A stretch of 64,000 bases of DNA, from contig JBDRQD010000030.1 of assembly GCA_043826455.1 (NCBI GenBank), forward strand, positions 32,001-96,000, in the 5' to 3' direction. Position 1 is the stretch's first letter. The number at the start of each line of letters is the position of its first letter. The notes beneath the pieces are model-generated. The model saw only the letters and a program-made list of their open reading frames with translations, was not told the DNA's origin and searched no databases. The stretch comes from Candidatus Bathyarchaeota archaeon. Its GTDB lineage: Archaea > Thermoproteota > Bathyarchaeia > TCS64. Shown here in pieces: positions 1-64,000 of the stretch. The position numbers and the translations under genes were made by a program.

Positions 1-734
1 ACTCCGGTGATGGGCACGCATGCCCCAAGAACCTTCGGGTCGGTGTAACCGAACACTGTGCTGGATGGAAGCGGCTCAGGTAGAATGGACTCTGGGAGCC
101 CCAGCACCTCAAGTAACTCCCTGTCCCAGCCTAAGTCACCTATATTGAACATCATGGTCCTTGAGGCGTTAGAGTAGTCCGTTGCATGCACCCTACCGCC
201 CGTCAGCCTGAAGATTAGATACGTGTCCATGGTACCGAAAAGTACCTCTCCCTGCTCGGCTTTCTCACGGAGGCCAGGCACGTTGTCTAGGATCCATGAG
301 ACCTTTGGACCCGAGAAGTAGGAATCTGGGATGAGCCCGGTCTTCTCCTTGAAGAGGCGTGTGTTTTCGCGTTTAATCTCCTCTACGGCGTCGGCCGTTC
401 TTCTGCACTGCCAGACTATGGCGTTATAGAGAGGCTTACCTGTGCGCCTGTCCCAGAGGATGGTGGTCTCTCTCTGGTTGGTAATACCGAGACAGACAAT
501 CTCCCTCGGCTCAGCTCCCGCTGCTCGAAGCGAAGCTCTTACGCTTCTCAGCTGGGCTCTCCACACCACATCAGGGTCATGCTCCACCCAGCCTGGATTT
601 GGATATATTTGTGGGAAAGCGCATCGGCCGACGCCTCTAACGATGCCTCCTCTGTCGAAGACCAAAGCCCTGGCGCTCGTTGTGCCCTCGTCCAGGGCCA
701 GTACGTAGCCGTCATCTGAGCTCGTGTGTTTCAC
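1..734 (-). CDS. glpK: Glycerol kinase, 5' part (runs off window start)
   Basis: Manual translation from GTG at 734: [15 protein letters not shown]...[10 protein letters not shown]...[34 protein letters not shown], all FGGY/GlpK motifs. Confidence 0.93.
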
Positions 735-912
735 CTCCCGGGTTGAGTATCAGGTGGCTACCAACGATTAGAATTTTGAGGTGGCAGGCTGAAAGAGTCC
801 TTGTGCGGATCCCAGGCCAACAATAGGCAGTGGAGGAGCGATAGAAACAACATATATGTTGGGGTAATCAACACACCCTGACTATTATACGAGTCTAAAA
901 ATACCTAGAACC

Positions 913-1134
913 ATGATGTGCCCTGACTGTAAGACCACGTTGAAGAGGGACGACAAGAAGTGGATGCACGTTATAGTGGGGCTGGAGGAGAGGTCTTTTG
1001 CCCTCTACTACTGCCCCAACCCCCAGTGCACCCGGTGGGAGCTCCCCGTCTTGAAGAACCTGGAGACCGATTCACCTCACAAGGGCCCAGTCGTTGAGAA
1101 CAACATCGATACGATCGAGTCAGTCTACGCTTAG
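913..1134 (+). CDS. Small Cys-rich (Zn-finger-like) hypothetical protein
   Basis: CPDC...CPNPQC pattern; AT-rich promoter-like DNA upstream. Confidence 0.6.
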   Translation: MMCPDCKTTLKRDDKKWMHVIVGLEERSFALYYCPNPQCTRWELPVLKNLETDSPHKGPVVENNIDTIESVYA

Positions 1135-1135
1135 G

Positions 1136-1837
1136 TCAGTACCGGGGGTTCCCGGACCTCTTCCAGGCCTCGAAGGCATCCAGGGAGTTGGGGCACACAG
1201 CCTGGTGGACACTGATGCCTCTGTCAGAGTAGCTTTTTCCCAGGTCCTCGTAGACCTCCTTGTCCGAGAACCCTACGTCAGGCCTTGAGGCCTCGTAGCG
1301 AGTTGCTGAGAACACTAGCACAGGGATCCTGGCCCACCTTATAGCGGCGTAGCACATGGGGCAGGGCTCGCAGCTGGAGTAGATCTCGCAGTGGGAGGTG
1401 TCCCCCACCTGGGGTAGCCTCGACTCGGTCCTCATGATGGTGCCGAGGTCGTACACGTTCAGCTCGTGGCAGGCTGAGCGGATGACGGAGACCTCGGCGT
1501 GGGCCGTGGGGTCCTTGTACTCTGTGACGTGGTTTCGGTCCCTCCAGTACCTCAGCACCTGGTTGGTCTCGTCGTCTACCTGTATCAGGACGACGCCGAA
1601 GGGGCCTCCGCCGGCCTCTACAGATGCCTCCGCTTCCTCACAGGCCTCCGTGATCCATCTGCAGGGCTCCACCAGGATATCAGTGTACATGTGTCCGGGG
1701 TGACTGGGGGGCACCTTCAGCGTGGTAAGCGGGGTGTGTGATTCCTCCACAGGCTGTGCCTGAACGAATGTTCTACCTTCCTTTGGACGCAACGTCTTCA
1801 ACCAGTAAGTTGACGCCTGAGGCGTAATAAATAGCAA
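1136..1837 (-). CDS. Nucleoside/guanine deaminase (cytidine-deaminase fold); true start may be downstream
   Basis: GGPFG, DPTAHAE and SSCEPCPMC Zn motifs. Confidence 0.85.
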   Translation of the reverse strand: MLFITPQASTYWLKTLRPKEGRTFVQAQPVEESHTPLTTLKVPPSHPGHMYTDILVEPCRWITEACEEAEASVEAGGGPFGVVLIQVDDETNQVLRYWRDRNHVTEYKDPTAHAEVSVIRSACHELNVYDLGTIMRTESRLPQVGDTSHCEIYSSCEPCPMCYAAIRWARIPVLVFSATRYEASRPDVGFSDKEVYEDLGKSYSDRGISVHQAVCPNSLDAFEAWKRSGNPRY

Positions 1838-1867
1838 CCTGAAGACTGGGTCATGCAGCCACGTTGA

Positions 1868-2230
1868 TCAGGCTACCGCTGCCTTAAGCTCATCCAGCCG
1901 GGTCTTCACAAGCGTAGCCATTGAGCTTCTAAGCTTCTCGCCGTGGAGCTCTCTGTCCAGTCTCCCGAAGCGGCGGGCTAGCTCCTCGTCGCCAATGGTG
2001 CCCCTTATCCATTTCTCGAAGTCTCTTCTCTTGAAATGGTAGTTGATCGCCCTTATGTCCACAGACCGTAAGGCCTCGGATAGGGCGCTGAAGTTTAACA
2101 CTGTTTTCCCTGTGAACTCTCCCGGGGCCTTGTACAGTCCCAGGCCTTCGTTCTTGGGGACAGTTCTGAGGAATTTATTTGCGTCGGCTTTATTGAGTGT
2201 AGGTTTCTTTTCTTTAACCTTTTTACTCAA
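1868..2230 (-). CDS. DUF5752-like protein
   Basis: INYHFKRRDFEKWIRGTIGDEELA pattern. Confidence 0.65.
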   Translation of the reverse strand: MSKKVKEKKPTLNKADANKFLRTVPKNEGLGLYKAPGEFTGKTVLNFSALSEALRSVDIRAINYHFKRRDFEKWIRGTIGDEELARRFGRLDRELHGEKLRSSMATLVKTRLDELKAAVA

Positions 2231-2311
2231 GAAACACTCCTCATATGTTTCATTAAGAATAGCGAATAAAAATCATGTGCTGTTTAAAGAGACTCGACTA
2301 ATTACGGGGTC

Positions 2312-2614
2312 TTATTCTAAAGTGAAGATTTTTTCAAATATCTTTCCTAGAAGTATCTTTTCGAGGGTCGTGTGGCTTGAGTACCCCTCCATCGTGGCCT
2401 TCAATAGATCGCCCGCCTTTAACTCTGCTATCGTTTCACCTTTATCGGTAACATTGCACGTGTACGCTTTTTCGTCGATCATGGTCCTGATGGCCTGCTT
2501 GATGGTTGTTTTCATGTCTAGAGTGCAGGTTTTCTGTGTTTGCAGGGCGTTGTCTAGGTCGGCTACTTCCATGGGCATAATTCCAACGTTTTTTAATAAA
2601 AGATTATGAATCAA
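2312..2614 (-). CDS. Hypothetical protein (possibly degenerate CBS-like)
   Basis: ORF co-oriented with neighbours; only weak resemblance. Confidence 0.4.
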   Translation of the reverse strand: MIHNLLLKNVGIMPMEVADLDNALQTQKTCTLDMKTTIKQAIRTMIDEKAYTCNVTDKGETIAELKAGDLLKATMEGYSSHTTLEKILLGKIFEKIFTLE

Positions 2615-2641
2615 GACTACAGTTGTTTATCCCTGGGTCTG

Positions 2642-3451
2642 TCAGTGGTGGTCTACTCTATCAGTGATCACCATGCCGTAGAACTCGCGGATGATCCCCC
2701 TCAGCCCTTCTATAGCTGCGTCAAGCCACGCCCTGCCTTTTTCGGCTGAGGCCTTCGTCGGGTCACCCATCACGCCTGTCTTGCTTAGTGTGCTCCAGTG
2801 TCTCATCATGTGCACGGGGCCTGAGGGATAGTAGAAATCCCTTGCCGGGAAATACCTGCTGGTAGGGTAGCTTATGTCTTTCACTGCTTTCTCCATGTGG
2901 ACCAGGTCGGGCCTGATGGCCAGCATCAGCGATGTCTCCAGCTCGCAGGCGTGGGATGTGCCACCCCTCTCGGAGTCCCTCATCGTCTTTACCTTCTCGG
3001 CCACCTCCGGGATGGCCCACCAGTTCACCGCAGCGCACAAGGTGTGAGGCATCTCGACGATGGAGAGCCTGGCGGCGTTCTCCAGCCACGCGGAGTTGCT
3101 TCCGTGGCCGTTAACTATTAGCATGCGTTTGAAGCCGTGGTGTGCCAGGCTGCGCATGATGTCTTGCATGTAGTCGAGGAAGACCTTTCCCTGGATGGTG
3201 ATGGTGCCCGGGAAGTCCATGTGGTGGGGGCTGTACCCGTGTACCTGTGTGGGCATGATGAGGGCGATGTCCCTCTCAAGCTCAACGGCTCTTCTGCTGA
3301 CGGCCTCCACGATGGTTACGTCTGTGTTAAGGGGCAGGTGGGGGCCGTGGTCCTCGAGGGTGCCGACTGGGATGACGATTACTGTGTTTTTGGGGGCGTC
3401 TCTGATCTCGGACCATGACAGTTCCTCGTACAAGTGGGTTCGATGAGGCAT
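2642..3451 (-). CDS. Creatininase/MftE-family amidohydrolase
   Basis: PVGTLEDHGPHLPLNTD, GYSPHH, NGHGSN, HACELETS, GVMGDP motifs. Confidence 0.9.
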   Translation of the reverse strand: MPHRTHLYEELSWSEIRDAPKNTVIVIPVGTLEDHGPHLPLNTDVTIVEAVSRRAVELERDIALIMPTQVHGYSPHHMDFPGTITIQGKVFLDYMQDIMRSLAHHGFKRMLIVNGHGSNSAWLENAARLSIVEMPHTLCAAVNWWAIPEVAEKVKTMRDSERGGTSHACELETSLMLAIRPDLVHMEKAVKDISYPTSRYFPARDFYYPSGPVHMMRHWSTLSKTGVMGDPTKASAEKGRAWLDAAIEGLRGIIREFYGMVITDRVDHH

Positions 3452-3501
3452 AGTTCAGTATGAGATGTGACGATTCTTAACGTTATTGAAGAAGCCTTAG
3501 A

Positions 3502-4500
3502 TTAGCTACGTTCATCCATGTACCGGAGCTTCTCTCTGATCTGTTTCAGCTCCTCAACTTGGAGGAGGCATTGGCCGCTCTGCCTGAAGCACCTGTTCTC
3601 CCTGTACACCTGATCCAGTTCATCCAGCAGCTGCTTAATGTACCTTTGTAAGCTTCTCCGCTCCGCCTCTATGGGCTCTCCCTCCGCGTCTTCCTGTATT
3701 CTATGTATTCCCTCATTGATGCGTTCCAGGCGCTTCCCCAGCTTCAGGATAGTTTCGTCGTACTGGAGCTTGAGGAGCCTCATCCCCTCGTAGCTCACAT
3801 GGAACTCCACCTGCGCGGTCTCGCTGGTGGCAGTCATCTTGGATGCCATACCTATTTCCACTAGGGACTCCAGGGCGTCTCGCACCTCGTAGTCGGTGAA
3901 CTCTGTGCCGCGGACAGCCTTCATGAACTCTGTGTCATCGATGACGAAACCCTCTTCCTCTTCACCCTTTTCCTCCAGAAGGTACAGGTAGATCAGGCTG
4001 TTGATCTTCCTGTAGCTGGTTATTGGTATGCTCAGGTCTAGTAGAGCGGCAGTGACGCTGATGGTGTCAAATACTAGGGGCACCTCCACCCCCAGGGTCA
4101 GGTCTAGGAAGGGGGGCAGCAGGATGGATAGCACGGTTGACACTATTCCTATCATGCCTGTGATTATTGAGATGTACATGAACCACTCGCGGACCACCTC
4201 TCGCCTTATCCAGGTCTCTTGTAGGAAGTCGAGTTGGCTGCTTCTGCTCATGACGAGGACGCTGAAGATGGATATGAAGAGCAGAACTAGGCCCGTGAAT
4301 AGCGCCGCCATGAGGCCCACGATGGCGTCCCAGGGCAGAATCATGCCTAGTACTATGCCGGCCATAGCACTGTTTCTTAGCATGTGGGTGTAGTGCTCTC
4401 TATAGATCTTTGAGGAGAGCCGGTAGAAAATACGCAGGGCTATCATTATCATGAAGAGTAGTAGCAGGAATAGCACTTGCTTAAGTTGAATCTGAGCCAT
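3502..4500 (-). CDS. Membrane protein with soluble C-terminal domain, unknown function
   Basis: About 5 hydrophobic segments followed by a charged helical tail. Confidence 0.7.
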   Translation of the reverse strand: MAQIQLKQVLFLLLLFMIMIALRIFYRLSSKIYREHYTHMLRNSAMAGIVLGMILPWDAIVGLMAALFTGLVLLFISIFSVLVMSRSSQLDFLQETWIRREVVREWFMYISIITGMIGIVSTVLSILLPPFLDLTLGVEVPLVFDTISVTAALLDLSIPITSYRKINSLIYLYLLEEKGEEEEGFVIDDTEFMKAVRGTEFTDYEVRDALESLVEIGMASKMTATSETAQVEFHVSYEGMRLLKLQYDETILKLGKRLERINEGIHRIQEDAEGEPIEAERRSLQRYIKQLLDELDQVYRENRCFRQSGQCLLQVEELKQIREKLRYMDERS

Positions 4501-4612
4501 AGGCCACGTAGGAGACTAAGTACTATAATTTAAAGTATTTTTTCACTCTACCCGCATCATTCATTCGTTGCGGTAAATGATGAAAGTGTAGAAGCCTAGA
4601 CCTCTTAAGGCA

Positions 4613-4744
4613 TCATTTTTCGAGCCTGTTGCCGCATCTCCAGCAGTACTGGACGCTGTCGGGGTTGCTGAAGCCGCAGTTATTGCAGGGCTGTAATATG
4701 CCATGTGCCACTTCTATTTGCTGGGTTTGGGTTGTGGGCTCCAT
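4613..4744 (-). CDS. 43-aa zinc-ribbon microprotein (not in ORF track)
   Basis: Manual translation MEPTTQTQQIEVAHGILQPCNNCGFSNPDSVQYCWRCGNRLEK; CxxC-x10-CxxC. Confidence 0.7.
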   Translation of the reverse strand: MEPTTQTQQIEVAHGILQPCNNCGFSNPDSVQYCWRCGNRLEK

Positions 4745-4993
4745 GGCTCTACACGTGAGAGCCTCTACCAATATTTTATGGATCAGATACACGTGAACAG
4801 CGGATGCCTCCTTGTACCTAGTGGCTGGGAATTCCTGTTTTCTGGGTTTGTTACATGTAGCTTGTGATAAGGAGAATATTAGCGAGCTGACAGCTGCATG
4901 GTAGAATGTGAAATTTTTTAGGGTTAATATGCGGCTATTTTTAGCTTATGATGCTTCAGAGAATCGGCTTCTATCAGGCAGCTGATGTCTCGG

Positions 4994-5584
4994 CTATACT
5001 TCTGTTTGGAGGGACTGGATGAACTCCCTGAACTCCCTCTTCTTGGCCTGCAGGTACTGGAACTCGTCGTTGGTCATGACCAGCTGCTTGGCGAACTCCT
5101 CTATGATGGTCTTGGTCTTCTCGTCTATGTCATCCAGGTGAGATATGGCGTCCCACAGGTCAGCCATCTCGCAGCAGTAGTCCTGCTCACTCTGTATCTC
5201 TACGAGGCGGTCCACATCGGCGTCAGTGTAGTCGATTTTAAAGCCCAGCTTCCTCAGGGACTCTAGAACAGTCTTCACCTGGTTCTGGAAGAACTCGTGG
5301 CCGCCGGGGGTGCTCCCCACGCTGCAGTAGAAAGCCTCAGCCGTTGCCCTGTAGTAGCTCTCGGTCAGGTGGCCCACCTGCTCGGTCCTGGCTGTATACA
5401 CCAGCCCGGCCTCCTGCAGCTTCTCTATGTGGTGGTAGATGGTCTGCCTTGACGTTTTCAGGTTAGATGCGATCTGGGTGACGGTCATCTCTGTTGCTCG
5501 TAGCAGGAAAATGATCTTCCGGCGGGTCTCGTCTGCGAGCAGCTTGAAATTATCGGGGTCAGCGACGACTTTTACGGCCTGCAT
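4994..5584 (-). CDS. ArsR-like winged-helix regulator
   Basis: LADETRRKIIFLL...VTQIA...TIYHHIEKLQEAGLV. Confidence 0.85.
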   Translation of the reverse strand: MQAVKVVADPDNFKLLADETRRKIIFLLRATEMTVTQIASNLKTSRQTIYHHIEKLQEAGLVYTARTEQVGHLTESYYRATAEAFYCSVGSTPGGHEFFQNQVKTVLESLRKLGFKIDYTDADVDRLVEIQSEQDYCCEMADLWDAISHLDDIDEKTKTIIEEFAKQLVMTNDEFQYLQAKKREFREFIQSLQTEV

Positions 5585-5701
5585 CTCAATATCCAGATGA
5601 AGTCCTAATAGTATTAAAACGTTTGTCTATTAATAGGGATACATTTATATTTGGGAACCATATGGCTATACATACGACCATATGAATATAGTTAGAGGTG
5701 T

Positions 5702-5968
5702 ATGATCAAGATGGAAATTGCGACAATAGAGTGCCTGCAGGCACAGAGCGCGACAGAGATGAGCTGCGAGACGGTCTCAGACCAGATCGCTGCCCTGACG
5801 CAAGCGCAACTGAGGGGGCTAGAGCTCGGGGAGCGGAACCAGAAGGACCTCGAGGCCCTACAGGAAGTCATCGCCCTGGAGGAGGATGAGTTCCTGAGCA
5901 CCGAGGAGGTCCTGTCCCGGGTCCTCAGTTTCTACAACAGGTTCGTCCCCTTCAGGGGCGCTCTCTGA
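5702..5968 (+). CDS. Hypothetical protein
   Basis: GAGGTG SD-like motif before start; gene-like codon usage. Confidence 0.55.
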   Translation: MIKMEIATIECLQAQSATEMSCETVSDQIAALTQAQLRGLELGERNQKDLEALQEVIALEEDEFLSTEEVLSRVLSFYNRFVPFRGAL

Positions 5969-6059
5969 TCTGAAAAAGTTTCAGGCGACGCGTGAATCAT
6001 AGAAAAATCCGTGCCTTATTTTGATGTTTATGCGTCTTCTCATATAGAGAAGGGGGGCA

Positions 6060-7154
6060 TCACGTCAGTACTTTTTTGAAGACTCTTAGGTTGTTTGCGC
6101 CCAGTACCTTCTCTATGTCGCTGTCCGAGTAGCCGCGGGCCACCATGCCCTCTGTGAGGCGGGGGAACGCCGTGACATCGTGGAGGTCCGGGAACCCGCA
6201 GCCTCCGTCTAGGTCGCTGCCGATGCCCACATGGTTTGTGCCTACTAGCTCCACGGCGTGGTCCAGGTGGTCCAGCCAGTCGTGGACAGTGACCTTCTTG
6301 AGGGCCTCAGGGTCGCCGAAGCCGACGCCGTCCTTGATGAAGCCGGCGCAGAAGCTGAGGTTCATGACGCCGCCGTTCTCAGCTATCGCCTTGATCTGGT
6401 CGTCGGTGAGGTTCCTGTGGTGGCCGCAGAGGGCTTTGCAGTTGCTGTGGGTGGCGAGGACAGGGTCCTTGGTGAGCTCCATGACGTCCCAGAAGCCGGT
6501 CTGGTTGAGGTGGCTGACGTCAACGATCATGCCGAGCCGGTTCATCTCCTGGACCACCTCCCTTCCGAAGTCTGTGAGGTGGCTTCCCGAGTCTGCCCCT
6601 GAGCCGTCCCCCAGCTCGTTCCTAGGGAAGTGGGTGAGGGTCAGGCTCCTGGCGCCTAGCCGGTACATGGTTCTCAAGGCCTCTATTGATCCCTCCAGCG
6701 GCTCACCTCCCTCAATGGTGATCACGGCGGCGATCTTGCCCTCCTTAACCGTCTTTACTATTTCTCTGTGGCTGGTGGCCGGCGATATCTGATCTGGGTA
6801 CTTCTCTAGTTCGGCGTGAAACACGTCCATCATCTGGACTAGGCGGCGGAGCCTGGCCGTGTACTGGGGGCTGACGTACATGGCGAAGAGTAGGCAGTCC
6901 ACTCCACCCTCTCTGATGCGGGGTATATCGATCTGGCCGTGCTCAGACCTTTCTCCCAGCGTCCGCCTTGGCGGAAGCGGGTTGGATTCGGAGGAAATGA
7001 ATGGGGGTGCTTTGATGAGGTGGAGGACGGTGTCGTTGTGGGTGTCCACCACCAGAGAGGACTTATGGATGGCATGGGCCCTCTCAGTCTGATCCTTGGA
7101 CAGGTTAAACATGGTTCTACTTGTTGTGTTCAGAGATTTATCAGGATCGCACAT
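6060..7154 (-). CDS. Membrane dipeptidase (peptidase M19) family; start possibly 7112
   Basis: VDTHND, IEGG, DVSH, THSN, RNLTD, GIGSDLDG, GANNLRV motifs. Confidence 0.9.
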   Translation of the reverse strand: MCDPDKSLNTTSRTMFNLSKDQTERAHAIHKSSLVVDTHNDTVLHLIKAPPFISSESNPLPPRRTLGERSEHGQIDIPRIREGGVDCLLFAMYVSPQYTARLRRLVQMMDVFHAELEKYPDQISPATSHREIVKTVKEGKIAAVITIEGGEPLEGSIEALRTMYRLGARSLTLTHFPRNELGDGSGADSGSHLTDFGREVVQEMNRLGMIVDVSHLNQTGFWDVMELTKDPVLATHSNCKALCGHHRNLTDDQIKAIAENGGVMNLSFCAGFIKDGVGFGDPEALKKVTVHDWLDHLDHAVELVGTNHVGIGSDLDGGCGFPDLHDVTAFPRLTEGMVARGYSDSDIEKVLGANNLRVFKKVLT

Positions 7155-7178
7155 GCTGGTTGAGAGTCGTTCAGCTCC

Positions 7179-8585
7179 TCAGGCCCCGAACTCGAAACCA
7201 AGCTCCTCCATCTCTTTCCTCATCTTATCGTATAGTTCCTGGAACTCCTGTCTCGGTGTTAGTGTCCTCGTGTTGTACATTTCGCCAAAGGTGTACCCCC
7301 ATGGTCCGCCGTCATCGGTGACTTTTTTCTCGTATTTCTGTACGATCTGTCGCACCAGCTCGTTGGCGTCGTCTCTCTTGATGCCCACGGCGGCGCGTCC
7401 AAGCTCTGCGTGGAACTTGTTCTCCAGAGCGCTTCCCAGCATGGGCTTCACCTTGTACCTGCGTATCCCGCCGCCGCAGAAGAGGTCGCGCCCTGAGGCC
7501 AGTCCGGCGATGCATAGCGCCGCTATCTCCCAGAGCTGCATCTCCGTGCCCGGCCCGGCGGCTGTCAAGAAGAACCTCCCATTGACTCCACGATAGTTTC
7601 TGGCTATAGCCTGCCCCGTGAGCTCTGTGCCCCACATCCCAGGGTTGATGCTTGAGATGGGCACAGGGCCCGGGCACCTCGTCAGCCCGTGGTCGCCGTA
7701 GACGGGGCTTACCCTATGGTGGTAGACCATCGCTGCACCCAGGAAGTCCGCTATGGAGACCACAGCTGCGCCCTCGGGTCCACCGCCCCAGCCGCCAATG
7801 ACTGACCCTCCATGTGTGGCCCTTATGCAGCCGTAATCGAGGGCGTAGGCTACTTTCCCCAGGGCTTCGTAGTCAGTCTTGAGCTCAGCTATGAGAGATA
7901 CCATCAGGCCATCGGAACTTCTGACACCATTCTCAGGGTTGCACGCAGCGATGTCCGCGATGGCTGACGGACACGCTGAGACAAAGTGTAGCCCAGGTCT
8001 CCCCGCCCTCCTTATGGCTTCGCGCGCCCACGACGCCATACACCTGCCCAGGTGCAGCTCAAGGGGCGACCCCTTTCGTAGCGTGTGGCCCTCAGATGTG
8101 TGAACGGGGGGCCCCACGTAGAGCCCATCGATGAGAGGTTCCTGGGCTATGCTCTGATACAGCTTGACGAAGTTCTCTCCTTCCTGTATGTCGCTCTCGA
8201 TGACGCCCCCGATGATTACAGGTGGCCTGGTTCCCTCTATACCTCTACGAGTTACTACCCGTTTTTCGCCCCCTTCGCCGATCTCGACTTCACCGCGGAC
8301 GTCTCTTAGCGCCTCTTTTACCTCGGATTCCTTGAACTTGATTACGCGCCTGGTGTTCACACAGTATACGCCGAGTTCCAGGAAAAGCTCGAAACCCGCC
8401 TTCCAGACGTCGTCGGCCAGGCTGTCGTCGTTGGGCACGTAGACCTCTGGATCATATTTTATTTCATATTCGTTAACTAGCCTCGACGCCGATCTGAATA
8501 TCTTCATGTCGAAGTCTCTTACACTCGTCTCCGCTCCAGTGTTGCATGCCCTGTTGAGTATCTCCCAGAAGTTTGTGGTGCTCAC
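7179..8585 (-). CDS. mtmB: MtmB-family methyltransferase, pyrrolysine-free
   Basis: DDSLADDVWKAG, AGRPGLHFV and GGWGGGPEG motifs; uninterrupted ORF with no in-frame TAG. Confidence 0.85.
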   Translation of the reverse strand: MSTTNFWEILNRACNTGAETSVRDFDMKIFRSASRLVNEYEIKYDPEVYVPNDDSLADDVWKAGFELFLELGVYCVNTRRVIKFKESEVKEALRDVRGEVEIGEGGEKRVVTRRGIEGTRPPVIIGGVIESDIQEGENFVKLYQSIAQEPLIDGLYVGPPVHTSEGHTLRKGSPLELHLGRCMASWAREAIRRAGRPGLHFVSACPSAIADIAACNPENGVRSSDGLMVSLIAELKTDYEALGKVAYALDYGCIRATHGGSVIGGWGGGPEGAAVVSIADFLGAAMVYHHRVSPVYGDHGLTRCPGPVPISSINPGMWGTELTGQAIARNYRGVNGRFFLTAAGPGTEMQLWEIAALCIAGLASGRDLFCGGGIRRYKVKPMLGSALENKFHAELGRAAVGIKRDDANELVRQIVQKYEKKVTDDGGPWGYTFGEMYNTRTLTPRQEFQELYDKMRKEMEELGFEFGA

Positions 8586-8616
8586 CTTTTCTATCCTCCG
8601 TGATCATATTCGGTTG

Positions 8617-10035
8617 CTAGAACTCGAGTCCCAGGTCCTCCAGCTCCTTCTTCACCCCATCATATACTTCGAGGAACTTCTTCCTAGGCTTCAAGGTCTT
8701 CAGGTCGTATATCTCGTCGAAGGTGTACCCCACGGGGCCGCCGTCCGAGTCCCTAGTGATCCTGTGCTCATACTTTGAGAGCATCTCGTCAGCTAACGTG
8801 TTGGCGAAGTCGCGCTTCACCTTTGACATTGCGTGGCCGACCTCACCCCAGAACCTGTTCTCCAGGCCGCTGCCCAGGAGAGGCTTCACCTTGAACCTTC
8901 TAACCCCCTGGGAGAGCCCTTCTCTGCCGCATGGGATCGACGCGCACAGGGCCGCCACAATCTCCTGGAACTGCATCTCTGTGCCCGGCCCCGCGTTGGT
9001 CATGGCTACAGCCGTGTTGATGATCTTGGTGTTCCTCGAGATGGCTTGGCTGCCGATGGCTGAGCCCCAGACGCAGGGGCGGGTGACGAAGGCGCTGTAG
9101 TTGGGTGTCGAGGCCCTCAGGTAGCCCAGGGCGTGGTAGGATGCCCCTACCCCAACCTTGTAGACCATCACCGCCATTATGGCGTTGGCGATGGACACGA
9201 TCAGCGCGCCCTCTGGTCCGCCGGCCCAGCCTCCGATCATCCCTCCGTTATACACGTGTTTCACGCAGCCGTAGTCGTGGCTGTAGACCACCTTGTTCAG
9301 GTTCTCGTAATCAGTCTTCAGCTCAGGCATGATCGTGGAGACGATCCCATCCGATCTCCGCAGCCCCTCGATGGGGTCGCAGGCGGCTACGTTGGCGATG
9401 GCCGATGTGCACGCCGATATGAAGTGCATCCCCGGCCTACCTGCCCGCCTCGTCGCCTCGCGCACCCAGGACGCCATGGAGCACCCGAGGTGCGTCTCCA
9501 GGGGCGTCCCAGACCTGACCATTTTGCCTTCAGATGATTGAAGAGGAGGGCCGACATAGAAGCCGTCGATGAGGGGCTCCTGGGCTATCGACTGGTAGAG
9601 CTTGACGAAAAGCTCCCCCTCGGGGACGTTGCTCTCGATTACGCCCCCGCAGACGATGGAGGGGGGGCTCCTATCCTCCACGCCTCTGAGAGTCAGGTGT
9701 CTTCTTTCTGAGCCCTCGCCGATGACGGCCTCGCCCCTGAGCTCCCTGAGCCCCTCTTTAATCTCCGAGTCGTCGAAGCTGATCACTCTGCTGGAGTTCA
9801 TGCAGTACGCCCCCACCTCTGTGAAGAGCTGGAGGCCTGCCCTCCAGGCGTCGTCGGCCAGGCTGTCGTCGGAAGAAACCGGTGTCGTGGGATCATATTT
9901 GATGCCGTACTCGCCCACGAGCCTTGAAGCCACCTTGAACAGCTTCATGTCGAAGTCTTTTGTAGCCATAGGCTTCCCGGTGTTACAGGCCCTGTCTAGG
10001 ACCTCCCAGAGGCTCGGAGCTGCCAGCGTTATCAC
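8617..10035 (-). CDS. mtmB: MtmB-family methyltransferase, pyrrolysine-free
   Basis: DDSLADDAWRAG, AGRPGMHFI, GGWAGGPEG, AGPGTEM; close paralogue of 7179..8585. Confidence 0.85.
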   Translation of the reverse strand: MITLAAPSLWEVLDRACNTGKPMATKDFDMKLFKVASRLVGEYGIKYDPTTPVSSDDSLADDAWRAGLQLFTEVGAYCMNSSRVISFDDSEIKEGLRELRGEAVIGEGSERRHLTLRGVEDRSPPSIVCGGVIESNVPEGELFVKLYQSIAQEPLIDGFYVGPPLQSSEGKMVRSGTPLETHLGCSMASWVREATRRAGRPGMHFISACTSAIANVAACDPIEGLRRSDGIVSTIMPELKTDYENLNKVVYSHDYGCVKHVYNGGMIGGWAGGPEGALIVSIANAIMAVMVYKVGVGASYHALGYLRASTPNYSAFVTRPCVWGSAIGSQAISRNTKIINTAVAMTNAGPGTEMQFQEIVAALCASIPCGREGLSQGVRRFKVKPLLGSGLENRFWGEVGHAMSKVKRDFANTLADEMLSKYEHRITRDSDGGPVGYTFDEIYDLKTLKPRKKFLEVYDGVKKELEDLGLEF

Positions 10036-10688
10036 TCCTGTTTTGAGACGAGCTTCTTGGCTACCTTGACAGCCTCACTCGCGTCCTTGCCGTACCCGTC
10101 TGCGCCGATGGCTGTCGCCCACTCCTTCGAGACCGGCCCGCCTCCGATCAATATCTTGTACTTGTCCCTGAGGCCAGCGGCCTCCAGGGCCTCGACTAGG
10201 TCCTTCATGAAGGGCATCGTTGTCGTCATGAGAGACGACGCCGCGATGATGTCCGCGTCGACCTCCTTTGCTTTTTCTATGAAGGCCAGGCTCTGTGTGT
10301 TGCAACCCATGTCGTAGACCTTGAACCCGTTCGCCCTGAGCATCGAGGCGACGATGCGAAGGCCGAGATCGTGGATGTCTCCCTCGACGGTCCCTATCAC
10401 AACTGTTCCCCGGCTCGTGGCCTCCAGCTCCTCTTTAGGCATGTGGGCTTCAAGGACCTTGATGGCGGCTTCCATGGCCTCCGCGCCGAGCACCAGGTGA
10501 GGCAGCCACAGCTCCCCAGCCTCAAACTTGTCTCCGATTGTTCGCAGGCCCACTGCCAGACCCTCCTCGATGGCCTTCACAGGGTTTATTTTCGCAGCGA
10601 CAGCGGCCCTCGCAGCGTCAGCCGCGGCTTCGGCGTCAAAACTCTGCACAGCGTCAGATAGCCCTTTTAAAATCTCGTTTTCCTTCAC
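10032..10688 (-). CDS. Methyltransferase cognate corrinoid protein (MtmC/MtbC-like)
   Basis: GTVEGDIHDLG B12-binding motif, SSLMTTT, IGGGP, IGADGY. Confidence 0.92.
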   Translation of the reverse strand: MKENEILKGLSDAVQSFDAEAAADAARAAVAAKINPVKAIEEGLAVGLRTIGDKFEAGELWLPHLVLGAEAMEAAIKVLEAHMPKEELEATSRGTVVIGTVEGDIHDLGLRIVASMLRANGFKVYDMGCNTQSLAFIEKAKEVDADIIAASSLMTTTMPFMKDLVEALEAAGLRDKYKILIGGGPVSKEWATAIGADGYGKDASEAVKVAKKLVSKQE

Positions 10689-10765
10689 TTTGAATACACT
10701 AGATTTAAAATACGTTTGATAAAATATGTAAAGCTACTTACGCGTTCACACGCGGCGGTACCGAT

Positions 10766-12151
10766 GTGGATGACATGATAAGCCTAGTGGAAATCGCTGA
10801 CCGTATGCGTACCGGCCCAAAGATGGCCGCCAAGGACTGGGACATGGCCTTGTTCAGGAGAATGACGGGGCTCGTGAAGGAGTACGACATCAAGTGTCCC
10901 ACAGAGCAATCCAACTGGTTAAACACCGACGACAGCCTGGCCGACGCCGCATGGAAGGCAGCGGTGGATTTCGTCGTCGAAAACGGTTGCCTGTGCCTCG
11001 ACAGGGAGCGTGTCATCAGGTTCACGGAGGAGGAGGTCAGGGAGGCTGTGCGCTCCATGCAGCGGGAGGTTGTGATGGGCGAGGGCAAGGACGCCCGCGT
11101 GTGGAAGCAGCACAAGATAGAGGGGACAGAGCCTCTTAACATCGCGCCCGGGCACCACGCCCCCTTCACGGAGGACCTGGCGAACACGGTTGTCCACAAC
11201 TTCGCCATGATCCCTCGCCTCGACTTCCTAGAGGGATTCAACTTCCCAATGATCGACGGCTACGACATCTACGGGTTACCCCTCGAGGCGTACGCGTCCA
11301 GACGCCAGGTAGCGTGGCTCAGAGAAGGAGTGAGGAAGGCCGGCAGACCAGGCGCAGCCATCGTCTACTACCCCATCTCCACGGCGGCCTCCTCGTTCCT
11401 AGCCACCATCGACACCGTGGCCGGGCTGAGGCCGACGGACGGCGTCCTACTGTCAGTGCTGCCCGACGTGAAGGTGCAGTACGACCTGTTAACGGCGGCC
11501 CTCGTCCTCCAGAGCCACGGATACTTCGGGATCAGCGGCAGCTTCGGCATAGCCGGCGGCTTCGCCGGAGGCCCCGAGGGCGCCATAATCGAGAGCCTGG
11601 TGAAGACCATCGTCGCATGGATCGTATACCGGGACAACCTGTACTACAACGGCGTCGAGCACTTCAGCCACGTCAGCGGAGGCAGACGATGCATGTTTCC
11701 CATAAACTTTGCGCGCTCAGTCGTCTACCAGGCGACGATAAGGAACAGTAACGGCATCCCGATGCAGTGGCCCATCCCCGTCAGCGAGCTCTGCACGGAG
11801 AGCCACCTGGAGGAGCTGGTCCTGAGAAGCATAGAGGCGGCCGTGAACGGCGCCAACCTGTACGTCCCCCGCGTGAGCCGAAGCCGCATGAACGGCGGGC
11901 AGACCCCGGCGGACGCCGAACTCATGATAGAGGCCTCTGACGCGGCCATCCGGACAGGGATAAAGCGGGGCGAAGTGTATGAGATGTTCAAGCCCATCAT
12001 AGAGAAACTCTTGGCCAACTCAACGCCGGAGCCGGGCAAATTGATCACAGAGTGCTACGACCTCCAGCGCCACAAGCCGAGCACAGAGTACCAGGAACTC
12101 ATCACGAGAGTCAAGGACGAGTTCAGCGGCTGCGGGCTACGGTGGGAGTGA
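10766..12151 (+). CDS. mtmB: Divergent MtmB-family methyltransferase, pyrrolysine-free
   Basis: DDSLADAAWKAA, AGRPGAAIV, GGFAGGPEG; no in-frame TAG. Confidence 0.82.
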   Translation: MDDMISLVEIADRMRTGPKMAAKDWDMALFRRMTGLVKEYDIKCPTEQSNWLNTDDSLADAAWKAAVDFVVENGCLCLDRERVIRFTEEEVREAVRSMQREVVMGEGKDARVWKQHKIEGTEPLNIAPGHHAPFTEDLANTVVHNFAMIPRLDFLEGFNFPMIDGYDIYGLPLEAYASRRQVAWLREGVRKAGRPGAAIVYYPISTAASSFLATIDTVAGLRPTDGVLLSVLPDVKVQYDLLTAALVLQSHGYFGISGSFGIAGGFAGGPEGAIIESLVKTIVAWIVYRDNLYYNGVEHFSHVSGGRRCMFPINFARSVVYQATIRNSNGIPMQWPIPVSELCTESHLEELVLRSIEAAVNGANLYVPRVSRSRMNGGQTPADAELMIEASDAAIRTGIKRGEVYEMFKPIIEKLLANSTPEPGKLITECYDLQRHKPSTEYQELITRVKDEFSGCGLRWE

Positions 12152-12225
12152 GCGAAAGCTCTCCACCCCCATACCCATTTCTGTAGATCATGAGGAGAGT
12201 CAATCATTTTAATCCTTAAACGCTG

Positions 12226-14133
12226 TTGAATACATCCATGCATGGCCCTGACAGCGAAGCTTCAGTCAGAATAGTCTTTGAACCCGACGGTAACACGGTT
12301 CGAGTTCAGCCCGGAGTCAGTCTGTCCAAAGCAGCCGTCAGGGCGGGCAACATGATGAGGTTCGAGTGCGGCGGGAACGGTAAGTGCGGGAAATGCAGGA
12401 TGATCGTAAAGGATCAAGGCCCGTTAACGGAGATCACGATCCATGAGAGAAGGCACCTGTCCCCCTCCGAGATAGAGGCAGGGTACCGCCTAGCGTGTCA
12501 GGCACACGTCAACAAGGACGTCGTGGTCTACATACCTCCGGAGAGCCGGGTTGAGCGGAGGAAGCTACAGGTCACAGGCCACGAGACGCCCATCACCATA
12601 GATCCCTACGTGGATAAATTCCACGTCGTTCTACCGAAGCCCACTCTAGACGACTCTAAGCCCGATCTTGAGAGACTCGCCAGCATTCTCCAGGAAGAGC
12701 ACGGCGTGGGGGCACTTGAGATCGAGCAAGCCCTCCTGCAACAGCTGCCAAGGGTCCTCCGTGAGGCCGAATGGGACATAACCGTCGCGGTCTGGGAAGG
12801 CGATAAGATCATCGCCGTCGAGCCTGGGGATACAACCGGAATAATGTATGGGGTAGCCGTCGACGTTGGGACCTCCAAGATGGTTGTACATCTTGTAGAC
12901 CTTTTAACAGGTGAGACTCACGGGGTCGGGTCAGTCGAGAACCCTCAGATAATGCGCGGCGAGGACCTGCTCACCCGCGTCTCGTACACCATGACAGAGG
13001 TGGGCGGCCTTGCCGAATTACAGAGCCAGGCGGTGAGCGGGGTGAACACCGCATTACGAGCCGCCTGCCGAGAGGCAGCCGTCGATCCTAGCCACATCTA
13101 CGAGGCGACGGTTGTCGGTAACACCGTGATGCATCACTTCCTTCTCGCCATCGAGCCCAGGTACCTCTCATTATCACCCTTCACACCGGCCTTGAAGGGG
13201 CCGATCAATGTGAGGGCGAGAGACCTCGGCTTCCAGATGAACCCCCACGGTGTCGTCATCATGATGCCCCTCGTAGCTGGCTTCGTCGGATCAGACGCGG
13301 TGGCGGATGTCTTATCGAGCGGCGTATATGAAGGGAGGGAGGCCTCACTACTCCTCGATATTGGCACCAATACGGAGATTTTTCTGGGCAACGACGAGGG
13401 CTTAATATGCTGCTCCTGCGCCTCAGGCCCCGCCTTCGAGGGGGGCCACATCAGGCACGGCATGAAGGCCGTGACAGGGGCCATCGAGAACGTTTCCCTC
13501 AACCCCTCAACTCATCGGGCTGACTTCAGCACGATCGGAGGCGGCAGGCCAAGAGGCCTCTGCGGCTCAGCCATGATAGACATAGTCGCGGAGTTGAGGA
13601 GGAACGGGGTAATCGACAGCACAGGAAAGTTTGTGTCAGGCCATGACTCCCCGTCGCTAAAAATGGGTGAAGGTAAGCCCGTGTTCGTCCTGGTGAATGA
13701 GGAGGACTCGGCGACGGGGCAGGAGATAGTGGTGACTCAGAGGGATATCAACGAGATCCAGAGAGCAAAGGCAGCCATCTACTCTGGCTGCTCCATACTG
13801 ATGAGAAGAAGAAACCTTAGAGAAGGAGACATCTCACGTATACTGATCTCAGGGGCCTTCGGGAGAAGCCTGAACCCTGAGAACGCGAGGCTTCTCGGCT
13901 TGGTGCCTGATCTGCCCGCGGAGAAGATCAGGTTACTGGGTAACACGGCGGTGACAGGCGCGAAGATGGCACTCCTCTCAAAGAAGGCTAGAGAACAAGC
14001 GAACGTGATATCGGATAAGGTAAAATATCTCGAGCTTTCCAGTGACCCCTTGTTCGGCTCCGAGTTCGCTATGGCCCTCTTCATCCCGCACAGAGACTCG
14101 ACCCGGTTTCAGTCCTTATCCCTGTCCTCCTGA
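12226..14133 (+). CDS. RACo-type reductive activator of corrinoid proteins (N-terminal 2Fe-2S + ASKHA ATPase)
   Basis: CGGNGKCGKC...RLACQ; DVGTS, DIGTNTE, SGPAFEG, GLCGS, SGAFG motifs. Confidence 0.92.
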   Translation: MNTSMHGPDSEASVRIVFEPDGNTVRVQPGVSLSKAAVRAGNMMRFECGGNGKCGKCRMIVKDQGPLTEITIHERRHLSPSEIEAGYRLACQAHVNKDVVVYIPPESRVERRKLQVTGHETPITIDPYVDKFHVVLPKPTLDDSKPDLERLASILQEEHGVGALEIEQALLQQLPRVLREAEWDITVAVWEGDKIIAVEPGDTTGIMYGVAVDVGTSKMVVHLVDLLTGETHGVGSVENPQIMRGEDLLTRVSYTMTEVGGLAELQSQAVSGVNTALRAACREAAVDPSHIYEATVVGNTVMHHFLLAIEPRYLSLSPFTPALKGPINVRARDLGFQMNPHGVVIMMPLVAGFVGSDAVADVLSSGVYEGREASLLLDIGTNTEIFLGNDEGLICCSCASGPAFEGGHIRHGMKAVTGAIENVSLNPSTHRADFSTIGGGRPRGLCGSAMIDIVAELRRNGVIDSTGKFVSGHDSPSLKMGEGKPVFVLVNEEDSATGQEIVVTQRDINEIQRAKAAIYSGCSILMRRRNLREGDISRILISGAFGRSLNPENARLLGLVPDLPAEKIRLLGNTAVTGAKMALLSKKAREQANVISDKVKYLELSSDPLFGSEFAMALFIPHRDSTRFQSLSLSS

Positions 14134-14300
14134 ATCGCTTCAGTCGACGGCATCGCTGATAGATGGTTCACTCACGCGTTTCACTATTGTAGCCTGCAGA
14201 AAGGAACCCACACCGTGACGGTGCAGTGGAGAAACCAGGGGCCAGTACAGGGTCGCCTGTACGATAGGGTACTGGAAGTCTTCGCCATACTCACCCATGG

Positions 14301-15377
14301 TCAATTGATGATGTTTTCGTTTCTCAGTATGTCGATGAATCTCTCAGCTATGGTGCTCCACTCGAACTTCTCTATCATCAGCTTCCTGCCCGCGGCGCCC
14401 ATCCTCAGTCTCTGCTCAGGGGCTTCCATGAGCTGCTCCACCCTCAGGACGAACTCGTCGAGGTCGTTGGTGGTGTAGCCGCTGACGCCGTCCTCAACCA
14501 CCTCAGGTATGCCGCCGACCCGTGACGCGACCACGGGTTTACCTGAGGCCGCTGCTTCCTGGAGAACCATCCCCAGGGTGTCGAGGGATGAGGGGTGGAT
14601 CACAAGGTCGCAGCTGGAGTAGTGTTTCTCTATGTCGTTTACGTAGCCTTTGAAGAAAACCTGATCTGAGAGCCCCAACTGGTCGACGTGGCGCTGAACC
14701 CTCGCCCTGTGGGGGCCGTCCCCCAGGAAGGTGATGGTGTAGTGGAGGCCGCTCTCCTTATACCTTCGCAGAAACGCGTAAAGGAGGCTGATCTTCTTGG
14801 GGACGGCGAAGTTCATGACGCACAGGATCTGGGACCTGTAGCCCTCAACCGGGGGCCTTATGTTGAATCTCTCCGTGTCCACTCCGCATGGCAGCGCGTA
14901 AACTGGTTTCTCTAGGCCGTTTCTCTCCGCGCTTCTCTTCAGATACTCGGAGACGGCGACAACGAAGTCCACGTCGTCCATGGAGACAGCGTTCTGGAGC
15001 AGCTTCACCCTGTAACCCAGCTTCTGTTTAAGGGATAGATCGTTATCCCTTGACTCCTCCCAGTAGTCGCCCTTAAGCCTCAGAATCACGGCTTTGGTTC
15101 GCCCCATCCTCTTGGCCATGCTGGCCCCCATGATCCCGTGGTAGGGGTTGTGAGTTACCAACAGGTCGCAGTCCACGGCATCGATATAGCTTCTGGTGGG
15201 CAGCGACAGGGAGTTCCGGATGCTCTTCAACGGTATGGTGCTGCAAGTGAACCCCGCCGCTGACAGCTGAGCCCCGAGGGCCTCGAACTCTCCCCTCCAC
15301 TCTATGAACTGGATGGAAGGCAGAGCAGAGCCGCTTCCATGATGAACTGTGCTTAAGGAGGCCGTTCGTTGATCCAC
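14301..15377 (-). CDS. Glycosyltransferase family 4
   Basis: GVDTERF, DTLGMVLQEAAASGKPVVASRVGGIPEVV. Confidence 0.88.
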   Translation of the reverse strand: MDQRTASLSTVHHGSGSALPSIQFIEWRGEFEALGAQLSAAGFTCSTIPLKSIRNSLSLPTRSYIDAVDCDLLVTHNPYHGIMGASMAKRMGRTKAVILRLKGDYWEESRDNDLSLKQKLGYRVKLLQNAVSMDDVDFVVAVSEYLKRSAERNGLEKPVYALPCGVDTERFNIRPPVEGYRSQILCVMNFAVPKKISLLYAFLRRYKESGLHYTITFLGDGPHRARVQRHVDQLGLSDQVFFKGYVNDIEKHYSSCDLVIHPSSLDTLGMVLQEAAASGKPVVASRVGGIPEVVEDGVSGYTTNDLDEFVLRVEQLMEAPEQRLRMGAAGRKLMIEKFEWSTIAERFIDILRNENIIN

Positions 15378-15489
15378 GGCTCAAAGAGCGGATGTATTGA
15401 TAAAATTCTATGTGAGTAAACTGTGACTACACGCTAGCAAGAGCTTTTGTTGGAAACGGACTTTTATATCCTCACGGGGTTAAGAGTTA

Positions 15490-15969
15490 GTGATGACAGA
15501 AAGATACGTTCTGAGGACCGGCGGCACCGGAAGGGTGGTCGTCGCCAGACTCAAGCCGAGGTCTGACCTTCTCCGCTCACTCCAGCGGATTGTCGAGGAG
15601 AAGGGGGTCAAGGCCGCCGTCATCCTCTCCGGGGTTGGTCTCCTGTCGAATGCGTCGCTGCGGAACTGTAAGACGCTGCCGGACGAGTACCCCATCACAG
15701 ACCGTAACAGAAGCTTCATGTCCTTCGATAAGCCCCTGGAGATCATAGGCTTGTCAGGGGACGTCAGCATGGTAGAGGGGAAGCCTCTTGTTCACGCCCA
15801 TGTTATCCTTTCATACGTTGAGGACGAATCCATTAGGGTGGTGGGTGGCCACTTGGTTGAGGGTTGTAGGGTGTTCGGGTTCGCCGAGGTTTTCCTCCTG
15901 GAGCTCACAGGGATAGAGATGGTGAAGAACCTCGACGAGGAGACCCGGACACATCAGCTCTTCACATGA
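15490..15969 (+). CDS. PPC/DUF296 domain protein
   Basis: EIIGLSGDV, HAHV, GGHL motifs. Confidence 0.85.
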   Translation: MMTERYVLRTGGTGRVVVARLKPRSDLLRSLQRIVEEKGVKAAVILSGVGLLSNASLRNCKTLPDEYPITDRNRSFMSFDKPLEIIGLSGDVSMVEGKPLVHAHVILSYVEDESIRVVGGHLVEGCRVFGFAEVFLLELTGIEMVKNLDEETRTHQLFT

Positions 15970-16004
15970 CTGCTGGTGTGCTTCCTGTTCCTCTGCCATG
16001 CGCA

Positions 16005-16250
16005 TGGTTGGGTGCTTGTGCGCTCAGGGTCGGGTAACTTGTTTTATGGTGGAATAAACCGTTATAAAATGATACCCCCTACGTTTTTTACACTCTGCTG
16101 CCATTGCTCTGTGCCTGATGTGCTGAATGAACCGTGATTTTGTGTGGAATGGGCGGCGTATTTGCATAGAATGGGATTGTAAAGGCGCGTTTCCTGGTTT
16201 CCTTTTTGCTTGGGGCGGCTGTTTCCGGTTCCTTCGCTCTACCCCCTCTC
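16005..16250 (-). repeat. Dispersed non-coding element, copy R1 (inverted relative to R2/R3)
   Basis: Reverse complement aligns by eye with 26344-26576 over more than 200 bp. Confidence 0.85.
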
Positions 16251-16370
16251 TGCTAATATCGCGGTTGGGGCTAGCCAGATTTCTGCGACAACTGTAAAGT
16301 CTCAACGGACACGCCTTAAAACCATGAGTTATGTGTACCATAAACCTTTTCTTTTACCAATAAACTTGGA

Positions 16371-16604
16371 ATGGGGGTAAATATGTCAATAGTTACCATT
16401 GATGCTCAGCGTCGCATATACCTCCCCAGGGAGCTGGGCTTCAAAGCAAAGAAGGCAATCATAGTACCTAGAGGAGAAACCTACGTAATAATACCTGTCC
16501 CCGACGAAATCACCCCCATAGAGGCAGACGCAACAATAGAGGAGCTCAAGCACAGGGCCGAGGCGAAGGCGAGGAAGGAGGCCGAGGATGCTAATAGAGT
16601 CTGA
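16371..16604 (+). CDS. AbrB-like antitoxin (VapB)
   Basis: TIDAQRRIYLPRE; overlaps downstream PIN gene. Confidence 0.8.
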   Translation: MGVNMSIVTIDAQRRIYLPRELGFKAKKAIIVPRGETYVIIPVPDEITPIEADATIEELKHRAEAKARKEAEDANRV

Positions 16605-17022
16605 TCTGTTTATCGCTTACATGAAGAAGGGCGACTGGCTCAAACCAGTGGCGGAGGAGATATTTGACGCCATATCATCGAAGCGGCTCAAAGATGTCCA
16701 GGCCTCATCGGAGGTCCTCCACGAGCTATACTACGTCTTTGTCGAGCACGCCCCCGTCTCCATCATACTAGGTAACGCAGCCAGGATGGCTACCATGGAG
16801 AACATTAGGTATGTAGACGCGACCCGGGAGATCTACCTATCCGCCCTCGAACTCGTGTCCACATACCAGCTGGCCTCCATATTCGACGCCATCTACGCGG
16901 CCACAGCCCTCACAGACACGGTTCCAGATCACACCATGCTGTCCACTGACTCAGCCTACGATAGGGTGCCCGGCTTAGCGAGGGTCGACCCAAGGAACCT
17001 AAAGATACCCTCAATGGCGTAG
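16588..17022 (+). CDS. vapC: PIN-domain toxin (VapC-like)
   Basis: MLIESDLF, E-LYY, SIFDAIYAA, STDSAYD. Confidence 0.85.
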   Translation: MLIESDLFIAYMKKGDWLKPVAEEIFDAISSKRLKDVQASSEVLHELYYVFVEHAPVSIILGNAARMATMENIRYVDATREIYLSALELVSTYQLASIFDAIYAATALTDTVPDHTMLSTDSAYDRVPGLARVDPRNLKIPSMA

Positions 17023-17106
17023 ATGTGCAGTTTTTCAAGTAACTGGTGAGATTCAGCAGCTTGTATGCATAGAAAGCATTTGAGTTACCTGAGTTGAAAC
17101 GGTTAA

Positions 17107-17334
17107 ATGGGTGCGGTTTTGAGGTTCAGCGTCATCGTCGAGCGGGACCAAGACGGTGTTTATGTCGGCTCCGTCCCTGAGCTTCCAGGCTGCCATACCC
17201 AAGCAAGGACCGTTGGCGAGCGCATGGAGCGCATACGTGAGGCTGTGGAGCTGTACCTGGAGGTCGAAGAAGTAGAGGGAGGGCGAGAGTTCATAGGCGT
17301 CCAGTTTCTAAAAGTCCCCTCACGTGAGCCTTAA
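17107..17334 (+). CDS. hicB: HicB-family antitoxin
   Basis: VPELPGCHTQART...IREAVELYLE. Confidence 0.88.
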   Translation: MGAVLRFSVIVERDQDGVYVGSVPELPGCHTQARTVGERMERIREAVELYLEVEEVEGGREFIGVQFLKVPSREP

Positions 17335-17385
17335 ACCAGTCAAGGCCACATAGTTCATTGCATTTGTTAAATGCGGGGCTTCTGT
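17324..17385 (+). pseudogene. Decayed hicA remnant
   Basis: GTG-start MSLKPVKAT*FIAFVKCG overlapping the hicB end; resembles a HicA N-terminus with stop at 17351. Confidence 0.5.
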
Positions 17386-17517
17386 AGTGAACTTTCTATT
17401 TTATTGCTGTGCCTTTGGTTGTGACTATTGCCGGAATGATAGGGCGCACAATGTTGCATCGACACTTTTCTTATGTTCTTTCAGTCTTTCGTGACGGACT
17501 TGAACTTGAGATAGCCT

Positions 17518-17913
17518 TCACTGTGTTGGGTTTAATTGGCCCTCTCCAAGTCTTTCTCTGATGAATGTGAGGATGATCCTCGCCGCCTGCATCGGGTCAT
17601 CCGGCAAATAGCTTTCATGTACACTGTTATCTGATCCTTCATGGTAGTGTTTTGGGAAGGTTTTCACGTGGCTCCACTTAGGGTGTGGGGCATTATCATG
17701 CCTGTGTATCTGTCCTGTGATGTGTCTGTGTTCCCAGTGGTAGGAATACTTGCCTGACCCGGATAACCATATGTCCAAGTAGCTTCCATCGACGATGTAG
17801 ACCCTGAGCTTTGCAGGCGTACCAGAGGACGTATGATGGATGTGGGTGTCTTCCACAATGTCAGGGTACTCGTTCATGCCGAGGTTGGATATCTCCCTGT
17901 AGAGGTTTTCCAA
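17518..17913 (-). CDS. DUF6516-like putative toxin
   Basis: YSYHW...RHDNAPHPKW..VKTFPKHYH His-rich motif. Confidence 0.7.
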   Translation of the reverse strand: MENLYREISNLGMNEYPDIVEDTHIHHTSSGTPAKLRVYIVDGSYLDIWLSGSGKYSYHWEHRHITGQIHRHDNAPHPKWSHVKTFPKHYHEGSDNSVHESYLPDDPMQAARIILTFIRERLGEGQLNPTQ

Positions 17914-17925
17914 TCCCTGTTCCGC

Positions 17926-18219
17926 CTACTTGGGCATGGAGTCTAGTTCCCGCCGGATCTTCTCGGCCTGCTCGACGAGGTTCTCGTACTGGATGAGATC
18001 TTCCCACGTGGGGTGCTCCTCCACTGAGCCCTTCTTGATCTTCTCCTCCAGCTCACATGGGCTCCTGACCCTGTACCTGTTCTCCACGTCTTTGAGTTCG
18101 GCCTGGATCATCCTAAGCCTGGCTCTCAGGTACATCTTGACGCCCCCGGCGACGAGTTCCTCTGGGGGTACCCCCAGGGACTTGGAGACTCTATCTACAA
18201 GTTCGCTGGTCTCGGTCAT
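17926..18219 (-). CDS. Putative antitoxin partner of the DUF6516-like gene
   Basis: Small helical protein 12 bp upstream, same strand; EEHPTWEDLIQYENL. Confidence 0.65.
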   Translation of the reverse strand: MTETSELVDRVSKSLGVPPEELVAGGVKMYLRARLRMIQAELKDVENRYRVRSPCELEEKIKKGSVEEHPTWEDLIQYENLVEQAEKIRRELDSMPK

Positions 18220-18309
18220 CTACGTCGGTGATCTTTTCTCGGCGTGGCTTAATAACTTCACCGGAGGGCTCGTCGGCGTTGTTGTTGCGCCCGCGAGCGC
18301 GATGTTGTT

Positions 18310-18705
18310 CTAGATGTTGATGTTATCTCTTGCCTCAAGATCTTTCCTGATAATGTCCCTAAGGTAGTCTGATGCCTGGAAATAGAGTCCAGAGTCTAGC
18401 ACCTGGTCTAAGACCTCTTTCAGGGGGATAGGTATTCGGGTGGAGACGACGACTGTGTCGAGAAGTAGTTTCTGTTCACTGGGCTCCTTCTTCTCATCTT
18501 TTTTAACGCTTACCTTTATCATCCTCAGCTGGATGCCTTTTTCTTCGAGGTCCTTTCGTATAAGGTAGTTCACGTACTCGGAGAGGTTGAGGTAGGCGCC
18601 GGTTTCGAGGATCCGGAGTAAAGCATCGTAGATGGGGGCCGTCACCCTCACGTTGAACGAGTATGAGCTTTTCGTTAGGCTCCATATATTTTCATCATCT
18701 TTCAA
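18310..18705 (-). CDS. Tandem ribbon-helix-helix protein
   Basis: Two internal repeats: ILETGAYLNLSEYVNYLIRKDLE / VLDSGLYFQASDYLRDIIRKDLE. Confidence 0.75.
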   Translation of the reverse strand: MKDDENIWSLTKSSYSFNVRVTAPIYDALLRILETGAYLNLSEYVNYLIRKDLEEKGIQLRMIKVSVKKDEKKEPSEQKLLLDTVVVSTRIPIPLKEVLDQVLDSGLYFQASDYLRDIIRKDLEARDNINI

Positions 18706-19070
18706 GTATGATTATAGTGTCTTAAACAGTATTTAATGTTGATTCGGGCTCTATTTTTCTGTTAACCTCGTGCACGTATTAGAGTTGGGCTTCTGAGAAT
18801 GAGGGCGGTGTGTTCTGAGGCTTGGTATTTATGAATTTTCTGAACAAACTGAAGCAATTGATATGTATGGATTAATTTTTTGTAGAATCCTGGATGTTTT
18901 TAACATGAATATCTAAAGTGATTTTGGTTTGAAGTGTGCTTATTCTCTATTTAGCTTATGTTCAGCATTTGTTAGGTATATATAGTGGTGGTTAGTTTCG
19001 TTAACATACACTGCGTTTCCTTATTTTCGCCTCATTATTGTATACATTGAAAGTTTTTTGTGTACATACG

Positions 19071-19165
19071 TTTAAGTACTGCACTCTGTTTGTGTGTCTT
19101 GATCGTTGAGCAGGGTAGATTTAGCTATAATTTATCTCCCCTGTTCGCGACGATTAAAAGGTGAA
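19071..19165 (+). promoter_or_regulatory. TATA box, structured 5' leader and SD of the surface-protein gene
   Basis: TTTAAGTA at 19071; 19102-19120 can pair with 19134-19154; AGGTGA at 19159 before ATG 19174. Confidence 0.55.
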
Positions 19166-19173
19166 AAAGAAAA

Positions 19174-21660
19174 ATGAATAGTAAAAAAGCGATTACTCTA
19201 CTAGTATTAGCAACACTCATAATGTCATTTGTACCTCTGGTACCTGTCAGAGCCATCACTATGAACGCTTACACCGGTAAGAAAGGTGGCGCTCTCCCCG
19301 AGCTTAGGAAGGGAAGCGTCATCGAGGTCACCGGTGGCGGCGTGACTGCTGGTGCAACGATCAACCTCTACTGGGACAACGCCTTTAAGGAAACATTCAG
19401 TAGCGGCTCCGGTAAACTGAACTCGACAACAGCCAAGAATACAGGCGCCTACACAGTTAGGTTCAAGATACCTGAGGCTGTTGCAGGAGCCCACTACATC
19501 TGGGTGAAAGACACAGCCACCGGCGATACTCTAGGTGGTATCACTGTAGCTCAGTCAGCTCTAACACCTGTGCCTTACCTGAAGCTATCCCCAACCACAG
19601 GACTGGCCGGCGACACCATCACATTAACAGGCTACCACTTCGGCGACGAGGTTGACATCACACCCATCTCAGACAACTTCGTAGACTCTTACCCCTCCCC
19701 ACTGGAAGCGACAGAGACTCCAGCAACACCCGAAACAACGGATCTGGGTACATTCACGTGTACCTTCAAAGTACCAGCAACTACTGCCTACGGCTCCTAC
19801 ACAATCACGGCCACCGACACTACAAACACTGACACAGTACCCTTCACGGTTGGCGCCGCCATCTCACTCAACATTGAGGAGGGCCCAGTCGGCAAGGTAG
19901 TGCAGGTGTCAGGAAGAGGCTTCACTTCAGGACGTAACATTGAAAAAGCCGGAGTGACGATCAGCGCTACTCAATGCTATGTCATCAACGATCCCGTTGT
20001 TGTAAAAGCAGACGGAACCTTCAAGGCATCCATAGTGATCCCCCAGGTAGCATCCACAAACGACTACACGATCACTGTTACAGAGTCCGGTGCGTCACCG
20101 AAATCTGGTACAGCCGACTTTGAGGTAGTTGGATTAGCCGAGATTAAGGCTACTCCCGCCTACGGTCCTCAGGGATCGCAGATAACGGTTGAGGGCTGGA
20201 ACTTTACACAGATCTCCAACACCAACGTGGTCGTCACACTCGCCACTGTAGGCTCTAAGACCTTCAAGACTGACTCCAAGGGCTACTTCAAGGGCATATA
20301 CACTGTTCCCGCTGTAGCGGCTGGTGTTCAGACACTCATGGCAGAGCAGGCTTCCTACAACATTGACGCAGACGCGAACTTCAGGGCTGGCTTGATGATA
20401 GTTATCCTATCACCCAACTCAGGCCCGGCAGGCACCAAAGTCACTCTAACAGGCACAGGCTTCACTACAGGCGGCACGACGCAGTGGAACGCAACCTTCG
20501 GCAACAATGATTGGGTAGATGAGACAATCCTGAACACAGATGGCACCCTATCCAAGGAGGTCTACGTCCCGACAATCACGCCAGGGGCATACACGGTCAC
20601 CGTACTGGACATTGATGCCGAGATCGAGGTCACAGCAAGCTTCACCGTCACAAAGACGACGAACGTCACCCCTGACCCCCTCGTAGCTCCAAACGGCTAC
20701 AAGGTAAAGTTCAAGGGCACGTTCTTCGCCGCAGACGATGACGACACAGAGGATGTGACACTTGACTGGGTGCTTTGGAACGCCACAAGCAACTGGGACA
20801 TGGACGTGTACAACAACACCTTGCTGACCATCGACTCCTTAGTCTGGGACACGGGTAACTTCACAGCCTACTGGGAAGTGCCCGATGACGACACCCTCGA
20901 CCTAGGCGTCTACTGGGTCAACGTGACCGACAGCGAGGACCTGTTCTACCAGTTCCAGTTCGAGGTCGTGTCAAAGACCACAGCCATCACGCCGAGGAAG
21001 GCCACCTTCAGGATCAGTGAGACAGTCGCCTTCAACGTACAGAGCAGCTTCTCCCAGGTGAACTCATACATCAAGGTATGGGACCCTGCAAGCAACCTGT
21101 ACTGGAAGACAGACCTGTTCGTCACCGGTAACTGGATCAAGGTAGGCACCCTACAGGTGTATCCCTTCTACGAGCAGACCGCCGGCGGAAACCCGATGGT
21201 CCTCCTGGAGGACGCACCCCTGGGCACCTACACCTGGAAGTGGTACGACGAAGATGACGAGGTAGTCAGCTCAGGCACCCTCATGGTCGCAGCCGCGACC
21301 GAGTCGGTGCTTGGCGCACAGATCGAGGACCTGAACAAGGCAGTCACTGACCTGCAGACCGACATATCCACGGTCAGCACAGAGATGGCCGGAGTCAGGA
21401 CCCAGATCACCAACGCCATCAACGCAGCCAACGCAGCAGTCCAGGCAGCCAACGCGGCCACACAGGCCGTCAACGCAGTCGCCCAGACCGCCAGCGCAGC
21501 GTCCACAGCAGCCACCAACGCAGCTAACGCTGCCACGGAGGCCAAGAACGCCGCCAACGGCCTGACGACACTGGTCTACGGCGCCATCGGCGCATCACTA
21601 GTAGCAGCACTCGCAGCAATCGTAAGCCTAATGCAGATAAGCAGAAGGATCGCGGGCTAA
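19174..21660 (+). CDS. Large cell-surface/S-layer-type protein (signal peptide, Ig-like repeats, Ala-rich coiled stalk, C-terminal TM anchor)
   Basis: Signal peptide; repeated P-x-x-G-x-x-G-x-x-(I/V)-x-(L/V)-x-G-x-x-F units; Thr-rich; AANAA heptad region; hydrophobic C-terminus. Confidence 0.8.
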   Translation: MNSKKAITLLVLATLIMSFVPLVPVRAITMNAYTGKKGGALPELRKGSVIEVTGGGVTAGATINLYWDNAFKETFSSGSGKLNSTTAKNTGAYTVRFKIPEAVAGAHYIWVKDTATGDTLGGITVAQSALTPVPYLKLSPTTGLAGDTITLTGYHFGDEVDITPISDNFVDSYPSPLEATETPATPETTDLGTFTCTFKVPATTAYGSYTITATDTTNTDTVPFTVGAAISLNIEEGPVGKVVQVSGRGFTSGRNIEKAGVTISATQCYVINDPVVVKADGTFKASIVIPQVASTNDYTITVTESGASPKSGTADFEVVGLAEIKATPAYGPQGSQITVEGWNFTQISNTNVVVTLATVGSKTFKTDSKGYFKGIYTVPAVAAGVQTLMAEQASYNIDADANFRAGLMIVILSPNSGPAGTKVTLTGTGFTTGGTTQWNATFGNNDWVDETILNTDGTLSKEVYVPTITPGAYTVTVLDIDAEIEVTASFTVTKTTNVTPDPLVAPNGYKVKFKGTFFAADDDDTEDVTLDWVLWNATSNWDMDVYNNTLLTIDSLVWDTGNFTAYWEVPDDDTLDLGVYWVNVTDSEDLFYQFQFEVVSKTTAITPRKATFRISETVAFNVQSSFSQVNSYIKVWDPASNLYWKTDLFVTGNWIKVGTLQVYPFYEQTAGGNPMVLLEDAPLGTYTWKWYDEDDEVVSSGTLMVAAATESVLGAQIEDLNKAVTDLQTDISTVSTEMAGVRTQITNAINAANAAVQAANAATQAVNAVAQTASAASTAATNAANAATEAKNAANGLTTLVYGAIGASLVAALAAIVSLMQISRRIAG

Positions 21661-21695
21661 ACCCGCAACCCCCTTTTCTTTAATTTCTTTTAATC
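21661..21695 (+). terminator. Oligo-T archaeal terminator
   Basis: CCCCTTTTCTTTAATTTCTTTT right after the stop codon. Confidence 0.55.
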
Positions 21696-21781
21696 CCCGA
21701 AACCAGTGGACACTAGGATCGGTCAATTCCCTCAATTACCCAAACATTGTAGAGAACAAACAAAAGTCTACTCTAAGATGT

Positions 21782-22039
21782 CTACCTGTAAACTGTTCTC
21801 CTGTGCTGTACATCCAGGAGCGTCACAGAGAGTCCCACATCATCAACAATGTAAATAACGCGATAATCACCCACCCTGAGGCTCCACCTGCCAGACAGAG
21901 GCCCCTTCAGGGGCTTACCTAAGTGTGGATCTTCTTCAAGATTAGTAACCGCCTCATCGATCCTTACACGCTGAATCTTGTTCAATAATCTAAGGTTCTT
22001 CTCGAAGGTCCGGGTAACCTTGAGGCTATACCTCGTCAC
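21782..22039 (-). CDS. relE: RelE/ParE-family toxin
   Basis: GKPLKGPLSGRWSLRVGDYRVIY...HRRTVYR. Confidence 0.88.
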   Translation of the reverse strand: MTRYSLKVTRTFEKNLRLLNKIQRVRIDEAVTNLEEDPHLGKPLKGPLSGRWSLRVGDYRVIYIVDDVGLSVTLLDVQHRRTVYR

Positions 22040-22253
22040 CCCGTCTCAACTCCTCTATGAGGTCCCTGTAATCCCGTACCCTCCCCGCCTTAACATCCTC
22101 CTCTGCCTCACGGAGGCTCGCCAAAGCCTCCTCATCCTCCAGGATCTCCAGGGTTTCTGTGATACCCTCAAGAAGCCCTCCGACGCGTAAGAGAAGTGCC
22201 CTATCCTCATCCGTGAGTAGAAGATCGCCTTCAGCCATGTACGCACCAACCAT
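22026..22253 (-). CDS. RelB-type antitoxin
   Basis: ETLEILEDEEALASLREAEEDVKAGRV; overlaps relE start. Confidence 0.8.
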   Translation of the reverse strand: MVGAYMAEGDLLLTDEDRALLLRVGGLLEGITETLEILEDEEALASLREAEEDVKAGRVRDYRDLIEELRRGDEV

Positions 22254-22325
22254 ACAGGAGAGTGCTTCCTATATGAACCTAACTTCAAGAAAATGAAATA
22301 TTATTATCGTGATGGATGAACATTT

Positions 22326-22459
22326 ACGCAGCCAACGGCCTGACCACACTGATCTACGGCGCCATCGGCGCATCGCTAGTAGCCGCACTCGCAGCAATCG
22401 TAAGCCTGATGCAGATAAGCAGAAGGATCGCGGGCTAAACCCGCAACCCCCATTTTCTT
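22326..22459 (+). repeat. Diverged direct repeat of the 3' end and terminator of the surface-protein gene (21548-21680)
   Basis: ~133 bp, 778 bp offset, about 6 substitutions in the coding part. Confidence 0.95.
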
Positions 22460-22774
22460 ATTTTTTATTATTCTAAGGAGTCCAAAGTAGTGATATCTAG
22501 GCTTAGCTCCACGCCCAGAAGAAGCTTAATCTTCCCCGTCTCTGCGAAGCGTACATTGAGCTACTAGACAGTATTGGCGATGGGGATTCAGGATCATTCA
22601 ATAATAACTTTCGTAGAAGATTTTTCTCGGCCCTATTTACGGCAGCTCTTAACCACACAGACACTGATGCTGCAACCAGCAATGTGGCGTGTCGTTTAGA
22701 CCCTGAAGAGGATGCAGCTCACATACTTTCAGCGAATACTAAAAAAAGGCGACTCAAAGTATATGATGTTGAAT

Positions 22775-22949
22775 ACTGGCGCTCTCCTAGCTGCCTGTCG
22801 TCGGCTGTGACCCGAAGGGCGTTCTACTGGTTAGAGTGGACTAAACACGCATCGTAGATCGTCGCGTTGAGGCATTTTGATGTGGCAGCTGCCTGTCTCA
22901 TGCCTTTGTCGTCTTCTGTATAGACTCTGTCTTTCTCTATGCGGTTTCT
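22775..22949 (-). pseudogene. PIN/VapC remnant
   Basis: Manual translation ...MRQAAATSKCLNATIYDACLVHSNQ*NALRVTADDRQ keeps the TxYDA and TAD motifs; in-frame stop; no 5' half. Confidence 0.6.
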
Positions 22950-22956
22950 ATTAGTT

Positions 22957-22970
22957 TATTGGTACCAATA
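22957..22970. repeat. Palindrome TATTGGTACCAATA, copy 1
   Basis: Exact match, intergenic. Confidence 0.97.
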
Positions 22971-23214
22971 GTGTTAATCGGAGCCCTATTTTCCTAAGAA
23001 ACGGGGAAACTATGGTTGAATTGGTTCCCAACCGTAGAGGGATCTTGACTCATCACCTCTTGTCAGCCCAGGTCCACAGGCCACACATGGAATACCTACA
23101 CGTTTTTCCCGTTAAACCCCGGAAGGCGCTCCATGCCTGTGCTCCTTGAACCTCCCCGGAGCACCCTCCTTCTCGTCAAGCAGCCGGAGAGTTGAGCCCA
23201 CGGCAGAGGATGCA

Positions 23215-23622
23215 GAGGGTGCCCCTGAGGGGGTCACGGAGGGTGCCTCTAAGGGTACAAGGGTACCTCGGAGGGGGCTTAGGAGGGGGCTCCTATACCC
23301 CCTCCCCTTTGGCTAAGGAGGCCGGTTACACAATGGAGGAGCTACCCCCCTGGGTAGGCTCTAGCCTCGTAAGGGCCAGGCAAGGCACCCCCACAGGAGC
23401 CACAGGCCGAAGAGAGGCCCCTGCCCAAGCCCATGCTAGGCCCAGAGGAGGCCGCCAGGAGGCTGGCTAAGAGGCTACAGGCCAGGCGTCAAGCCGAGCC
23501 AGAGGCTAACACTATGCTCCTAGGGGGGGTGGTTCAGCAGACGCTGAGGGGGGCCTGGCCTCTGGCCTAGGTAGGGGCCTAGATGGGGGCTCTGATACCC
23601 CCTCCCCTTAGGCTATGAGGAG
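23215..23622. repeat. G/C-run-rich degenerate repeat tract
   Basis: ~12-bp GAGGG(G/T) units from 23215; ~36-bp direct repeat at 23285 and 23585. Confidence 0.7.
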
Positions 23623-23922
23623 GCTCTCCAGCTGCTCAACCAGAAAGAGAGCGGCTCTATTGTCGAGTGTCAGGGGGCAAGTACCGGGTTACCAGCGTCA
23701 ACGGGGAAATCAAGCTCACCCCAATAACCCAGACAGAGGTGCTGGCCGGCCTTTCCCTGGCGGCGGCGGTAAGTAAGGCCATGGTTAACAACGTCGAGGT
23801 GAGCATGCTGGTCGTCGCAAGAAGGTGACCCACCCTTCAGGGATCGCTGAATTGCCCTGATCCGGAGAGCCATTCTGGAAAAGTTAGAAAAGTATATAAT
23901 CCTGGAAAACCCAACAACACAT

Positions 23923-24183
23923 ATGAGCGTCAGCATCAAGGATCTCGACGAGAACGCCTACAGGAACCTCAAAGCCGAAGCCATCCGCCACGGCATGAGG
24001 GTAAGCGAGGCCGCAACCGAAGCCTTCAGACTCTGGGTCGCCTCCAAGAGACAGACGCGCCAAAGAGACCAGGAACGCATGCGGAACGCGGCAGAAGACA
24101 TGGACACGCTGAGAAGCCAAGGCAAGGTTATATGGTCCGGGGCTGAGGAGATAAGGAGATGGCGGGACGAACGGAAGCGGTAG
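23923..24183 (+). CDS. RHH-like antitoxin
   Basis: SIKDLDENAYRNLKAEA...WSGAEEIRRWRD; overlaps PIN gene. Confidence 0.8.
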   Translation: MSVSIKDLDENAYRNLKAEAIRHGMRVSEAATEAFRLWVASKRQTRQRDQERMRNAAEDMDTLRSQGKVIWSGAEEIRRWRDERKR

Positions 24184-24575
24184 TCGACGCCTCCACAGCC
24201 ATTAAATGGCTATCCGAGGAAGAGGGAACCCCCGCCGCCCTCAAACTGAGAGAAGAACACATAGAGGGAACCACAGTCCTGTCCGCCCCCGATCTACTCC
24301 TCTACGAGCTGGCCAACGCCCTCCGATACAGACCAGACTATGACGACGAGAAAGTGACGCAAGCCCTAATCAACGTCATCGACCTCCAGATCGACCTGAT
24401 AACCCCCGGAAGGGAACTCCTCCAACAATCCACCAAAGACGCATACATCTACGATACGACAGTCTACGACTCATGTTACCTCGCCCTCGGTGAACTCATG
24501 GGGGTCGAAGTTTACACGTCTGACAGAAAGTTTTACGAGAAGGCGAAGGGATCAGACATTCTAAGGCTCATTTAA
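24159..24575 (+). CDS. vapC: VapC toxin
   Basis: VVDASTAIKW, YELANAL, TVYDSCYLAL, TSDRK. Confidence 0.9.
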   Translation: MAGRTEAVVDASTAIKWLSEEEGTPAALKLREEHIEGTTVLSAPDLLLYELANALRYRPDYDDEKVTQALINVIDLQIDLITPGRELLQQSTKDAYIYDTTVYDSCYLALGELMGVEVYTSDRKFYEKAKGSDILRLI

Positions 24576-24651
24576 CTCCAAAGCTGCGCGCGCCATGTGT
24601 GTGCATCGATTACAGCCCTGCGCACTTTGAAAGGTGATGCGTACACGCCTC

Positions 24652-25083
24652 CTACCCTAACACTTTAAGAAACTCATCGGGAGTGAGCGAGGCGATGAAG
24701 GCGGAGGCTTTAGTGAACTGCTTGTCCTCAGTGATGACATGGCTGGCCCCTGAGATCACGCCGGAAGCAGCGATGATGGCGTCAGGGAGCCTCATCCCGG
24801 TTTTCGCCCTTATCTTGCCGGCGAGCTCCGCCAACCCGGTATCGACGTCCACGATCGCGTACTCGCCTGTGGAGCGGAAGTGCAGGACGAAGTCCTTGAG
24901 CCCGGTCTCATCACCCGATGTGTGGTAGCCGACAGCGACCTCGGCGATGGTCACAGTTGAGATCGCGGCCCTGGCTTTCCCCGACTCAACCTGGTCAAGG
25001 ATCTCAACCACGCCTTCATACCCAGGCTCCCGGTTGTACACCTTGAGTAGGACGTTCGTGTCGAGAACTACTCTCGGTCCCAC
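24652..25083 (-). CDS. vapC: VapC toxin
   Basis: VLDTNV, TIAEV, LPDAIIAAS, TEDKQF. Confidence 0.9.
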   Translation of the reverse strand: MGPRVVLDTNVLLKVYNREPGYEGVVEILDQVESGKARAAISTVTIAEVAVGYHTSGDETGLKDFVLHFRSTGEYAIVDVDTGLAELAGKIRAKTGMRLPDAIIAASGVISGASHVITEDKQFTKASAFIASLTPDEFLKVLG

Positions 25084-25313
25084 TCCCTACGTAGCCTCCT
25101 CTGGAATGCTAGACTCGGCTCGCCGAGGGGCTTCGCCCTCATTAATATGTCGCTGAGCTTATCCTTTGGAACTTTCCTCAGCGTCACCGTGTCTCCGTCA
25201 GCCTGGAATATTACTTTGTCCCCTTCAGATACACCTAGAGCCACCCGGATGTCCTTCGGTATCGTGACTTGACCCTTGGATGTGACTGAGCTTACTCCTA
25301 CCTCCAACACCAT
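25068..25313 (-). CDS. AbrB/MazE-family antitoxin
   Basis: VTSKGQVTIPKDIRVALGVSEGD. Confidence 0.9.
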   Translation of the reverse strand: MVLEVGVSSVTSKGQVTIPKDIRVALGVSEGDKVIFQADGDTVTLRKVPKDKLSDILMRAKPLGEPSLAFQRRLRREWDRE

Positions 25314-25480
25314 CCCCCGAATAGACGGTCTACATACTTACTTATATGCATTACATTTCTTACTCGAAAATAAGAAAAACTGTGTCTTTGCATGAAGATG
25401 ACCCAGCAAATCTGTGTTACAGGGTCATGAGCGTAGGCGTGAACTACCCACCTTGCGCCTATATGAAGGCGTATATATCC

Positions 25481-25546
25481 CTTACGATGCGGGTTCAATT
25501 CATCCCATGACTGAAGTCATGGACTTTCTTGAACCCGCATCGTAAG
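25481..25546. mobile_element. IS200/IS605-end-like hairpin nested in a perfect 18-bp inverted repeat (non-autonomous remnant)
   Basis: CTTACGATGCGGGTTCAA / TTGAACCCGCATCGTAAG flank TTCATCCCATGACTGAAGTCATGGACTTTC. Confidence 0.6.
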
Positions 25547-25590
25547 AGAAAGCTTTATACCATTACACCATAGAAACAATAATTGGTAAA

Positions 25591-25857
25591 ATGGCAGAAA
25601 TAGTCGAAGTTGATAAATCAGGCCGAATAGTGCTCCCGAAGAGGCTCCGCGACGAGCTAGGCATCCGCGAGAGAACACGGCTGATACTCATGAAGAGAAA
25701 CGGCAAAATAACAATGATGCCCCTCGATGTAGACGAGATAGCCCGAAGGCTAGAGAAAGAGCTAGAGGGGATGGAAGTTGAGGAGATCGCCGCATCCATC
25801 AGGAGGGAGATCAACGCCAAGATCGCGAAGGAGCACCCGGAGCTTTCTGCTGGATAA
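25591..25857 (+). CDS. AbrB-family antitoxin
   Basis: VDKSGRIVLPKRLRDELGI. Confidence 0.88.
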   Translation: MAEIVEVDKSGRIVLPKRLRDELGIRERTRLILMKRNGKITMMPLDVDEIARRLEKELEGMEVEEIAASIRREINAKIAKEHPELSAG

Positions 25858-26260
25858 CAACGTCTTCGTGGCAGCCATAGCCAAACCAAGCCGGACCACT
25901 GGAACACTTAGACTGATCCTCCACCTCATCGCAGACGACGACATACAGCTTATAGGCGACAGGTACCTCGCCGAGGAGATGATCCGCTACGCAGAGGTCT
26001 ACCCCTCAGAGACGGCGGCGTCGCTCCTGGAGGCCCTCGCCTCAAAATTAAAGCTCGTCGATGTAGAGGAAAAGTACCTAAAGATATGCAAGGAATACAT
26101 TGGGACAAATGATCTATCTGACGTGTACCACGCAGCTGCCTGCCTTCAGACCGGATCGGCCCTGATAAGCGATGATGGACACTTCAACCGGATACGGGAC
26201 GAGGGTATAATTAATGTCTGGAGCACCCATCAGGTAATAAAGGAGCTTCTGGGCGTCTAG
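25778..26260 (+). CDS. PIN-domain toxin (start uncertain)
   Basis: LLDNNVFVAA, DVYHAA, ISDDGHF. Confidence 0.82.
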   Translation: MRRSPHPSGGRSTPRSRRSTRSFLLDNNVFVAAIAKPSRTTGTLRLILHLIADDDIQLIGDRYLAEEMIRYAEVYPSETAASLLEALASKLKLVDVEEKYLKICKEYIGTNDLSDVYHAAACLQTGSALISDDGHFNRIRDEGIINVWSTHQVIKELLGV

Positions 26261-26343
26261 AGGAACCTATAATATGATGTTTAGATTCACCTAATTCACG
26301 GTCTCACCTCCGGAAGCCGAGGCACAGCAGCCCCAGAAAGAAG

Positions 26344-26576
26344 GAGGGGGTAACGCGGAGAAACCGGAAACGGCTGCCCCACGCCAAAAGGAGCCACGGA
26401 AACACGCCTTCACGATCCCATTCCATACAGAAACATGGCCCACCCAGCTCATCAGGTGCAGCGCAACGAAAGGGTCTGATGTGAAAAAAGTAGGGGGGTA
26501 TTATATAATGGCGAATTTTTTCATTATTATACGAGATACCAGCCCCCGACGAGGCCGATGACTCGGCACCAAGCCA
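26344..26576 (+). repeat. Dispersed non-coding element, copy R2
   Basis: Aligns with the reverse complement of 16005-16250 and with blocks in 44632-45046. Confidence 0.85.
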
Positions 26577-26691
26577 AAGATAATCAAGATTCTCTTAACT
26601 AAACTGTGGTAATGTGAATATGATAAAATACCATAGGATTCACTATATCCACATAGATTTAGAGCATTACCTGAGGCTACATGGAGGCTGC

Positions 26692-28257
26692 TTGGCGCTG
26701 GTTGAAGGTTTAAACGAGGCCGTCAGGGGGTCGGCGCGGGGCAGCCTCCTGCTCATGGTGGGGCAGGTGGCGTCGACGGTCGTCTCAGCCCTCACCGTTA
26801 TGGCTGTGGCGAGGCTCCTGGGACCTGAGAACTATGGGGTCGTCACCGTCGTCATGGTGCCCATCGGCCTCGCCCTCCTCATACAGGACCTGGGAGTGAA
26901 CACAGCCCTCACCCGGTTCACAGCCCTCCTGCGGAGAGAGGGGCGCCTAGGTGACATAAGGGTCCTTGTCCGGGTCGGCCTAACCTTCAAAGCAGCTGTC
27001 GCTGGGACGATAGCCCTGGGCTACTGGGCTGGGGCCGGGACCATCGCCTCCTTCTATCTCCAGAGGCCTGAGCTCGAGGGGCTCATCAGGGTAGTATCGC
27101 TAAGCGTGCTGGGGGAAGCCTTGATGACGGCTGTGCAGGCGGTCCTAGTGGGGCACGAGATGATGGGTTACAGGAGCTTCACCCAGGTGCTCTGGACGGT
27201 GCTGAGGGGATCCACATCCATCACGCTTGTCTGGATCGGGTTCGGCCCACTAGGACACCTAGTGGCCAACACCGCCGCACCCTTCGCCACGGCCGCGGTA
27301 GCCCTCATTGTCTTACTCTCAACCCTAAAGAAGGATGGCGGAGAGACACACCTGACCAGCCTGGAGGCGCTGAGGATCATCCTGGGGTTCAGCCTACCCC
27401 TATACGGCGCCACGCTCGTAGGGGGCGGCCTCACCCAGATCCAGAACCTTCTCATGACCCTGCATGTGCCCAACAGCGTGATCGGTAACTACTCCGCGGC
27501 CGTCAACTTCGGGGTCCTGATAAGTTTCTTCACCGTCCCCATCGCGACGGTGCTCTTCCCCCTATTCTCAAGGCTGCCCCGCGGTAGCCCTGAGCTGAGC
27601 ACCGTGTTCAGGAACTCGGTGAAGTACACCACCTTCATCACGTTGCCCGTAGCCCTCTGCCTGGTGGCGCTCTCGGAGGCAGTCATAGCCGTGGTGTACG
27701 GTGGTGGGTACCCGCTGGCCGCAGTCTTCATGAAGGTCTACCTCATCCTCTTCCTGTTCGAGGGGATCGGCGGGCTGAGCCTCGGGAACCTGGTGGTGGG
27801 CGTAGGGGAGGCAAAGGTGGCTTTGGCGGCGAACCTGTTGACGGTGCTGGTGGGCGCCCCCATGAGCCTCGTACTGATCCCCTTGTACGGGATCTGGGGC
27901 CTGCTCGCAACCCTGATAGTTGCACCGAGGGTCGGAGCCCTCTTCATGCTCTGGTGGGTGTGGAAAAGCCTAGGCTTCACGGTGGACTGGGGCGCATCTC
28001 TTCGTCTTTACGTGGCTGGACTGGCCGCGTTCCTCACAGCATCCCTCGCCCTCATATTCACCGGAATTAGTGGATGGGCTGCAATCCTGTTAGGCGGAGG
28101 ACTGTTCGCCGCGTCTTACCTAATTACGGTGCCGGCGCTGGGGGCTCTAAGAAAGAGCGACTTAGACGACTTATCCACAATAACCGACGTGAGTGGCCCC
28201 CTCAAGCTACCTCTCACATTGGTACTAACTATTATGGTGCGATTCGTTAAAGAATAA
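26692..28257 (+). CDS. Oligosaccharide flippase (Wzx/MOP family)
   Basis: ARLLGPENYG, DLGVNTALTRF, GNYSAA, about 14 hydrophobic segments; GGAGG before TTG 26692. Confidence 0.88.
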   Translation: MALVEGLNEAVRGSARGSLLLMVGQVASTVVSALTVMAVARLLGPENYGVVTVVMVPIGLALLIQDLGVNTALTRFTALLRREGRLGDIRVLVRVGLTFKAAVAGTIALGYWAGAGTIASFYLQRPELEGLIRVVSLSVLGEALMTAVQAVLVGHEMMGYRSFTQVLWTVLRGSTSITLVWIGFGPLGHLVANTAAPFATAAVALIVLLSTLKKDGGETHLTSLEALRIILGFSLPLYGATLVGGGLTQIQNLLMTLHVPNSVIGNYSAAVNFGVLISFFTVPIATVLFPLFSRLPRGSPELSTVFRNSVKYTTFITLPVALCLVALSEAVIAVVYGGGYPLAAVFMKVYLILFLFEGIGGLSLGNLVVGVGEAKVALAANLLTVLVGAPMSLVLIPLYGIWGLLATLIVAPRVGALFMLWWVWKSLGFTVDWGASLRLYVAGLAAFLTASLALIFTGISGWAAILLGGGLFAASYLITVPALGALRKSDLDDLSTITDVSGPLKLPLTLVLTIMVRFVKE

Positions 28258-28268
28258 CTAGAAACCAC

Positions 28269-28282
28269 TATTGGTACCAATA
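28269..28282. repeat. Palindrome TATTGGTACCAATA, copy 2
   Basis: Exact match, 11 bp after the flippase stop; flanks AAACCA...TGGTTT extend the dyad. Confidence 0.97.
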
Positions 28283-28399
28283 TGGTTTATTTGATGTTGC
28301 TGCACACGTGAAAATTACGAATTGTTCCCTATGAATGAGCGTGCACGCATGACGCAACTTTTTTAACCATTATGTAATGCTATATGCTTTGCCACGAGG

Positions 28400-28591
28400 G
28401 TGTGTGAGATGGCTAAAATAGTGTTTGAAGTGCCGAACGTCTGCGACAGGTGCGGCTTTCACAACTTCAACATAGTTGGATCGATCTACAATGGAGGCTT
28501 CAACTATACTCACCTAGCCGTGCAGTGTATGAGGTGCGGCCACAAACAGGTCGAGATACGCCTCAGACACAGTATTATGGAGACCCTGTAA
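28400..28591 (+). CDS. Small zinc-ribbon protein
   Basis: CDRCG...CMRCG. Confidence 0.6.
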   Translation: MCEMAKIVFEVPNVCDRCGFHNFNIVGSIYNGGFNYTHLAVQCMRCGHKQVEIRLRHSIMETL

Positions 28592-28708
28592 AACCCGCCA
28601 TAAAACAATACATGAAAACCAGAGATGAATAAACACATATTAGATATTCCGTCCACAATGCATTGTACAACCCAATAAAACACAAACCTCATAAACAATA
28701 GTTTCCAT

Positions 28709-29332
28709 ATGGCAACTAAAGTTTACGGTGATAGTATGTTACTCCACAGATACCTTGAAACCCTCCTAGGATCCAAGACCAAAATAAAGATCCTCAGAAC
28801 GCTCCACAGGCACGAAGGAAAAGAATTCACAATAAGAGAACTCTCAAACTTCATCAATACCTCACATACAGGCGTACAAAAAGCACTCCAAGACCTCTAC
28901 GAGATGAACGCGGTAACCCTCAAAGCAGTTGGAAGGTCTCACACAGTGTCACTCAAAGAGGAAAGCCACCTAACCCCAATACTCACCAGCTTATTCAACT
29001 ATGAGGAAGAAACTATTAGGGAACTCCAGAAAGATATCAGAAAACATCTCTGCCATGAACCCACCATAAAACAAGTGAAAATATTCGGCAGCGTAGCCCG
29101 AGGCCAAGAAGAACCTCGAAGCGACATCGACCTCCTAATAATAACCAGCGACAGGGAAAAAACAGAAGAAATCCTCACCGGGTTACAAATCCTGTGTAAC
29201 AATAAATACGGAAACCCCATCATACCCCATATAATAGCAGAGGACGAAAAAAGCAGCCAAAGTCTAATAGAAGAAATACAGGACAAACACATCACCATCT
29301 GCGAGAAAACCCGGGAGATAGAATATGTCTAA
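28709..29332 (+). CDS. wHTH-fused minimal nucleotidyltransferase (MNT antitoxin)
   Basis: N-terminal wHTH; IFGSVARG...SDIDLLII. Confidence 0.88.
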   Translation: MATKVYGDSMLLHRYLETLLGSKTKIKILRTLHRHEGKEFTIRELSNFINTSHTGVQKALQDLYEMNAVTLKAVGRSHTVSLKEESHLTPILTSLFNYEEETIRELQKDIRKHLCHEPTIKQVKIFGSVARGQEEPRSDIDLLIITSDREKTEEILTGLQILCNNKYGNPIIPHIIAEDEKSSQSLIEEIQDKHITICEKTREIEYV

Positions 29333-29726
29333 AACAAGGCATGTAAACAAGGAACTCTACCGAAACTATCTTCAAAAAGCACGTGAAAACTTAGAAACCG
29401 CAAAAGAGTCACTACAAGCCGGACGCTGGAACGCCGCCGTAATAAACGCGGTTCACAGCGGCATAAGCGCAACCGACGCCATAACCGTCTTTATGGTGGG
29501 TGTAAGACACGCAGGAGATAGGCACGAGGATGCTCTTGCGTTACTCCAAACCCTAAATCTACCAAAAGATACACTCAGGGCAAAAAGTAGACAACTGAGT
29601 AGACTACTCAGCATCAAGAACGCCTCTGAGTACGAAGAGAGACTCATCAGGGAAAAAGAGGCGATAGAAGCCGTAAAAGACGCTGAAAGATACTTTGAAT
29701 ATGTGGAAGCTATACTTCACACATAA
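29325..29726 (+). CDS. HEPN-domain toxin
   Basis: YLQKARENL, AVHSGISATDA, GDRH, KNASEY; overlaps MNT stop. Confidence 0.85.
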   Translation: MSKTRHVNKELYRNYLQKARENLETAKESLQAGRWNAAVINAVHSGISATDAITVFMVGVRHAGDRHEDALALLQTLNLPKDTLRAKSRQLSRLLSIKNASEYEERLIREKEAIEAVKDAERYFEYVEAILHT

Positions 29727-29830
29727 CTCATCATCTATTCTTACATTTTAAGAGGAACTTGATCTTAGGTAACCAGCGTCAATAATATATCCCATAGTGG
29801 TCGCAGTCGTCGCCCTGGCCTCCCCAAGTA

Positions 29831-30397
29831 GTGTACGCGTTATACGCAGAGGGCTACCTGTACGCGGACGCCTACATGAGGCTCTACATGCTTCAGTTCA
29901 TCTCCCTCAGGTTAGGTGGAGTAGGTCTGGTAAGCCTCTTAATCGCGTTAAAGGAGACCCGCGTCGTCTTCACCTATTCTCTCATCAACTTTCTGGTAAC
30001 CATCTCCTTGGGACTGGTACTTATACCGGGGCTTGGCGTCAACGGGCAAATAGCATCCATCACTCTAGGCCCGTTAACCGGGCTATCCTACGGGCTATGG
30101 TGGGTTAAGAAAAATCTGGGCATCACAATCGACTTTACAGTCGCATCCAAAACCCTTCTAGCAGCCATCGCCGCCTGCCTCACCACCAACGTATTCGTCT
30201 CTATGTCTAACCTCAACCCCTGGCTCACTTTGCTTATAGACAGAGCCATATGCATGACCGTCTACGTCGCCTCAGTCATCACATTAAAGGTGCTGAACCA
30301 CAGGGACATAGACAACCTAGAGAACATCACCACCGGCCTAGGACCCCTATCGCCGCCCCTAACACACGTACTCAGATTGTTGAAACAGGTCACCTAG
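29831..30397 (+). pseudogene. C-terminal fragment of a second flippase
   Basis: Collinear with the last ~190 aa of 26692..28257 (LVLIP.LG..G, WWVKKNLGITID, DIDNL..IT...GPL). Confidence 0.75.
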
Positions 30398-30489
30398 TAT
30401 GCGCACGCGGCCCCCCTCTCACCCCTTATATTTCACTGAACCCTAGCCACTTTAAACATGTTTTATAATCTCGTCAACCTAAACCAGCA

Positions 30490-30503
30490 TATTGGTACCA
30501 ATA
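30490..30503. repeat. Palindrome TATTGGTACCAATA, copy 3
   Basis: Exact match; extends to ATATTGGTACCAATAT. Confidence 0.97.
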
Positions 30504-31880
30504 TAGCGCCGGGTGCTCACACCCAGCCCAATCAACTCACTTTGGACGCATAAGTGCTATCAAGCTTGATACTGGTTGAATAGCGTCAGTTGTGCCGTTG
30601 AGAAAAAAGGGTGACCTCGCAATGCGGCACATGGTTGGCGGTATCAAAGAAATGGTGTTGATTGGATCTAATTCATTACCTTATCTGTGTTAGCTCTACC
30701 TCGATCCTCTCTGAGACCCACGTGGTCCCTGTAGAGCTCCAGTAGGATTACCCGGAGCTCGCCTCTTCTCAGGGTGGTTGGACAGCAGGGCCTCTCTCAG
30801 GTCGGTGACCTGGTCCGATCCCTTCTTGAATGCTTGGATGTACCTGTCACGCAGGTAAGTGTACATGTCTCCCTCGAGGAGGCTGAGTATGATCCTCAGG
30901 GCTGTACCCCTCACCCTGGCATCAGTTGTCTCCAGGAGCCTCTCCATGGCTCCCTGTGTCGCCTCACGCACCCTGCGCCTCGACTCCTCGCTACCCCTGC
31001 TGAGGATGTTCTGGACAACCTTGGTTAAAGGTTGGATGCTGTGTTGACAATGTGTCATAAGCAGTATAGCGACCTTACAATGTGCTTGTTGAGTGGTTCA
31101 AGGTGAAGCGCATGCGGTTATTGGTGCTGTCAGAGGCTCTACTCTGGGATCGTCTATAGCTCTCGAGGAACTTGAGGCCTTAGGATGCACGCTAGTAGGA
31201 GCGCCCAGGTCCAAGGGAGAACCTGTTGACAGCGGCGATCATGGATGCGAGGATGTCTATATCTTGTTGAGGATCATGCGGGTTATGGCGGCGAAAGCGG
31301 CTGCGTAAGCATCCATGGTGAGAGGTTGCATAGACTGAAGATTTGGGCAGGTGGCGTGGTGAGTTTACTATGAGCTTCGCCCAGTGTTCTCAGGGTATCT
31401 ACGATTTAATGTCTTTTTTCAGATAGACCATAGTACACATTGGGGAGTCCTCGGCCCTCCAGGAAACCAGTTATTGGCTACACGTGTGGGGACCAGGAAC
31501 TCTTCAACGAACTGGTTGAAAAGGTACTTCCTAACCAACGGGTTGGCTGGCGCTCAAGGATTCGCTCAAGACCCTGTTGAGACTGAAGGAACTGGGCATC
31601 GCCGTTGGGAAACCTCCTTTGTAGGTAGGTTCGATAACCATGGGAGCCTAACAGGAACTTGGGTCATAACTACAGCAGGAGCAGCCTTAACCTGAGCCGG
31701 AACCAGTTGGGGAACCTCCTCAACTTAAGCAACAACCTGTTAATGAACCTCAGTAGAACCAGGCTAAGCAACCTAAACCTGAACTTAAACTATACTTACT
31801 AGAAATTCAGTTCCTAGGGACTGGTCCTTCGTGGCCGCCCGTTCAAGTTCAGTTTCAGGTTCCAATAGGGGTATAACAAC

Positions 31881-32235
31881 CGGTTCACAAACTGGTTCAC
31901 TCAGGTTCCTCTCAGGTTTCCTTCGTGTTATGCTCAGGTTTCTCTCAGGTTCAATTTGGCTATCCTCCAGTTATCGCTTGGTTTCCATCAGGCTTTCCCA
32001 TGGTTTCCCTCAGGCTTTCCTCCGGCTTTCGCGTGGCTTCACTAAGGCTTCCTTCAGCTTCCCTTCAGCCTTCGCGTGGCTTCCCTTAGGTTATCCTTCA
32101 GCTATCCCGTGGTTTCCATCAGGCTTCCCTCCAGCTATCCCGTGGTTCCTTCCAGTTGTCACGCGGTTTCCCTCTAGCTATCCTCCAGTTATGCCGTGGC
32201 TCCCCTCAGGTTCAACCAAGTTCACTCTCTAGCTC
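31881..32235. repeat. Degenerate tandem repeat, ~30 units, 11-bp period
   Basis: Units such as AGGTTTCCTTC, TGGTTTCCATC, CAGCTATCCCG, AGGCTTCCCTC. Confidence 0.85.
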
Positions 32236-32359
32236 TGGATACGGCTCTCCAGTTGCTCAGCCAGAAGATGACAGGCTCGTGAGACGTGAACTTGGGGCCC
32301 TTCAACGAGGCGATGTGGGAAAATATTAGGTAGTTACTGGAGCCAAGGTGCCCTACAAC

Positions 32360-32578
32360 TTCCACAGGATAGCCGCCGAGATAAGCCGCCTCAGAGAGGT
32401 CCAGGAGCTCCACCTGATGGCTGGAGAATAGAACTTCATGGTCAAGATCAGGGCCAGGGACAGCGGAGAGGTGGGCAGCTTCGTCATGGACAGGCTTAGG
32501 CTCGTCCAGGGCGTGGAGCGGTGCCTCACGTGTATTGTCTTCGAGACTGTGAAGGAGTCAGCTGATATCCCTATCTGA
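32360..32578 (+). pseudogene. Lrp/AsnC ligand-binding-domain fragment with in-frame TAG
   Basis: IAAEISRLREVQELHLMAGE*NFMVKIRARDSGEVGSFVMDRLRLVQGVERCLTCIVFETVKE; TAG at 32429; no HTH. Confidence 0.75.
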
Positions 32579-32599
32579 GCTTGCCCATTTAACCTAGTT

Positions 32600-32613
32600 T
32601 ATTGGTACCAATA
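32600..32613. repeat. Palindrome TATTGGTACCAATA, copy 4
   Basis: Exact match; shares the 20-mer TAGTTTATTGGTACCAATAG with copy 1. Confidence 0.97.
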
Positions 32614-32685
32614 GGTTCGCCTCTTCACATGTATCATCATCACCTTATGAACGCCAAAGTGCAGCCTTGAAGTATATTTCAAGTG

Positions 32686-32913
32686 TTAGAAACGTTCTAG
32701 TTTACATATCTTGCACGGTTGCCAGATGTAGCGCTGCTTCTGGCTCTCATAGAAGTTGTATGCTTCCTCGACTGTCTTGAAGCTGAACCATCCGCCGGAG
32801 CCCCTCATGGCGCCGACACCCTTGGACAGGGATTCCTCGGGTCTGCAGAAGAGGCAGCTCTCATGGTGGAGCTTCCATATCCTTGTGGGCAAGTCGGCGT
32901 TGAGCCAGAACAT
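32686..32913 (-). CDS. Small Cys/His-containing hypothetical protein
   Basis: LHHESCLFC...GGWFSF...PCKIC. Confidence 0.6.
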   Translation of the reverse strand: MFWLNADLPTRIWKLHHESCLFCRPEESLSKGVGAMRGSGGWFSFKTVEEAYNFYESQKQRYIWQPCKICKLERF

Positions 32914-33017
32914 TGTACGCGGATACGTCCCACGATGGTTAATTATGGTTTATGAATGACTGGTCATAAGCTGCCACGTCTCCTCCGGATGCCCGTAGAG
33001 GGGTATTGATACCCGCA

Positions 33018-33572
33018 TCAGGTGTCCTCGGCTCGCTCACCGGCGATGAGCCGCGCCCCTGTCAACGCCTTCTTGTACACGTCCACGTGCAGCCAGAAGC
33101 CGCACGCTATGAGAAGATCGAGGCACTCCACGAACTCGTCAAAAGTCAAGTGTCCCTCAGCCAAACCATACAACAATACGCCTACAGTGCCCATGGAGCG
33201 CACTCCAAACACCCGGGCCGTCCCAGCTGCCTCCCTCTCATCAACCAGGAAGACTGTGCCCAGCCTCCGGGCCAGGAGGACCGCCTCGGCCTCGCCTGTG
33301 TGCAGCCCGGAGACTGCGACCAGGGCGGAGGCGTCGTCCTCGGCTTCCGCCGAGACCCGTAGCCATCCCTCCGCCAGGGCTTTCCTGATCAGCAAAGAGT
33401 CGGCGGACTCTCCGGAGGAGGCCTCCTCCCTCACCTTCTCCGGTATGAGGATCTCGCCGAAGAGGTGCTTCAGGGTGGAGAGCCTGTTGATCTTTGCCAA
33501 CCAGATTAACGGACTGCTATCGCTAACTGCGCCTGCTTCGCTTGACATACTCCAGGTCACGGTCCAGCTCAT
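33018..33572 (-). CDS. DUF3368-family PIN-like protein (start probably ~33548)
   Basis: VSDSSPLI, LHTGEAEAV, VDEREA, GTVGVL. Confidence 0.85.
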   Translation of the reverse strand: MSWTVTWSMSSEAGAVSDSSPLIWLAKINRLSTLKHLFGEILIPEKVREEASSGESADSLLIRKALAEGWLRVSAEAEDDASALVAVSGLHTGEAEAVLLARRLGTVFLVDEREAAGTARVFGVRSMGTVGVLLYGLAEGHLTFDEFVECLDLLIACGFWLHVDVYKKALTGARLIAGERAEDT

Positions 33573-33843
33573 CTAGCGTATAGGGTACGGGAACCTTACG
33601 CTCCTTCACGATCTCCATAATCTCTCTAAGGGAGAGGCCCGCCATCTCGGAGGCCCTCCAGAGGGTTACCTTACCGTCCCGGTAGTCCTTGACGGCTTCA
33701 TCTATCCTTCTCTGTCGGAGAGCTGCATCCAGTAGACGCCTGATCAACTCGGAGCGATCAACCTTCTCCTTCTTCGCGGTCGCCTCGATCTCCTCAAGCA
33801 TTTCTCTGGAGAGCCTCGCGGTCACTGATTCAAGAGACATCAA
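33523..33843 (-). CDS. RHH + UPF0175-family antitoxin-like protein
   Basis: DRSELIRRLL; YRDGKVTLWRASEMAGLS; YTLDELDRDL. Confidence 0.85.
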   Translation of the reverse strand: MMSLESVTARLSREMLEEIEATAKKEKVDRSELIRRLLDAALRQRRIDEAVKDYRDGKVTLWRASEMAGLSLREIMEIVKERKVPVPYTLDELDRDLEYVKRSRRS

Positions 33844-33933
33844 ACGTCGTGTACAAAAGAATCAATCGCACACTATAAGTATTGCTTTCATACTGACAGC
33901 CTGAGACGAAGCCAGTTTATGCCTTTTCTTCAA

Positions 33934-34284
33934 TCAAGTGGGTTGAGGTTTTCCCGGCATGAGACTTGTTCCGCATTCTGGGCAGAACTTCACCTCGGCT
34001 GAGACACGGCTGCCGCATCCTGGGCATATCACAAGTGTTCTAACAACCTGTTGGGGCGGCTGCGGCTGTATCGGCTGCGAAACAGCCCCTGTCTCGCCTT
34101 TAGACATTAAACCCATGATAAGAAAAACGATTCCAATGAAGGTGACCACAGGTGCAATCCTCGGGTCAAACATTTCTCCGGGAGATAGTAGACCCAGACT
34201 AGGAAGAATCGCCGCGAATACACCCAGACATATAAAGAAGATTCCAAACCCAACGTTGTTTTTATCCATGCCGGGTGCTTCCAA
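33934..34284 (-). CDS. Two-TM protein with C-terminal zinc ribbon
   Basis: Two hydrophobic helices; CPGCG...KFCPECG. Confidence 0.75.
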   Translation of the reverse strand: MEAPGMDKNNVGFGIFFICLGVFAAILPSLGLLSPGEMFDPRIAPVVTFIGIVFLIMGLMSKGETGAVSQPIQPQPPQQVVRTLVICPGCGSRVSAEVKFCPECGTSLMPGKPQPT

Positions 34285-34586
34285 GCTCTTTATGTAAGGA
34301 CTCTAAATAGAGTTTGAGAATTAAGACATATTTAACGCTTCTATAGGGAATACTTGTTTTAAGGGGTTAATCAAAACCTCTTATGAATGTTAAGGAAGGG
34401 TAGAATGCGTTTTACCCCTAGCATCGATCATTAAAATATGTGATTTGTTATCAACTCAACACTTGCAGTCTGGGAAAGGAGGCATCGTGGGTACCCCATC
34501 AGAAATATTCTGGTTTCAGGAAAAGTATACCTTGGAGCAATAAGCTGAGATACTCCTCCCAGCAACTTCTCTCCAACTGAGACACG

Positions 34587-35639
34587 TTAACTGATGGGCG
34601 CGTAAGTGGTCTCACCAACCCGCACGAACCGGGGCTGGTCCGAGGCTATGTCTCTGAAAACCGCGTCGACTCTATACCCCTGGATATCTCCACCAGTGTT
34701 CCACCGGTAGGTCTGATTGAATGGCCCTGTCCAGCTTCGGCTCTCAGGAGCCAGCTGATCCACAACAAGCCTCCTTGGAGTATTCCCGGATCCATCATAG
34801 TACAGTCGGGTCACCTCGTAGCCATACAGCTGATACTTTGAACGATCATAGCTGGAGGTGCCCCACTCAATTAAAACCCGCCTGTTATCCCAGTTAGCCC
34901 TCAGGTTAAGATTGTCAGGCAGCCCCGAGAGTTGGTTCCCGACTCCCATAGGAGGGTTTACCGGGGGTGGTGGGACCCCTATCGTGGAAGGAGGGACGCC
35001 GTGTTCCCCGCTGGGCGCATCAGGTTCTGATGCTAAATATTCTCCAGTACTAATGTAGCGACCACGTTTCTTGGGGTCGAGCCCGTGATGCTTTTTACTT
35101 GCTACGGTGGTCACTATTGAGATGAACATTATCGCAGCGAATACTACCACCGCTGTACCTACGGCGGATGCGGTCGTACCAGTAAACCCAATGGCCTCAC
35201 CTATGAAGGAGAACATGTTCATAATGTCAAGGATCATGTAAGGCCAGCTAGTTCCTCCACCGGATACCCTCTGGACACTCCACCGACCCGCGAGGCCCTG
35301 CCCGTCCACGTATGTCCCCTCTCCTGTGCCGTCTGACTTGATGGCCCCCGAGAAGGTCGCCGACCCGCCGCCATAGGGGGAAGGCCCCGTGAACCTGACG
35401 TTTCCTGCCGAGTCCACGGTCCCGCTCAGGGCCGGCGGGTCACTGGATACGACACCGCTACGTACTATGAAGCCGTTGTTGACGCGGCGGGTCTCCCAGC
35501 CACTGGGCCCGTTGAGGTTATAGGCGTAGTTGTAGACGCCGTCGAAGGACGCGGCCTTAACCATGGTAACGGTATGGACCCGTGTCAGGCCACCCAAGAA
35601 CATGATTATCAAGAACGCGAGAACCTTTTTCCCAGTCAT
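34587..35639 (-). CDS. Exported/membrane hypothetical protein
   Basis: Signal-like N-terminus, Gly-rich beta domain, TM segment, Pro-rich linker. Confidence 0.7.
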   Translation of the reverse strand: MTGKKVLAFLIIMFLGGLTRVHTVTMVKAASFDGVYNYAYNLNGPSGWETRRVNNGFIVRSGVVSSDPPALSGTVDSAGNVRFTGPSPYGGGSATFSGAIKSDGTGEGTYVDGQGLAGRWSVQRVSGGGTSWPYMILDIMNMFSFIGEAIGFTGTTASAVGTAVVVFAAIMFISIVTTVASKKHHGLDPKKRGRYISTGEYLASEPDAPSGEHGVPPSTIGVPPPPVNPPMGVGNQLSGLPDNLNLRANWDNRRVLIEWGTSSYDRSKYQLYGYEVTRLYYDGSGNTPRRLVVDQLAPESRSWTGPFNQTYRWNTGGDIQGYRVDAVFRDIASDQPRFVRVGETTYAPIS

Positions 35640-35768
35640 CCGACCTCACCTAATCTATATCATCCCTATTCCTGTATATATTAACCGATATGAGAAGCCA
35701 AGAATTGTAAAGACATACGAGTAACTTATGGGCTCTCCACGGTAAATACTTCTAATAAAAATGAGGGT

Positions 35769-35996
35769 TTAGAGGACTATCATGGTGATGGTGGACCTCA
35801 CATTCTCTAATCGCCGAATCTTCCAGCTGATGACATCCTTCAGCTCCTGCATAGTCGTCGCTTCGACCATGGTGATGATGTCGTAGACCCCGTAGACCAT
35901 GTACGCCTCCTTCACCTCAGGGATCTTTGAGACCGCTTTGAGTACATCGGCCTCCGCCCCAATCTCCGCGTTGATCAACACATACGCCTTAGCCAA
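35769..35996 (-). CDS. Stand-alone Lrp/AsnC ligand-binding-domain protein
   Basis: AYVLINAE...VYGVYDII...VRSTITMIV. Confidence 0.9.
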   Translation of the reverse strand: MAKAYVLINAEIGAEADVLKAVSKIPEVKEAYMVYGVYDIITMVEATTMQELKDVISWKIRRLENVRSTITMIVL

Positions 35997-36153
35997 ACCA
36001 CCACCGATTCACACTAGCCCGTAAACGTTGATAAACGCTTCTCAACACAGTACTAGCAATATTACACTGGGACATATGAGTGATGGTCTCGATACTCTAT
36101 CAGAGGCTTTGCCCGCGAGCGTTATGTTTCATGAGCCCGGTGTATGTTATTCT

Positions 36154-36762
36154 TTATATCAGGTCTGGGGGAACTTTGTCATGCTGGAAGAATCGGTAGG
36201 TTTCGCAGGTTTCCCCTACGCAGTAGTATCTTGGCCTGCCTTTCCCCATGCAACAGCGTATGCACCTCGCCCGGTCCCGTAAACGTCTGACGGCCCGGTT
36301 TTTCCTTATCCAGAAAAACCGGTAAAAGGCCCTGAACTTGGGGCTCCTAATGACGGGCATCGCGGCGTCGAGCACCGCGTCACGGAGGGCTCCGAGGGGT
36401 CGGAGGTCCACGGACTCTGTGAACCTGTCCTCCTCGGCGCTGTACGCATACACCTTGTCGAAGAGTCCTCGTAGCTGTCTCCAGTCGTGCCTACTGTACT
36501 GGGTCTCCGGGACCACCAGGACGTAGACGTCGGCCCAGGGGGACTGGTTTCTGCGTCGCCCTTTCTCGCGGAGCCTCCTGATGCTGGGCCTGGTCTCGCA
36601 CTCGACGTAAATGCTTCGTCTGCGGCGCATGAATTGTACGTCCGCTCGCTGGCTGCCGCTGCCGCTCCAGGGAACCATTAATGACTCGAACCAGCATTGG
36701 CTTCCCTCCGCCATATGCCGCTCCACGGCCTTCTTGAGGGCTATGTGCAGCTGGGACTCCAT
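36154..36762 (-). CDS. Putative PD-(D/E)xK nuclease-like protein
   Basis: ES.LH..LK, FE, RADV, YVECET; Cys-rich C-terminus. Confidence 0.55.
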   Translation of the reverse strand: MESQLHIALKKAVERHMAEGSQCWFESLMVPWSGSGSQRADVQFMRRRRSIYVECETRPSIRRLREKGRRRNQSPWADVYVLVVPETQYSRHDWRQLRGLFDKVYAYSAEEDRFTESVDLRPLGALRDAVLDAAMPVIRSPKFRAFYRFFWIRKNRAVRRLRDRARCIRCCMGKGRPRYYCVGETCETYRFFQHDKVPPDLI

Positions 36763-36885
36763 CTCAGGTTACTCTCCTAGACCGCGGATATAGGTCTAAC
36801 ATGTGCAGCGCCCAAGTCTGTTTCCTTGATTTCGCAAGACTATTTCTGACCTTGAAAACACTCGATCCTGAACCTGTAGGCTTTG

Positions 36886-37656
36886 CTAGTCTCCGAGTCT
36901 TTCTATGATGCCCTCATAGGTTTTCAGGGCTTTGATGCCCTCCTCGGTGATCCTGTACTTGTATCGGCGGGCCGTGGCCTTCTCCCGGGTGAGGTACCCC
37001 TTGGTTACAAGATCATCAACCATGCTCTTCCCGGGGTTCCACGGGATAACCGTCCTGTTGAGCATCCTGTTCAGCACGGTCTCCCCCTCGTACACCGCCT
37101 TAAGCAGGTCATGGTACCTGTCCATGCTGGAGCGGGCCTTAACCTGGTACACAACCCGTGACCCATCCATCAGCGCATATTTCTCCCTCACCCTGTGGAC
37201 GGCGCCAGCTATCACACCGGCGAAGGCCTCGGCGGTCTCCGCGTCCTTCTCCGAGAAGCGTCCAGGATGGCGGCTCTCGAAGTTGACTGTCCCCAGCACC
37301 TTTCCACCGTGGATAAGTGGGACGCATAGCTCGGACAGCATGGTGAAGCTGTCGCTGCCGTTGCCTGGGAAGTAGTCCGGGTCCTCTCTGGTGTCGTTGA
37401 CCAACTGCGTCTGCCTGGTCTTTATGGTGCGGGCGTTTATGCTGGGCCAGTCCAGGTTCAGGTCCATGATCACTCGTTCGCCTATTGTGCTTACCGACTT
37501 GAGGATGCTGCCCTCTATTACGGCTAGGGCGACCTTGTCTGTGGGTATGACTGAGTACAGCATGGTTGTGGCGAACATGGCCACGTCTTCCAGGGTGTAG
37601 AACTGGTCTAGTGTTTCTCGGGTGAACCTTAGTTTTTCTTCCATATCACCACACAC
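36886..37656 (-). CDS. GAF-domain + winged-helix protein
   Basis: DTREDPDY, SELCVPL, GTVNFES; C-terminal KYRITEEG. Confidence 0.8.
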   Translation of the reverse strand: MCGDMEEKLRFTRETLDQFYTLEDVAMFATTMLYSVIPTDKVALAVIEGSILKSVSTIGERVIMDLNLDWPSINARTIKTRQTQLVNDTREDPDYFPGNGSDSFTMLSELCVPLIHGGKVLGTVNFESRHPGRFSEKDAETAEAFAGVIAGAVHRVREKYALMDGSRVVYQVKARSSMDRYHDLLKAVYEGETVLNRMLNRTVIPWNPGKSMVDDLVTKGYLTREKATARRYKYRITEEGIKALKTYEGIIERLGD

Positions 37657-38089
37657 GCGTGATATTCTGGGAGTCGATTACAATACCCTCTTAAGAGATG
37701 TTCTTATAAGTTTAATGAATTCAGTTACCAGCTTGGTCCTCACCCTCCACTTCCCTGATCTCTCTGATGTCCATCATCAGCAGCGTGAGTGTGAGCATGT
37801 CGCCGCCGATCATGCGGTGCAGGGCCCTGCCCCATACATGGTCCAGCGCCTTCACAAGGGCCTCTTTTATTTGTCCTAGTGGGTTCATTTTTCTCACTTC
37901 AACCTCATCGCGCTTTCATGGCCTGATCATCTGGTTTCAGCGACTCTCCTCCGAGCCTATTTGGATCGAAACCAGCACAACATCCACAATATATACGTGT
38001 TATGGACGGCTCCCCGTACATACGTCGTGCAAAACCTATTTATGGTTTACCCAATCCATCCAATGAAACGGACACTTTAGGGATAAAAC

Positions 38090-38245
38090 ATGCCTGAACT
38101 AAGGGTCACTATACCTGACAAGATGAACGAACTGCTGGACGAGCTCGTGGAGACCGGGCTCTTCACCTCCAAGGCCGACCTGGTCAGGTTCGCCACCGTC
38201 GCCTACCTGAAGGAACTGGGCTGGATCAAGAAACCAGAAGATTAG
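38090..38245 (+). CDS. 51-aa ribbon-helix-helix protein (not in ORF track)
   Basis: Manual translation MPELRVTIPDKMNELLDELVETGLFTSKADLVRFATVAYLKELGWIKKPED. Confidence 0.75.
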   Translation: MPELRVTIPDKMNELLDELVETGLFTSKADLVRFATVAYLKELGWIKKPED

Positions 38246-38478
38246 AGTAGTCCTCTTCTAGCTTGGCTTTTAATCGATAGTGCCCCACAAGGTGAACTGC
38301 TCTACATTCCAAGGGCTTCTCTCCAGGGTGCCGATGACCGTGTCGAAGTCTTCCCGCTCAATGTTCTGCTCGCTGCACACTATCAGCCAGGCTACCTCTT
38401 CTCCTTCCCCTATATGAGGAATTACACCTTGAGACGCTTTCCTTGTAATGACTGTGTCTTGATTGGAAAATCGTTTAT

Positions 38479-39762
38479 ATGCAAGCCAACGTTAAAAAAG
38501 AGTGGGTCTGGAGCGTGTGCGAGAACCCTATTAGAGTATTATTAGTAGACAGTGATCATCAGGCGGCCAGGTTCACCAAGGTCAACCTGAGGATCCTGGC
38601 CCCTGACATCGAGGTCACTCTCACCGGCTCGCCGGGGCAAGCGCTTGAAAAGTTGAAGCAGGAAGAGTACCACTGTGTCGTCTCCGAGTACGCGTTACCG
38701 GAGATGCACTTCGTCCAGCTATGCTCAAGAGTCAAGGAGCTCACCGACCTGCCCTTCATCCTCTACACGGGGTGGAGAGACGAGGAACTGGCTGAGCAAG
38801 CCTACACTAGTGGAGTGGACACCGTCATCAGGAAAGAGGAGAGTATAGGCCACTTCAACATTCTCGTAAAGGGGATCCGCGACGCAGTCGAAGCCTACTG
38901 GCAGAGAAGGCTCTACAGGGACATAGTGGAGGGCAGCCGCGACGCCATAATGATCACCGTCGAGTCCACGATAAAGTACGTCAACGACGCTTTCCTCGAC
39001 ATGTTCAGGGCCACACATGATAAGGTTGTAGACTCATCTATCATGGATTTCATGGGGCCCCTGGAGAGGCGCCTCATCGAGGGAGTCGAGGCACAGACGA
39101 TTGTCCCTCGAAGACCCATAATCTATGAAATCGCCTACAGTCCCGTGAAGGGTGTAGAGCATAGATACGAGGCCTCTGCATCCTCCATGACCTACAGAGG
39201 ACAGACAGCTAAGCTGTTCTTCATCAGAGACGTTACGGATAGGCGTGAAAGAGACCATCTGCTGAAGGCGTTGTACAATCACTTGATCCTTCTGGAAGAG
39301 ACAAAAGAAGTATCTGAGGTGGCGGATATAACCTTGGACATCATGGAGCAGGTCCTGGGTTTCCAGTTCGCCTGCTTCCAGTTAGAGCGAGGTGGTGTCC
39401 TTCACGCTATTGGAACCAGAGGCGCACCTCTCATAAGTAAAGGTTTGCCGTTGACAGGCAATGGGGTGACCGTCCGAGCCGCGGTCACGGGTAGAACCCA
39501 GTATGTCCCGGATATCCGCGTGGATCCAGACTTCATCAAGGGTTCCACAGATTCCCTTTCGGAGCTAGCCGTCCCTGTGATAATCGGCGATAGGGCAGTT
39601 GCGGTCTTAAATGTGGAGCGCCTGGAGGCCGATGCCTTCACGGCCTTCGACCAGCAACTCTTAGAGACATTAGCTCTACAAGTTGCCTCAGCCCTCAAAG
39701 GAGGCCCTCAATTGACGCGTATGGAACACGAAAAAGTCGCGAAGTCTCTAAACCCTCATTGA
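38479..39762 (+). CDS. REC-PAS-GAF signalling protein
   Basis: IRVLLVD, PFILYTG, YVNDAF, RDVTDR, SELAVPV..VLNVE. Confidence 0.85.
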   Translation: MQANVKKEWVWSVCENPIRVLLVDSDHQAARFTKVNLRILAPDIEVTLTGSPGQALEKLKQEEYHCVVSEYALPEMHFVQLCSRVKELTDLPFILYTGWRDEELAEQAYTSGVDTVIRKEESIGHFNILVKGIRDAVEAYWQRRLYRDIVEGSRDAIMITVESTIKYVNDAFLDMFRATHDKVVDSSIMDFMGPLERRLIEGVEAQTIVPRRPIIYEIAYSPVKGVEHRYEASASSMTYRGQTAKLFFIRDVTDRRERDHLLKALYNHLILLEETKEVSEVADITLDIMEQVLGFQFACFQLERGGVLHAIGTRGAPLISKGLPLTGNGVTVRAAVTGRTQYVPDIRVDPDFIKGSTDSLSELAVPVIIGDRAVAVLNVERLEADAFTAFDQQLLETLALQVASALKGGPQLTRMEHEKVAKSLNPH

Positions 39763-39901
39763 GTAAAGTACGATTCATGGAACACCGAAAAGGATTCTAT
39801 GAGTAGACTTCCCTCTTTTCAGCCATAATTTGCGCGCTCGTGATCCTGGTTGTCCCTGCTAACGATGATCCATGAATCCGGCTCAACCGTTAAGACCATG
39901 G

Positions 39902-39915
39902 TATTGGTACCAATA
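39902..39915. repeat. Palindrome TATTGGTACCAATA, copy 5
   Basis: Exact match; shares the 20-mer GTATTGGTACCAATACACGT with copy 6. Confidence 0.97.
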
Positions 39916-39947
39916 CACGTATATTTTGGGTTAACCTACACTAAGCT

Positions 39948-40178
39948 ATGGTTCGCAGGCACAGGATCAGCGAGGAGGAGGTTAGGCCTGTGATGAGGGC
40001 TGTGCATCGGTGCCTCGCCGAGATGGTTGGGGCTGAGCTGCTCTCCGAGGACGCGTACCACCTGTACACGTTACTGTGGAGGTTTAAGGAGCACAGGTCG
40101 GGGCCGCCCCACTACCCCGACGCGACCCGCGAGGCCATATTAAGTCTCCTTGATGAAACCTCTGCGATGCTCTGGTGA
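39948..40178 (+). CDS. Hypothetical protein
   Basis: ORF with gene-like codon usage. Confidence 0.5.
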   Translation: MVRRHRISEEEVRPVMRAVHRCLAEMVGAELLSEDAYHLYTLLWRFKEHRSGPPHYPDATREAILSLLDETSAMLW

Positions 40179-40271
40179 GGGCGCGCAGGAGTAGCCACTG
40201 ACTATTCCATACGTGTGTGTATCTACTACCTGCATAGTTTGAAAGGAAGCAGGTGATTAGGACTTTCACTC

Positions 40272-40976
40272 ATGTGCCGCCAATCTGTGCGTAGGTTTCT
40301 TTCCACAGGGCTCCAAGTATTTGCCATGAATTATGTTGTCGTTCTCGGTGAGGCGCTTCTCGCCGCCGAGCCCGAGGAGAAGGTCAGGATAGCCCATGCA
40401 ATCTATGAGCTGGAGGACGCCCGGGCTGAGGCGTACCTCCTCGACGCGCTGGGCGAGTCTGACAATCAGGCGCGGGCAGCTGTAGCCTACGCCCTCAGCG
40501 TCTCCGCCACCCACAGATCAGAGGAGAGGCTAATCCAGCTCCTTGACGACTCCTACTTTGCTGTGAGGGTCTGGGCAGCCTGCGGATTGGCCCACCTTAG
40601 GAGTCGTGCCGCGGTGCCGAGGCTGATTGAGGCGCTCCACGATGAAGAGGAGGGTGTCGTGGCCGCCGCTGTGTCCGCCTTGGGGGAAATAGTGGACCGG
40701 AGGGCCGTGGAGCCCTTGGTGGGGCTTCTCACTGGCAGGAGGTACATCTCTGGAGTTTTACTGTCGCTGGGCTCCATAGGAGACCCCGGTGTAGTCGAGA
40801 TCATCGCGGGCTACCTGGACGACTCCGACCAGGATATACGAGAATCAGCGTTGATAGCCCTCAGACGCTTCCCCGGCTCTGTTCCCCGCGCAGAACTGCA
40901 GAGGCTCCTGGAGTGGGAGAGGGATGCAGTGAATAGAGGCTTGGCCAGTTACCTGTTAGGACTTGAACCTAACTGA
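40272..40976 (+). CDS. HEAT-repeat (PBS-lyase-like) protein
   Basis: Repeated AVPRLIEAL.D....V...A..ALG units. Confidence 0.8.
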   Translation: MCRQSVRRFLSTGLQVFAMNYVVVLGEALLAAEPEEKVRIAHAIYELEDARAEAYLLDALGESDNQARAAVAYALSVSATHRSEERLIQLLDDSYFAVRVWAACGLAHLRSRAAVPRLIEALHDEEEGVVAAAVSALGEIVDRRAVEPLVGLLTGRRYISGVLLSLGSIGDPGVVEIIAGYLDDSDQDIRESALIALRRFPGSVPRAELQRLLEWERDAVNRGLASYLLGLEPN

Positions 40977-41063
40977 TGGATCACATTGCTAACGCAACAC
41001 AGCATTCACAGCCACTACATAATTTTAATATTAACTTAATTATATCAATAGCGGGGCGTCTGG

Positions 41064-41432
41064 ATGAGCTATGAACTTGACACCGGTAAGGAGGGCCTCC
41101 TAATGTTCTTCAAGCCCTGGGAGTTCAGGATCATGTCATACCTTTGGGGCATCAAGCCCTCGGGCGCTAACAGCAGAGCCGTCTGGATCCATAATCATCA
41201 AACCATGGCTGAGCCCATCAGCAGGACCTCGGTGATCAAATTCCTGAAGCTCATGGCTGAAAAAGGGGTTCTCACGGTAGAGGAAAAGTCTGGTAAAGGA
41301 GGCTACCAAGGGATATATTATCAGAAGTACACTGAGCCGGAGTTTAGGCAGTACATTGCTAAACACTTCATAACTAAGCTGTTGAAGGAGTTTCCTGAGA
41401 AGACGCGAAAAGTCATAGAGAGTTATACATGA
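41064..41432 (+). CDS. BlaI/CopY-like winged-helix protein
   Basis: WEFRIMSYLW...ISRTSVIKFLKLMAEKGVL...GKGG. Confidence 0.65.
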   Translation: MSYELDTGKEGLLMFFKPWEFRIMSYLWGIKPSGANSRAVWIHNHQTMAEPISRTSVIKFLKLMAEKGVLTVEEKSGKGGYQGIYYQKYTEPEFRQYIAKHFITKLLKEFPEKTRKVIESYT

Positions 41433-41495
41433 TAACGTGAGCACAATTAGGAATCATTTTAAATAACTCTTTTTGTATATTTTAATTGATATAAT

Positions 41496-41738
41496 ATGAG
41501 TGAAGTCAATTATGATCTTACTCCTGTTGAGAAAAAACCAGGCAGAAGGTATCGTAAAGGAAGCAAGTATGACCCTATACTTGATAAATTCCTCGAAGGT
41601 AAGCATAAACTAGTCACAGTTGATGTGGCTGGAAAGGAAGCTAACTACATTAGCATGCAGCTGAAGAAAAGGATCGATGCTCGCGGACTCAAGGTCAGAG
41701 TATCAGTGGCAAATAACAAAGCCTACCTAGAAAAATAA
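41496..41738 (+). CDS. Small basic hypothetical protein
   Basis: AT-rich promoter-like DNA upstream; RYRKGSKYDPILD. Confidence 0.6.
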   Translation: MSEVNYDLTPVEKKPGRRYRKGSKYDPILDKFLEGKHKLVTVDVAGKEANYISMQLKKRIDARGLKVRVSVANNKAYLEK

Positions 41739-41739
41739 C

Positions 41740-42714
41740 TTGCGTACAATTCTAATAATATCAAGGCGCAGGAGTAAGGTGATGACTGAGATACTTGTGA
41801 CCGGCGGAGCAGGCTTCATAGGCACTAATCTGGTCAACGAGCTGAGGCGCCGCGGCCACCGGGTTCACGCCGCAGACCTCATCAACACAGACCGAGAAGG
41901 CTACACCCGGGTCGATGTCCGCAGCTACAGACAACTCGAAAAGCTGCTCGACGCCCACAAGTTCGATGTCGTATACCACCTGGCGGCGGAGTACGGCCGC
42001 TGGAACGGTGAGGACTACTACGAGAACCTCTGGCAGACAAACTGCGTAGGCACCAAGCACATTATACGGTTACAGGAAAAACTTGGCTTCAGGATGATCT
42101 TCTTCAGCAGCGCCGAGGTATACGGCGACTACACGGGCACCATGACCGAGGACGTCATGATCAACAACCCCGTCAAAGACACCCTCCAGATGAACGACTA
42201 CGCCATCACCAAGTGGGCCGGCGAACTCATGTGCATCAACGCAGCCAAGATGACCGGCGCAGAGATAGTCCGCACCCGGCCAGTGAACTGCTACGGCCCC
42301 CACGAGCACTACACGCCCTACCGCGGCTTCATACCCAAGTTCATCTACCACGCACTACACAGGAAACCCTACACCGTCTACACAGGCCACAAACGCATCA
42401 TCGACTACGTCGAAGACTCGTGCCGCACATGGGCCAACATAGTAGACAACTTCAAGCCGGGCGAAGTCTACAATGTGGGCGGCTGCCCCGAGTGGATGCA
42501 CACCATCAAGGAGTACAGCGACATGGTCCTCGAGGCCGTGGGCCTCGACGACCGCCTGGTCACCTACAAGCCCACGGAGCCCCACACAACCCAGATCAAG
42601 ACCATCGACTGCACCAAGGCTGTACGCGACCTCAAGCACGACCCCAAGGTGCCCCCCGAGGAGGGCATCAGGCGAACAGTTGAATGGATGAAGTGGTACT
42701 ATAGGATGGATTAG
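41740..42714 (+). CDS. NAD-dependent sugar epimerase/dehydratase (start probably ~41782)
   Basis: VTGGAGFIG, HLAA, SSAEVYG, YAITK. Confidence 0.92.
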   Translation: MRTILIISRRRSKVMTEILVTGGAGFIGTNLVNELRRRGHRVHAADLINTDREGYTRVDVRSYRQLEKLLDAHKFDVVYHLAAEYGRWNGEDYYENLWQTNCVGTKHIIRLQEKLGFRMIFFSSAEVYGDYTGTMTEDVMINNPVKDTLQMNDYAITKWAGELMCINAAKMTGAEIVRTRPVNCYGPHEHYTPYRGFIPKFIYHALHRKPYTVYTGHKRIIDYVEDSCRTWANIVDNFKPGEVYNVGGCPEWMHTIKEYSDMVLEAVGLDDRLVTYKPTEPHTTQIKTIDCTKAVRDLKHDPKVPPEEGIRRTVEWMKWYYRMD

Positions 42715-42715
42715 G

Positions 42716-43711
42716 ATGAGCGTATACGACTGCGTGAAAGATAAGACGGTTCTGGTCACCGGCGGAGCCGGAGCCATCGGAGGCAACCTGGTCAGGAAGC
42801 TGGTCGAGCTCCAAGCCAAGGAGGTAGTGATCCTCGACAACCTCAGCAGCAGCTACGCCTGGAACATCCCCCCAGCCCCCGGCGTCAGGTTCATCCAGGG
42901 CGACATCCTGGACGACGAGAAACTCAAGTGGGCCTTCAAGCACAAGCCCGAAATCGTCTACCACCTTGCCGCCCACTTCGCAAACCAGAACAGCGTCGAC
43001 AACCCTGAGACAGACCTCATGGTGAACGGCATGGGCATCCTTAAAGTGCTTCAATACAGCCAACTCACCGGCGTAGACCGCTTCATCTACGCGTCCAGCG
43101 GCTGCGGCATATACGGAGAGGACAGCCCCATGCCCTTCAAAGAGGAGTCCGTCTCCATGAAGCTCTACACCCCCTACCAGGTCACCAAGATGCTGGGCGA
43201 ACTCTACACCAACTACTACCACAACCTCTACGACATGCCCACCGTCAACGCCCGGTTCTTCAACAGCTACGGCCCCGGCGAGGTCCCCGGCAGGTACAGG
43301 AACGTCATCCCCAACTTCATATACTGGGCCATCAACGGCCAGCCCCTACCAATAACAGGCACCGGCGACGAGACCAGGGACTTCACCTATGTAGGCGACA
43401 TCGTCGACGCCCTGATCCGCATGGCGTACTTCGATGAAGCAATAGGGGAAGCCTTCAACATAGGAACCTCCAGAGAGATAATGATCAAGGACCTAGCACA
43501 GTGGATCAATGAATTAACTGAAAACTCGGCCGGAATCGTTTACAAGCCTCGCCGCAACTGGGATAAGAAAAACCGGCTTCTAAGTAGCATAGAGAAAGCC
43601 CGAAGAGTCCTCAGATACGATCCAAAGACCGACTTCAAGGAGGGCCTCGGCCACACCTACAACTGGTTCACAGAGAACCTGGACAACATCAAACACTCAG
43701 CAGAGTTCTAA
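42716..43711 (+). CDS. NAD-dependent sugar epimerase/dehydratase
   Basis: VTGGAGAIG, YQVTK, RFFNSYGP, TRDFTYV. Confidence 0.92.
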   Translation: MSVYDCVKDKTVLVTGGAGAIGGNLVRKLVELQAKEVVILDNLSSSYAWNIPPAPGVRFIQGDILDDEKLKWAFKHKPEIVYHLAAHFANQNSVDNPETDLMVNGMGILKVLQYSQLTGVDRFIYASSGCGIYGEDSPMPFKEESVSMKLYTPYQVTKMLGELYTNYYHNLYDMPTVNARFFNSYGPGEVPGRYRNVIPNFIYWAINGQPLPITGTGDETRDFTYVGDIVDALIRMAYFDEAIGEAFNIGTSREIMIKDLAQWINELTENSAGIVYKPRRNWDKKNRLLSSIEKARRVLRYDPKTDFKEGLGHTYNWFTENLDNIKHSAEF

Positions 43712-43782
43712 GCCGCCTGAAGACCTTAACCCTTACCCGACATCAGAAATCAACAACATGCCCCCCTAACAGATATAAACCC

Positions 43783-44031
43783 GTGTACAGAACCGTTTAC
43801 ATGGCCACCATGACACAGGTCCAAGTCAAAATACCGGAGAACCTCGTCAAAAAGATTGACGAATGGATCATAGACGGCAGGTTCACCAGCAGAAGCGAGG
43901 CCATCAGAACCATCCTCACCCTCTACGAGGAACGGGAACGCACCCGAGAGTTCTACACGATGCTCCACGGCAGAGCCTCCGAGGCCCAGGAGCACCCCGA
44001 GCTGCTCATACCCTTAGAGGAAGCCCCTTGA
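43783..44031 (+). CDS. RHH antitoxin
   Basis: VKIPENLVKKID...FTSRSEAIR. Confidence 0.8.
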   Translation: MYRTVYMATMTQVQVKIPENLVKKIDEWIIDGRFTSRSEAIRTILTLYEERERTREFYTMLHGRASEAQEHPELLIPLEEAP

Positions 44032-44291
44032 GGATCCTCCTCCACCCCAAGGCTGCCGAGTACCTCATGAAAAGTAGCGACGATCCTCGGTCAAGAATAA
44101 AGCAGCGCCTACACGAGTTGGACGACCAGCCCGAGAAGAAGGGAAAACGACTGAAACACTCGCCCTATTATAGCCTTCGGATAGGAGACTACAGAGCCAT
44201 CTACATGGTAGACCCGGTTAAAGCCCAAGTCGTCATCCTGTACATCGGCCACAGAAAGGACGTCTACGACGCCTTCGATAAAATATTCTAA
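44028..44291 (+). CDS. relE: RelE/ParE-family toxin
   Basis: TTG start overlapping the antitoxin stop; GKRLK..YSLRIGDYRAIY...IGHRKDVY. Confidence 0.87.
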   Translation: MRILLHPKAAEYLMKSSDDPRSRIKQRLHELDDQPEKKGKRLKHSPYYSLRIGDYRAIYMVDPVKAQVVILYIGHRKDVYDAFDKIF

Positions 44292-44328
44292 CTAAACAAA
44301 CACGGCATATAGTAGCCGTACAATAATA

Positions 44329-44547
44329 ATGAAAGCCAAGAAAATAGGTCTCACTGCTCCAATCCCGTCGCTTCTCCAGGGGCTTCTCCATGGCGTACCC
44401 AGCTCTCGCCGGGCTGCCGTAAACCAAAGTATCGATGGGCACATCTGGCCAGAGACCTATACGGTTACCGTGTTCTGCAGGATTGATGTCGTAGATTACC
44501 ATGCAGTAATGAACGACGAGCACAGCGACTACAAGTGGGTAAACTAA
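44329..44547 (+). pseudogene. Possible NUDIX hydrolase C-terminal remnant
   Basis: Ends ...MNDEHSDYKWV, resembling a NUDIX C-terminus; no Nudix box. Confidence 0.35.
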
Positions 44548-44631
44548 GCACCAGAAGACGCTCGCCCTCCTACTGCAAATGATCTAGGAATCAAAGATCT
44601 TCCTACAATAATGACAACCATGCATCAACCG

Positions 44632-45046
44632 CTAAGAAAGGGTAGAGAGGTGTCCTAAGCAAAAAATCCGTAAAATATGGGTCTTAATTTATCCATTCAG
44701 CGGAGACGAAGCCGCCCCAAGGAATAGTAATAGATTACATGAAAAGCACTCACAATGGTTGAAGAACCCTTGCTTGCAACTCCCATTATTAGCACCAATC
44801 CCTTCACTATCCTGCCACATACAGAAAAGCACCGAAAAGCATCAACCCTGAAAAAGATGAATTTTTTTCCGCCTTATCCCGGCGGGGGCGGGATAAGAGG
44901 CACGGACACACTGGGTAATGAGTCCACTGTGAAAAAACGTAGGGGGGTACTATATTATGACGAATTTTTCTACCATAAAACGGGTCACTCGCCACCCGCG
45001 AGGCCAAAAAAACCCGGGGAACACACGTGAAAAAGGTAGGGGGGTA
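44632..45046 (+). repeat. Dispersed non-coding element, copy R3 (expanded, core motif duplicated)
   Basis: Blocks at 44701-44722, 44801-44827, 44929-44991 and 45027-45046 match R1/R2 in order. Confidence 0.7.
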
Positions 45047-45298
45047 CCAATTTTAGGAAGAGAAAACCTCCTAAAATAGGGGTCAGAGCCCCATACATGA
45101 GGCAAAAGAAGCCCATGACCACGACACTCACACCAAAGAAGATAACTAAAATCCTCTGAATTAGGTTGCCTCGTTCCTATGTTGTTCAAGGAGGGCATCG
45201 GTCACACCTATAACTGGTTTATGTGAACTGGGAAAACATCAAACAGTCAGCCGAGTTCTAACTCAACAATAAAATAACTGTACATCAATCTTAGACTG

Positions 45299-46378
45299 AT
45301 GGCTCTCGGCATCATCCTCGGCACCCGCCCCGAGATAATAAAGATGGGCCCCATAATACGCCTATGCGAGAAGAGGTCCGTCCCCTACTACCTGCTCCAC
45401 ACTGGCCAGCACTACAGCTACGAGATGGATCAGGCCTTCTTCAGGGACCTGGAGCTACCCGAGCCCAGGATCAACCTGAACGTGGGCTCAGGCACCCACG
45501 CGGAGCAGACGGCCAGCATCATGGTCGGCGTAGAGAAGACCCTGCAGAAGGAGGACACAGGCGTAGCCCTCGTCCAGGGGGACACCAACACCGTCCTGGC
45601 CGGCGCCTTGGCCGCCGCCAAGCTCCAGGTTCCAGTGGGCCATGTGGAGGCCGGGCTGCACAGCTACGACAGGGGGATGCCGGAGGAGATCAACCGGGTG
45701 GTAGCCGACCACCTGTCCGACTTCCTCTTCGCGCCCACAGAGGAATCCAAGAGAAACCTCCTCAAGGAGGGCATACCCGATGAAAGGATCCATGTCACAG
45801 GCAACACAGTGGTGGACGCCGTCCACCAGAACCTGGAGCTGGCCAAGGAGAAGTCAACGATCCTGAAGAAGCTGTCCCTGGAGCCCGGCCAGTACATGGT
45901 GGTCACAGCCCACCGCGCCGAGAACGTCGACCGCAGAGACCGGCTCACAGGGATAATAGAGGGCCTTGGCCTAGTCGCGGAGCACCTGGACCAGCCCATC
46001 ATCTACCCCGTCCACCCCCGGACACAGAAGATGATCAAGGAGTTCAGGCTGACGACCCGGAACCTCAAGATCGTTCAGCCCCTAGGCTACCTGGACTTCC
46101 TGGCCCTGGAGGCATCATCTAGCCTGGTCCTCACCGACTCCGGCGGCGTCCAGGAGGAGGCCTGCATACTGGGCGTCCCCTGCGTCACGCTGCGGGAGAA
46201 CACGGAGCGCCCCGAGACCCTTCAGGTGGGCTCGAATGTCTTGGTCGGGGCAGAGCCGGAGAGGATACTCCAAGGAGCCTTGGAGATGAGCCGGAGGAAG
46301 AGGGGTTGGCCTAATCCCTTCGGGGACGGAAACGCGGCGGAGAAGATTATTAAAATTATCGAGGAATCCCGAAATTAA
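45299..46378 (+). CDS. wecB: UDP-N-acetylglucosamine 2-epimerase (non-hydrolysing)
   Basis: GTRPEIIK, TGQH, QGDTNT, HVEAGL, HRAEN, TDSGGVQEE, TERPE. Confidence 0.93.
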   Translation: MALGIILGTRPEIIKMGPIIRLCEKRSVPYYLLHTGQHYSYEMDQAFFRDLELPEPRINLNVGSGTHAEQTASIMVGVEKTLQKEDTGVALVQGDTNTVLAGALAAAKLQVPVGHVEAGLHSYDRGMPEEINRVVADHLSDFLFAPTEESKRNLLKEGIPDERIHVTGNTVVDAVHQNLELAKEKSTILKKLSLEPGQYMVVTAHRAENVDRRDRLTGIIEGLGLVAEHLDQPIIYPVHPRTQKMIKEFRLTTRNLKIVQPLGYLDFLALEASSSLVLTDSGGVQEEACILGVPCVTLRENTERPETLQVGSNVLVGAEPERILQGALEMSRRKRGWPNPFGDGNAAEKIIKIIEESRN

Positions 46379-46402
46379 CGTGTATTGGTACCAATACACG
46401 TT
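46377..46402. repeat. Palindrome copy 6, extended to a perfect 26-bp dyad
   Basis: AACGTGTATTGGTACCAATACACGTT, overlapping the wecB stop codon; core at 46383-46396. Confidence 0.97.
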
Positions 46403-46545
46403 TATCGACACTGGGTATGCCTGAGTCTCTAAGGTACGTACGTGTCATTGTCTGCGCTCTGCCTGGCTCCTAGCGACTGGTCTTGGATCAGGATGCAAAG
46501 TTCTTAACAGCCAAAAATAATGCTACAGGTGCGCGGTGATCCTGG

Positions 46546-47721
46546 TTGGCTTCTGCCCTCAAGAACATAAGGATAGTTGACCTCACTCAGCACCTCTCTG
46601 GCCCGTTCTGCACGATGCTTCTGGCAGACATGGGCGCCGAGGTCTTCAAAGTGGAGCCCATCTGGGGCGACGCCTCTCGCACATCCGCCCAGTACCCCAC
46701 GGTGGAGGGGCATAACGCTTACTTCATGCACGTCAACCGGAACAAGAGGAGCATCGTGCTGGACCTAAAAACTGGGAAGGGCGTGGAGGCCCTGAAGAGG
46801 CTCGTCGAGGTCTCAGACATCGTCGTCGAGAACTTCAGGCCGGGCGTCATGGACAGGCTCGGCATAGGATACGAGGCGCTGAGAGAGATTAACCCAGGGA
46901 TCGTCTACGCATCCATCTCAGGCTTCGGGCAGAGTGGCCCCTACGTCAAGCGACCATCCTTCGACATCATCGCCCAGGCCATGAGCGGATGGATGTGGCT
47001 CAACAGCCGGGAGACCCGAGGCCTAAACAGCCAAGCCCCCATGGAGCCGTCGTGCCTAGCAGGAAGCCCGGGGGACACCATACCGGGCGTCTTCTGCGCC
47101 CTCAGCATCCTGGCGGCGCTGCTCCATAGACAGGCCACGGGCCGGGGGCAGAGGATCGACGTTGCCCAGACAGACTCCCTGATGGCTGTTTCGGGGCTGA
47201 GCCTAATCCGATACCTCTACTCAGGCGGCGCCGCCGATGAGCGGGCCGGTCGACCCTCCACCCAGATCCATGGAGTCTATGAGGCTAGAGACGGGTACGT
47301 GGCTGTCCGCGTCATCGGAGACGATGCGATAAAGTCCGTGGCTGATGTGACCGGCGTAGATGTTGATGAAGTCAATCCTTCCTCCGGCGCCCTGCGAGAC
47401 TGGTTCAAGCAGAGGAGCAGAGACCAGATAGTTGATCTCCTCGCCGAGAAGGTCCCGTGCGCGCCGGTGGTCACAGACGAGGAGCTGGTGCAGGACCCAA
47501 ACGTCAAGGAGCGGGGGATGATCATCGAACGACGGCACCTTCAGGGCTTCACCTACCGAACCATCGCGACAGGCGTAAAGTTCTCTGAGACACCCACCCG
47601 AATCGAGCTCCTCCCCCCTGAGCTGGGGGCTGACACCGTCGACGTTCTCCGGCTGATCGGGTACGACGACGATGAGATCAGGGTCTTAATGGATGAGGGC
47701 GCGGCGCGTGGACTCGCCTGA
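46546..47721 (+). CDS. Family III CoA-transferase (CaiB/BaiF)
   Basis: GPFCTMLLADMGAEV, NRNKRS, ENFRPG, SGFGQSGP, Asp in PGDT. Confidence 0.93.
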   Translation: MASALKNIRIVDLTQHLSGPFCTMLLADMGAEVFKVEPIWGDASRTSAQYPTVEGHNAYFMHVNRNKRSIVLDLKTGKGVEALKRLVEVSDIVVENFRPGVMDRLGIGYEALREINPGIVYASISGFGQSGPYVKRPSFDIIAQAMSGWMWLNSRETRGLNSQAPMEPSCLAGSPGDTIPGVFCALSILAALLHRQATGRGQRIDVAQTDSLMAVSGLSLIRYLYSGGAADERAGRPSTQIHGVYEARDGYVAVRVIGDDAIKSVADVTGVDVDEVNPSSGALRDWFKQRSRDQIVDLLAEKVPCAPVVTDEELVQDPNVKERGMIIERRHLQGFTYRTIATGVKFSETPTRIELLPPELGADTVDVLRLIGYDDDEIRVLMDEGAARGLA

Positions 47722-47723
47722 GA

Positions 47724-48761
47724 ATGTTTCGCGCGAGAAGAATTAATGTAGCGAGTCACCCTCTCATCATCATGGGTTCAACGATCCCCCATCACACCGA
47801 TGTTGAGAGCCTCGTCAGGCGCTCTTCACTGATCTTCCCGGTAAACGTGGAGAGGTTCGCCGAGAAGGCGCACCTGCGGGGGGCGGACTGCGTCATCATG
47901 GACTTGGAGGATTCCGTGCCTGAGGGTGAGAAGGACAAGGCGAGGAGCCTGATCAGAGGCTACATACCCGTCGTCGGTAAGGGGGGCGGGGACGTCGCGG
48001 TCCGGATCAACCGCCCCATCAAACAGGCGACACAGGACTTGGAGGCCTCCGTGTGGCGTGGGCTGACCTGCGTGTCTCTACCCAAGGTCGAGTCGGCGGA
48101 GGAGGTCCGGCTGATAGACCAGATCATAACCGGCTTGGAGAGAAAAAGAGGGATGGGTGTCGGCACCGTACAAATGGCTATAGCCGTGGAGACGGCGCTC
48201 GGCGTAGTCAGAGCCTATGAGATCGCGTCCGCCAGCCCGAGAACAGTGACCATGGGCGTTGGCGCAGAGGACCTGACCCAGGAGATGGGCGTCCAGACAA
48301 CCAAGGAGGGCCAGGAGCTATGGTACGCCCGATCGAAGGTCCTCACGGATGCCTACGCTGCCGGTGTCCAGCCAATGGGGCTAGTAGGAGTTGAGCCCTT
48401 CACTCTGCAGGAGCCTGAGAGGGCCTACGACACTGCTTTAAACTCCCGCAAGCTGGGCTACAAGGGCGCCCAGTCCATCCACCCGGCGCCTATCCTCTAT
48501 CTAAACAAGGGCTTCTCCATACCCCCTGAAGAAGTCGACCAGATGAGGAGGACCCTAGAAGCCTTCGAGGAGGGGCTGAGGAAGGGGACGGCTTCCGTGA
48601 ACGTGGACGGCAGGATGATAGACATAGCCTCAGCGGAGAGATGCAGGAGGGTCCTCAGGAGGGCAGACGCCATCACGGGTATGGATAGGAGGAAGAGTGA
48701 GGCCCTGAAAGACCCTGACCTCGTTGAAAGTAAGCTCAGGACCGCGTTAGATGACATCTAG
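47724..48761 (+). CDS. CitE/HpcH-family CoA-ester lyase (start probably ~47772)
   Basis: MDLEDSV, VRIN, LPKVE, VETALG, GAEDL, IHP, DGRMID. Confidence 0.9.
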   Translation: MFRARRINVASHPLIIMGSTIPHHTDVESLVRRSSLIFPVNVERFAEKAHLRGADCVIMDLEDSVPEGEKDKARSLIRGYIPVVGKGGGDVAVRINRPIKQATQDLEASVWRGLTCVSLPKVESAEEVRLIDQIITGLERKRGMGVGTVQMAIAVETALGVVRAYEIASASPRTVTMGVGAEDLTQEMGVQTTKEGQELWYARSKVLTDAYAAGVQPMGLVGVEPFTLQEPERAYDTALNSRKLGYKGAQSIHPAPILYLNKGFSIPPEEVDQMRRTLEAFEEGLRKGTASVNVDGRMIDIASAERCRRVLRRADAITGMDRRKSEALKDPDLVESKLRTALDDI

Positions 48762-48834
48762 GCACGCTATCCGCGGGTGGTGCTCACCCGGAAAAGGGTT
48801 TTATGCTCACGTTCTCGCATAACAATGTTACTTC

Positions 48835-49740
48835 ATGCAAGAGGAGCACGGAATCGTCTTCGACGTCAAGCACTTCGCCGTCCACGACGGGCCGGGCATC
48901 AGAACCACGGTCTTCCTGAAGGGGTGCCCCCTCAGGTGCCTCTGGTGTCACAGCCCGGAGTCCCAGAGCCTCGCCCCCGAGATCATGATCCACCCTGAGA
49001 GATGCATCGGATGCAAAGCCTGCGTGAAGGCGTGCCCCCAAGGCGCACTGAAGCACCCAGGCGACCCTGAGCCGGCGGGCTGCACCCACTGCGGGGCCTG
49101 CGCCCAGGCCTGCTACTCGGGCGCCAGAGTCCTGCTCGGGGCCAGCCTTACCGTCGAAGAGGTCATGATCTCGGTCAGGAAGGACAAGCGGCTCCATGAG
49201 GCCTCCGGGGGCGGAGTCACGATCTCGGGAGGTGAACCCACGCACCAACCCGGGTTCACCTACACGCTGCTCCAGGCCCTGAAGGAGGAGGGCTACCACA
49301 CGGCGCTGGACACCTGCGGCTGCACCACGTGGGAGACGCTTAAGCGGATGCTACCCCTCACCGATCTATTCCTCTACGACCTGAAGCACCTCGATCCTGA
49401 CACCCATCGCAGATTAACGGGCAGGGACAACGACCTGATCCTCTCAAACCTTAGACGGTTGTCCGAGATGGATGCCCGCGTCGTGGTCAGGGTACCCCTG
49501 ATCCCGGGCCTCAACGACTCCGAGGAGCACCTGAAGAGCGTAGAAGGGCTCCTCAGGGGCCTGAACGTGGAGGCCGTCGAGATCCTGCCGTACCACAGGC
49601 TGGGGGTGCCCAAGTACGAGTCCCTGGGCAGAAGGTACACTTTGGCCGATCTGGAGCCACACAGCGAGGCTCACCTTCTCAGAGTCCAGGAGCACCTGAG
49701 AGCCAACGGGTTGAACGTAGTGGTTGAGGGATTGATGTGA
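48835..49740 (+). CDS. Glycyl-radical enzyme activating enzyme with ferredoxin insert
   Basis: HDGPGIRTTVFLKGCPLRCLWCHSPE; CIGCKAC...CP; CTHCGAC...C; SGGEP. Confidence 0.95.
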   Translation: MQEEHGIVFDVKHFAVHDGPGIRTTVFLKGCPLRCLWCHSPESQSLAPEIMIHPERCIGCKACVKACPQGALKHPGDPEPAGCTHCGACAQACYSGARVLLGASLTVEEVMISVRKDKRLHEASGGGVTISGGEPTHQPGFTYTLLQALKEEGYHTALDTCGCTTWETLKRMLPLTDLFLYDLKHLDPDTHRRLTGRDNDLILSNLRRLSEMDARVVVRVPLIPGLNDSEEHLKSVEGLLRGLNVEAVEILPYHRLGVPKYESLGRRYTLADLEPHSEAHLLRVQEHLRANGLNVVVEGLM

Positions 49741-51995
49741 GTAGAGTGGATGCCATCAGAAGAAACCTGGACCGATACGAGGTCGTCGAGACACCGATAG
49801 TCAGATCCACCGTGTTAAAGGAGCCCGGCGTCGAAGCCAAACCCGTGATCATCAGGAAGGCGCTGGCCCTGGAGCGCATGCTGGAGGAGGCCCCGGTCCA
49901 CATCTACCCCCACGAACTCATCGTGGGCATCCCCTTCAGAGAGAGGCCGAGCCCCGAGGACCCATCCAAACGGCTGATACTTCCGGAGAGCGTGTCAGGG
50001 CAGGGTTACACGGACTTCGCCAACAAGCTCATCGCCCTGGGCCACCGGGACGCCACCTATCACCCCGTGATCCAGTGCCTCAGCAGATACGGCGGCAGCG
50101 ACATGTTCTGCGTGTTCCCCCACTACGCGACCTCCGAGGAGGTCGACGAGGCCAGGAGGCTGGGCCTTGACGCGAACTGCAACCCGGGCCACCTCCAAGG
50201 AGGCCACGCCCAGGTGATCAAGCACGGCTGGAGCGGCCTCAGGAATACAGCAGAGGACCACCTCAGCCGGTTAAGCCCAACGTCTGAGCACACCCAGAGG
50301 CAGGCCGCCTTCCTGGAGGCCGTCATCATCACGCTTCAGGCCGCCCAGGGCTACGCCCATAGATACGCGCAGCACGCCGAGGACCTGGCCAGAAAAAAGG
50401 CCTCCGGCCAGCGAAGGAGCGAGCTCGCCAAGATAGCTGAGGTGTGCAGGAACGTGGCGGTCAGGGCGCCTCAGACTTGGTGGGAGGCCTTGCAGCTCAA
50501 CTGGTTCACGCACCTGATCAATCACACGCAGGGCGCCCACCAGCTTGGACGGTTCGATCAGTACATGTGGCCTGTGCTCAGACGGCAGCTTGAGAGGGGA
50601 GAGACGACCATGGATGAGGCCCAGGAGCTCCTGGAGTGTCTCTGGCTCAAGTTCAGCACCTACACGGCCGTGGACATGGATAACCTTCAGAACATAATCA
50701 TCGGGGGCATGACCCCTGATGGGGGCGACGCCACCAACCCCCTCAGCTACATGTGTCTGGAGGCCACGGACAAGCTGGGCACCATTGACCCCAAGTGGAG
50801 CATCAGAGTACACAAGGATAGCCCCCAGGAGTTCCTGAGCCGCGCCGCCGAGATAATAAAGAAGGGGGGAGCCGAGCCCGGCATATACAACGACGAGATA
50901 ATCATCAAGGCCCTCACAGACACCGGGGTCCCCCTGGAGGACGCGCGGGACTACACCAACGACGGCTGCTCTGAGATCCTCGTCCAGGGCAGCACAAACC
51001 CTTGGGCCTTCGAGGCCAGGGTGAAGCTCCTCAAGTGCCTGGAGTCGACTGTCGACGGCATCCAAGACCTCCAGACCTTTGAGGAGCTCTACGCCTCCTT
51101 CAAGGACAGGGTGTCGGTCGCTGTCTCCCTCGCCGTCTCCAACGCCAACGTCCTCCAGGAGGCCGTGCCTAGGATAAGCCCGAACCCGTGGATCTCCGCG
51201 GGGGTCGAGGGCTGCCTGGAGAAGATGATGGACGTCACCGAGGGGGGCGCCAAATATAACTCGGCGGCTGTGTGCGTGACAGGCTTGGCGGACGCCGTAG
51301 ACTCGCTGGCGGCCCTGAAGAAGCTGGTTTACGAGGATAAGCTCATCGCACCAGTGGAGCTCCTCAAGGCCTTGAAGGCAGATTTCGAGGGGCATGAGCG
51401 CATGAGGCAGCTCCTCCTGAACAGGGCCCCCAAGTTTGGTAATGACGACGACTACGTGGACAGCATAGCCACAGACCTCGTTGAGCACCTGCACCGCGAG
51501 GTCACGAGGCACAGGAACCCGCGGGGAGGCGGGTACGTCCTGGGCCTGTTCAGCTACGGAGACTACATCGGCCACGGCCTGGTCACGGGCGCCACACCCA
51601 ACGGCAGGAGGTCCGGGGACAGCATATGCCCCAACTTCTCCCCCAGCCCAGGCAGGGACAAGGCCGGGCCCTGGGCCGCCATGAAGTCCACGGCAAAGGT
51701 CAACCAGGCCCTCACAGCGAACGGGAACGCCCTGGACCTGACAATACACCCCTCGGCCTTCACGGGGCCCCAGGGGACAGAGAACCTGGTCAGTCTGATA
51801 CGCGCCTTCAACTCGATAGGGGGCATTCAGGTCCAGTTCAACATAGTCGACTCGGAGACCTTGAAGGCGGCGCAGCGTGAGCCCGAGAAGTACCAGAACC
51901 TGACGGTGCGTTTGTGGGGGTTCCCCGCCTACTTCACCAGACTGCCGAGGGAGTTCCAGGAACACCTCATAGCCAGGTCAGAGCACAAACTGTAA
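49737..51995 (+). CDS. Glycyl radical enzyme (PFL-like superfamily), unknown substrate
   Basis: GRFDQY, DGCSE Cys loop, PKFGND, ATPNGR, QFN, VRLWGF Gly loop. Confidence 0.93.
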   Translation: MSRVDAIRRNLDRYEVVETPIVRSTVLKEPGVEAKPVIIRKALALERMLEEAPVHIYPHELIVGIPFRERPSPEDPSKRLILPESVSGQGYTDFANKLIALGHRDATYHPVIQCLSRYGGSDMFCVFPHYATSEEVDEARRLGLDANCNPGHLQGGHAQVIKHGWSGLRNTAEDHLSRLSPTSEHTQRQAAFLEAVIITLQAAQGYAHRYAQHAEDLARKKASGQRRSELAKIAEVCRNVAVRAPQTWWEALQLNWFTHLINHTQGAHQLGRFDQYMWPVLRRQLERGETTMDEAQELLECLWLKFSTYTAVDMDNLQNIIIGGMTPDGGDATNPLSYMCLEATDKLGTIDPKWSIRVHKDSPQEFLSRAAEIIKKGGAEPGIYNDEIIIKALTDTGVPLEDARDYTNDGCSEILVQGSTNPWAFEARVKLLKCLESTVDGIQDLQTFEELYASFKDRVSVAVSLAVSNANVLQEAVPRISPNPWISAGVEGCLEKMMDVTEGGAKYNSAAVCVTGLADAVDSLAALKKLVYEDKLIAPVELLKALKADFEGHERMRQLLLNRAPKFGNDDDYVDSIATDLVEHLHREVTRHRNPRGGGYVLGLFSYGDYIGHGLVTGATPNGRRSGDSICPNFSPSPGRDKAGPWAAMKSTAKVNQALTANGNALDLTIHPSAFTGPQGTENLVSLIRAFNSIGGIQVQFNIVDSETLKAAQREPEKYQNLTVRLWGFPAYFTRLPREFQEHLIARSEHKL

Positions 51996-52027
51996 TCCCC
52001 CGTCCATACAGCTTTCTTGGATCGGCT

Positions 52028-52228
52028 CTATTTCTTGGTCTGGGTGCCGCAGCAGCTGCATACTATGTATCCCTGTTTCAGCTTCCTCTCTATGAAGTCG
52101 CTGCACTCCTTCTTGTCCAGGAAGAGGGGCTGCCCACAATCCTTGCAGCGCTCCTCAGGGGTCTCAGCTGTCGACATCCCTGATATCTTCGAGTCGATGG
52201 TTAATAACTTGTACCATAAAAGCGCCAC
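52028..52228 (-). CDS. Small Cys-rich protein (start probably ~52177)
   Basis: CKDCG...C...CSCCG. Confidence 0.5.
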   Translation of the reverse strand: MALLWYKLLTIDSKISGMSTAETPEERCKDCGQPLFLDKKECSDFIERKLKQGYIVCSCCGTQTKK

Positions 52229-52291
52229 ATCGCATACGAGACAATTGTGTAGTTATTGTTGTCGTTATCTAGAAGAAACGCGTGTGTCCAG

Positions 52292-53980
52292 TCAAAGTTG
52301 TCTCCCCTGGGGTAATGTCCTGTACTGGGATATGGGTGCCAACTCGTACCTATCTATCAGCACGTCTATGATGGCGGGTTTACCTGAGGCGAAGGCGGAC
52401 TGTATGGCCTCCTTCAGTTCGCCTGGTCTATCGATTCTCTGGCCGTAGCAGTTGAATGCCTCGGCCACCCGCCCATAGTCTACGTCGATGAAGTCTGATG
52501 ATCTCAGCGCCTTTCCCTGGCCTCTCCACTTGAACCCGTAGTGGAGCATCCCCAGGGTGACGTTGTTGAAGACCACGGCCACGAAGGGCTTGTCGCAGCG
52601 CAGGGCGGTCTCCAGCTCTGCTATGTGGTAGGCGACGCCGCCGTCCCCCGTCACGTCCAGCACCTTCCTGTTCCCGGCGGCGAACTTGGCGCCGATAGCC
52701 GCCGGGAGACTCCACCCCAGCGTCCCCGCGGCCCTTATGTAGGTCCTCCCGGGGGCGGCCAACGGGTAGAGAACCCCCGTCCATGCCGCCATTTGCCCCG
52801 TGTCGGCGACGAGGATATCCTGCTCGCCTAGAACCTGCCTGATCTCCTTGATGACGCGATGGGGTTTGATGGGCACCGCATCGGAGCTCATCACAGCAGA
52901 GGCCTGGTCGCTCCACTCCTTCTTCAACGCCTCCACGTGTTCAAGGTACTGCCTTTTCTGGGGCTTATCCATCATCTTCCTCAACACTTTGTGAAGATCT
53001 CTGACCCCATTCTTGGCGTCGCATACCATTCTTGACGCCACATTGTAGTTCCTGCCAATGGTCTCTGCCTCGATGTCGAGTTGTAGTATGGTGGCGTCCT
53101 GCCCGGGCACGGTCCAGTTGTCCGTTGCCATCCCCCCTGCTCTGGAGCCGATAAAAAACACGACATCAGCGTCGTCCACTACCTTGTTCGCCGTCGAGCT
53201 CGAGTATCTACCCACCACACCCACGGACAGCGGGTGCTCGTCTGGGATAGCCCCTTTTCCGCTGAGAGTCGTAGCCACAGGTATAAAGTAGGACTCAGCG
53301 AGCTTGATGAGTTCGTTCCAGGCACGTGATACCATCACCCCGCCGCCCGCAACTATCACTGGGCGCTGAGCTTTGGCGAGGATCTCCGCCGCCTTCTTCA
53401 CGTCCTCTGGGTCCGGGCTTGTTCTCGCCGAGGGGTACGTCTTACACCTCAGATCAGCGTACGGCTCAGGAACGTCGGCTATACTATTTGCGGCGTCGTA
53501 GTGAAGATTGATGTGAACTGGCCCAGGGCATCCGCTTGTAGCGATTATGAAGGCGTCCCGGGTGATCTCGGCCGCTCTCTCAGCCTGGTAGATGTGGGCG
53601 TTCCACTTTGTGGTGGGCTCAAAGAAGGGCATCTCGTCCAGCTCCTGGTACTGGAACTTGTACAGCTCGGGGACGTTGGTTGAGCCCGTGAGAGCTATGA
53701 CGGGCGTGCACGTCCAGTAAGCCTCGGATATACCGGCTGCGAGGTTAATTGCGCCCGGCCCAGCCTGCCCATAGCATACGCTCGGCTCGTAGCTTACCCG
53801 AGAGTAGCCGTCAGCCATGTACGCCGCCGCTTTCTCACTCCGCGCCAATACGAGGTCGATGCCCGCCTCCTCCATCTCGATGAAGAGGGAGATCATGCCT
53901 CCTGAGACGTGGAAAAAGTGTTTTACTCCATGATTTTTCATGGTTTCCGCCACAGCCTTCGCTCCACTCATGTGAACCAT
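52292..53980 (-). CDS. ThDP-dependent enzyme, acetolactate-synthase-like family
   Basis: RSE..AAYMADGY, GPGAIN, PGPVH, GDGG...FNN. Confidence 0.9.
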   Translation of the reverse strand: MVHMSGAKAVAETMKNHGVKHFFHVSGGMISLFIEMEEAGIDLVLARSEKAAAYMADGYSRVSYEPSVCYGQAGPGAINLAAGISEAYWTCTPVIALTGSTNVPELYKFQYQELDEMPFFEPTTKWNAHIYQAERAAEITRDAFIIATSGCPGPVHINLHYDAANSIADVPEPYADLRCKTYPSARTSPDPEDVKKAAEILAKAQRPVIVAGGGVMVSRAWNELIKLAESYFIPVATTLSGKGAIPDEHPLSVGVVGRYSSSTANKVVDDADVVFFIGSRAGGMATDNWTVPGQDATILQLDIEAETIGRNYNVASRMVCDAKNGVRDLHKVLRKMMDKPQKRQYLEHVEALKKEWSDQASAVMSSDAVPIKPHRVIKEIRQVLGEQDILVADTGQMAAWTGVLYPLAAPGRTYIRAAGTLGWSLPAAIGAKFAAGNRKVLDVTGDGGVAYHIAELETALRCDKPFVAVVFNNVTLGMLHYGFKWRGQGKALRSSDFIDVDYGRVAEAFNCYGQRIDRPGELKEAIQSAFASGKPAIIDVLIDRYELAPISQYRTLPQGRQL

Positions 53981-54142
53981 AAAACGCCACCCACTTGTGT
54001 CCTACTTGTGATAGTAACAAGTAACCTGTAAACACTATATGTTTATTGCATATCCGCGCTAGCAGAAAATATATTTTATCTCATCCAACGCACTCCGATC
54101 ATCTGGGTTAACCCTATAATCTAGGGCGTCCACGTATCAGTC

Positions 54143-55234
54143 ATGGTAAGAATCGGAGACCCCGTCGAGGAGATAGACACGCCCGCGCTGCTCCTCGACC
54201 TCGACATCATGGAGTCCAACATAAGGAAGATGGCCGACAGGTTCAAGCGAATGCCCGCGGACCTGCGGCCCCACGTGAAGACCCACAAGATCCCCATCAT
54301 AGCCTGGAAACAGATTGAGGCCGGGGCCATCGGGGTGACCTGCGCCAAGCTGGGCGAGGCCGAGGTGATGGCCGAGGCGGGGATCAGAGACATACTCATA
54401 GCCAACCAGGTGGTGGGTGAGCCCAAGGTCACCCGCCTCATGAGCTTGGCCAAGCACAGCGACGTCATCGTGGCCGTGGATGACAGCCGCAACGTCAAGC
54501 ACCTGGCGGAGAGGGCCCGTGAGAAGAAGGTTGAGCTCGGTGTCCTTGTGGAGGTGGACGTTGGCAACAACCGGTGCGGGACCATGCCGGGCGAGCCAGC
54601 CCTCCAGCTGTCCAAGGAGGTGATGCGGTACCCCAGCTTGGACTTCAAGGGGCTAATGGGCTACGAGGGGTTCTGCCAGTTCATCCCGGAGCTGGAGGCG
54701 AGAAGGGCTAAGGCCACAGAGGCCATGGACAAGCTGGTGGGCACCAGGCACCTCCTGGAGAATAACGGCGTAGACGTGGACATCGTCAGCGGGGGCGGCA
54801 CAGGCACCCACATGATAACCGGTAACCACCGGGGGGTGACCGAGGTGGAGGCGGGCAGCTACGTGTTCATGGACGCCAAGTACAGCACAGTTGAGGGCTT
54901 GGAGGAGTTCGGTCAGGCCCTTACCGTCCTCTCCACCATCGTAAGCACCAGCCGCAAAGACAAAACAATATGCGATGTGGGGCTGAAAACCATGACTTTC
55001 GAGCACGGGATGCCCCTCATCAAGGGCAGAGACGACATGGAGTACGTGCGCGGCAACGAGGAGCACGGCCACATCCAGGTGGGGCCAGGGTTTGACCTGA
55101 AGCCCGGCGACAAGTTCGAGCTCATTCCCACCCACTGCTGCGCCACCACCAACCTCTACGATGTCCTGCACTGCGTCAGAGGCGGCGTCCTCGAGGCCGT
55201 GTGGAGGGTCCAGGCGAGAGGTAAGAGCCAGTAA
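54143..55234 (+). CDS. DSD1/D-threonine-aldolase-family PLP enzyme (fold type III)
   Basis: DTPALLLDLD, RPHVKTHK, GYEG, GGGTGT, GSYVFMD, NEEHG, PTHCC. Confidence 0.9.
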   Translation: MVRIGDPVEEIDTPALLLDLDIMESNIRKMADRFKRMPADLRPHVKTHKIPIIAWKQIEAGAIGVTCAKLGEAEVMAEAGIRDILIANQVVGEPKVTRLMSLAKHSDVIVAVDDSRNVKHLAERAREKKVELGVLVEVDVGNNRCGTMPGEPALQLSKEVMRYPSLDFKGLMGYEGFCQFIPELEARRAKATEAMDKLVGTRHLLENNGVDVDIVSGGGTGTHMITGNHRGVTEVEAGSYVFMDAKYSTVEGLEEFGQALTVLSTIVSTSRKDKTICDVGLKTMTFEHGMPLIKGRDDMEYVRGNEEHGHIQVGPGFDLKPGDKFELIPTHCCATTNLYDVLHCVRGGVLEAVWRVQARGKSQ

Positions 55235-55316
55235 GGATCATCTCATAACCCTTTTTTCGTTGATTCAGGCCTATGCAAGTCAAATCATAAAAGGGGCGAA
55301 GGGCACCATCTTCTCC

Positions 55317-56276
55317 ATGGAACCACCTACACTCAAGGACGTTCTATTCGCGAGGAAGACCATCGCGCCATACCTGGCCAAGACGCCGCTACACACATAC
55401 TCGTTATTGAACGATTGCCTTGGCTTCGAGGCCTACGTGAAGCACGAGAACCATCAGCCCACGGGCGCCTTCAAGATTAGAGGAGGCATCAACCTCATCA
55501 GCCAGCTATCGCCGGATGAGCGGAGACGGGGCGTGATAACGGCGAGCACCGGGAACCACGGCCAGAGCATAGCCCTCGCGGGCAGGATGTTCGGGGTCGA
55601 GGCTAAGGTCTGCGTGATGGATGGGGCGAACCCCGATAAGGTTGCCGCCATCAAGAGCTATGGCGCGGAGATAATACAGCAAGGAGCAGACTACGACGAG
55701 TCGAGGCTCAACGCCGAGCGCCTCGCCAAGGAGTACGGCTACAGGTACGTGCACAGCGGAAACGAGCCCCTGCTTATCGCCGGCGTGGGTACCATGGCTT
55801 TGGAGATGATAGAGGATGAGCCGGACCTGGACGTGATGTTCTCGCCGGTGGGCGCAGGCACCAACGCGGCGGGCGTAGCCATAGTCTACAAGGCCCTGAG
55901 CCCGGAAACTCGCATAATAGCCGTCCAGTCCGAGAACGCGCCCAGCGTCTACCTGAGCTGGAAGAGCGGCAAACTCGAATCCACCAGCTCAGCTAAGACC
56001 ATAGCTGACGGGCTGGCTACAAGGCAGGCCTTCGAGCTGCCAACTAGGATTCTCCGCGAACTCGTGGACGACTTCGTGCTGGTGTCGGACGATGAGATCG
56101 CCCGCGCCATCAAGCTCTACGTGGAGAAGGTTCACACTGTAGCTGAGGGGGCGGGCGCCGCGACTCTGGCAGCCGCCGCTAAGATGAGGGACCGGCTTCA
56201 GGGTAAGAAGGTGGGCCTCATACTAAGCGGAGGCAATATCACTCTCGAGAACCTTTTGAGGTGCTTAGCCAAATAA
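55317..56276 (+). CDS. Threonine/serine dehydratase-family PLP enzyme (fold type II)
   Basis: KHENHQPTGAFKIRG, STGNHG, TIADG, EGAGA, SGGN. Confidence 0.9.
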   Translation: MEPPTLKDVLFARKTIAPYLAKTPLHTYSLLNDCLGFEAYVKHENHQPTGAFKIRGGINLISQLSPDERRRGVITASTGNHGQSIALAGRMFGVEAKVCVMDGANPDKVAAIKSYGAEIIQQGADYDESRLNAERLAKEYGYRYVHSGNEPLLIAGVGTMALEMIEDEPDLDVMFSPVGAGTNAAGVAIVYKALSPETRIIAVQSENAPSVYLSWKSGKLESTSSAKTIADGLATRQAFELPTRILRELVDDFVLVSDDEIARAIKLYVEKVHTVAEGAGAATLAAAAKMRDRLQGKKVGLILSGGNITLENLLRCLAK

Positions 56277-56381
56277 ATCAGTAGACTGGCTGCGGTGTGC
56301 AGCCGTCTCATTAAAATTCACCCGGGCTTGATTGAGAGACACAGTTTAAAGATAAATGCGTGTTCCGCGTATGTATCCTCC

Positions 56382-56639
56382 GTGCCAAGGGCCAGGAAGG
56401 GCGTCGTGCAGATACGCTTCGAGATACTTGAGTACCTCTACTATAACCCGGCCCCCCAGCCCAGGACCCACGTGTGGCGCAAGGCCACCACCCTGAGCTA
56501 CGACGACTTCCTGAAGCATATGGAGTACCTGAGAGACCGAGGCCTCGTGGCGGAGGACGAGGAAGGAAACAGCGCAATCTCCCCGGAGGGCCGAGATGTC
56601 TTCAACAAGCTGAGGCAGGTGTTGCCCAGCATACTCTAG
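56382..56639 (+). CDS. Small winged-helix protein
   Basis: IRFEILEYL...LSYDDFLKHMEYLRDRGLV...ISPEG. Confidence 0.7.
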   Translation: MPRARKGVVQIRFEILEYLYYNPAPQPRTHVWRKATTLSYDDFLKHMEYLRDRGLVAEDEEGNSAISPEGRDVFNKLRQVLPSIL

Positions 56640-56687
56640 ATGCATCTTTGGTGCACAGACCTTAAAAGAACCCGGTAAGAGGCTGAT

Positions 56688-57020
56688 GTGATGGCGGAGA
56701 AGGAGAGAGAAGAGGCCAGGCTACCCCTGAGGAGCATCCACGATTTCCTTTTCGAGATAGACTCCGAGTGGAGCAGCTTCAGGACGGGCAGCCTCCTCAG
56801 CCTCATCACCACCATCCTCCTATTTCTCATCTTCCTGCCCAGGTACTTCCTGGTAACCCTACGACAGGGCGGCCCCCTAGACAAGCTCGTCGCCGTCACC
56901 ATAGCTGGCCTCCTAGTCTACAGCGCCTATACCTCCTGGAGGCAGCACAAGTTCTACCAGAGATGGGAAAAGCGTCTCGGCCTACTGCTGCACTTGGAGC
57001 AGGAGCTGCTGGGCGAGTAG
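56688..57020 (+). CDS. Two-TM hypothetical protein
   Basis: Two hydrophobic segments. Confidence 0.65.
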   Translation: MMAEKEREEARLPLRSIHDFLFEIDSEWSSFRTGSLLSLITTILLFLIFLPRYFLVTLRQGGPLDKLVAVTIAGLLVYSAYTSWRQHKFYQRWEKRLGLLLHLEQELLGE

Positions 57021-57104
57021 ACCAAACCTGTTCACCAGAGATGAATACGAGGGGTGAGAAACCCCTATTATATATCTCGGCGAGGTACGCCCGGTGAAGA
57101 CAAG

Positions 57105-57581
57105 ATGGAAAAGAAACATCTGGCGGCCATGTGCGCCCTGCTGGTAGCCTTCAGCGCGTTCATGGTCTTACCCCCCGTTTATGCGGAAGGAGAAACAGAC
57201 GACATGGAGTCGGTAACGAGACAAAACGGCGCCTGGAGACCGATAAACAGGCTAAGACTCCTCATCTACATCCTCAGGAACGGAGAACCAGCGACAGTGA
57301 CAGGCGACACAGTAGCCCTCGAGGGCCACATCCTGGTTATGAGCGTCACAGGCGACCTAGAGAACATCATCCTACCGGGTAAATGGGTGCTCGGCGGACA
57401 GATCATAGCCTTGCAGGAGCTCTACGATGAGTACATGTCAGGCGGCGAGATCACGGTCCACACACTAAAACTTGAGCTTGCTCAGGAGAGCAAGACTGTC
57501 ACGGTCTACTTCGGCTACAAGATAGCGGCCGGCGGAGCCGTCGCCGAGGCAGTGCTCCCGTTCAACGTACAGGTACCTTAA
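57105..57581 (+). CDS. Secreted hypothetical protein
   Basis: Signal peptide MEKKHLAAMCALLVAFSAF; GGTGA SD; oligo-T tract after stop. Confidence 0.7.
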   Translation: MEKKHLAAMCALLVAFSAFMVLPPVYAEGETDDMESVTRQNGAWRPINRLRLLIYILRNGEPATVTGDTVALEGHILVMSVTGDLENIILPGKWVLGGQIIALQELYDEYMSGGEITVHTLKLELAQESKTVTVYFGYKIAAGGAVAEAVLPFNVQVP

Positions 57582-57767
57582 AGCACGTACAATCTACTCT
57601 CCTCTTTTTTCTTATGCGCTAAAAAGTTACCTTATGTATATGCAATGTTGAGATACGCCGTGTGACCCATAAAATAACGTCACATTTGTGTTTTCGACTG
57701 CAGAAAATATGAAACTTCAAACCATAATCAAATTATATAATTTTCATTCTATCCACAGACACAGATC

Positions 57768-59909
57768 ATGTACAAGCTTAGAGCAATGACGGTTTTCTTA
57801 GTCGTTATTCTAGCATACACCATTGTTCCGCCACACTCGGTGGCCGCCGCCGCGCCCGAGGCTACACTCGTGGGAGGGCGGATAAGGCGAGACACCGTCT
57901 GGAGCCAGGAAAACAACCCCTACGTCTTGGAAGACGACCTCATCATCCCAGCCGGGGTCCGCCTAACCATAGAGGAAGGAGTCAAAGTCAACTTGACGCT
58001 GTGGTCGATCATCGTCGAGGGGGAGCTAAGAGCCGAAGGCGCCCCCGACAACAAGATATCGTTCCATATAACCATGCCGCCGCTTAAGGATAACAAGAAA
58101 GCGAGGATCTACTTCACCCCCGAGAGCCGCGCATACAGGGAAAACAACCAGGGGTGCATGATCGAGCACGCCCGCATAATCTGCGCGGACTACTCCATCA
58201 GTTACGGCGTGATCCATGCGAACCGGCTAAAACTCGACGACGTAGAAATAATCGGAGGATTATCCCACTGGAAAGAGTACGCCGTCAAGACCAACGGCAC
58301 CATCACCAACTGCCTTTTCGATGGCCTGTACAGGGGTATCATGATGAAGGAAGGAACCATCGCCTACAACAGGTTCCTGAACACGAGGTACGCCTCGGCA
58401 ATCAACATAGGAAACGGGGAAGTTAAGAACAACCTCATCGATGGGGGGCGAGGCGGAATAAAAGTAAAGAACGCACTGGTCAAGGGGAACACCATAATTA
58501 ACCAAGCAGGCTCAGGCATACACGTTAACAATTACGGCGCCCCATACGTCACTGGTAAACTATCTCCGATACTAACCCAAAACACCATCATGAAATGTGA
58601 GAAGGCAGTAATATTGTCAGGTGAAATAAAGCCGATAATAGTGAACAACGTATTCACTGACAACATGTACGGAGTCTGCTTTGAGGTCGACGCCTTCTAC
58701 AATGACGTCAAACCCAAGATAGAGTACAATGTATTCTATGGCAACGAGTACGATGTCTACAGCTACAAGGAAGACCCGAGAATAGAGGTAAACTTGGATA
58801 ACAACTGGTGGGGAACCACCGACCCCGCAGTGATTGATGAAAAAATATTTGACGTCAACGACAACCCGAGGCTCTGCTCAGTGATATACGCTCCCATCCT
58901 GAACGAGCCACCCAGATCATTACCCAAAGTATCATACCAGTTGACGGTAAACGAGCCCACCTCAATTGTTGAAATATTGAGCAGCGTAGATATAACTGGG
59001 AAGATCATCCCCCCCTTGACTGTGCTGAGCATACATGTCACATGTAATGGGCCTGATGGCGCAAGAGTAGAGAAGAAGGCGATTACAGACTCCGACGGAG
59101 AGTTCTCACTCCAGTTCACCCCGACCTCGGTAGGCGTCTGGGGCTTCACTGTGGCTCCGGAGGAAAACGGGTTGGTCGAGGCAAACCTCGTGGAAGTACA
59201 GGTATACGTGACCAAGATAAAAAGTGAGATCGACCTCAGTTACTCCCCTAAAATCTGCTTTGAGGGCGCTGGGGTCACTGTCAACGGTTTACTAATACCA
59301 GGCATGTATAACGAGAAAGTAGAGGCCAGCTTCCTATGCCCTGATGGGTCAGAGAATAGAGAAACCGCCCTCACGGATAGTGGAGGCGCGTTCATGTACA
59401 AGCCTAATGACGCTCAGCCGGGTGTCTACACGGTCACGTTGACGTGGCCAGGAACCAGCGAGTACCAAGGCGTCACAGAAACCCTCGTGTATAGAGTCCA
59501 TTCTCCAAGCACGTTGAACATGGTAATAATGGATGAGTCAGGGTCACCAGTTCAAAACGCTGCAGTAGCATCTACGACCCAGCCCGAGGGCCAGATAAGC
59601 CTCTCAGGAGTAACAAATCCACAAGGCGCTTTAACCTTTGATAAGATACTGTCAGGCTCCTACACCTTCCAGGTGGAAAAGCAAAACTATGAGCCGAGCA
59701 CAGTCTCATTAAATGTACCTGAAGGCGAATCAACGCACATCCAGTACGCCATAAAAAACAGAGCCGAGAACCCATCCACAGGCTCGCCTGCCTCAAGTGA
59801 TGGCTCAGGCTCGGAGGGTGACCCCTGGTACATGGGGTTCGTACCCAGCGCCCTAACATTCGTTGTTCTCATAACTCTATACGTCGTCTTGCATAGACTG
59901 AGGCGCTGA
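57768..59909 (+). CDS. Cell-surface protein: right-handed beta-helix, Ig-like domains, C-terminal TM
   Basis: NPYVL...GVRLTIEEG, Asn-rich repeats, NNWWGT, TDSDGEF, terminal hydrophobic helix + RLRR. Confidence 0.82.
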   Translation: MYKLRAMTVFLVVILAYTIVPPHSVAAAAPEATLVGGRIRRDTVWSQENNPYVLEDDLIIPAGVRLTIEEGVKVNLTLWSIIVEGELRAEGAPDNKISFHITMPPLKDNKKARIYFTPESRAYRENNQGCMIEHARIICADYSISYGVIHANRLKLDDVEIIGGLSHWKEYAVKTNGTITNCLFDGLYRGIMMKEGTIAYNRFLNTRYASAINIGNGEVKNNLIDGGRGGIKVKNALVKGNTIINQAGSGIHVNNYGAPYVTGKLSPILTQNTIMKCEKAVILSGEIKPIIVNNVFTDNMYGVCFEVDAFYNDVKPKIEYNVFYGNEYDVYSYKEDPRIEVNLDNNWWGTTDPAVIDEKIFDVNDNPRLCSVIYAPILNEPPRSLPKVSYQLTVNEPTSIVEILSSVDITGKIIPPLTVLSIHVTCNGPDGARVEKKAITDSDGEFSLQFTPTSVGVWGFTVAPEENGLVEANLVEVQVYVTKIKSEIDLSYSPKICFEGAGVTVNGLLIPGMYNEKVEASFLCPDGSENRETALTDSGGAFMYKPNDAQPGVYTVTLTWPGTSEYQGVTETLVYRVHSPSTLNMVIMDESGSPVQNAAVASTTQPEGQISLSGVTNPQGALTFDKILSGSYTFQVEKQNYEPSTVSLNVPEGESTHIQYAIKNRAENPSTGSPASSDGSGSEGDPWYMGFVPSALTFVVLITLYVVLHRLRR

Positions 59910-59987
59910 ATAACTACTGGTAGAGTAAGACTACATCCTCCTATGTTTCCCGGAAACCATTTAATGTCCTTCAGCCACACTTTAACC

Positions 59988-60248
59988 ATGTCCAAACCTT
60001 TAGTGAAAGTTGGTGAAATAAGCCACTACTACTCCAACATAGGTGTGGCCGTCGTCGAGCTGGCGGACACACTAAAAGTCGGAGACAGCATAACCGTGGC
60101 CGGCGCCACCACCGACTTCACCCAGGTGGTGAGATCCATGCAGATAGAGCATAAGCAGGTGGAGGAGGCCGGCGCCGGAGACTCCATAGGGCTCAAGGTG
60201 CAGGATAGGGTCCGTAAAGGAGACGTCGTGTACAGGACAAAAATATAA
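59988..60248 (+). CDS. Translation-factor-like beta-barrel small protein
   Basis: VGEISHYYSNIGVAVV...LKVGD...SMQIEH...GDSIGLKV. Confidence 0.8.
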   Translation: MSKPLVKVGEISHYYSNIGVAVVELADTLKVGDSITVAGATTDFTQVVRSMQIEHKQVEEAGAGDSIGLKVQDRVRKGDVVYRTKI

Positions 60249-60309
60249 CCCTTCTTTTTCACTGAGAAATAATGTGATAAGCGTGGTAACCCACATTATC
60301 TTGAGGACC

Positions 60310-60756
60310 ATGGTTAAGGCATTAGTACTTTACCACTCTCAGCAGCACGGTAACACTGATAAGATGGCCAAGGCAGTGGCCGAGGGACTGGAAGCGGAGG
60401 GATGCAAGGTGACCCTCCACAACGCCAACACGAAAAGGTACCCCATCGAGGAGTATGCCGACTTCGACGCAGTGGCCTTCGGGACACCGGACTACTTCAG
60501 CTACATCGCTGGCACCCTGAAGACCTTCATGGACGACTGGTACATCAACAGGAACAAGCCAGGTTACGCAGGCAAACCCTACGCCGTCTTCTACAGCCAC
60601 GGAGGGGGTGGCAGGGTCAAAGACTCCCTGTCTCTCTTCAGCAGGGTGGGATCACAGGTCGGCAAGGCGGTGGAGTCGAGCGGAGCACCCAGCAAGTCGG
60701 TGCTGGACCAGTGCAGGGCGCTGGGGGCTGAGTTGGCGAAAACCGCTAACAAATAA
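60310..60756 (+). CDS. Flavodoxin-like (WrbA-type) protein
   Basis: YHSQQHGNTDKMA, GTPDYF. Confidence 0.85.
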   Translation: MVKALVLYHSQQHGNTDKMAKAVAEGLEAEGCKVTLHNANTKRYPIEEYADFDAVAFGTPDYFSYIAGTLKTFMDDWYINRNKPGYAGKPYAVFYSHGGGGRVKDSLSLFSRVGSQVGKAVESSGAPSKSVLDQCRALGAELAKTANK

Positions 60757-60839
60757 ACCCTCTTTTTTCTGAGATATGATTTGTTATTCTATATCACTAC
60801 ACTCGAACCCTAATATCGAGTACTCCTGAAACAAGTGCA

Positions 60840-61751
60840 GTGATGAAGCCCCTCATCGTCGCATGTATCCCCGCGTATAATGAGAGCAAGTCTATAGCGG
60901 ACACAGTGAGCAAGGTATCAAAATACGTCGAGCATGTGATAGTGTGTGACGACGGCTCCAAGGACGGCACAGGAAAGATAGCCGAACAACATGGGGCTAT
61001 AGTTATCTGGAACCCCACAAACCTAGGCAAGGGCGCAGCCCTCAGAAACTGCTTCAAGACAGCCAAGAAGATATCAGCTGACGTCGTGGTCACACTGGAC
61101 GCCGACGGCCAGCACAACCCGGACGATATCCCCAAACTGATGAGACCCATAATGAGGGGCGAGACAGACTTAGTGATAGGCTCACGGTACCTTGAGGGCT
61201 CAAGCATGGACCCCCCGCTGTACAGGCGCGTGGGGTTGACGGTCATCAACTCCCTCGGCCAGTCCGCCATGGTATCTGTAAAGGACACTCAGAGTGGGTT
61301 CAGGGCCTTCAACAAGAAGGCGCTGGAGCTCTTCGCGGACTCCGATGAGCCAGGTTTCGGCGTAGAGTCAGAGCAACTGGCAATAGCCCGCCGGTTTGAG
61401 CTGAGAGTACAGGAGGTGCCCACCACCATCAGGTATGCGGGACTTGAGAACACCTCCAAGAAGGACCCTGTGGCCCACGGCCTGGAGCTCGTCACCGTGG
61501 CCATCAAGCTACTCATCCACGATAGGCCTCTCATGATGATCGGTTTCCCAGGGGCTCTGTTCATCGCTTCGTCTATAGTGGCAGGCTATCTTTTAGTCAA
61601 GGAGTTCAACCTGTACGGCTACTTCAGTGTCCCCATGGCTCTGATCACCTTCACTTTTCTAACCCTGGGCACTCTTCTGATACTCAGCAGCCTAATATTC
61701 TACGCGATATTCCTGCTGAAACTGGAGTTAAAGAAACTAAAAATCGAGTAA
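60840..61751 (+). CDS. Glycosyltransferase family 2 (DPM1-like) with C-terminal TMs
   Basis: IPAYNE, DDGSKD, DADGQH, GSRY, DTQSGFRAF. Confidence 0.92.
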   Translation: MMKPLIVACIPAYNESKSIADTVSKVSKYVEHVIVCDDGSKDGTGKIAEQHGAIVIWNPTNLGKGAALRNCFKTAKKISADVVVTLDADGQHNPDDIPKLMRPIMRGETDLVIGSRYLEGSSMDPPLYRRVGLTVINSLGQSAMVSVKDTQSGFRAFNKKALELFADSDEPGFGVESEQLAIARRFELRVQEVPTTIRYAGLENTSKKDPVAHGLELVTVAIKLLIHDRPLMMIGFPGALFIASSIVAGYLLVKEFNLYGYFSVPMALITFTFLTLGTLLILSSLIFYAIFLLKLELKKLKIE

Positions 61752-61883
61752 ACCCGTTTCAGCTACATTCTATAAAAATAGATTATTTTTAGGGTGATAT
61801 TCAGGCATATGGACACCTGTATTCTCTGTTCTTTAATTGTATTCCATATTTACACACAAGCTCTTTTCTCTTAATCATCTCGA

Positions 61884-63146
61884 TTGAAAGTCATGCCTTA
61901 CCTTGACAGTGACGCAGTCTTCGATGGTCTTCAAAGGTGTATCCGGTGTCTTCTACCTGACAGTTTCCCCTACATACGGTTCGATGATTCAGGAGTGTGT
62001 AACTACTGTCACAGCGACACTCGGTCCGTGGAGAAGGGTGAGACGGCTTTCACCAGTTTGCTGGAATATTACCGAGGTAAGGGAAGAGAATACGACTGCA
62101 TTGCACCCATCAGTGGAGGAAGAGACAGCGCCTACGTTTTACACCAGATGGTTACCAAGTATGACATGAGGACGCTGGCCCTCACTGTTGACAGCGGCTT
62201 CATCACCGACGAGGCTCTGAACAACATTGAAACCATCACCAGCAGCCTCGGCGTCGATCACGTTTGGATCAGAGAAGAAAATCAGATACGGATAGCCAGG
62301 AAAAACACCGCGATAAAATTCCAAGGCTGGCTTAGGAACCCATCCATTCACAACGTTGTGCCCGTCCTTAACAGTGGAGACAAGGTCATGAACCTCAGAA
62401 TGTTCAGGTACGCTTCACAAAACGAAATACTGCTTCTACTAGGAGGCAACGTGGTTGGCACCAGCACCTACGAGCACGGTAACTCGCGGACAGGATACCT
62501 GGGAGTGTTCCCCGACAACCACGGAGTCTACTCCTTCACCGACAAGATACGGCTAATACTATACTACGGCTGGGACTTTTTATCCAACTCCTATAACTGG
62601 TACCCGAGTATCTTCACGGAGTACCTCACTGGAGCCGCCGTCTACTTCTTCGACCAGCTTCTCAAGCCGAGAGACGTAGAGATGGTCGGATTCTACGACT
62701 ACCTGCCGTGGAACGAGAAGCAGATAGTCAGCACCATCAAGAAAATCGGTTGGCGGGGCGCTGACGACACCACTACGACTTGGAGGATCGACGACTCAGC
62801 TTACTCGGTGATCAACTACCTGTACTTCTACCTGGCAGGGATCGATGAACACGTAGAGCTCTACAGCAAGATGATCCGGGCAGGACAGATAACACGAGAC
62901 GAGGCGTATGCCCGGTGCAGAAGCGACTCGAATCCAAGGATTCCCAGCCTGGAGAAGGCCTGGAGGGGGCTTGGGGTCACCGAGGAGCAGGTCGATAAAG
63001 CTCTTAATAAGTATAGGGAGAAGATGATTAGACAATACCTGAAAGGAACGAGCTTCGAGAGATGCGTGTCCTCATACTCGCCCAGTACTTCCCCCCCGAC
63101 CTTGGAGGCTCCTCAACCAGAGCCTACAACGTTGCACGGGGGCTAG
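61884..63146 (+). CDS. N-acetyl-sugar amidotransferase-like PP-loop ATPase (WbuX-like)
   Basis: CIRC...CNYC, ISGGRDS, IRAGQITRDEA. Confidence 0.78.
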   Translation: MKVMPYLDSDAVFDGLQRCIRCLLPDSFPYIRFDDSGVCNYCHSDTRSVEKGETAFTSLLEYYRGKGREYDCIAPISGGRDSAYVLHQMVTKYDMRTLALTVDSGFITDEALNNIETITSSLGVDHVWIREENQIRIARKNTAIKFQGWLRNPSIHNVVPVLNSGDKVMNLRMFRYASQNEILLLLGGNVVGTSTYEHGNSRTGYLGVFPDNHGVYSFTDKIRLILYYGWDFLSNSYNWYPSIFTEYLTGAAVYFFDQLLKPRDVEMVGFYDYLPWNEKQIVSTIKKIGWRGADDTTTTWRIDDSAYSVINYLYFYLAGIDEHVELYSKMIRAGQITRDEAYARCRSDSNPRIPSLEKAWRGLGVTEEQVDKALNKYREKMIRQYLKGTSFERCVSSYSPSTSPPTLEAPQPEPTTLHGG

Positions 63147-64000
63147 TGCTTAACGGCGTAAACACGACGGTGGTGACGTCATACCCTCACTACCCGCACG
63201 GCGTCATATCTAGAGAATACGCTTGGAAACCTTATGCTGTTGAGCAGATGAACGGAGTCAAGGTAATCAGGACATTCATGATACCCCTGGAGTCAAAGGG
63301 CCTAATGAGACGATTAGTCACGTTCATCGCCTTCATCATAAGCTCACTTCAGGGGCTCCTGCTCGTCAGAGACATCGATGCTGTGTTGGTGGCCAACCCA
63401 GACATCTTCGGAATAATACCTGGAATAGTCTATAAGCATGTTCACAGGTGCCCCATAATATTCAATGTCGATGACCTCTCCATCGAGGACGTCGAAAACC
63501 TGAAGATGATGGAGGCACAATCCCTGCCCTTTAGGCTGGTTAAACGCGTCTCAAGCCTACTGTACAGGATGGTGGACGCTGTTACGCCGATAAGCCCAGG
63601 GTATCTTGAAGGCATACAACGGTTGGGAGTACGGAAGGGAAGGATATATCCCGTCCTGGGCGGGGTTGACCTCGACGTTTTCAAACCTCAACAAGGAACC
63701 ATGTCCAGTGTCTTCACCGTCGCCTACAGTGGCTCCTTCTCGGTTGCCTACGACTTCGACCAGGTATTGGATGCCGCTGAGCTCCTCAGCGGAAAAAATA
63801 GCGTTGTCTTCATGATTCAGGGTAAAGGAGAGCTGGGAGAGGAACTTCAAAGGAAGGTATCGGCGAGACGCATTAGTAACGTCCAGTTAATCGATAAAAT
63901 ATTGACCCGCGACGAGGTCTCCGGCTTACTCGGCCAAGCTGACGCCCTGATCCTTCCCCTCAGAGACTTTGGCGCACCATACAGGGGCATCTCATCCAAG
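63062..64000 (+). CDS. Glycosyltransferase family 4 (WbuB-like), runs off window end
   Basis: Manual translation MRVLILAQYFPPDLGGSSTRAYNVARGL...YPHYP...GGVDLDVF. Confidence 0.85.
   Translation, partial: MRVLILAQYFPPDLGGSSTRAYNVARGLVLNGVNTTVVTSYPHYPHGVISREYAWKPYAVEQMNGVKVIRTFMIPLESKGLMRRLVTFIAFIISSLQGLLLVRDIDAVLVANPDIFGIIPGIVYKHVHRCPIIFNVDDLSIEDVENLKMMEAQSLPFRLVKRVSSLLYRMVDAVTPISPGYLEGIQRLGVRKGRIYPVLGGVDLDVFKPQQGTMSSVFTVAYSGSFSVAYDFDQVLDAAELLSGKNSVVFMIQGKGELGEELQRKVSARRISNVQLIDKILTRDEVSGLLGQADALILPLRDFGAPYRGISSK

Follow-up and report, generated by a model that had tools for sequence, protein, structure and literature searches.

The accessory island of a Bathyarchaeia genome carries a 14-bp palindrome, TATTGGTACCAATA, in several identical copies, which raises the question of what kind of site it is and what acts on it. 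The window, i.e., the whole stretch of 64,000 nucleotides that was analyzed, belongs to a 2.95-Mb assembly, here called G000.

Palindrome copies in the window

A genome-wide search recovered the six exact intergenic copies listed in the sequence-only reading and no other exact copy in the assembly (Table 1). With up to two mismatches allowed, the window holds 7 matches compared to 0.14 expected, and 0 of 100 shuffled windows reached 7. None of the copies lies inside a family-matched gene or a long ORF, and the overlap of copies 2 and 6 is limited to short mechanical ORFs on the opposite strand. The flanks described earlier were also found, i.e., one 20-mer common to copies 1 and 4, another common to copies 5 and 6, and AAACCA directly upstream of copies 2 and 3. 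Copy 6 is a perfect 26-bp dyad, as reported, and an isolated case.

Table 1. Palindrome copies and the associated small gene (window coordinates).
Feature	Position	Strand	Remark
Copy 1	22957..22970		adjoins weak 5'-truncated VapC-like remnant on the minus strand
Copy 2	28269..28282		11 bp past stop of flippase gene (26614-28257)
Copy 3	30490..30503		92 bp past flippase fragment (29831-30397)
Copy 4	32600..32613		21 bp past stop of broken Lrp-like gene
Copy 5	39902..39915		ends 32 bp ahead of RRHR gene start; centre -39
Copy 6	46383..46396		4 bp past wecB stop (45299-46378)
One-mismatch copy	13359..13372		in frame in RACo gene, codons DIGTNT
RRHR-family ORF	39948..40178	+	76 aa, 231 bp, unannotated; candidate binder of the palindrome
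Candidate target variants of the 76-aa protein			TATTGGTACCAATA, TAATGGTACCATTA, TATTTGTACAAATA

The proposed preference for gene ends and broken genes was upheld for copies 2, 4 and 6 and for the Lrp fragment beside copy 4 (tblastx E 5.6e-6, internal stop), but the VapC remnant beside copy 1 is weak (pairwise E 0.004). Three of the six copies lie at most 25 bp past a stop codon, a zone covering 6.9% of the intergenic positions (p about 0.006). Confinement to the island holds for TATTGGTACCAATA in G000 but not beyond it, as relatives carry this variant both in arrays and in core genes. For instance, G014 and G042 have a perfect site at the RACo codons that hold the one-mismatch copy here. A sister palindrome, AATGGTACCATT, has 18 mostly clustered copies elsewhere in G000.

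An assembly or adapter artifact was ruled out, since contigs from a public run, possibly this DNA's own source, span copies 2-6 without joints and at even depth, and a contig from a different study covers copy 5 with zero differences. Rearranged joints at copies 2-6 were not seen in the assembled contigs, which drop rare variants, and the listing searched contained no RNA runs with the stretch.

A small gene that tracks the site

No cognate protein had been evident to the sequence-only reading. That was wrong, as the ORF behind copy 5 encodes the likely partner. Within the genus, at least four copies of AWTGGTACCAWT are found in 16 of 17 gene-bearing genomes compared to 2 of 13 gene-lacking ones (Fisher p 1.5e-5, which is overstated because kin genomes are not independent), and 11 of the 13 gene-lacking genomes have 0-2 sites. 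Outside the genus the link is weaker, with at least four sites in 4/10 gene-bearing and 3/24 gene-lacking genomes. Since the small ORF tracks both the presence and the variant of the site, the nearby RHH and wHTH genes were set aside as partners.

The variant is the more specific link. At all 11 loci encoding a G-P-P-x-YP loop, the half-sites in the vicinity are exclusively T-type (80 T, 0 A), and the other loci with sites (n = 17) have 20 T and 83 A. On a quickly computed tree, this covariation spans 3 changes or more. The two tandem paralogues of G017 each have their own site variant, one of them TATTTGTACAAATA, and the window protein, with its GPPHYP loop, belongs to the type associated with TTGG half-sites. 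Across these loci, the site variant follows one loop residue of the RRHR protein. The perfect site is absent within -450/+120 bp of nine homologues, mostly in mobile-element settings.

Three genomes, G182 (one contig, 92% complete), G009 and G041, carry sites although the gene was not detected in them. Such genomes would fit an explanation in which another host factor, such as a repair or methylation pathway, makes the palindromes and the small gene rides along. Such a model has been proposed for HIP1, according to the accessible part of PMC4390886, and the depletion of one-mismatch sites described below would fit a converting process. However, a host factor would account poorly for a variant that follows the loop residue through repeated changes, even in tandem paralogues, and for the scarcity of sites in gene-lacking genomes of the genus, and we regard it as very improbable.

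The RRHR protein family

The 76-aa protein is a member of an undescribed three-helix family, and its sequence associations make it the likely binder of the palindrome. The family (RRHR...GxPxYP) is present in 26 of 63 genomes of the archaeal family and in none of 237 further genomes of the class. The other 37 of the 63 genomes searched lack the gene, and it is often broken. Invariant residues are RRHR, E, L, R and GxPxYP, with no HUH; they include an Arg-His-Arg, Arg and Tyr set. The structure model has three helices and no strand. Pfam, PHROG, NCBIfam and PADLOC gave no family match, Pfam, NCBIfam and PHROG showed no tyrosine or serine recombinase catalytic domain, and neither a catalytic nor a DNA-binding fold was recognized in the family and fold searches. 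The best Foldseek match (pdb, viral) had E 0.76 or worse, the best VIA-align match had Z 6.0 to generic helical bundles, and an Atlas search returned one unnamed cluster at 0.90; blank or weak searches such as these are no proof of a new fold. Homodimer prediction gave a score of 0.22, below the mark of 0.42, which speaks neither for nor against a dimer. No fused forms were found with A1, and one 373-aa tRNA-synthetase-like protein, possibly a chimera, has a 23-residue RRHR-family N-terminus.

The proteins often start with MVP(L/F) and end with NGT/MVP, or start with MVH/MDH and end with NGP. These terminal residues are translations of two site types, and the terminal types cluster on a quick tree of 113 proteins (4 changes compared to 20 when shuffled).

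We found no earlier description of the protein or the site, and an earlier mention of the family may have been missed. The accessible part of a paper on Bathyarchaeia viruses (PMC10848311) mentions neither the protein nor the site. A literature search of the main text of open-access papers gave no paper for TATTGGTACCAATA, and AATGGTACCATT gave one unrelated review only.

Homologues in mobile elements

RRHR homologues are also found in proviruses and integrative elements, and these homologues carry site variants at their own ends. The elements C67 and C10 of G000 have their sole matches to the tested motif types at or in the homologue, and C67, C10 and G106:C24 each have 2-3 matches. Element-borne homologues have sites over the start codon, and stop-start coupling of their genes to the preceding gene is frequent, without a promoter at the site. 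The only tyrosine integrases came from two separate elements, C67 and G106:C24. Three scans of viral contigs gave no relatives of the protein, and a metagenome scan gave at least one locus among the matches listed.

Arrays and in-gene sites in relatives

The chromosomal positions of the RRHR gene are many and unrelated, and an array of sites usually surrounds or precedes it; G214 has 6 homologue copies, several of them broken. In relatives, the gene directly follows arrays of 4-7 sites, and close relatives have their arrays at different loci. Array sites are 96-100% identical, whereas the spacers, which are homologous, inherited and diverged between relatives, are only 36-49% identical in distant pairs. 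Site information ends at 14 bp (93 sites), with near-zero degeneracy.

CRISPR-like spacer capture was ruled out, as the spacers are inherited and the 31 array intervals gave no better matches to G000 than their reversed controls did, save the gene-bearing one. The arrays also differ from CRISPR in having 12-14-bp repeats at periods of 13-102 bp, compared to repeats of about 23-47 bp with uniform spacers, and the 52 window proteins scanned included no cas genes (the neighbours in relatives were read by eye only). A fold-back or hairpin origin of the flanks was likewise ruled out, since similar spacer pairs were inverted in 0/131 and direct in 4/131 cases, and flank symmetry around the sites did not exceed expectation.

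Many sites lie in coding DNA: of 49 further sites examined, 31 fall within the ORFs of unrelated genes. Among the 25 compatible codon positions in the ORFs of G000, 5 hold a perfect AATGGTACCATT (0.02 expected) and 0 hold a one-mismatch form (0.48 expected), i.e., perfect sites occupy compatible housekeeping-gene codons in frame and in an all-or-none manner. Ranked among 960 like palindromes in G000, the two site variants take first and second place. The in-gene copies involve synonymous and conservative changes, and at two codon positions of one gene both palindrome arms switch together (VLVPI vs IMVPL).

In five relatives, the last array site has its centre at -14 relative to the RRHR start codon and the one next to it at -80, and this spacing is kept despite saturated spacers. 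Sites are centred at -39 in the window and at -80 in G013. The fixed distances weaken the earlier argument against an ordinary operator, and they favour an alternative in which the protein is a host-captured repressor of a provirus or integrative element, with operators at its own gene and a transcription road-block at gene borders. Hosts would have taken the gene together with its operator array, perhaps as immunity, and rearrangements would be by-products of short repeats. Window copies just past stop codons, element-borne sites over start codons, and several orphan arrays located in promoter regions fit this explanation as well. On the other hand, it fits poorly with the many sites within unrelated ORFs, an all-or-none codon pattern and near-zero degeneracy are unlike a graded regulon, and the replacement by unrelated DNA in G019 (see below) and the stop-start coupling of element-borne genes also speak against it. 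A repressor is possible, if doubtful.

Sharply bounded perfect 14-mers, arrays adjoining the gene, and scattered in-gene copies with synonymous or conservative changes would also be compatible with centromere-like or chromosome-organizing loading sites of the parS, matS or AspA type, served by a one-protein partition or tethering factor from a mobile element. The AspA protein binds to a palindrome that precedes its gene, according to the accessible part of PMC5120986. However, the chromosomal copies lack a recurrent ATPase or ParB neighbour, a search of G000 for ParB_N was negative, the gene is patchy and often broken, and array loci vary between close relatives, which makes such a role quite unlikely.

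Gain, loss and replacement between sites

Four differences between relatives run from site to site. A 353-bp segment with the RRHR gene is present in G044 and absent in G000:C81, where the sequence is joined at the site. Compared to L213, G013 has an extra 104-bp block of two units. In the mtd array of a strain contig, two units are missing and the joint ends exactly at site 1. In G019, on one assembled contig, 229 bp between two in-gene sites are replaced by 134 unrelated bp (insert z -0.3; flanks z 43 and 33). In the assemblies compared, stretches flanked by two sites have been acquired, lost, duplicated or exchanged for other DNA, and the borders are sharp. The 12-14-bp repeats permit deletion or duplication without a dedicated factor, and only the G019 replacement needs more.

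The suggestion of a recombination site is in this respect supported by relatives, but the module borders of the island itself are off the sites. Comparison with G008, G013, G005 and G016 did not find island breakpoints at sites, contrary to the synteny breaks expected there; past copy 6, homology to the closest relative resumes about 63 bp beyond the site, and the other breaks are far from any site. The flippase, nucleotidyltransferase-HEPN and DUF3368 modules of the island are also present in the gene-negative G005, where they are free of sites.

Proposed mechanism and significance

Collectively, the results support the earlier proposal of an undescribed cis-acting site. In our best reading, for which we see about an even chance, the palindrome is bound by the 76-aa protein and bound sites are exchange junctions that spread both site and gene; palindrome and gene likely behave as a minimal self-spreading genetic element. 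The protein would bind as a dimer via its clustered invariant residues, namely the RRHR arm, E11, R45 and the GxPxYP loop, and binding would pair two sites or make sites fragile. Strand exchange would be performed by a host or element recombinase or a repair pathway, less likely by the 76-aa protein itself, and near-matches would thereby be fixed as perfect sites. The family probably derives from proviruses and integrative elements. In the window, the TATTGG-type gene is likely a late arrival after most island modules were in place. Its six sites probably originated in the surroundings of the gene, within 17 kb and mainly at gene ends, where they would be harmless. Against the best reading stands the size of the protein, as 76 residues are few for a recombinase.

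It is unlikely, in our estimate, that the protein itself is the catalyst or an indispensable adaptor of a new site-specific exchange. In that case the invariant RRHR, Arg45 and Tyr56 would pair and cut the palindrome, and the protein would write perfect sites over in-gene near-matches, build arrays, swap site-bounded DNA and move its own gene, with one loop residue reprogramming specificity. The result would be a mobile element that is about 0.3 kb long and has no known transposase or recombinase fold.

At the least, RRHR proteins are a new family of very small candidate sequence-specific DNA-binding proteins from archaeal mobile elements. As the site and a candidate one-residue specificity switch are already identified, binding and switching are directly testable. 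If bound sites drive exchange, as in the best reading, the system would propagate itself in the manner of REP/RAYT or HIP1 but without a known enzyme. It would reveal how short palindromes come to be written into coding DNA, an open question for HIP1, and might yield a compact module for long-site DNA binding or for recombination.

Comparison with known systems

Integron attC sites are long imperfect hairpins with a conserved GTT box and R and L boxes. The RRHR sites resemble them in lying just past stop codons in a toxin-antitoxin-rich island and in site-bounded gain and loss, but they have neither long imperfect hairpin nor GTT box, their information is limited to the 14 bp, and the intervals are multi-gene or sub-gene. 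No integrase was found among the island ORFs scanned.

The parS, matS and Noc sites are, like the RRHR sites, perfect palindromes tolerated inside genes. Unlike ParABS, AspA and SegAB, the RRHR gene has no ParA or ParB partner, no recurring ATPase beside it and no wHTH or RHH match, and unlike AspA and SegB it is patchy, mobile and often broken. As far as the accessible part of PMC5120986 goes, AspA and SegB share with it a small site-specific binder (predicted for RRHR) and a palindrome upstream of the gene.

Phage repressor operators and stoperators are many sites for one small element-borne protein, located at gene starts and ends. Likewise, RRHR sites lie at gene starts and ends and around their own gene, with fixed positions at its start. 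They differ in being palindromic, no HTH or RHH is recognized in the protein, and only two or three sites occur in the intact elements examined, the large arrays being chromosomal. The stoperators of phage L5 are 13 bp long, according to the accessible part of PMC3203893.

HIP1 of cyanobacteria, as presented in the accessible text of PMC4390886, is also a perfect palindrome over-represented in coding DNA, with alternate versions by lineage and a pattern suggesting active creation. Whereas HIP1-type iterated palindromes reach a very high genome-wide frequency and have a cognate methyltransferase, the RRHR site has 14 bp, few copies (6 + 18 in G000), clustered in arrays, and goes together with a small protein that derives from mobile elements and is not a methyltransferase.

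In REP/RAYT systems, a short gene is flanked by copies of its own palindrome and each variant has its own repeat type (PMC3337134, accessible part). Compared to what that part describes, RRHR is all-helical and encoded by a 231-bp ORF instead of being an HUH/Y1 transposase (about 500 bp), its perfect 12-14-bp site lacks conserved flanks and inverted doublets, site copies number about 2-30, not hundreds, many of them being in-frame gene substitutions, and the gene is itself mobile and sometimes present in several copies. The two systems are alike in that the gene is flanked by several copies of its own, variant-specific repeat type, with varying spacers and with further repeats elsewhere in the genome.

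Palindromic sites in the window and in related genomes

The six exact copies of the 14-bp palindrome reported from sequence alone were all recovered, as were the 20-mers common to paired copies and the 26-bp dyad, and a genome-wide count located exact copies in the 2.95-Mb assembly (G000) at these six sites only. At up to 2 mismatches the window holds 7 matches, compared with 0.14 expected. The one within the RACo gene has one mismatch where the same codons in two relatives (G014 and G042) carry a perfect site. A stop codon lies at most 25 bp upstream in three of the six copies (p about 0.006). Contig joins, named beforehand as a possible artefact, were not seen at copies 2-6, which are spanned by contigs from a public run, and copy 5 is also covered by a contig of a second study.

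Features of the window and of related stretches
Feature	Location	Remarks
Island	21660 to 46546	end of large surface-protein-like gene to CoA-transferase gene; from gene content of window
Palindrome copies 1-6	22957, 28269, 30490, 32600, 39902, 46383	start positions of exact copies
One-mismatch copy	13359..13372	inside RACo gene
RRHR gene	39948-40178 (+)	ORF of 76 aa
148-bp duplication	21548-21695 and 22326-22473	final 148 bp of large surface-protein-like gene; 91% identity
Low-complexity repeat tracts	23266-23624 and 31700-32230	between site-bounded modules
MITE-like repeat, ~270 bp	26322-26595 and 44834-45094	dispersed, non-coding
78-bp direct repeat	43634-43711 and 45185-45261	85%; ends of epimerase and ParE region
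Integrated element (L177)	G000:C67:29371-36183	adjoins tRNA-like sequence
Provirus-like element (L178)	G000:C10:1169-10282	second palindrome family
Membrane-protein-gene contigs	C1:540, C7:759, C49:5907	second palindrome family
Decayed RRHR homologue	G000:C11:9526-9675	fourth in G000; 14 bits
GHKL-ATPase locus, G106	L130:8030-10748	beside RRHR homologue
GHKL-ATPase locus, G234	L179:3689-6442	beside RRHR homologue

The island contains toxin-antitoxin pairs, flippase pieces, signalling genes, epimerases and wecB. At its left edge the 148-bp duplication flanks a ParE toxin module and resembles a target duplication, and similar ends occur on contigs C48 and C11. The MITE-like repeat has dozens of copies in the genome at 67-85%. 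The low-complexity tracts gave no family match and have similar counterparts in the cassettes of G214.

The exact 14-mer is carried by 12 of 24 genomes from the same genus and by none of 16 from other families, and a slightly wider site pattern occurs in 15/31 genus genomes versus 1/39 others of the family. Across 93 distinct sites the information ends at 14 bp, with flank symmetry no greater than expected. A sister palindrome, AATGGTACCATT, is present in G000 in 18 copies, most of them within five clusters. An array on contig C15 occupies a place where G008 has one near-match, at a gene start. Among 960 palindromes of like composition, AATGGTACCATT and the 14-mer rank as the top two in G000 (18 and 7 copies; mean 0.10). 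In relatives the 14-mer is often arrayed, with 4-7 copies per array. For the sites as a whole, a centromere-like role would be an improbable reading and a host-driven palindrome a slightly less probable one.

A second palindrome family, with TGCTCCACGTGGAGCA in 8 exact copies and TGTTCCACGTGGAACA in 2, is found in the provirus-like element and three related membrane-protein-gene contigs, often at gene ends. Papers on bacterial parS are listed as containing the TGTTCCACGTGGAACA string, yet a search of G000 for ParB_N found none.

A candidate partner protein

The sequence-only reading had found no evident cognate protein, a view that no longer holds, as a candidate partner (the RRHR gene) starts 32 bp past copy 5 and its homologues adjoin arrays, lying directly behind them in relatives. 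A profile search returned 234 representatives (E up to 0.001) and a second search 264 proteins, whose listed names are "hypothetical" or none; three of the four named sources are Candidatus Bathyarchaeia and one is Desulfaltia. The gene was detected in 26 of the 63 genomes searched from the archaeal family, against 0 of 237 elsewhere in the class. RRHR, E, L, R and GxPxYP are nearly invariant. The predicted structure has three helices (pLDDT 90), fold searches with this model gave no significant match, and, judging from helix order, the invariant residues probably gather at one end of the helical hairpin. The GRP loop may resemble AT-hook-like minor-groove arms. One tRNA-synthetase-like protein (P0263) starts with a 23-residue RRHR N-terminus, as a natural fusion or an assembly chimera.

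Gene and sites co-occur. With genomes below 70% completeness left out, and with kin that are not independent, at least 4 sites are present in 16 of 17 gene-bearing genomes of the genus versus 2 of 13 gene-lacking ones; beyond the genus the link is weaker (4/10 versus 3/24). Three genomes (G182, G009 and G041) have sites and no detectable RRHR gene, and 9 RRHR loci have no perfect site nearby. Loop and half-site also covary: each of the 11 loci whose loop reads G-P-P has nearby half-sites exclusively of the T type (80 T, 0 A in all), and 17 other loci with sites have 20 T and 83 A. On a quick tree this label switches three or more times, and tandem paralogues in G017 each have a different site variant. 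The RRHR protein very probably binds the palindrome directly.

In five genomes the last two array sites are constantly centred at -14 and -80 upstream of the gene. A captured repressor with its operators would be a less likely reading of the system than the one given below.

Site-to-site change and sites inside genes

Sites in the arrays of these five genomes are 96-100% identical, while array spacers in nine distant pairs show 36-49% identity and third codon positions 57-73%; one close pair reaches 89% and 95%. Sites bracket the gene. Four comparisons reveal changes with sharp borders at sites. In the first, 353 bp carrying the gene in G044 are missing from G000:C81. In the second, an extra 104-bp block of two units distinguishes G013 from L213, and in the third a strain contig (one contig, depth 2.2) lacks two array units, its joint coinciding with a site's final base. 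In the fourth, in a methyltransferase-like gene of G019, 134 unrelated bp replace 229 bp between two in-gene sites.

Perfect sites are also found within genes. At codon-compatible positions in G000, 5 of 25 are perfect AATGGTACCATT and 0 are one mismatch away (expected 0.02 and 0.48); 300 control palindromes gave 13 observed, including the 5 of AATGGTACCATT, versus 12.3 expected. One gene has two codon positions where the left and right site arms switch jointly between lineages (VLVPI to IMVPL). A further 49 sites in 40 stretches include 31 inside mechanical ORFs.

Protein-bound sites might turn into exchange junctions, and exchange there would let sites and the RRHR gene spread; we give this reading as a whole an even chance. 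Deletion and duplication between short repeats are possible without a dedicated factor, and no catalytic family was recognised in searches with the RRHR protein.

The proposal that synteny breaks at the sites was not borne out at this island, whose borders relative to related genomes fall elsewhere. Homology with G008 restarts about 63 bp past copy 6, and the junction of the epimerase pair with other DNA is far from every site. The ends of wecB and the flippase in relatives have no site, and in G005, which lacks the gene, these island modules occur without it. No rearranged forms were seen at copies 2-6 in contigs. In G008, the DNA immediately adjoining the epimerase pair matches the window from position 61823 on.

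Element-borne homologues and probable origin of the window sites

G000 has two further RRHR homologues, situated behind helicase or primase genes within integrated elements on C10 and C67, and those of G106 and G234 are likewise element-borne. Neighbours vary between elements, and therefore there is no fixed partner gene. On C67 and C10 the tested motif matches only at or inside the homologue, and the sole perfect AATGG(A/T)CCATT of G000 is inside the C67 gene. The site can be read in the protein sequences, as MVP/NGT in some clades and MVH/MDH/NGP in others. Chromosomal copies occupy many unrelated loci, and G214 has six, several broken.

The C67 element has two tyrosine recombinase genes, the second of which (221 aa) has no N-terminal SAM-like domain match and extends over the stop codon of the RRHR homologue. 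Next to the homologues of G106 and G234 lies a GHKL-ATPase gene with a partner of no assigned family; the two are split in G106, fused (917 aa) in G234, and may be topoisomerase VI/VIII-like. The decayed homologue on C11 is followed by degenerate AATGG..CCATT motifs.

Most likely, the six window sites would have arisen around a newly arrived TATTGG-type gene, because its closest homologues (80-82% DNA identity) are at another locus and because the rest of G000 keeps the AATGG variant.

Comparison with known systems

A search of openly accessible papers for the 14-mer string found none containing the sequence. REP/RAYT (PMC3337134) and HIP1 (PMC4390886) are the closest systems in their working, but the palindrome/RRHR pair fails defining tests of both. 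Operators (PMC3203893) and AspA-type centromeres (PMC5120986) have some features in common with the pair, which fails defining tests of these as well.
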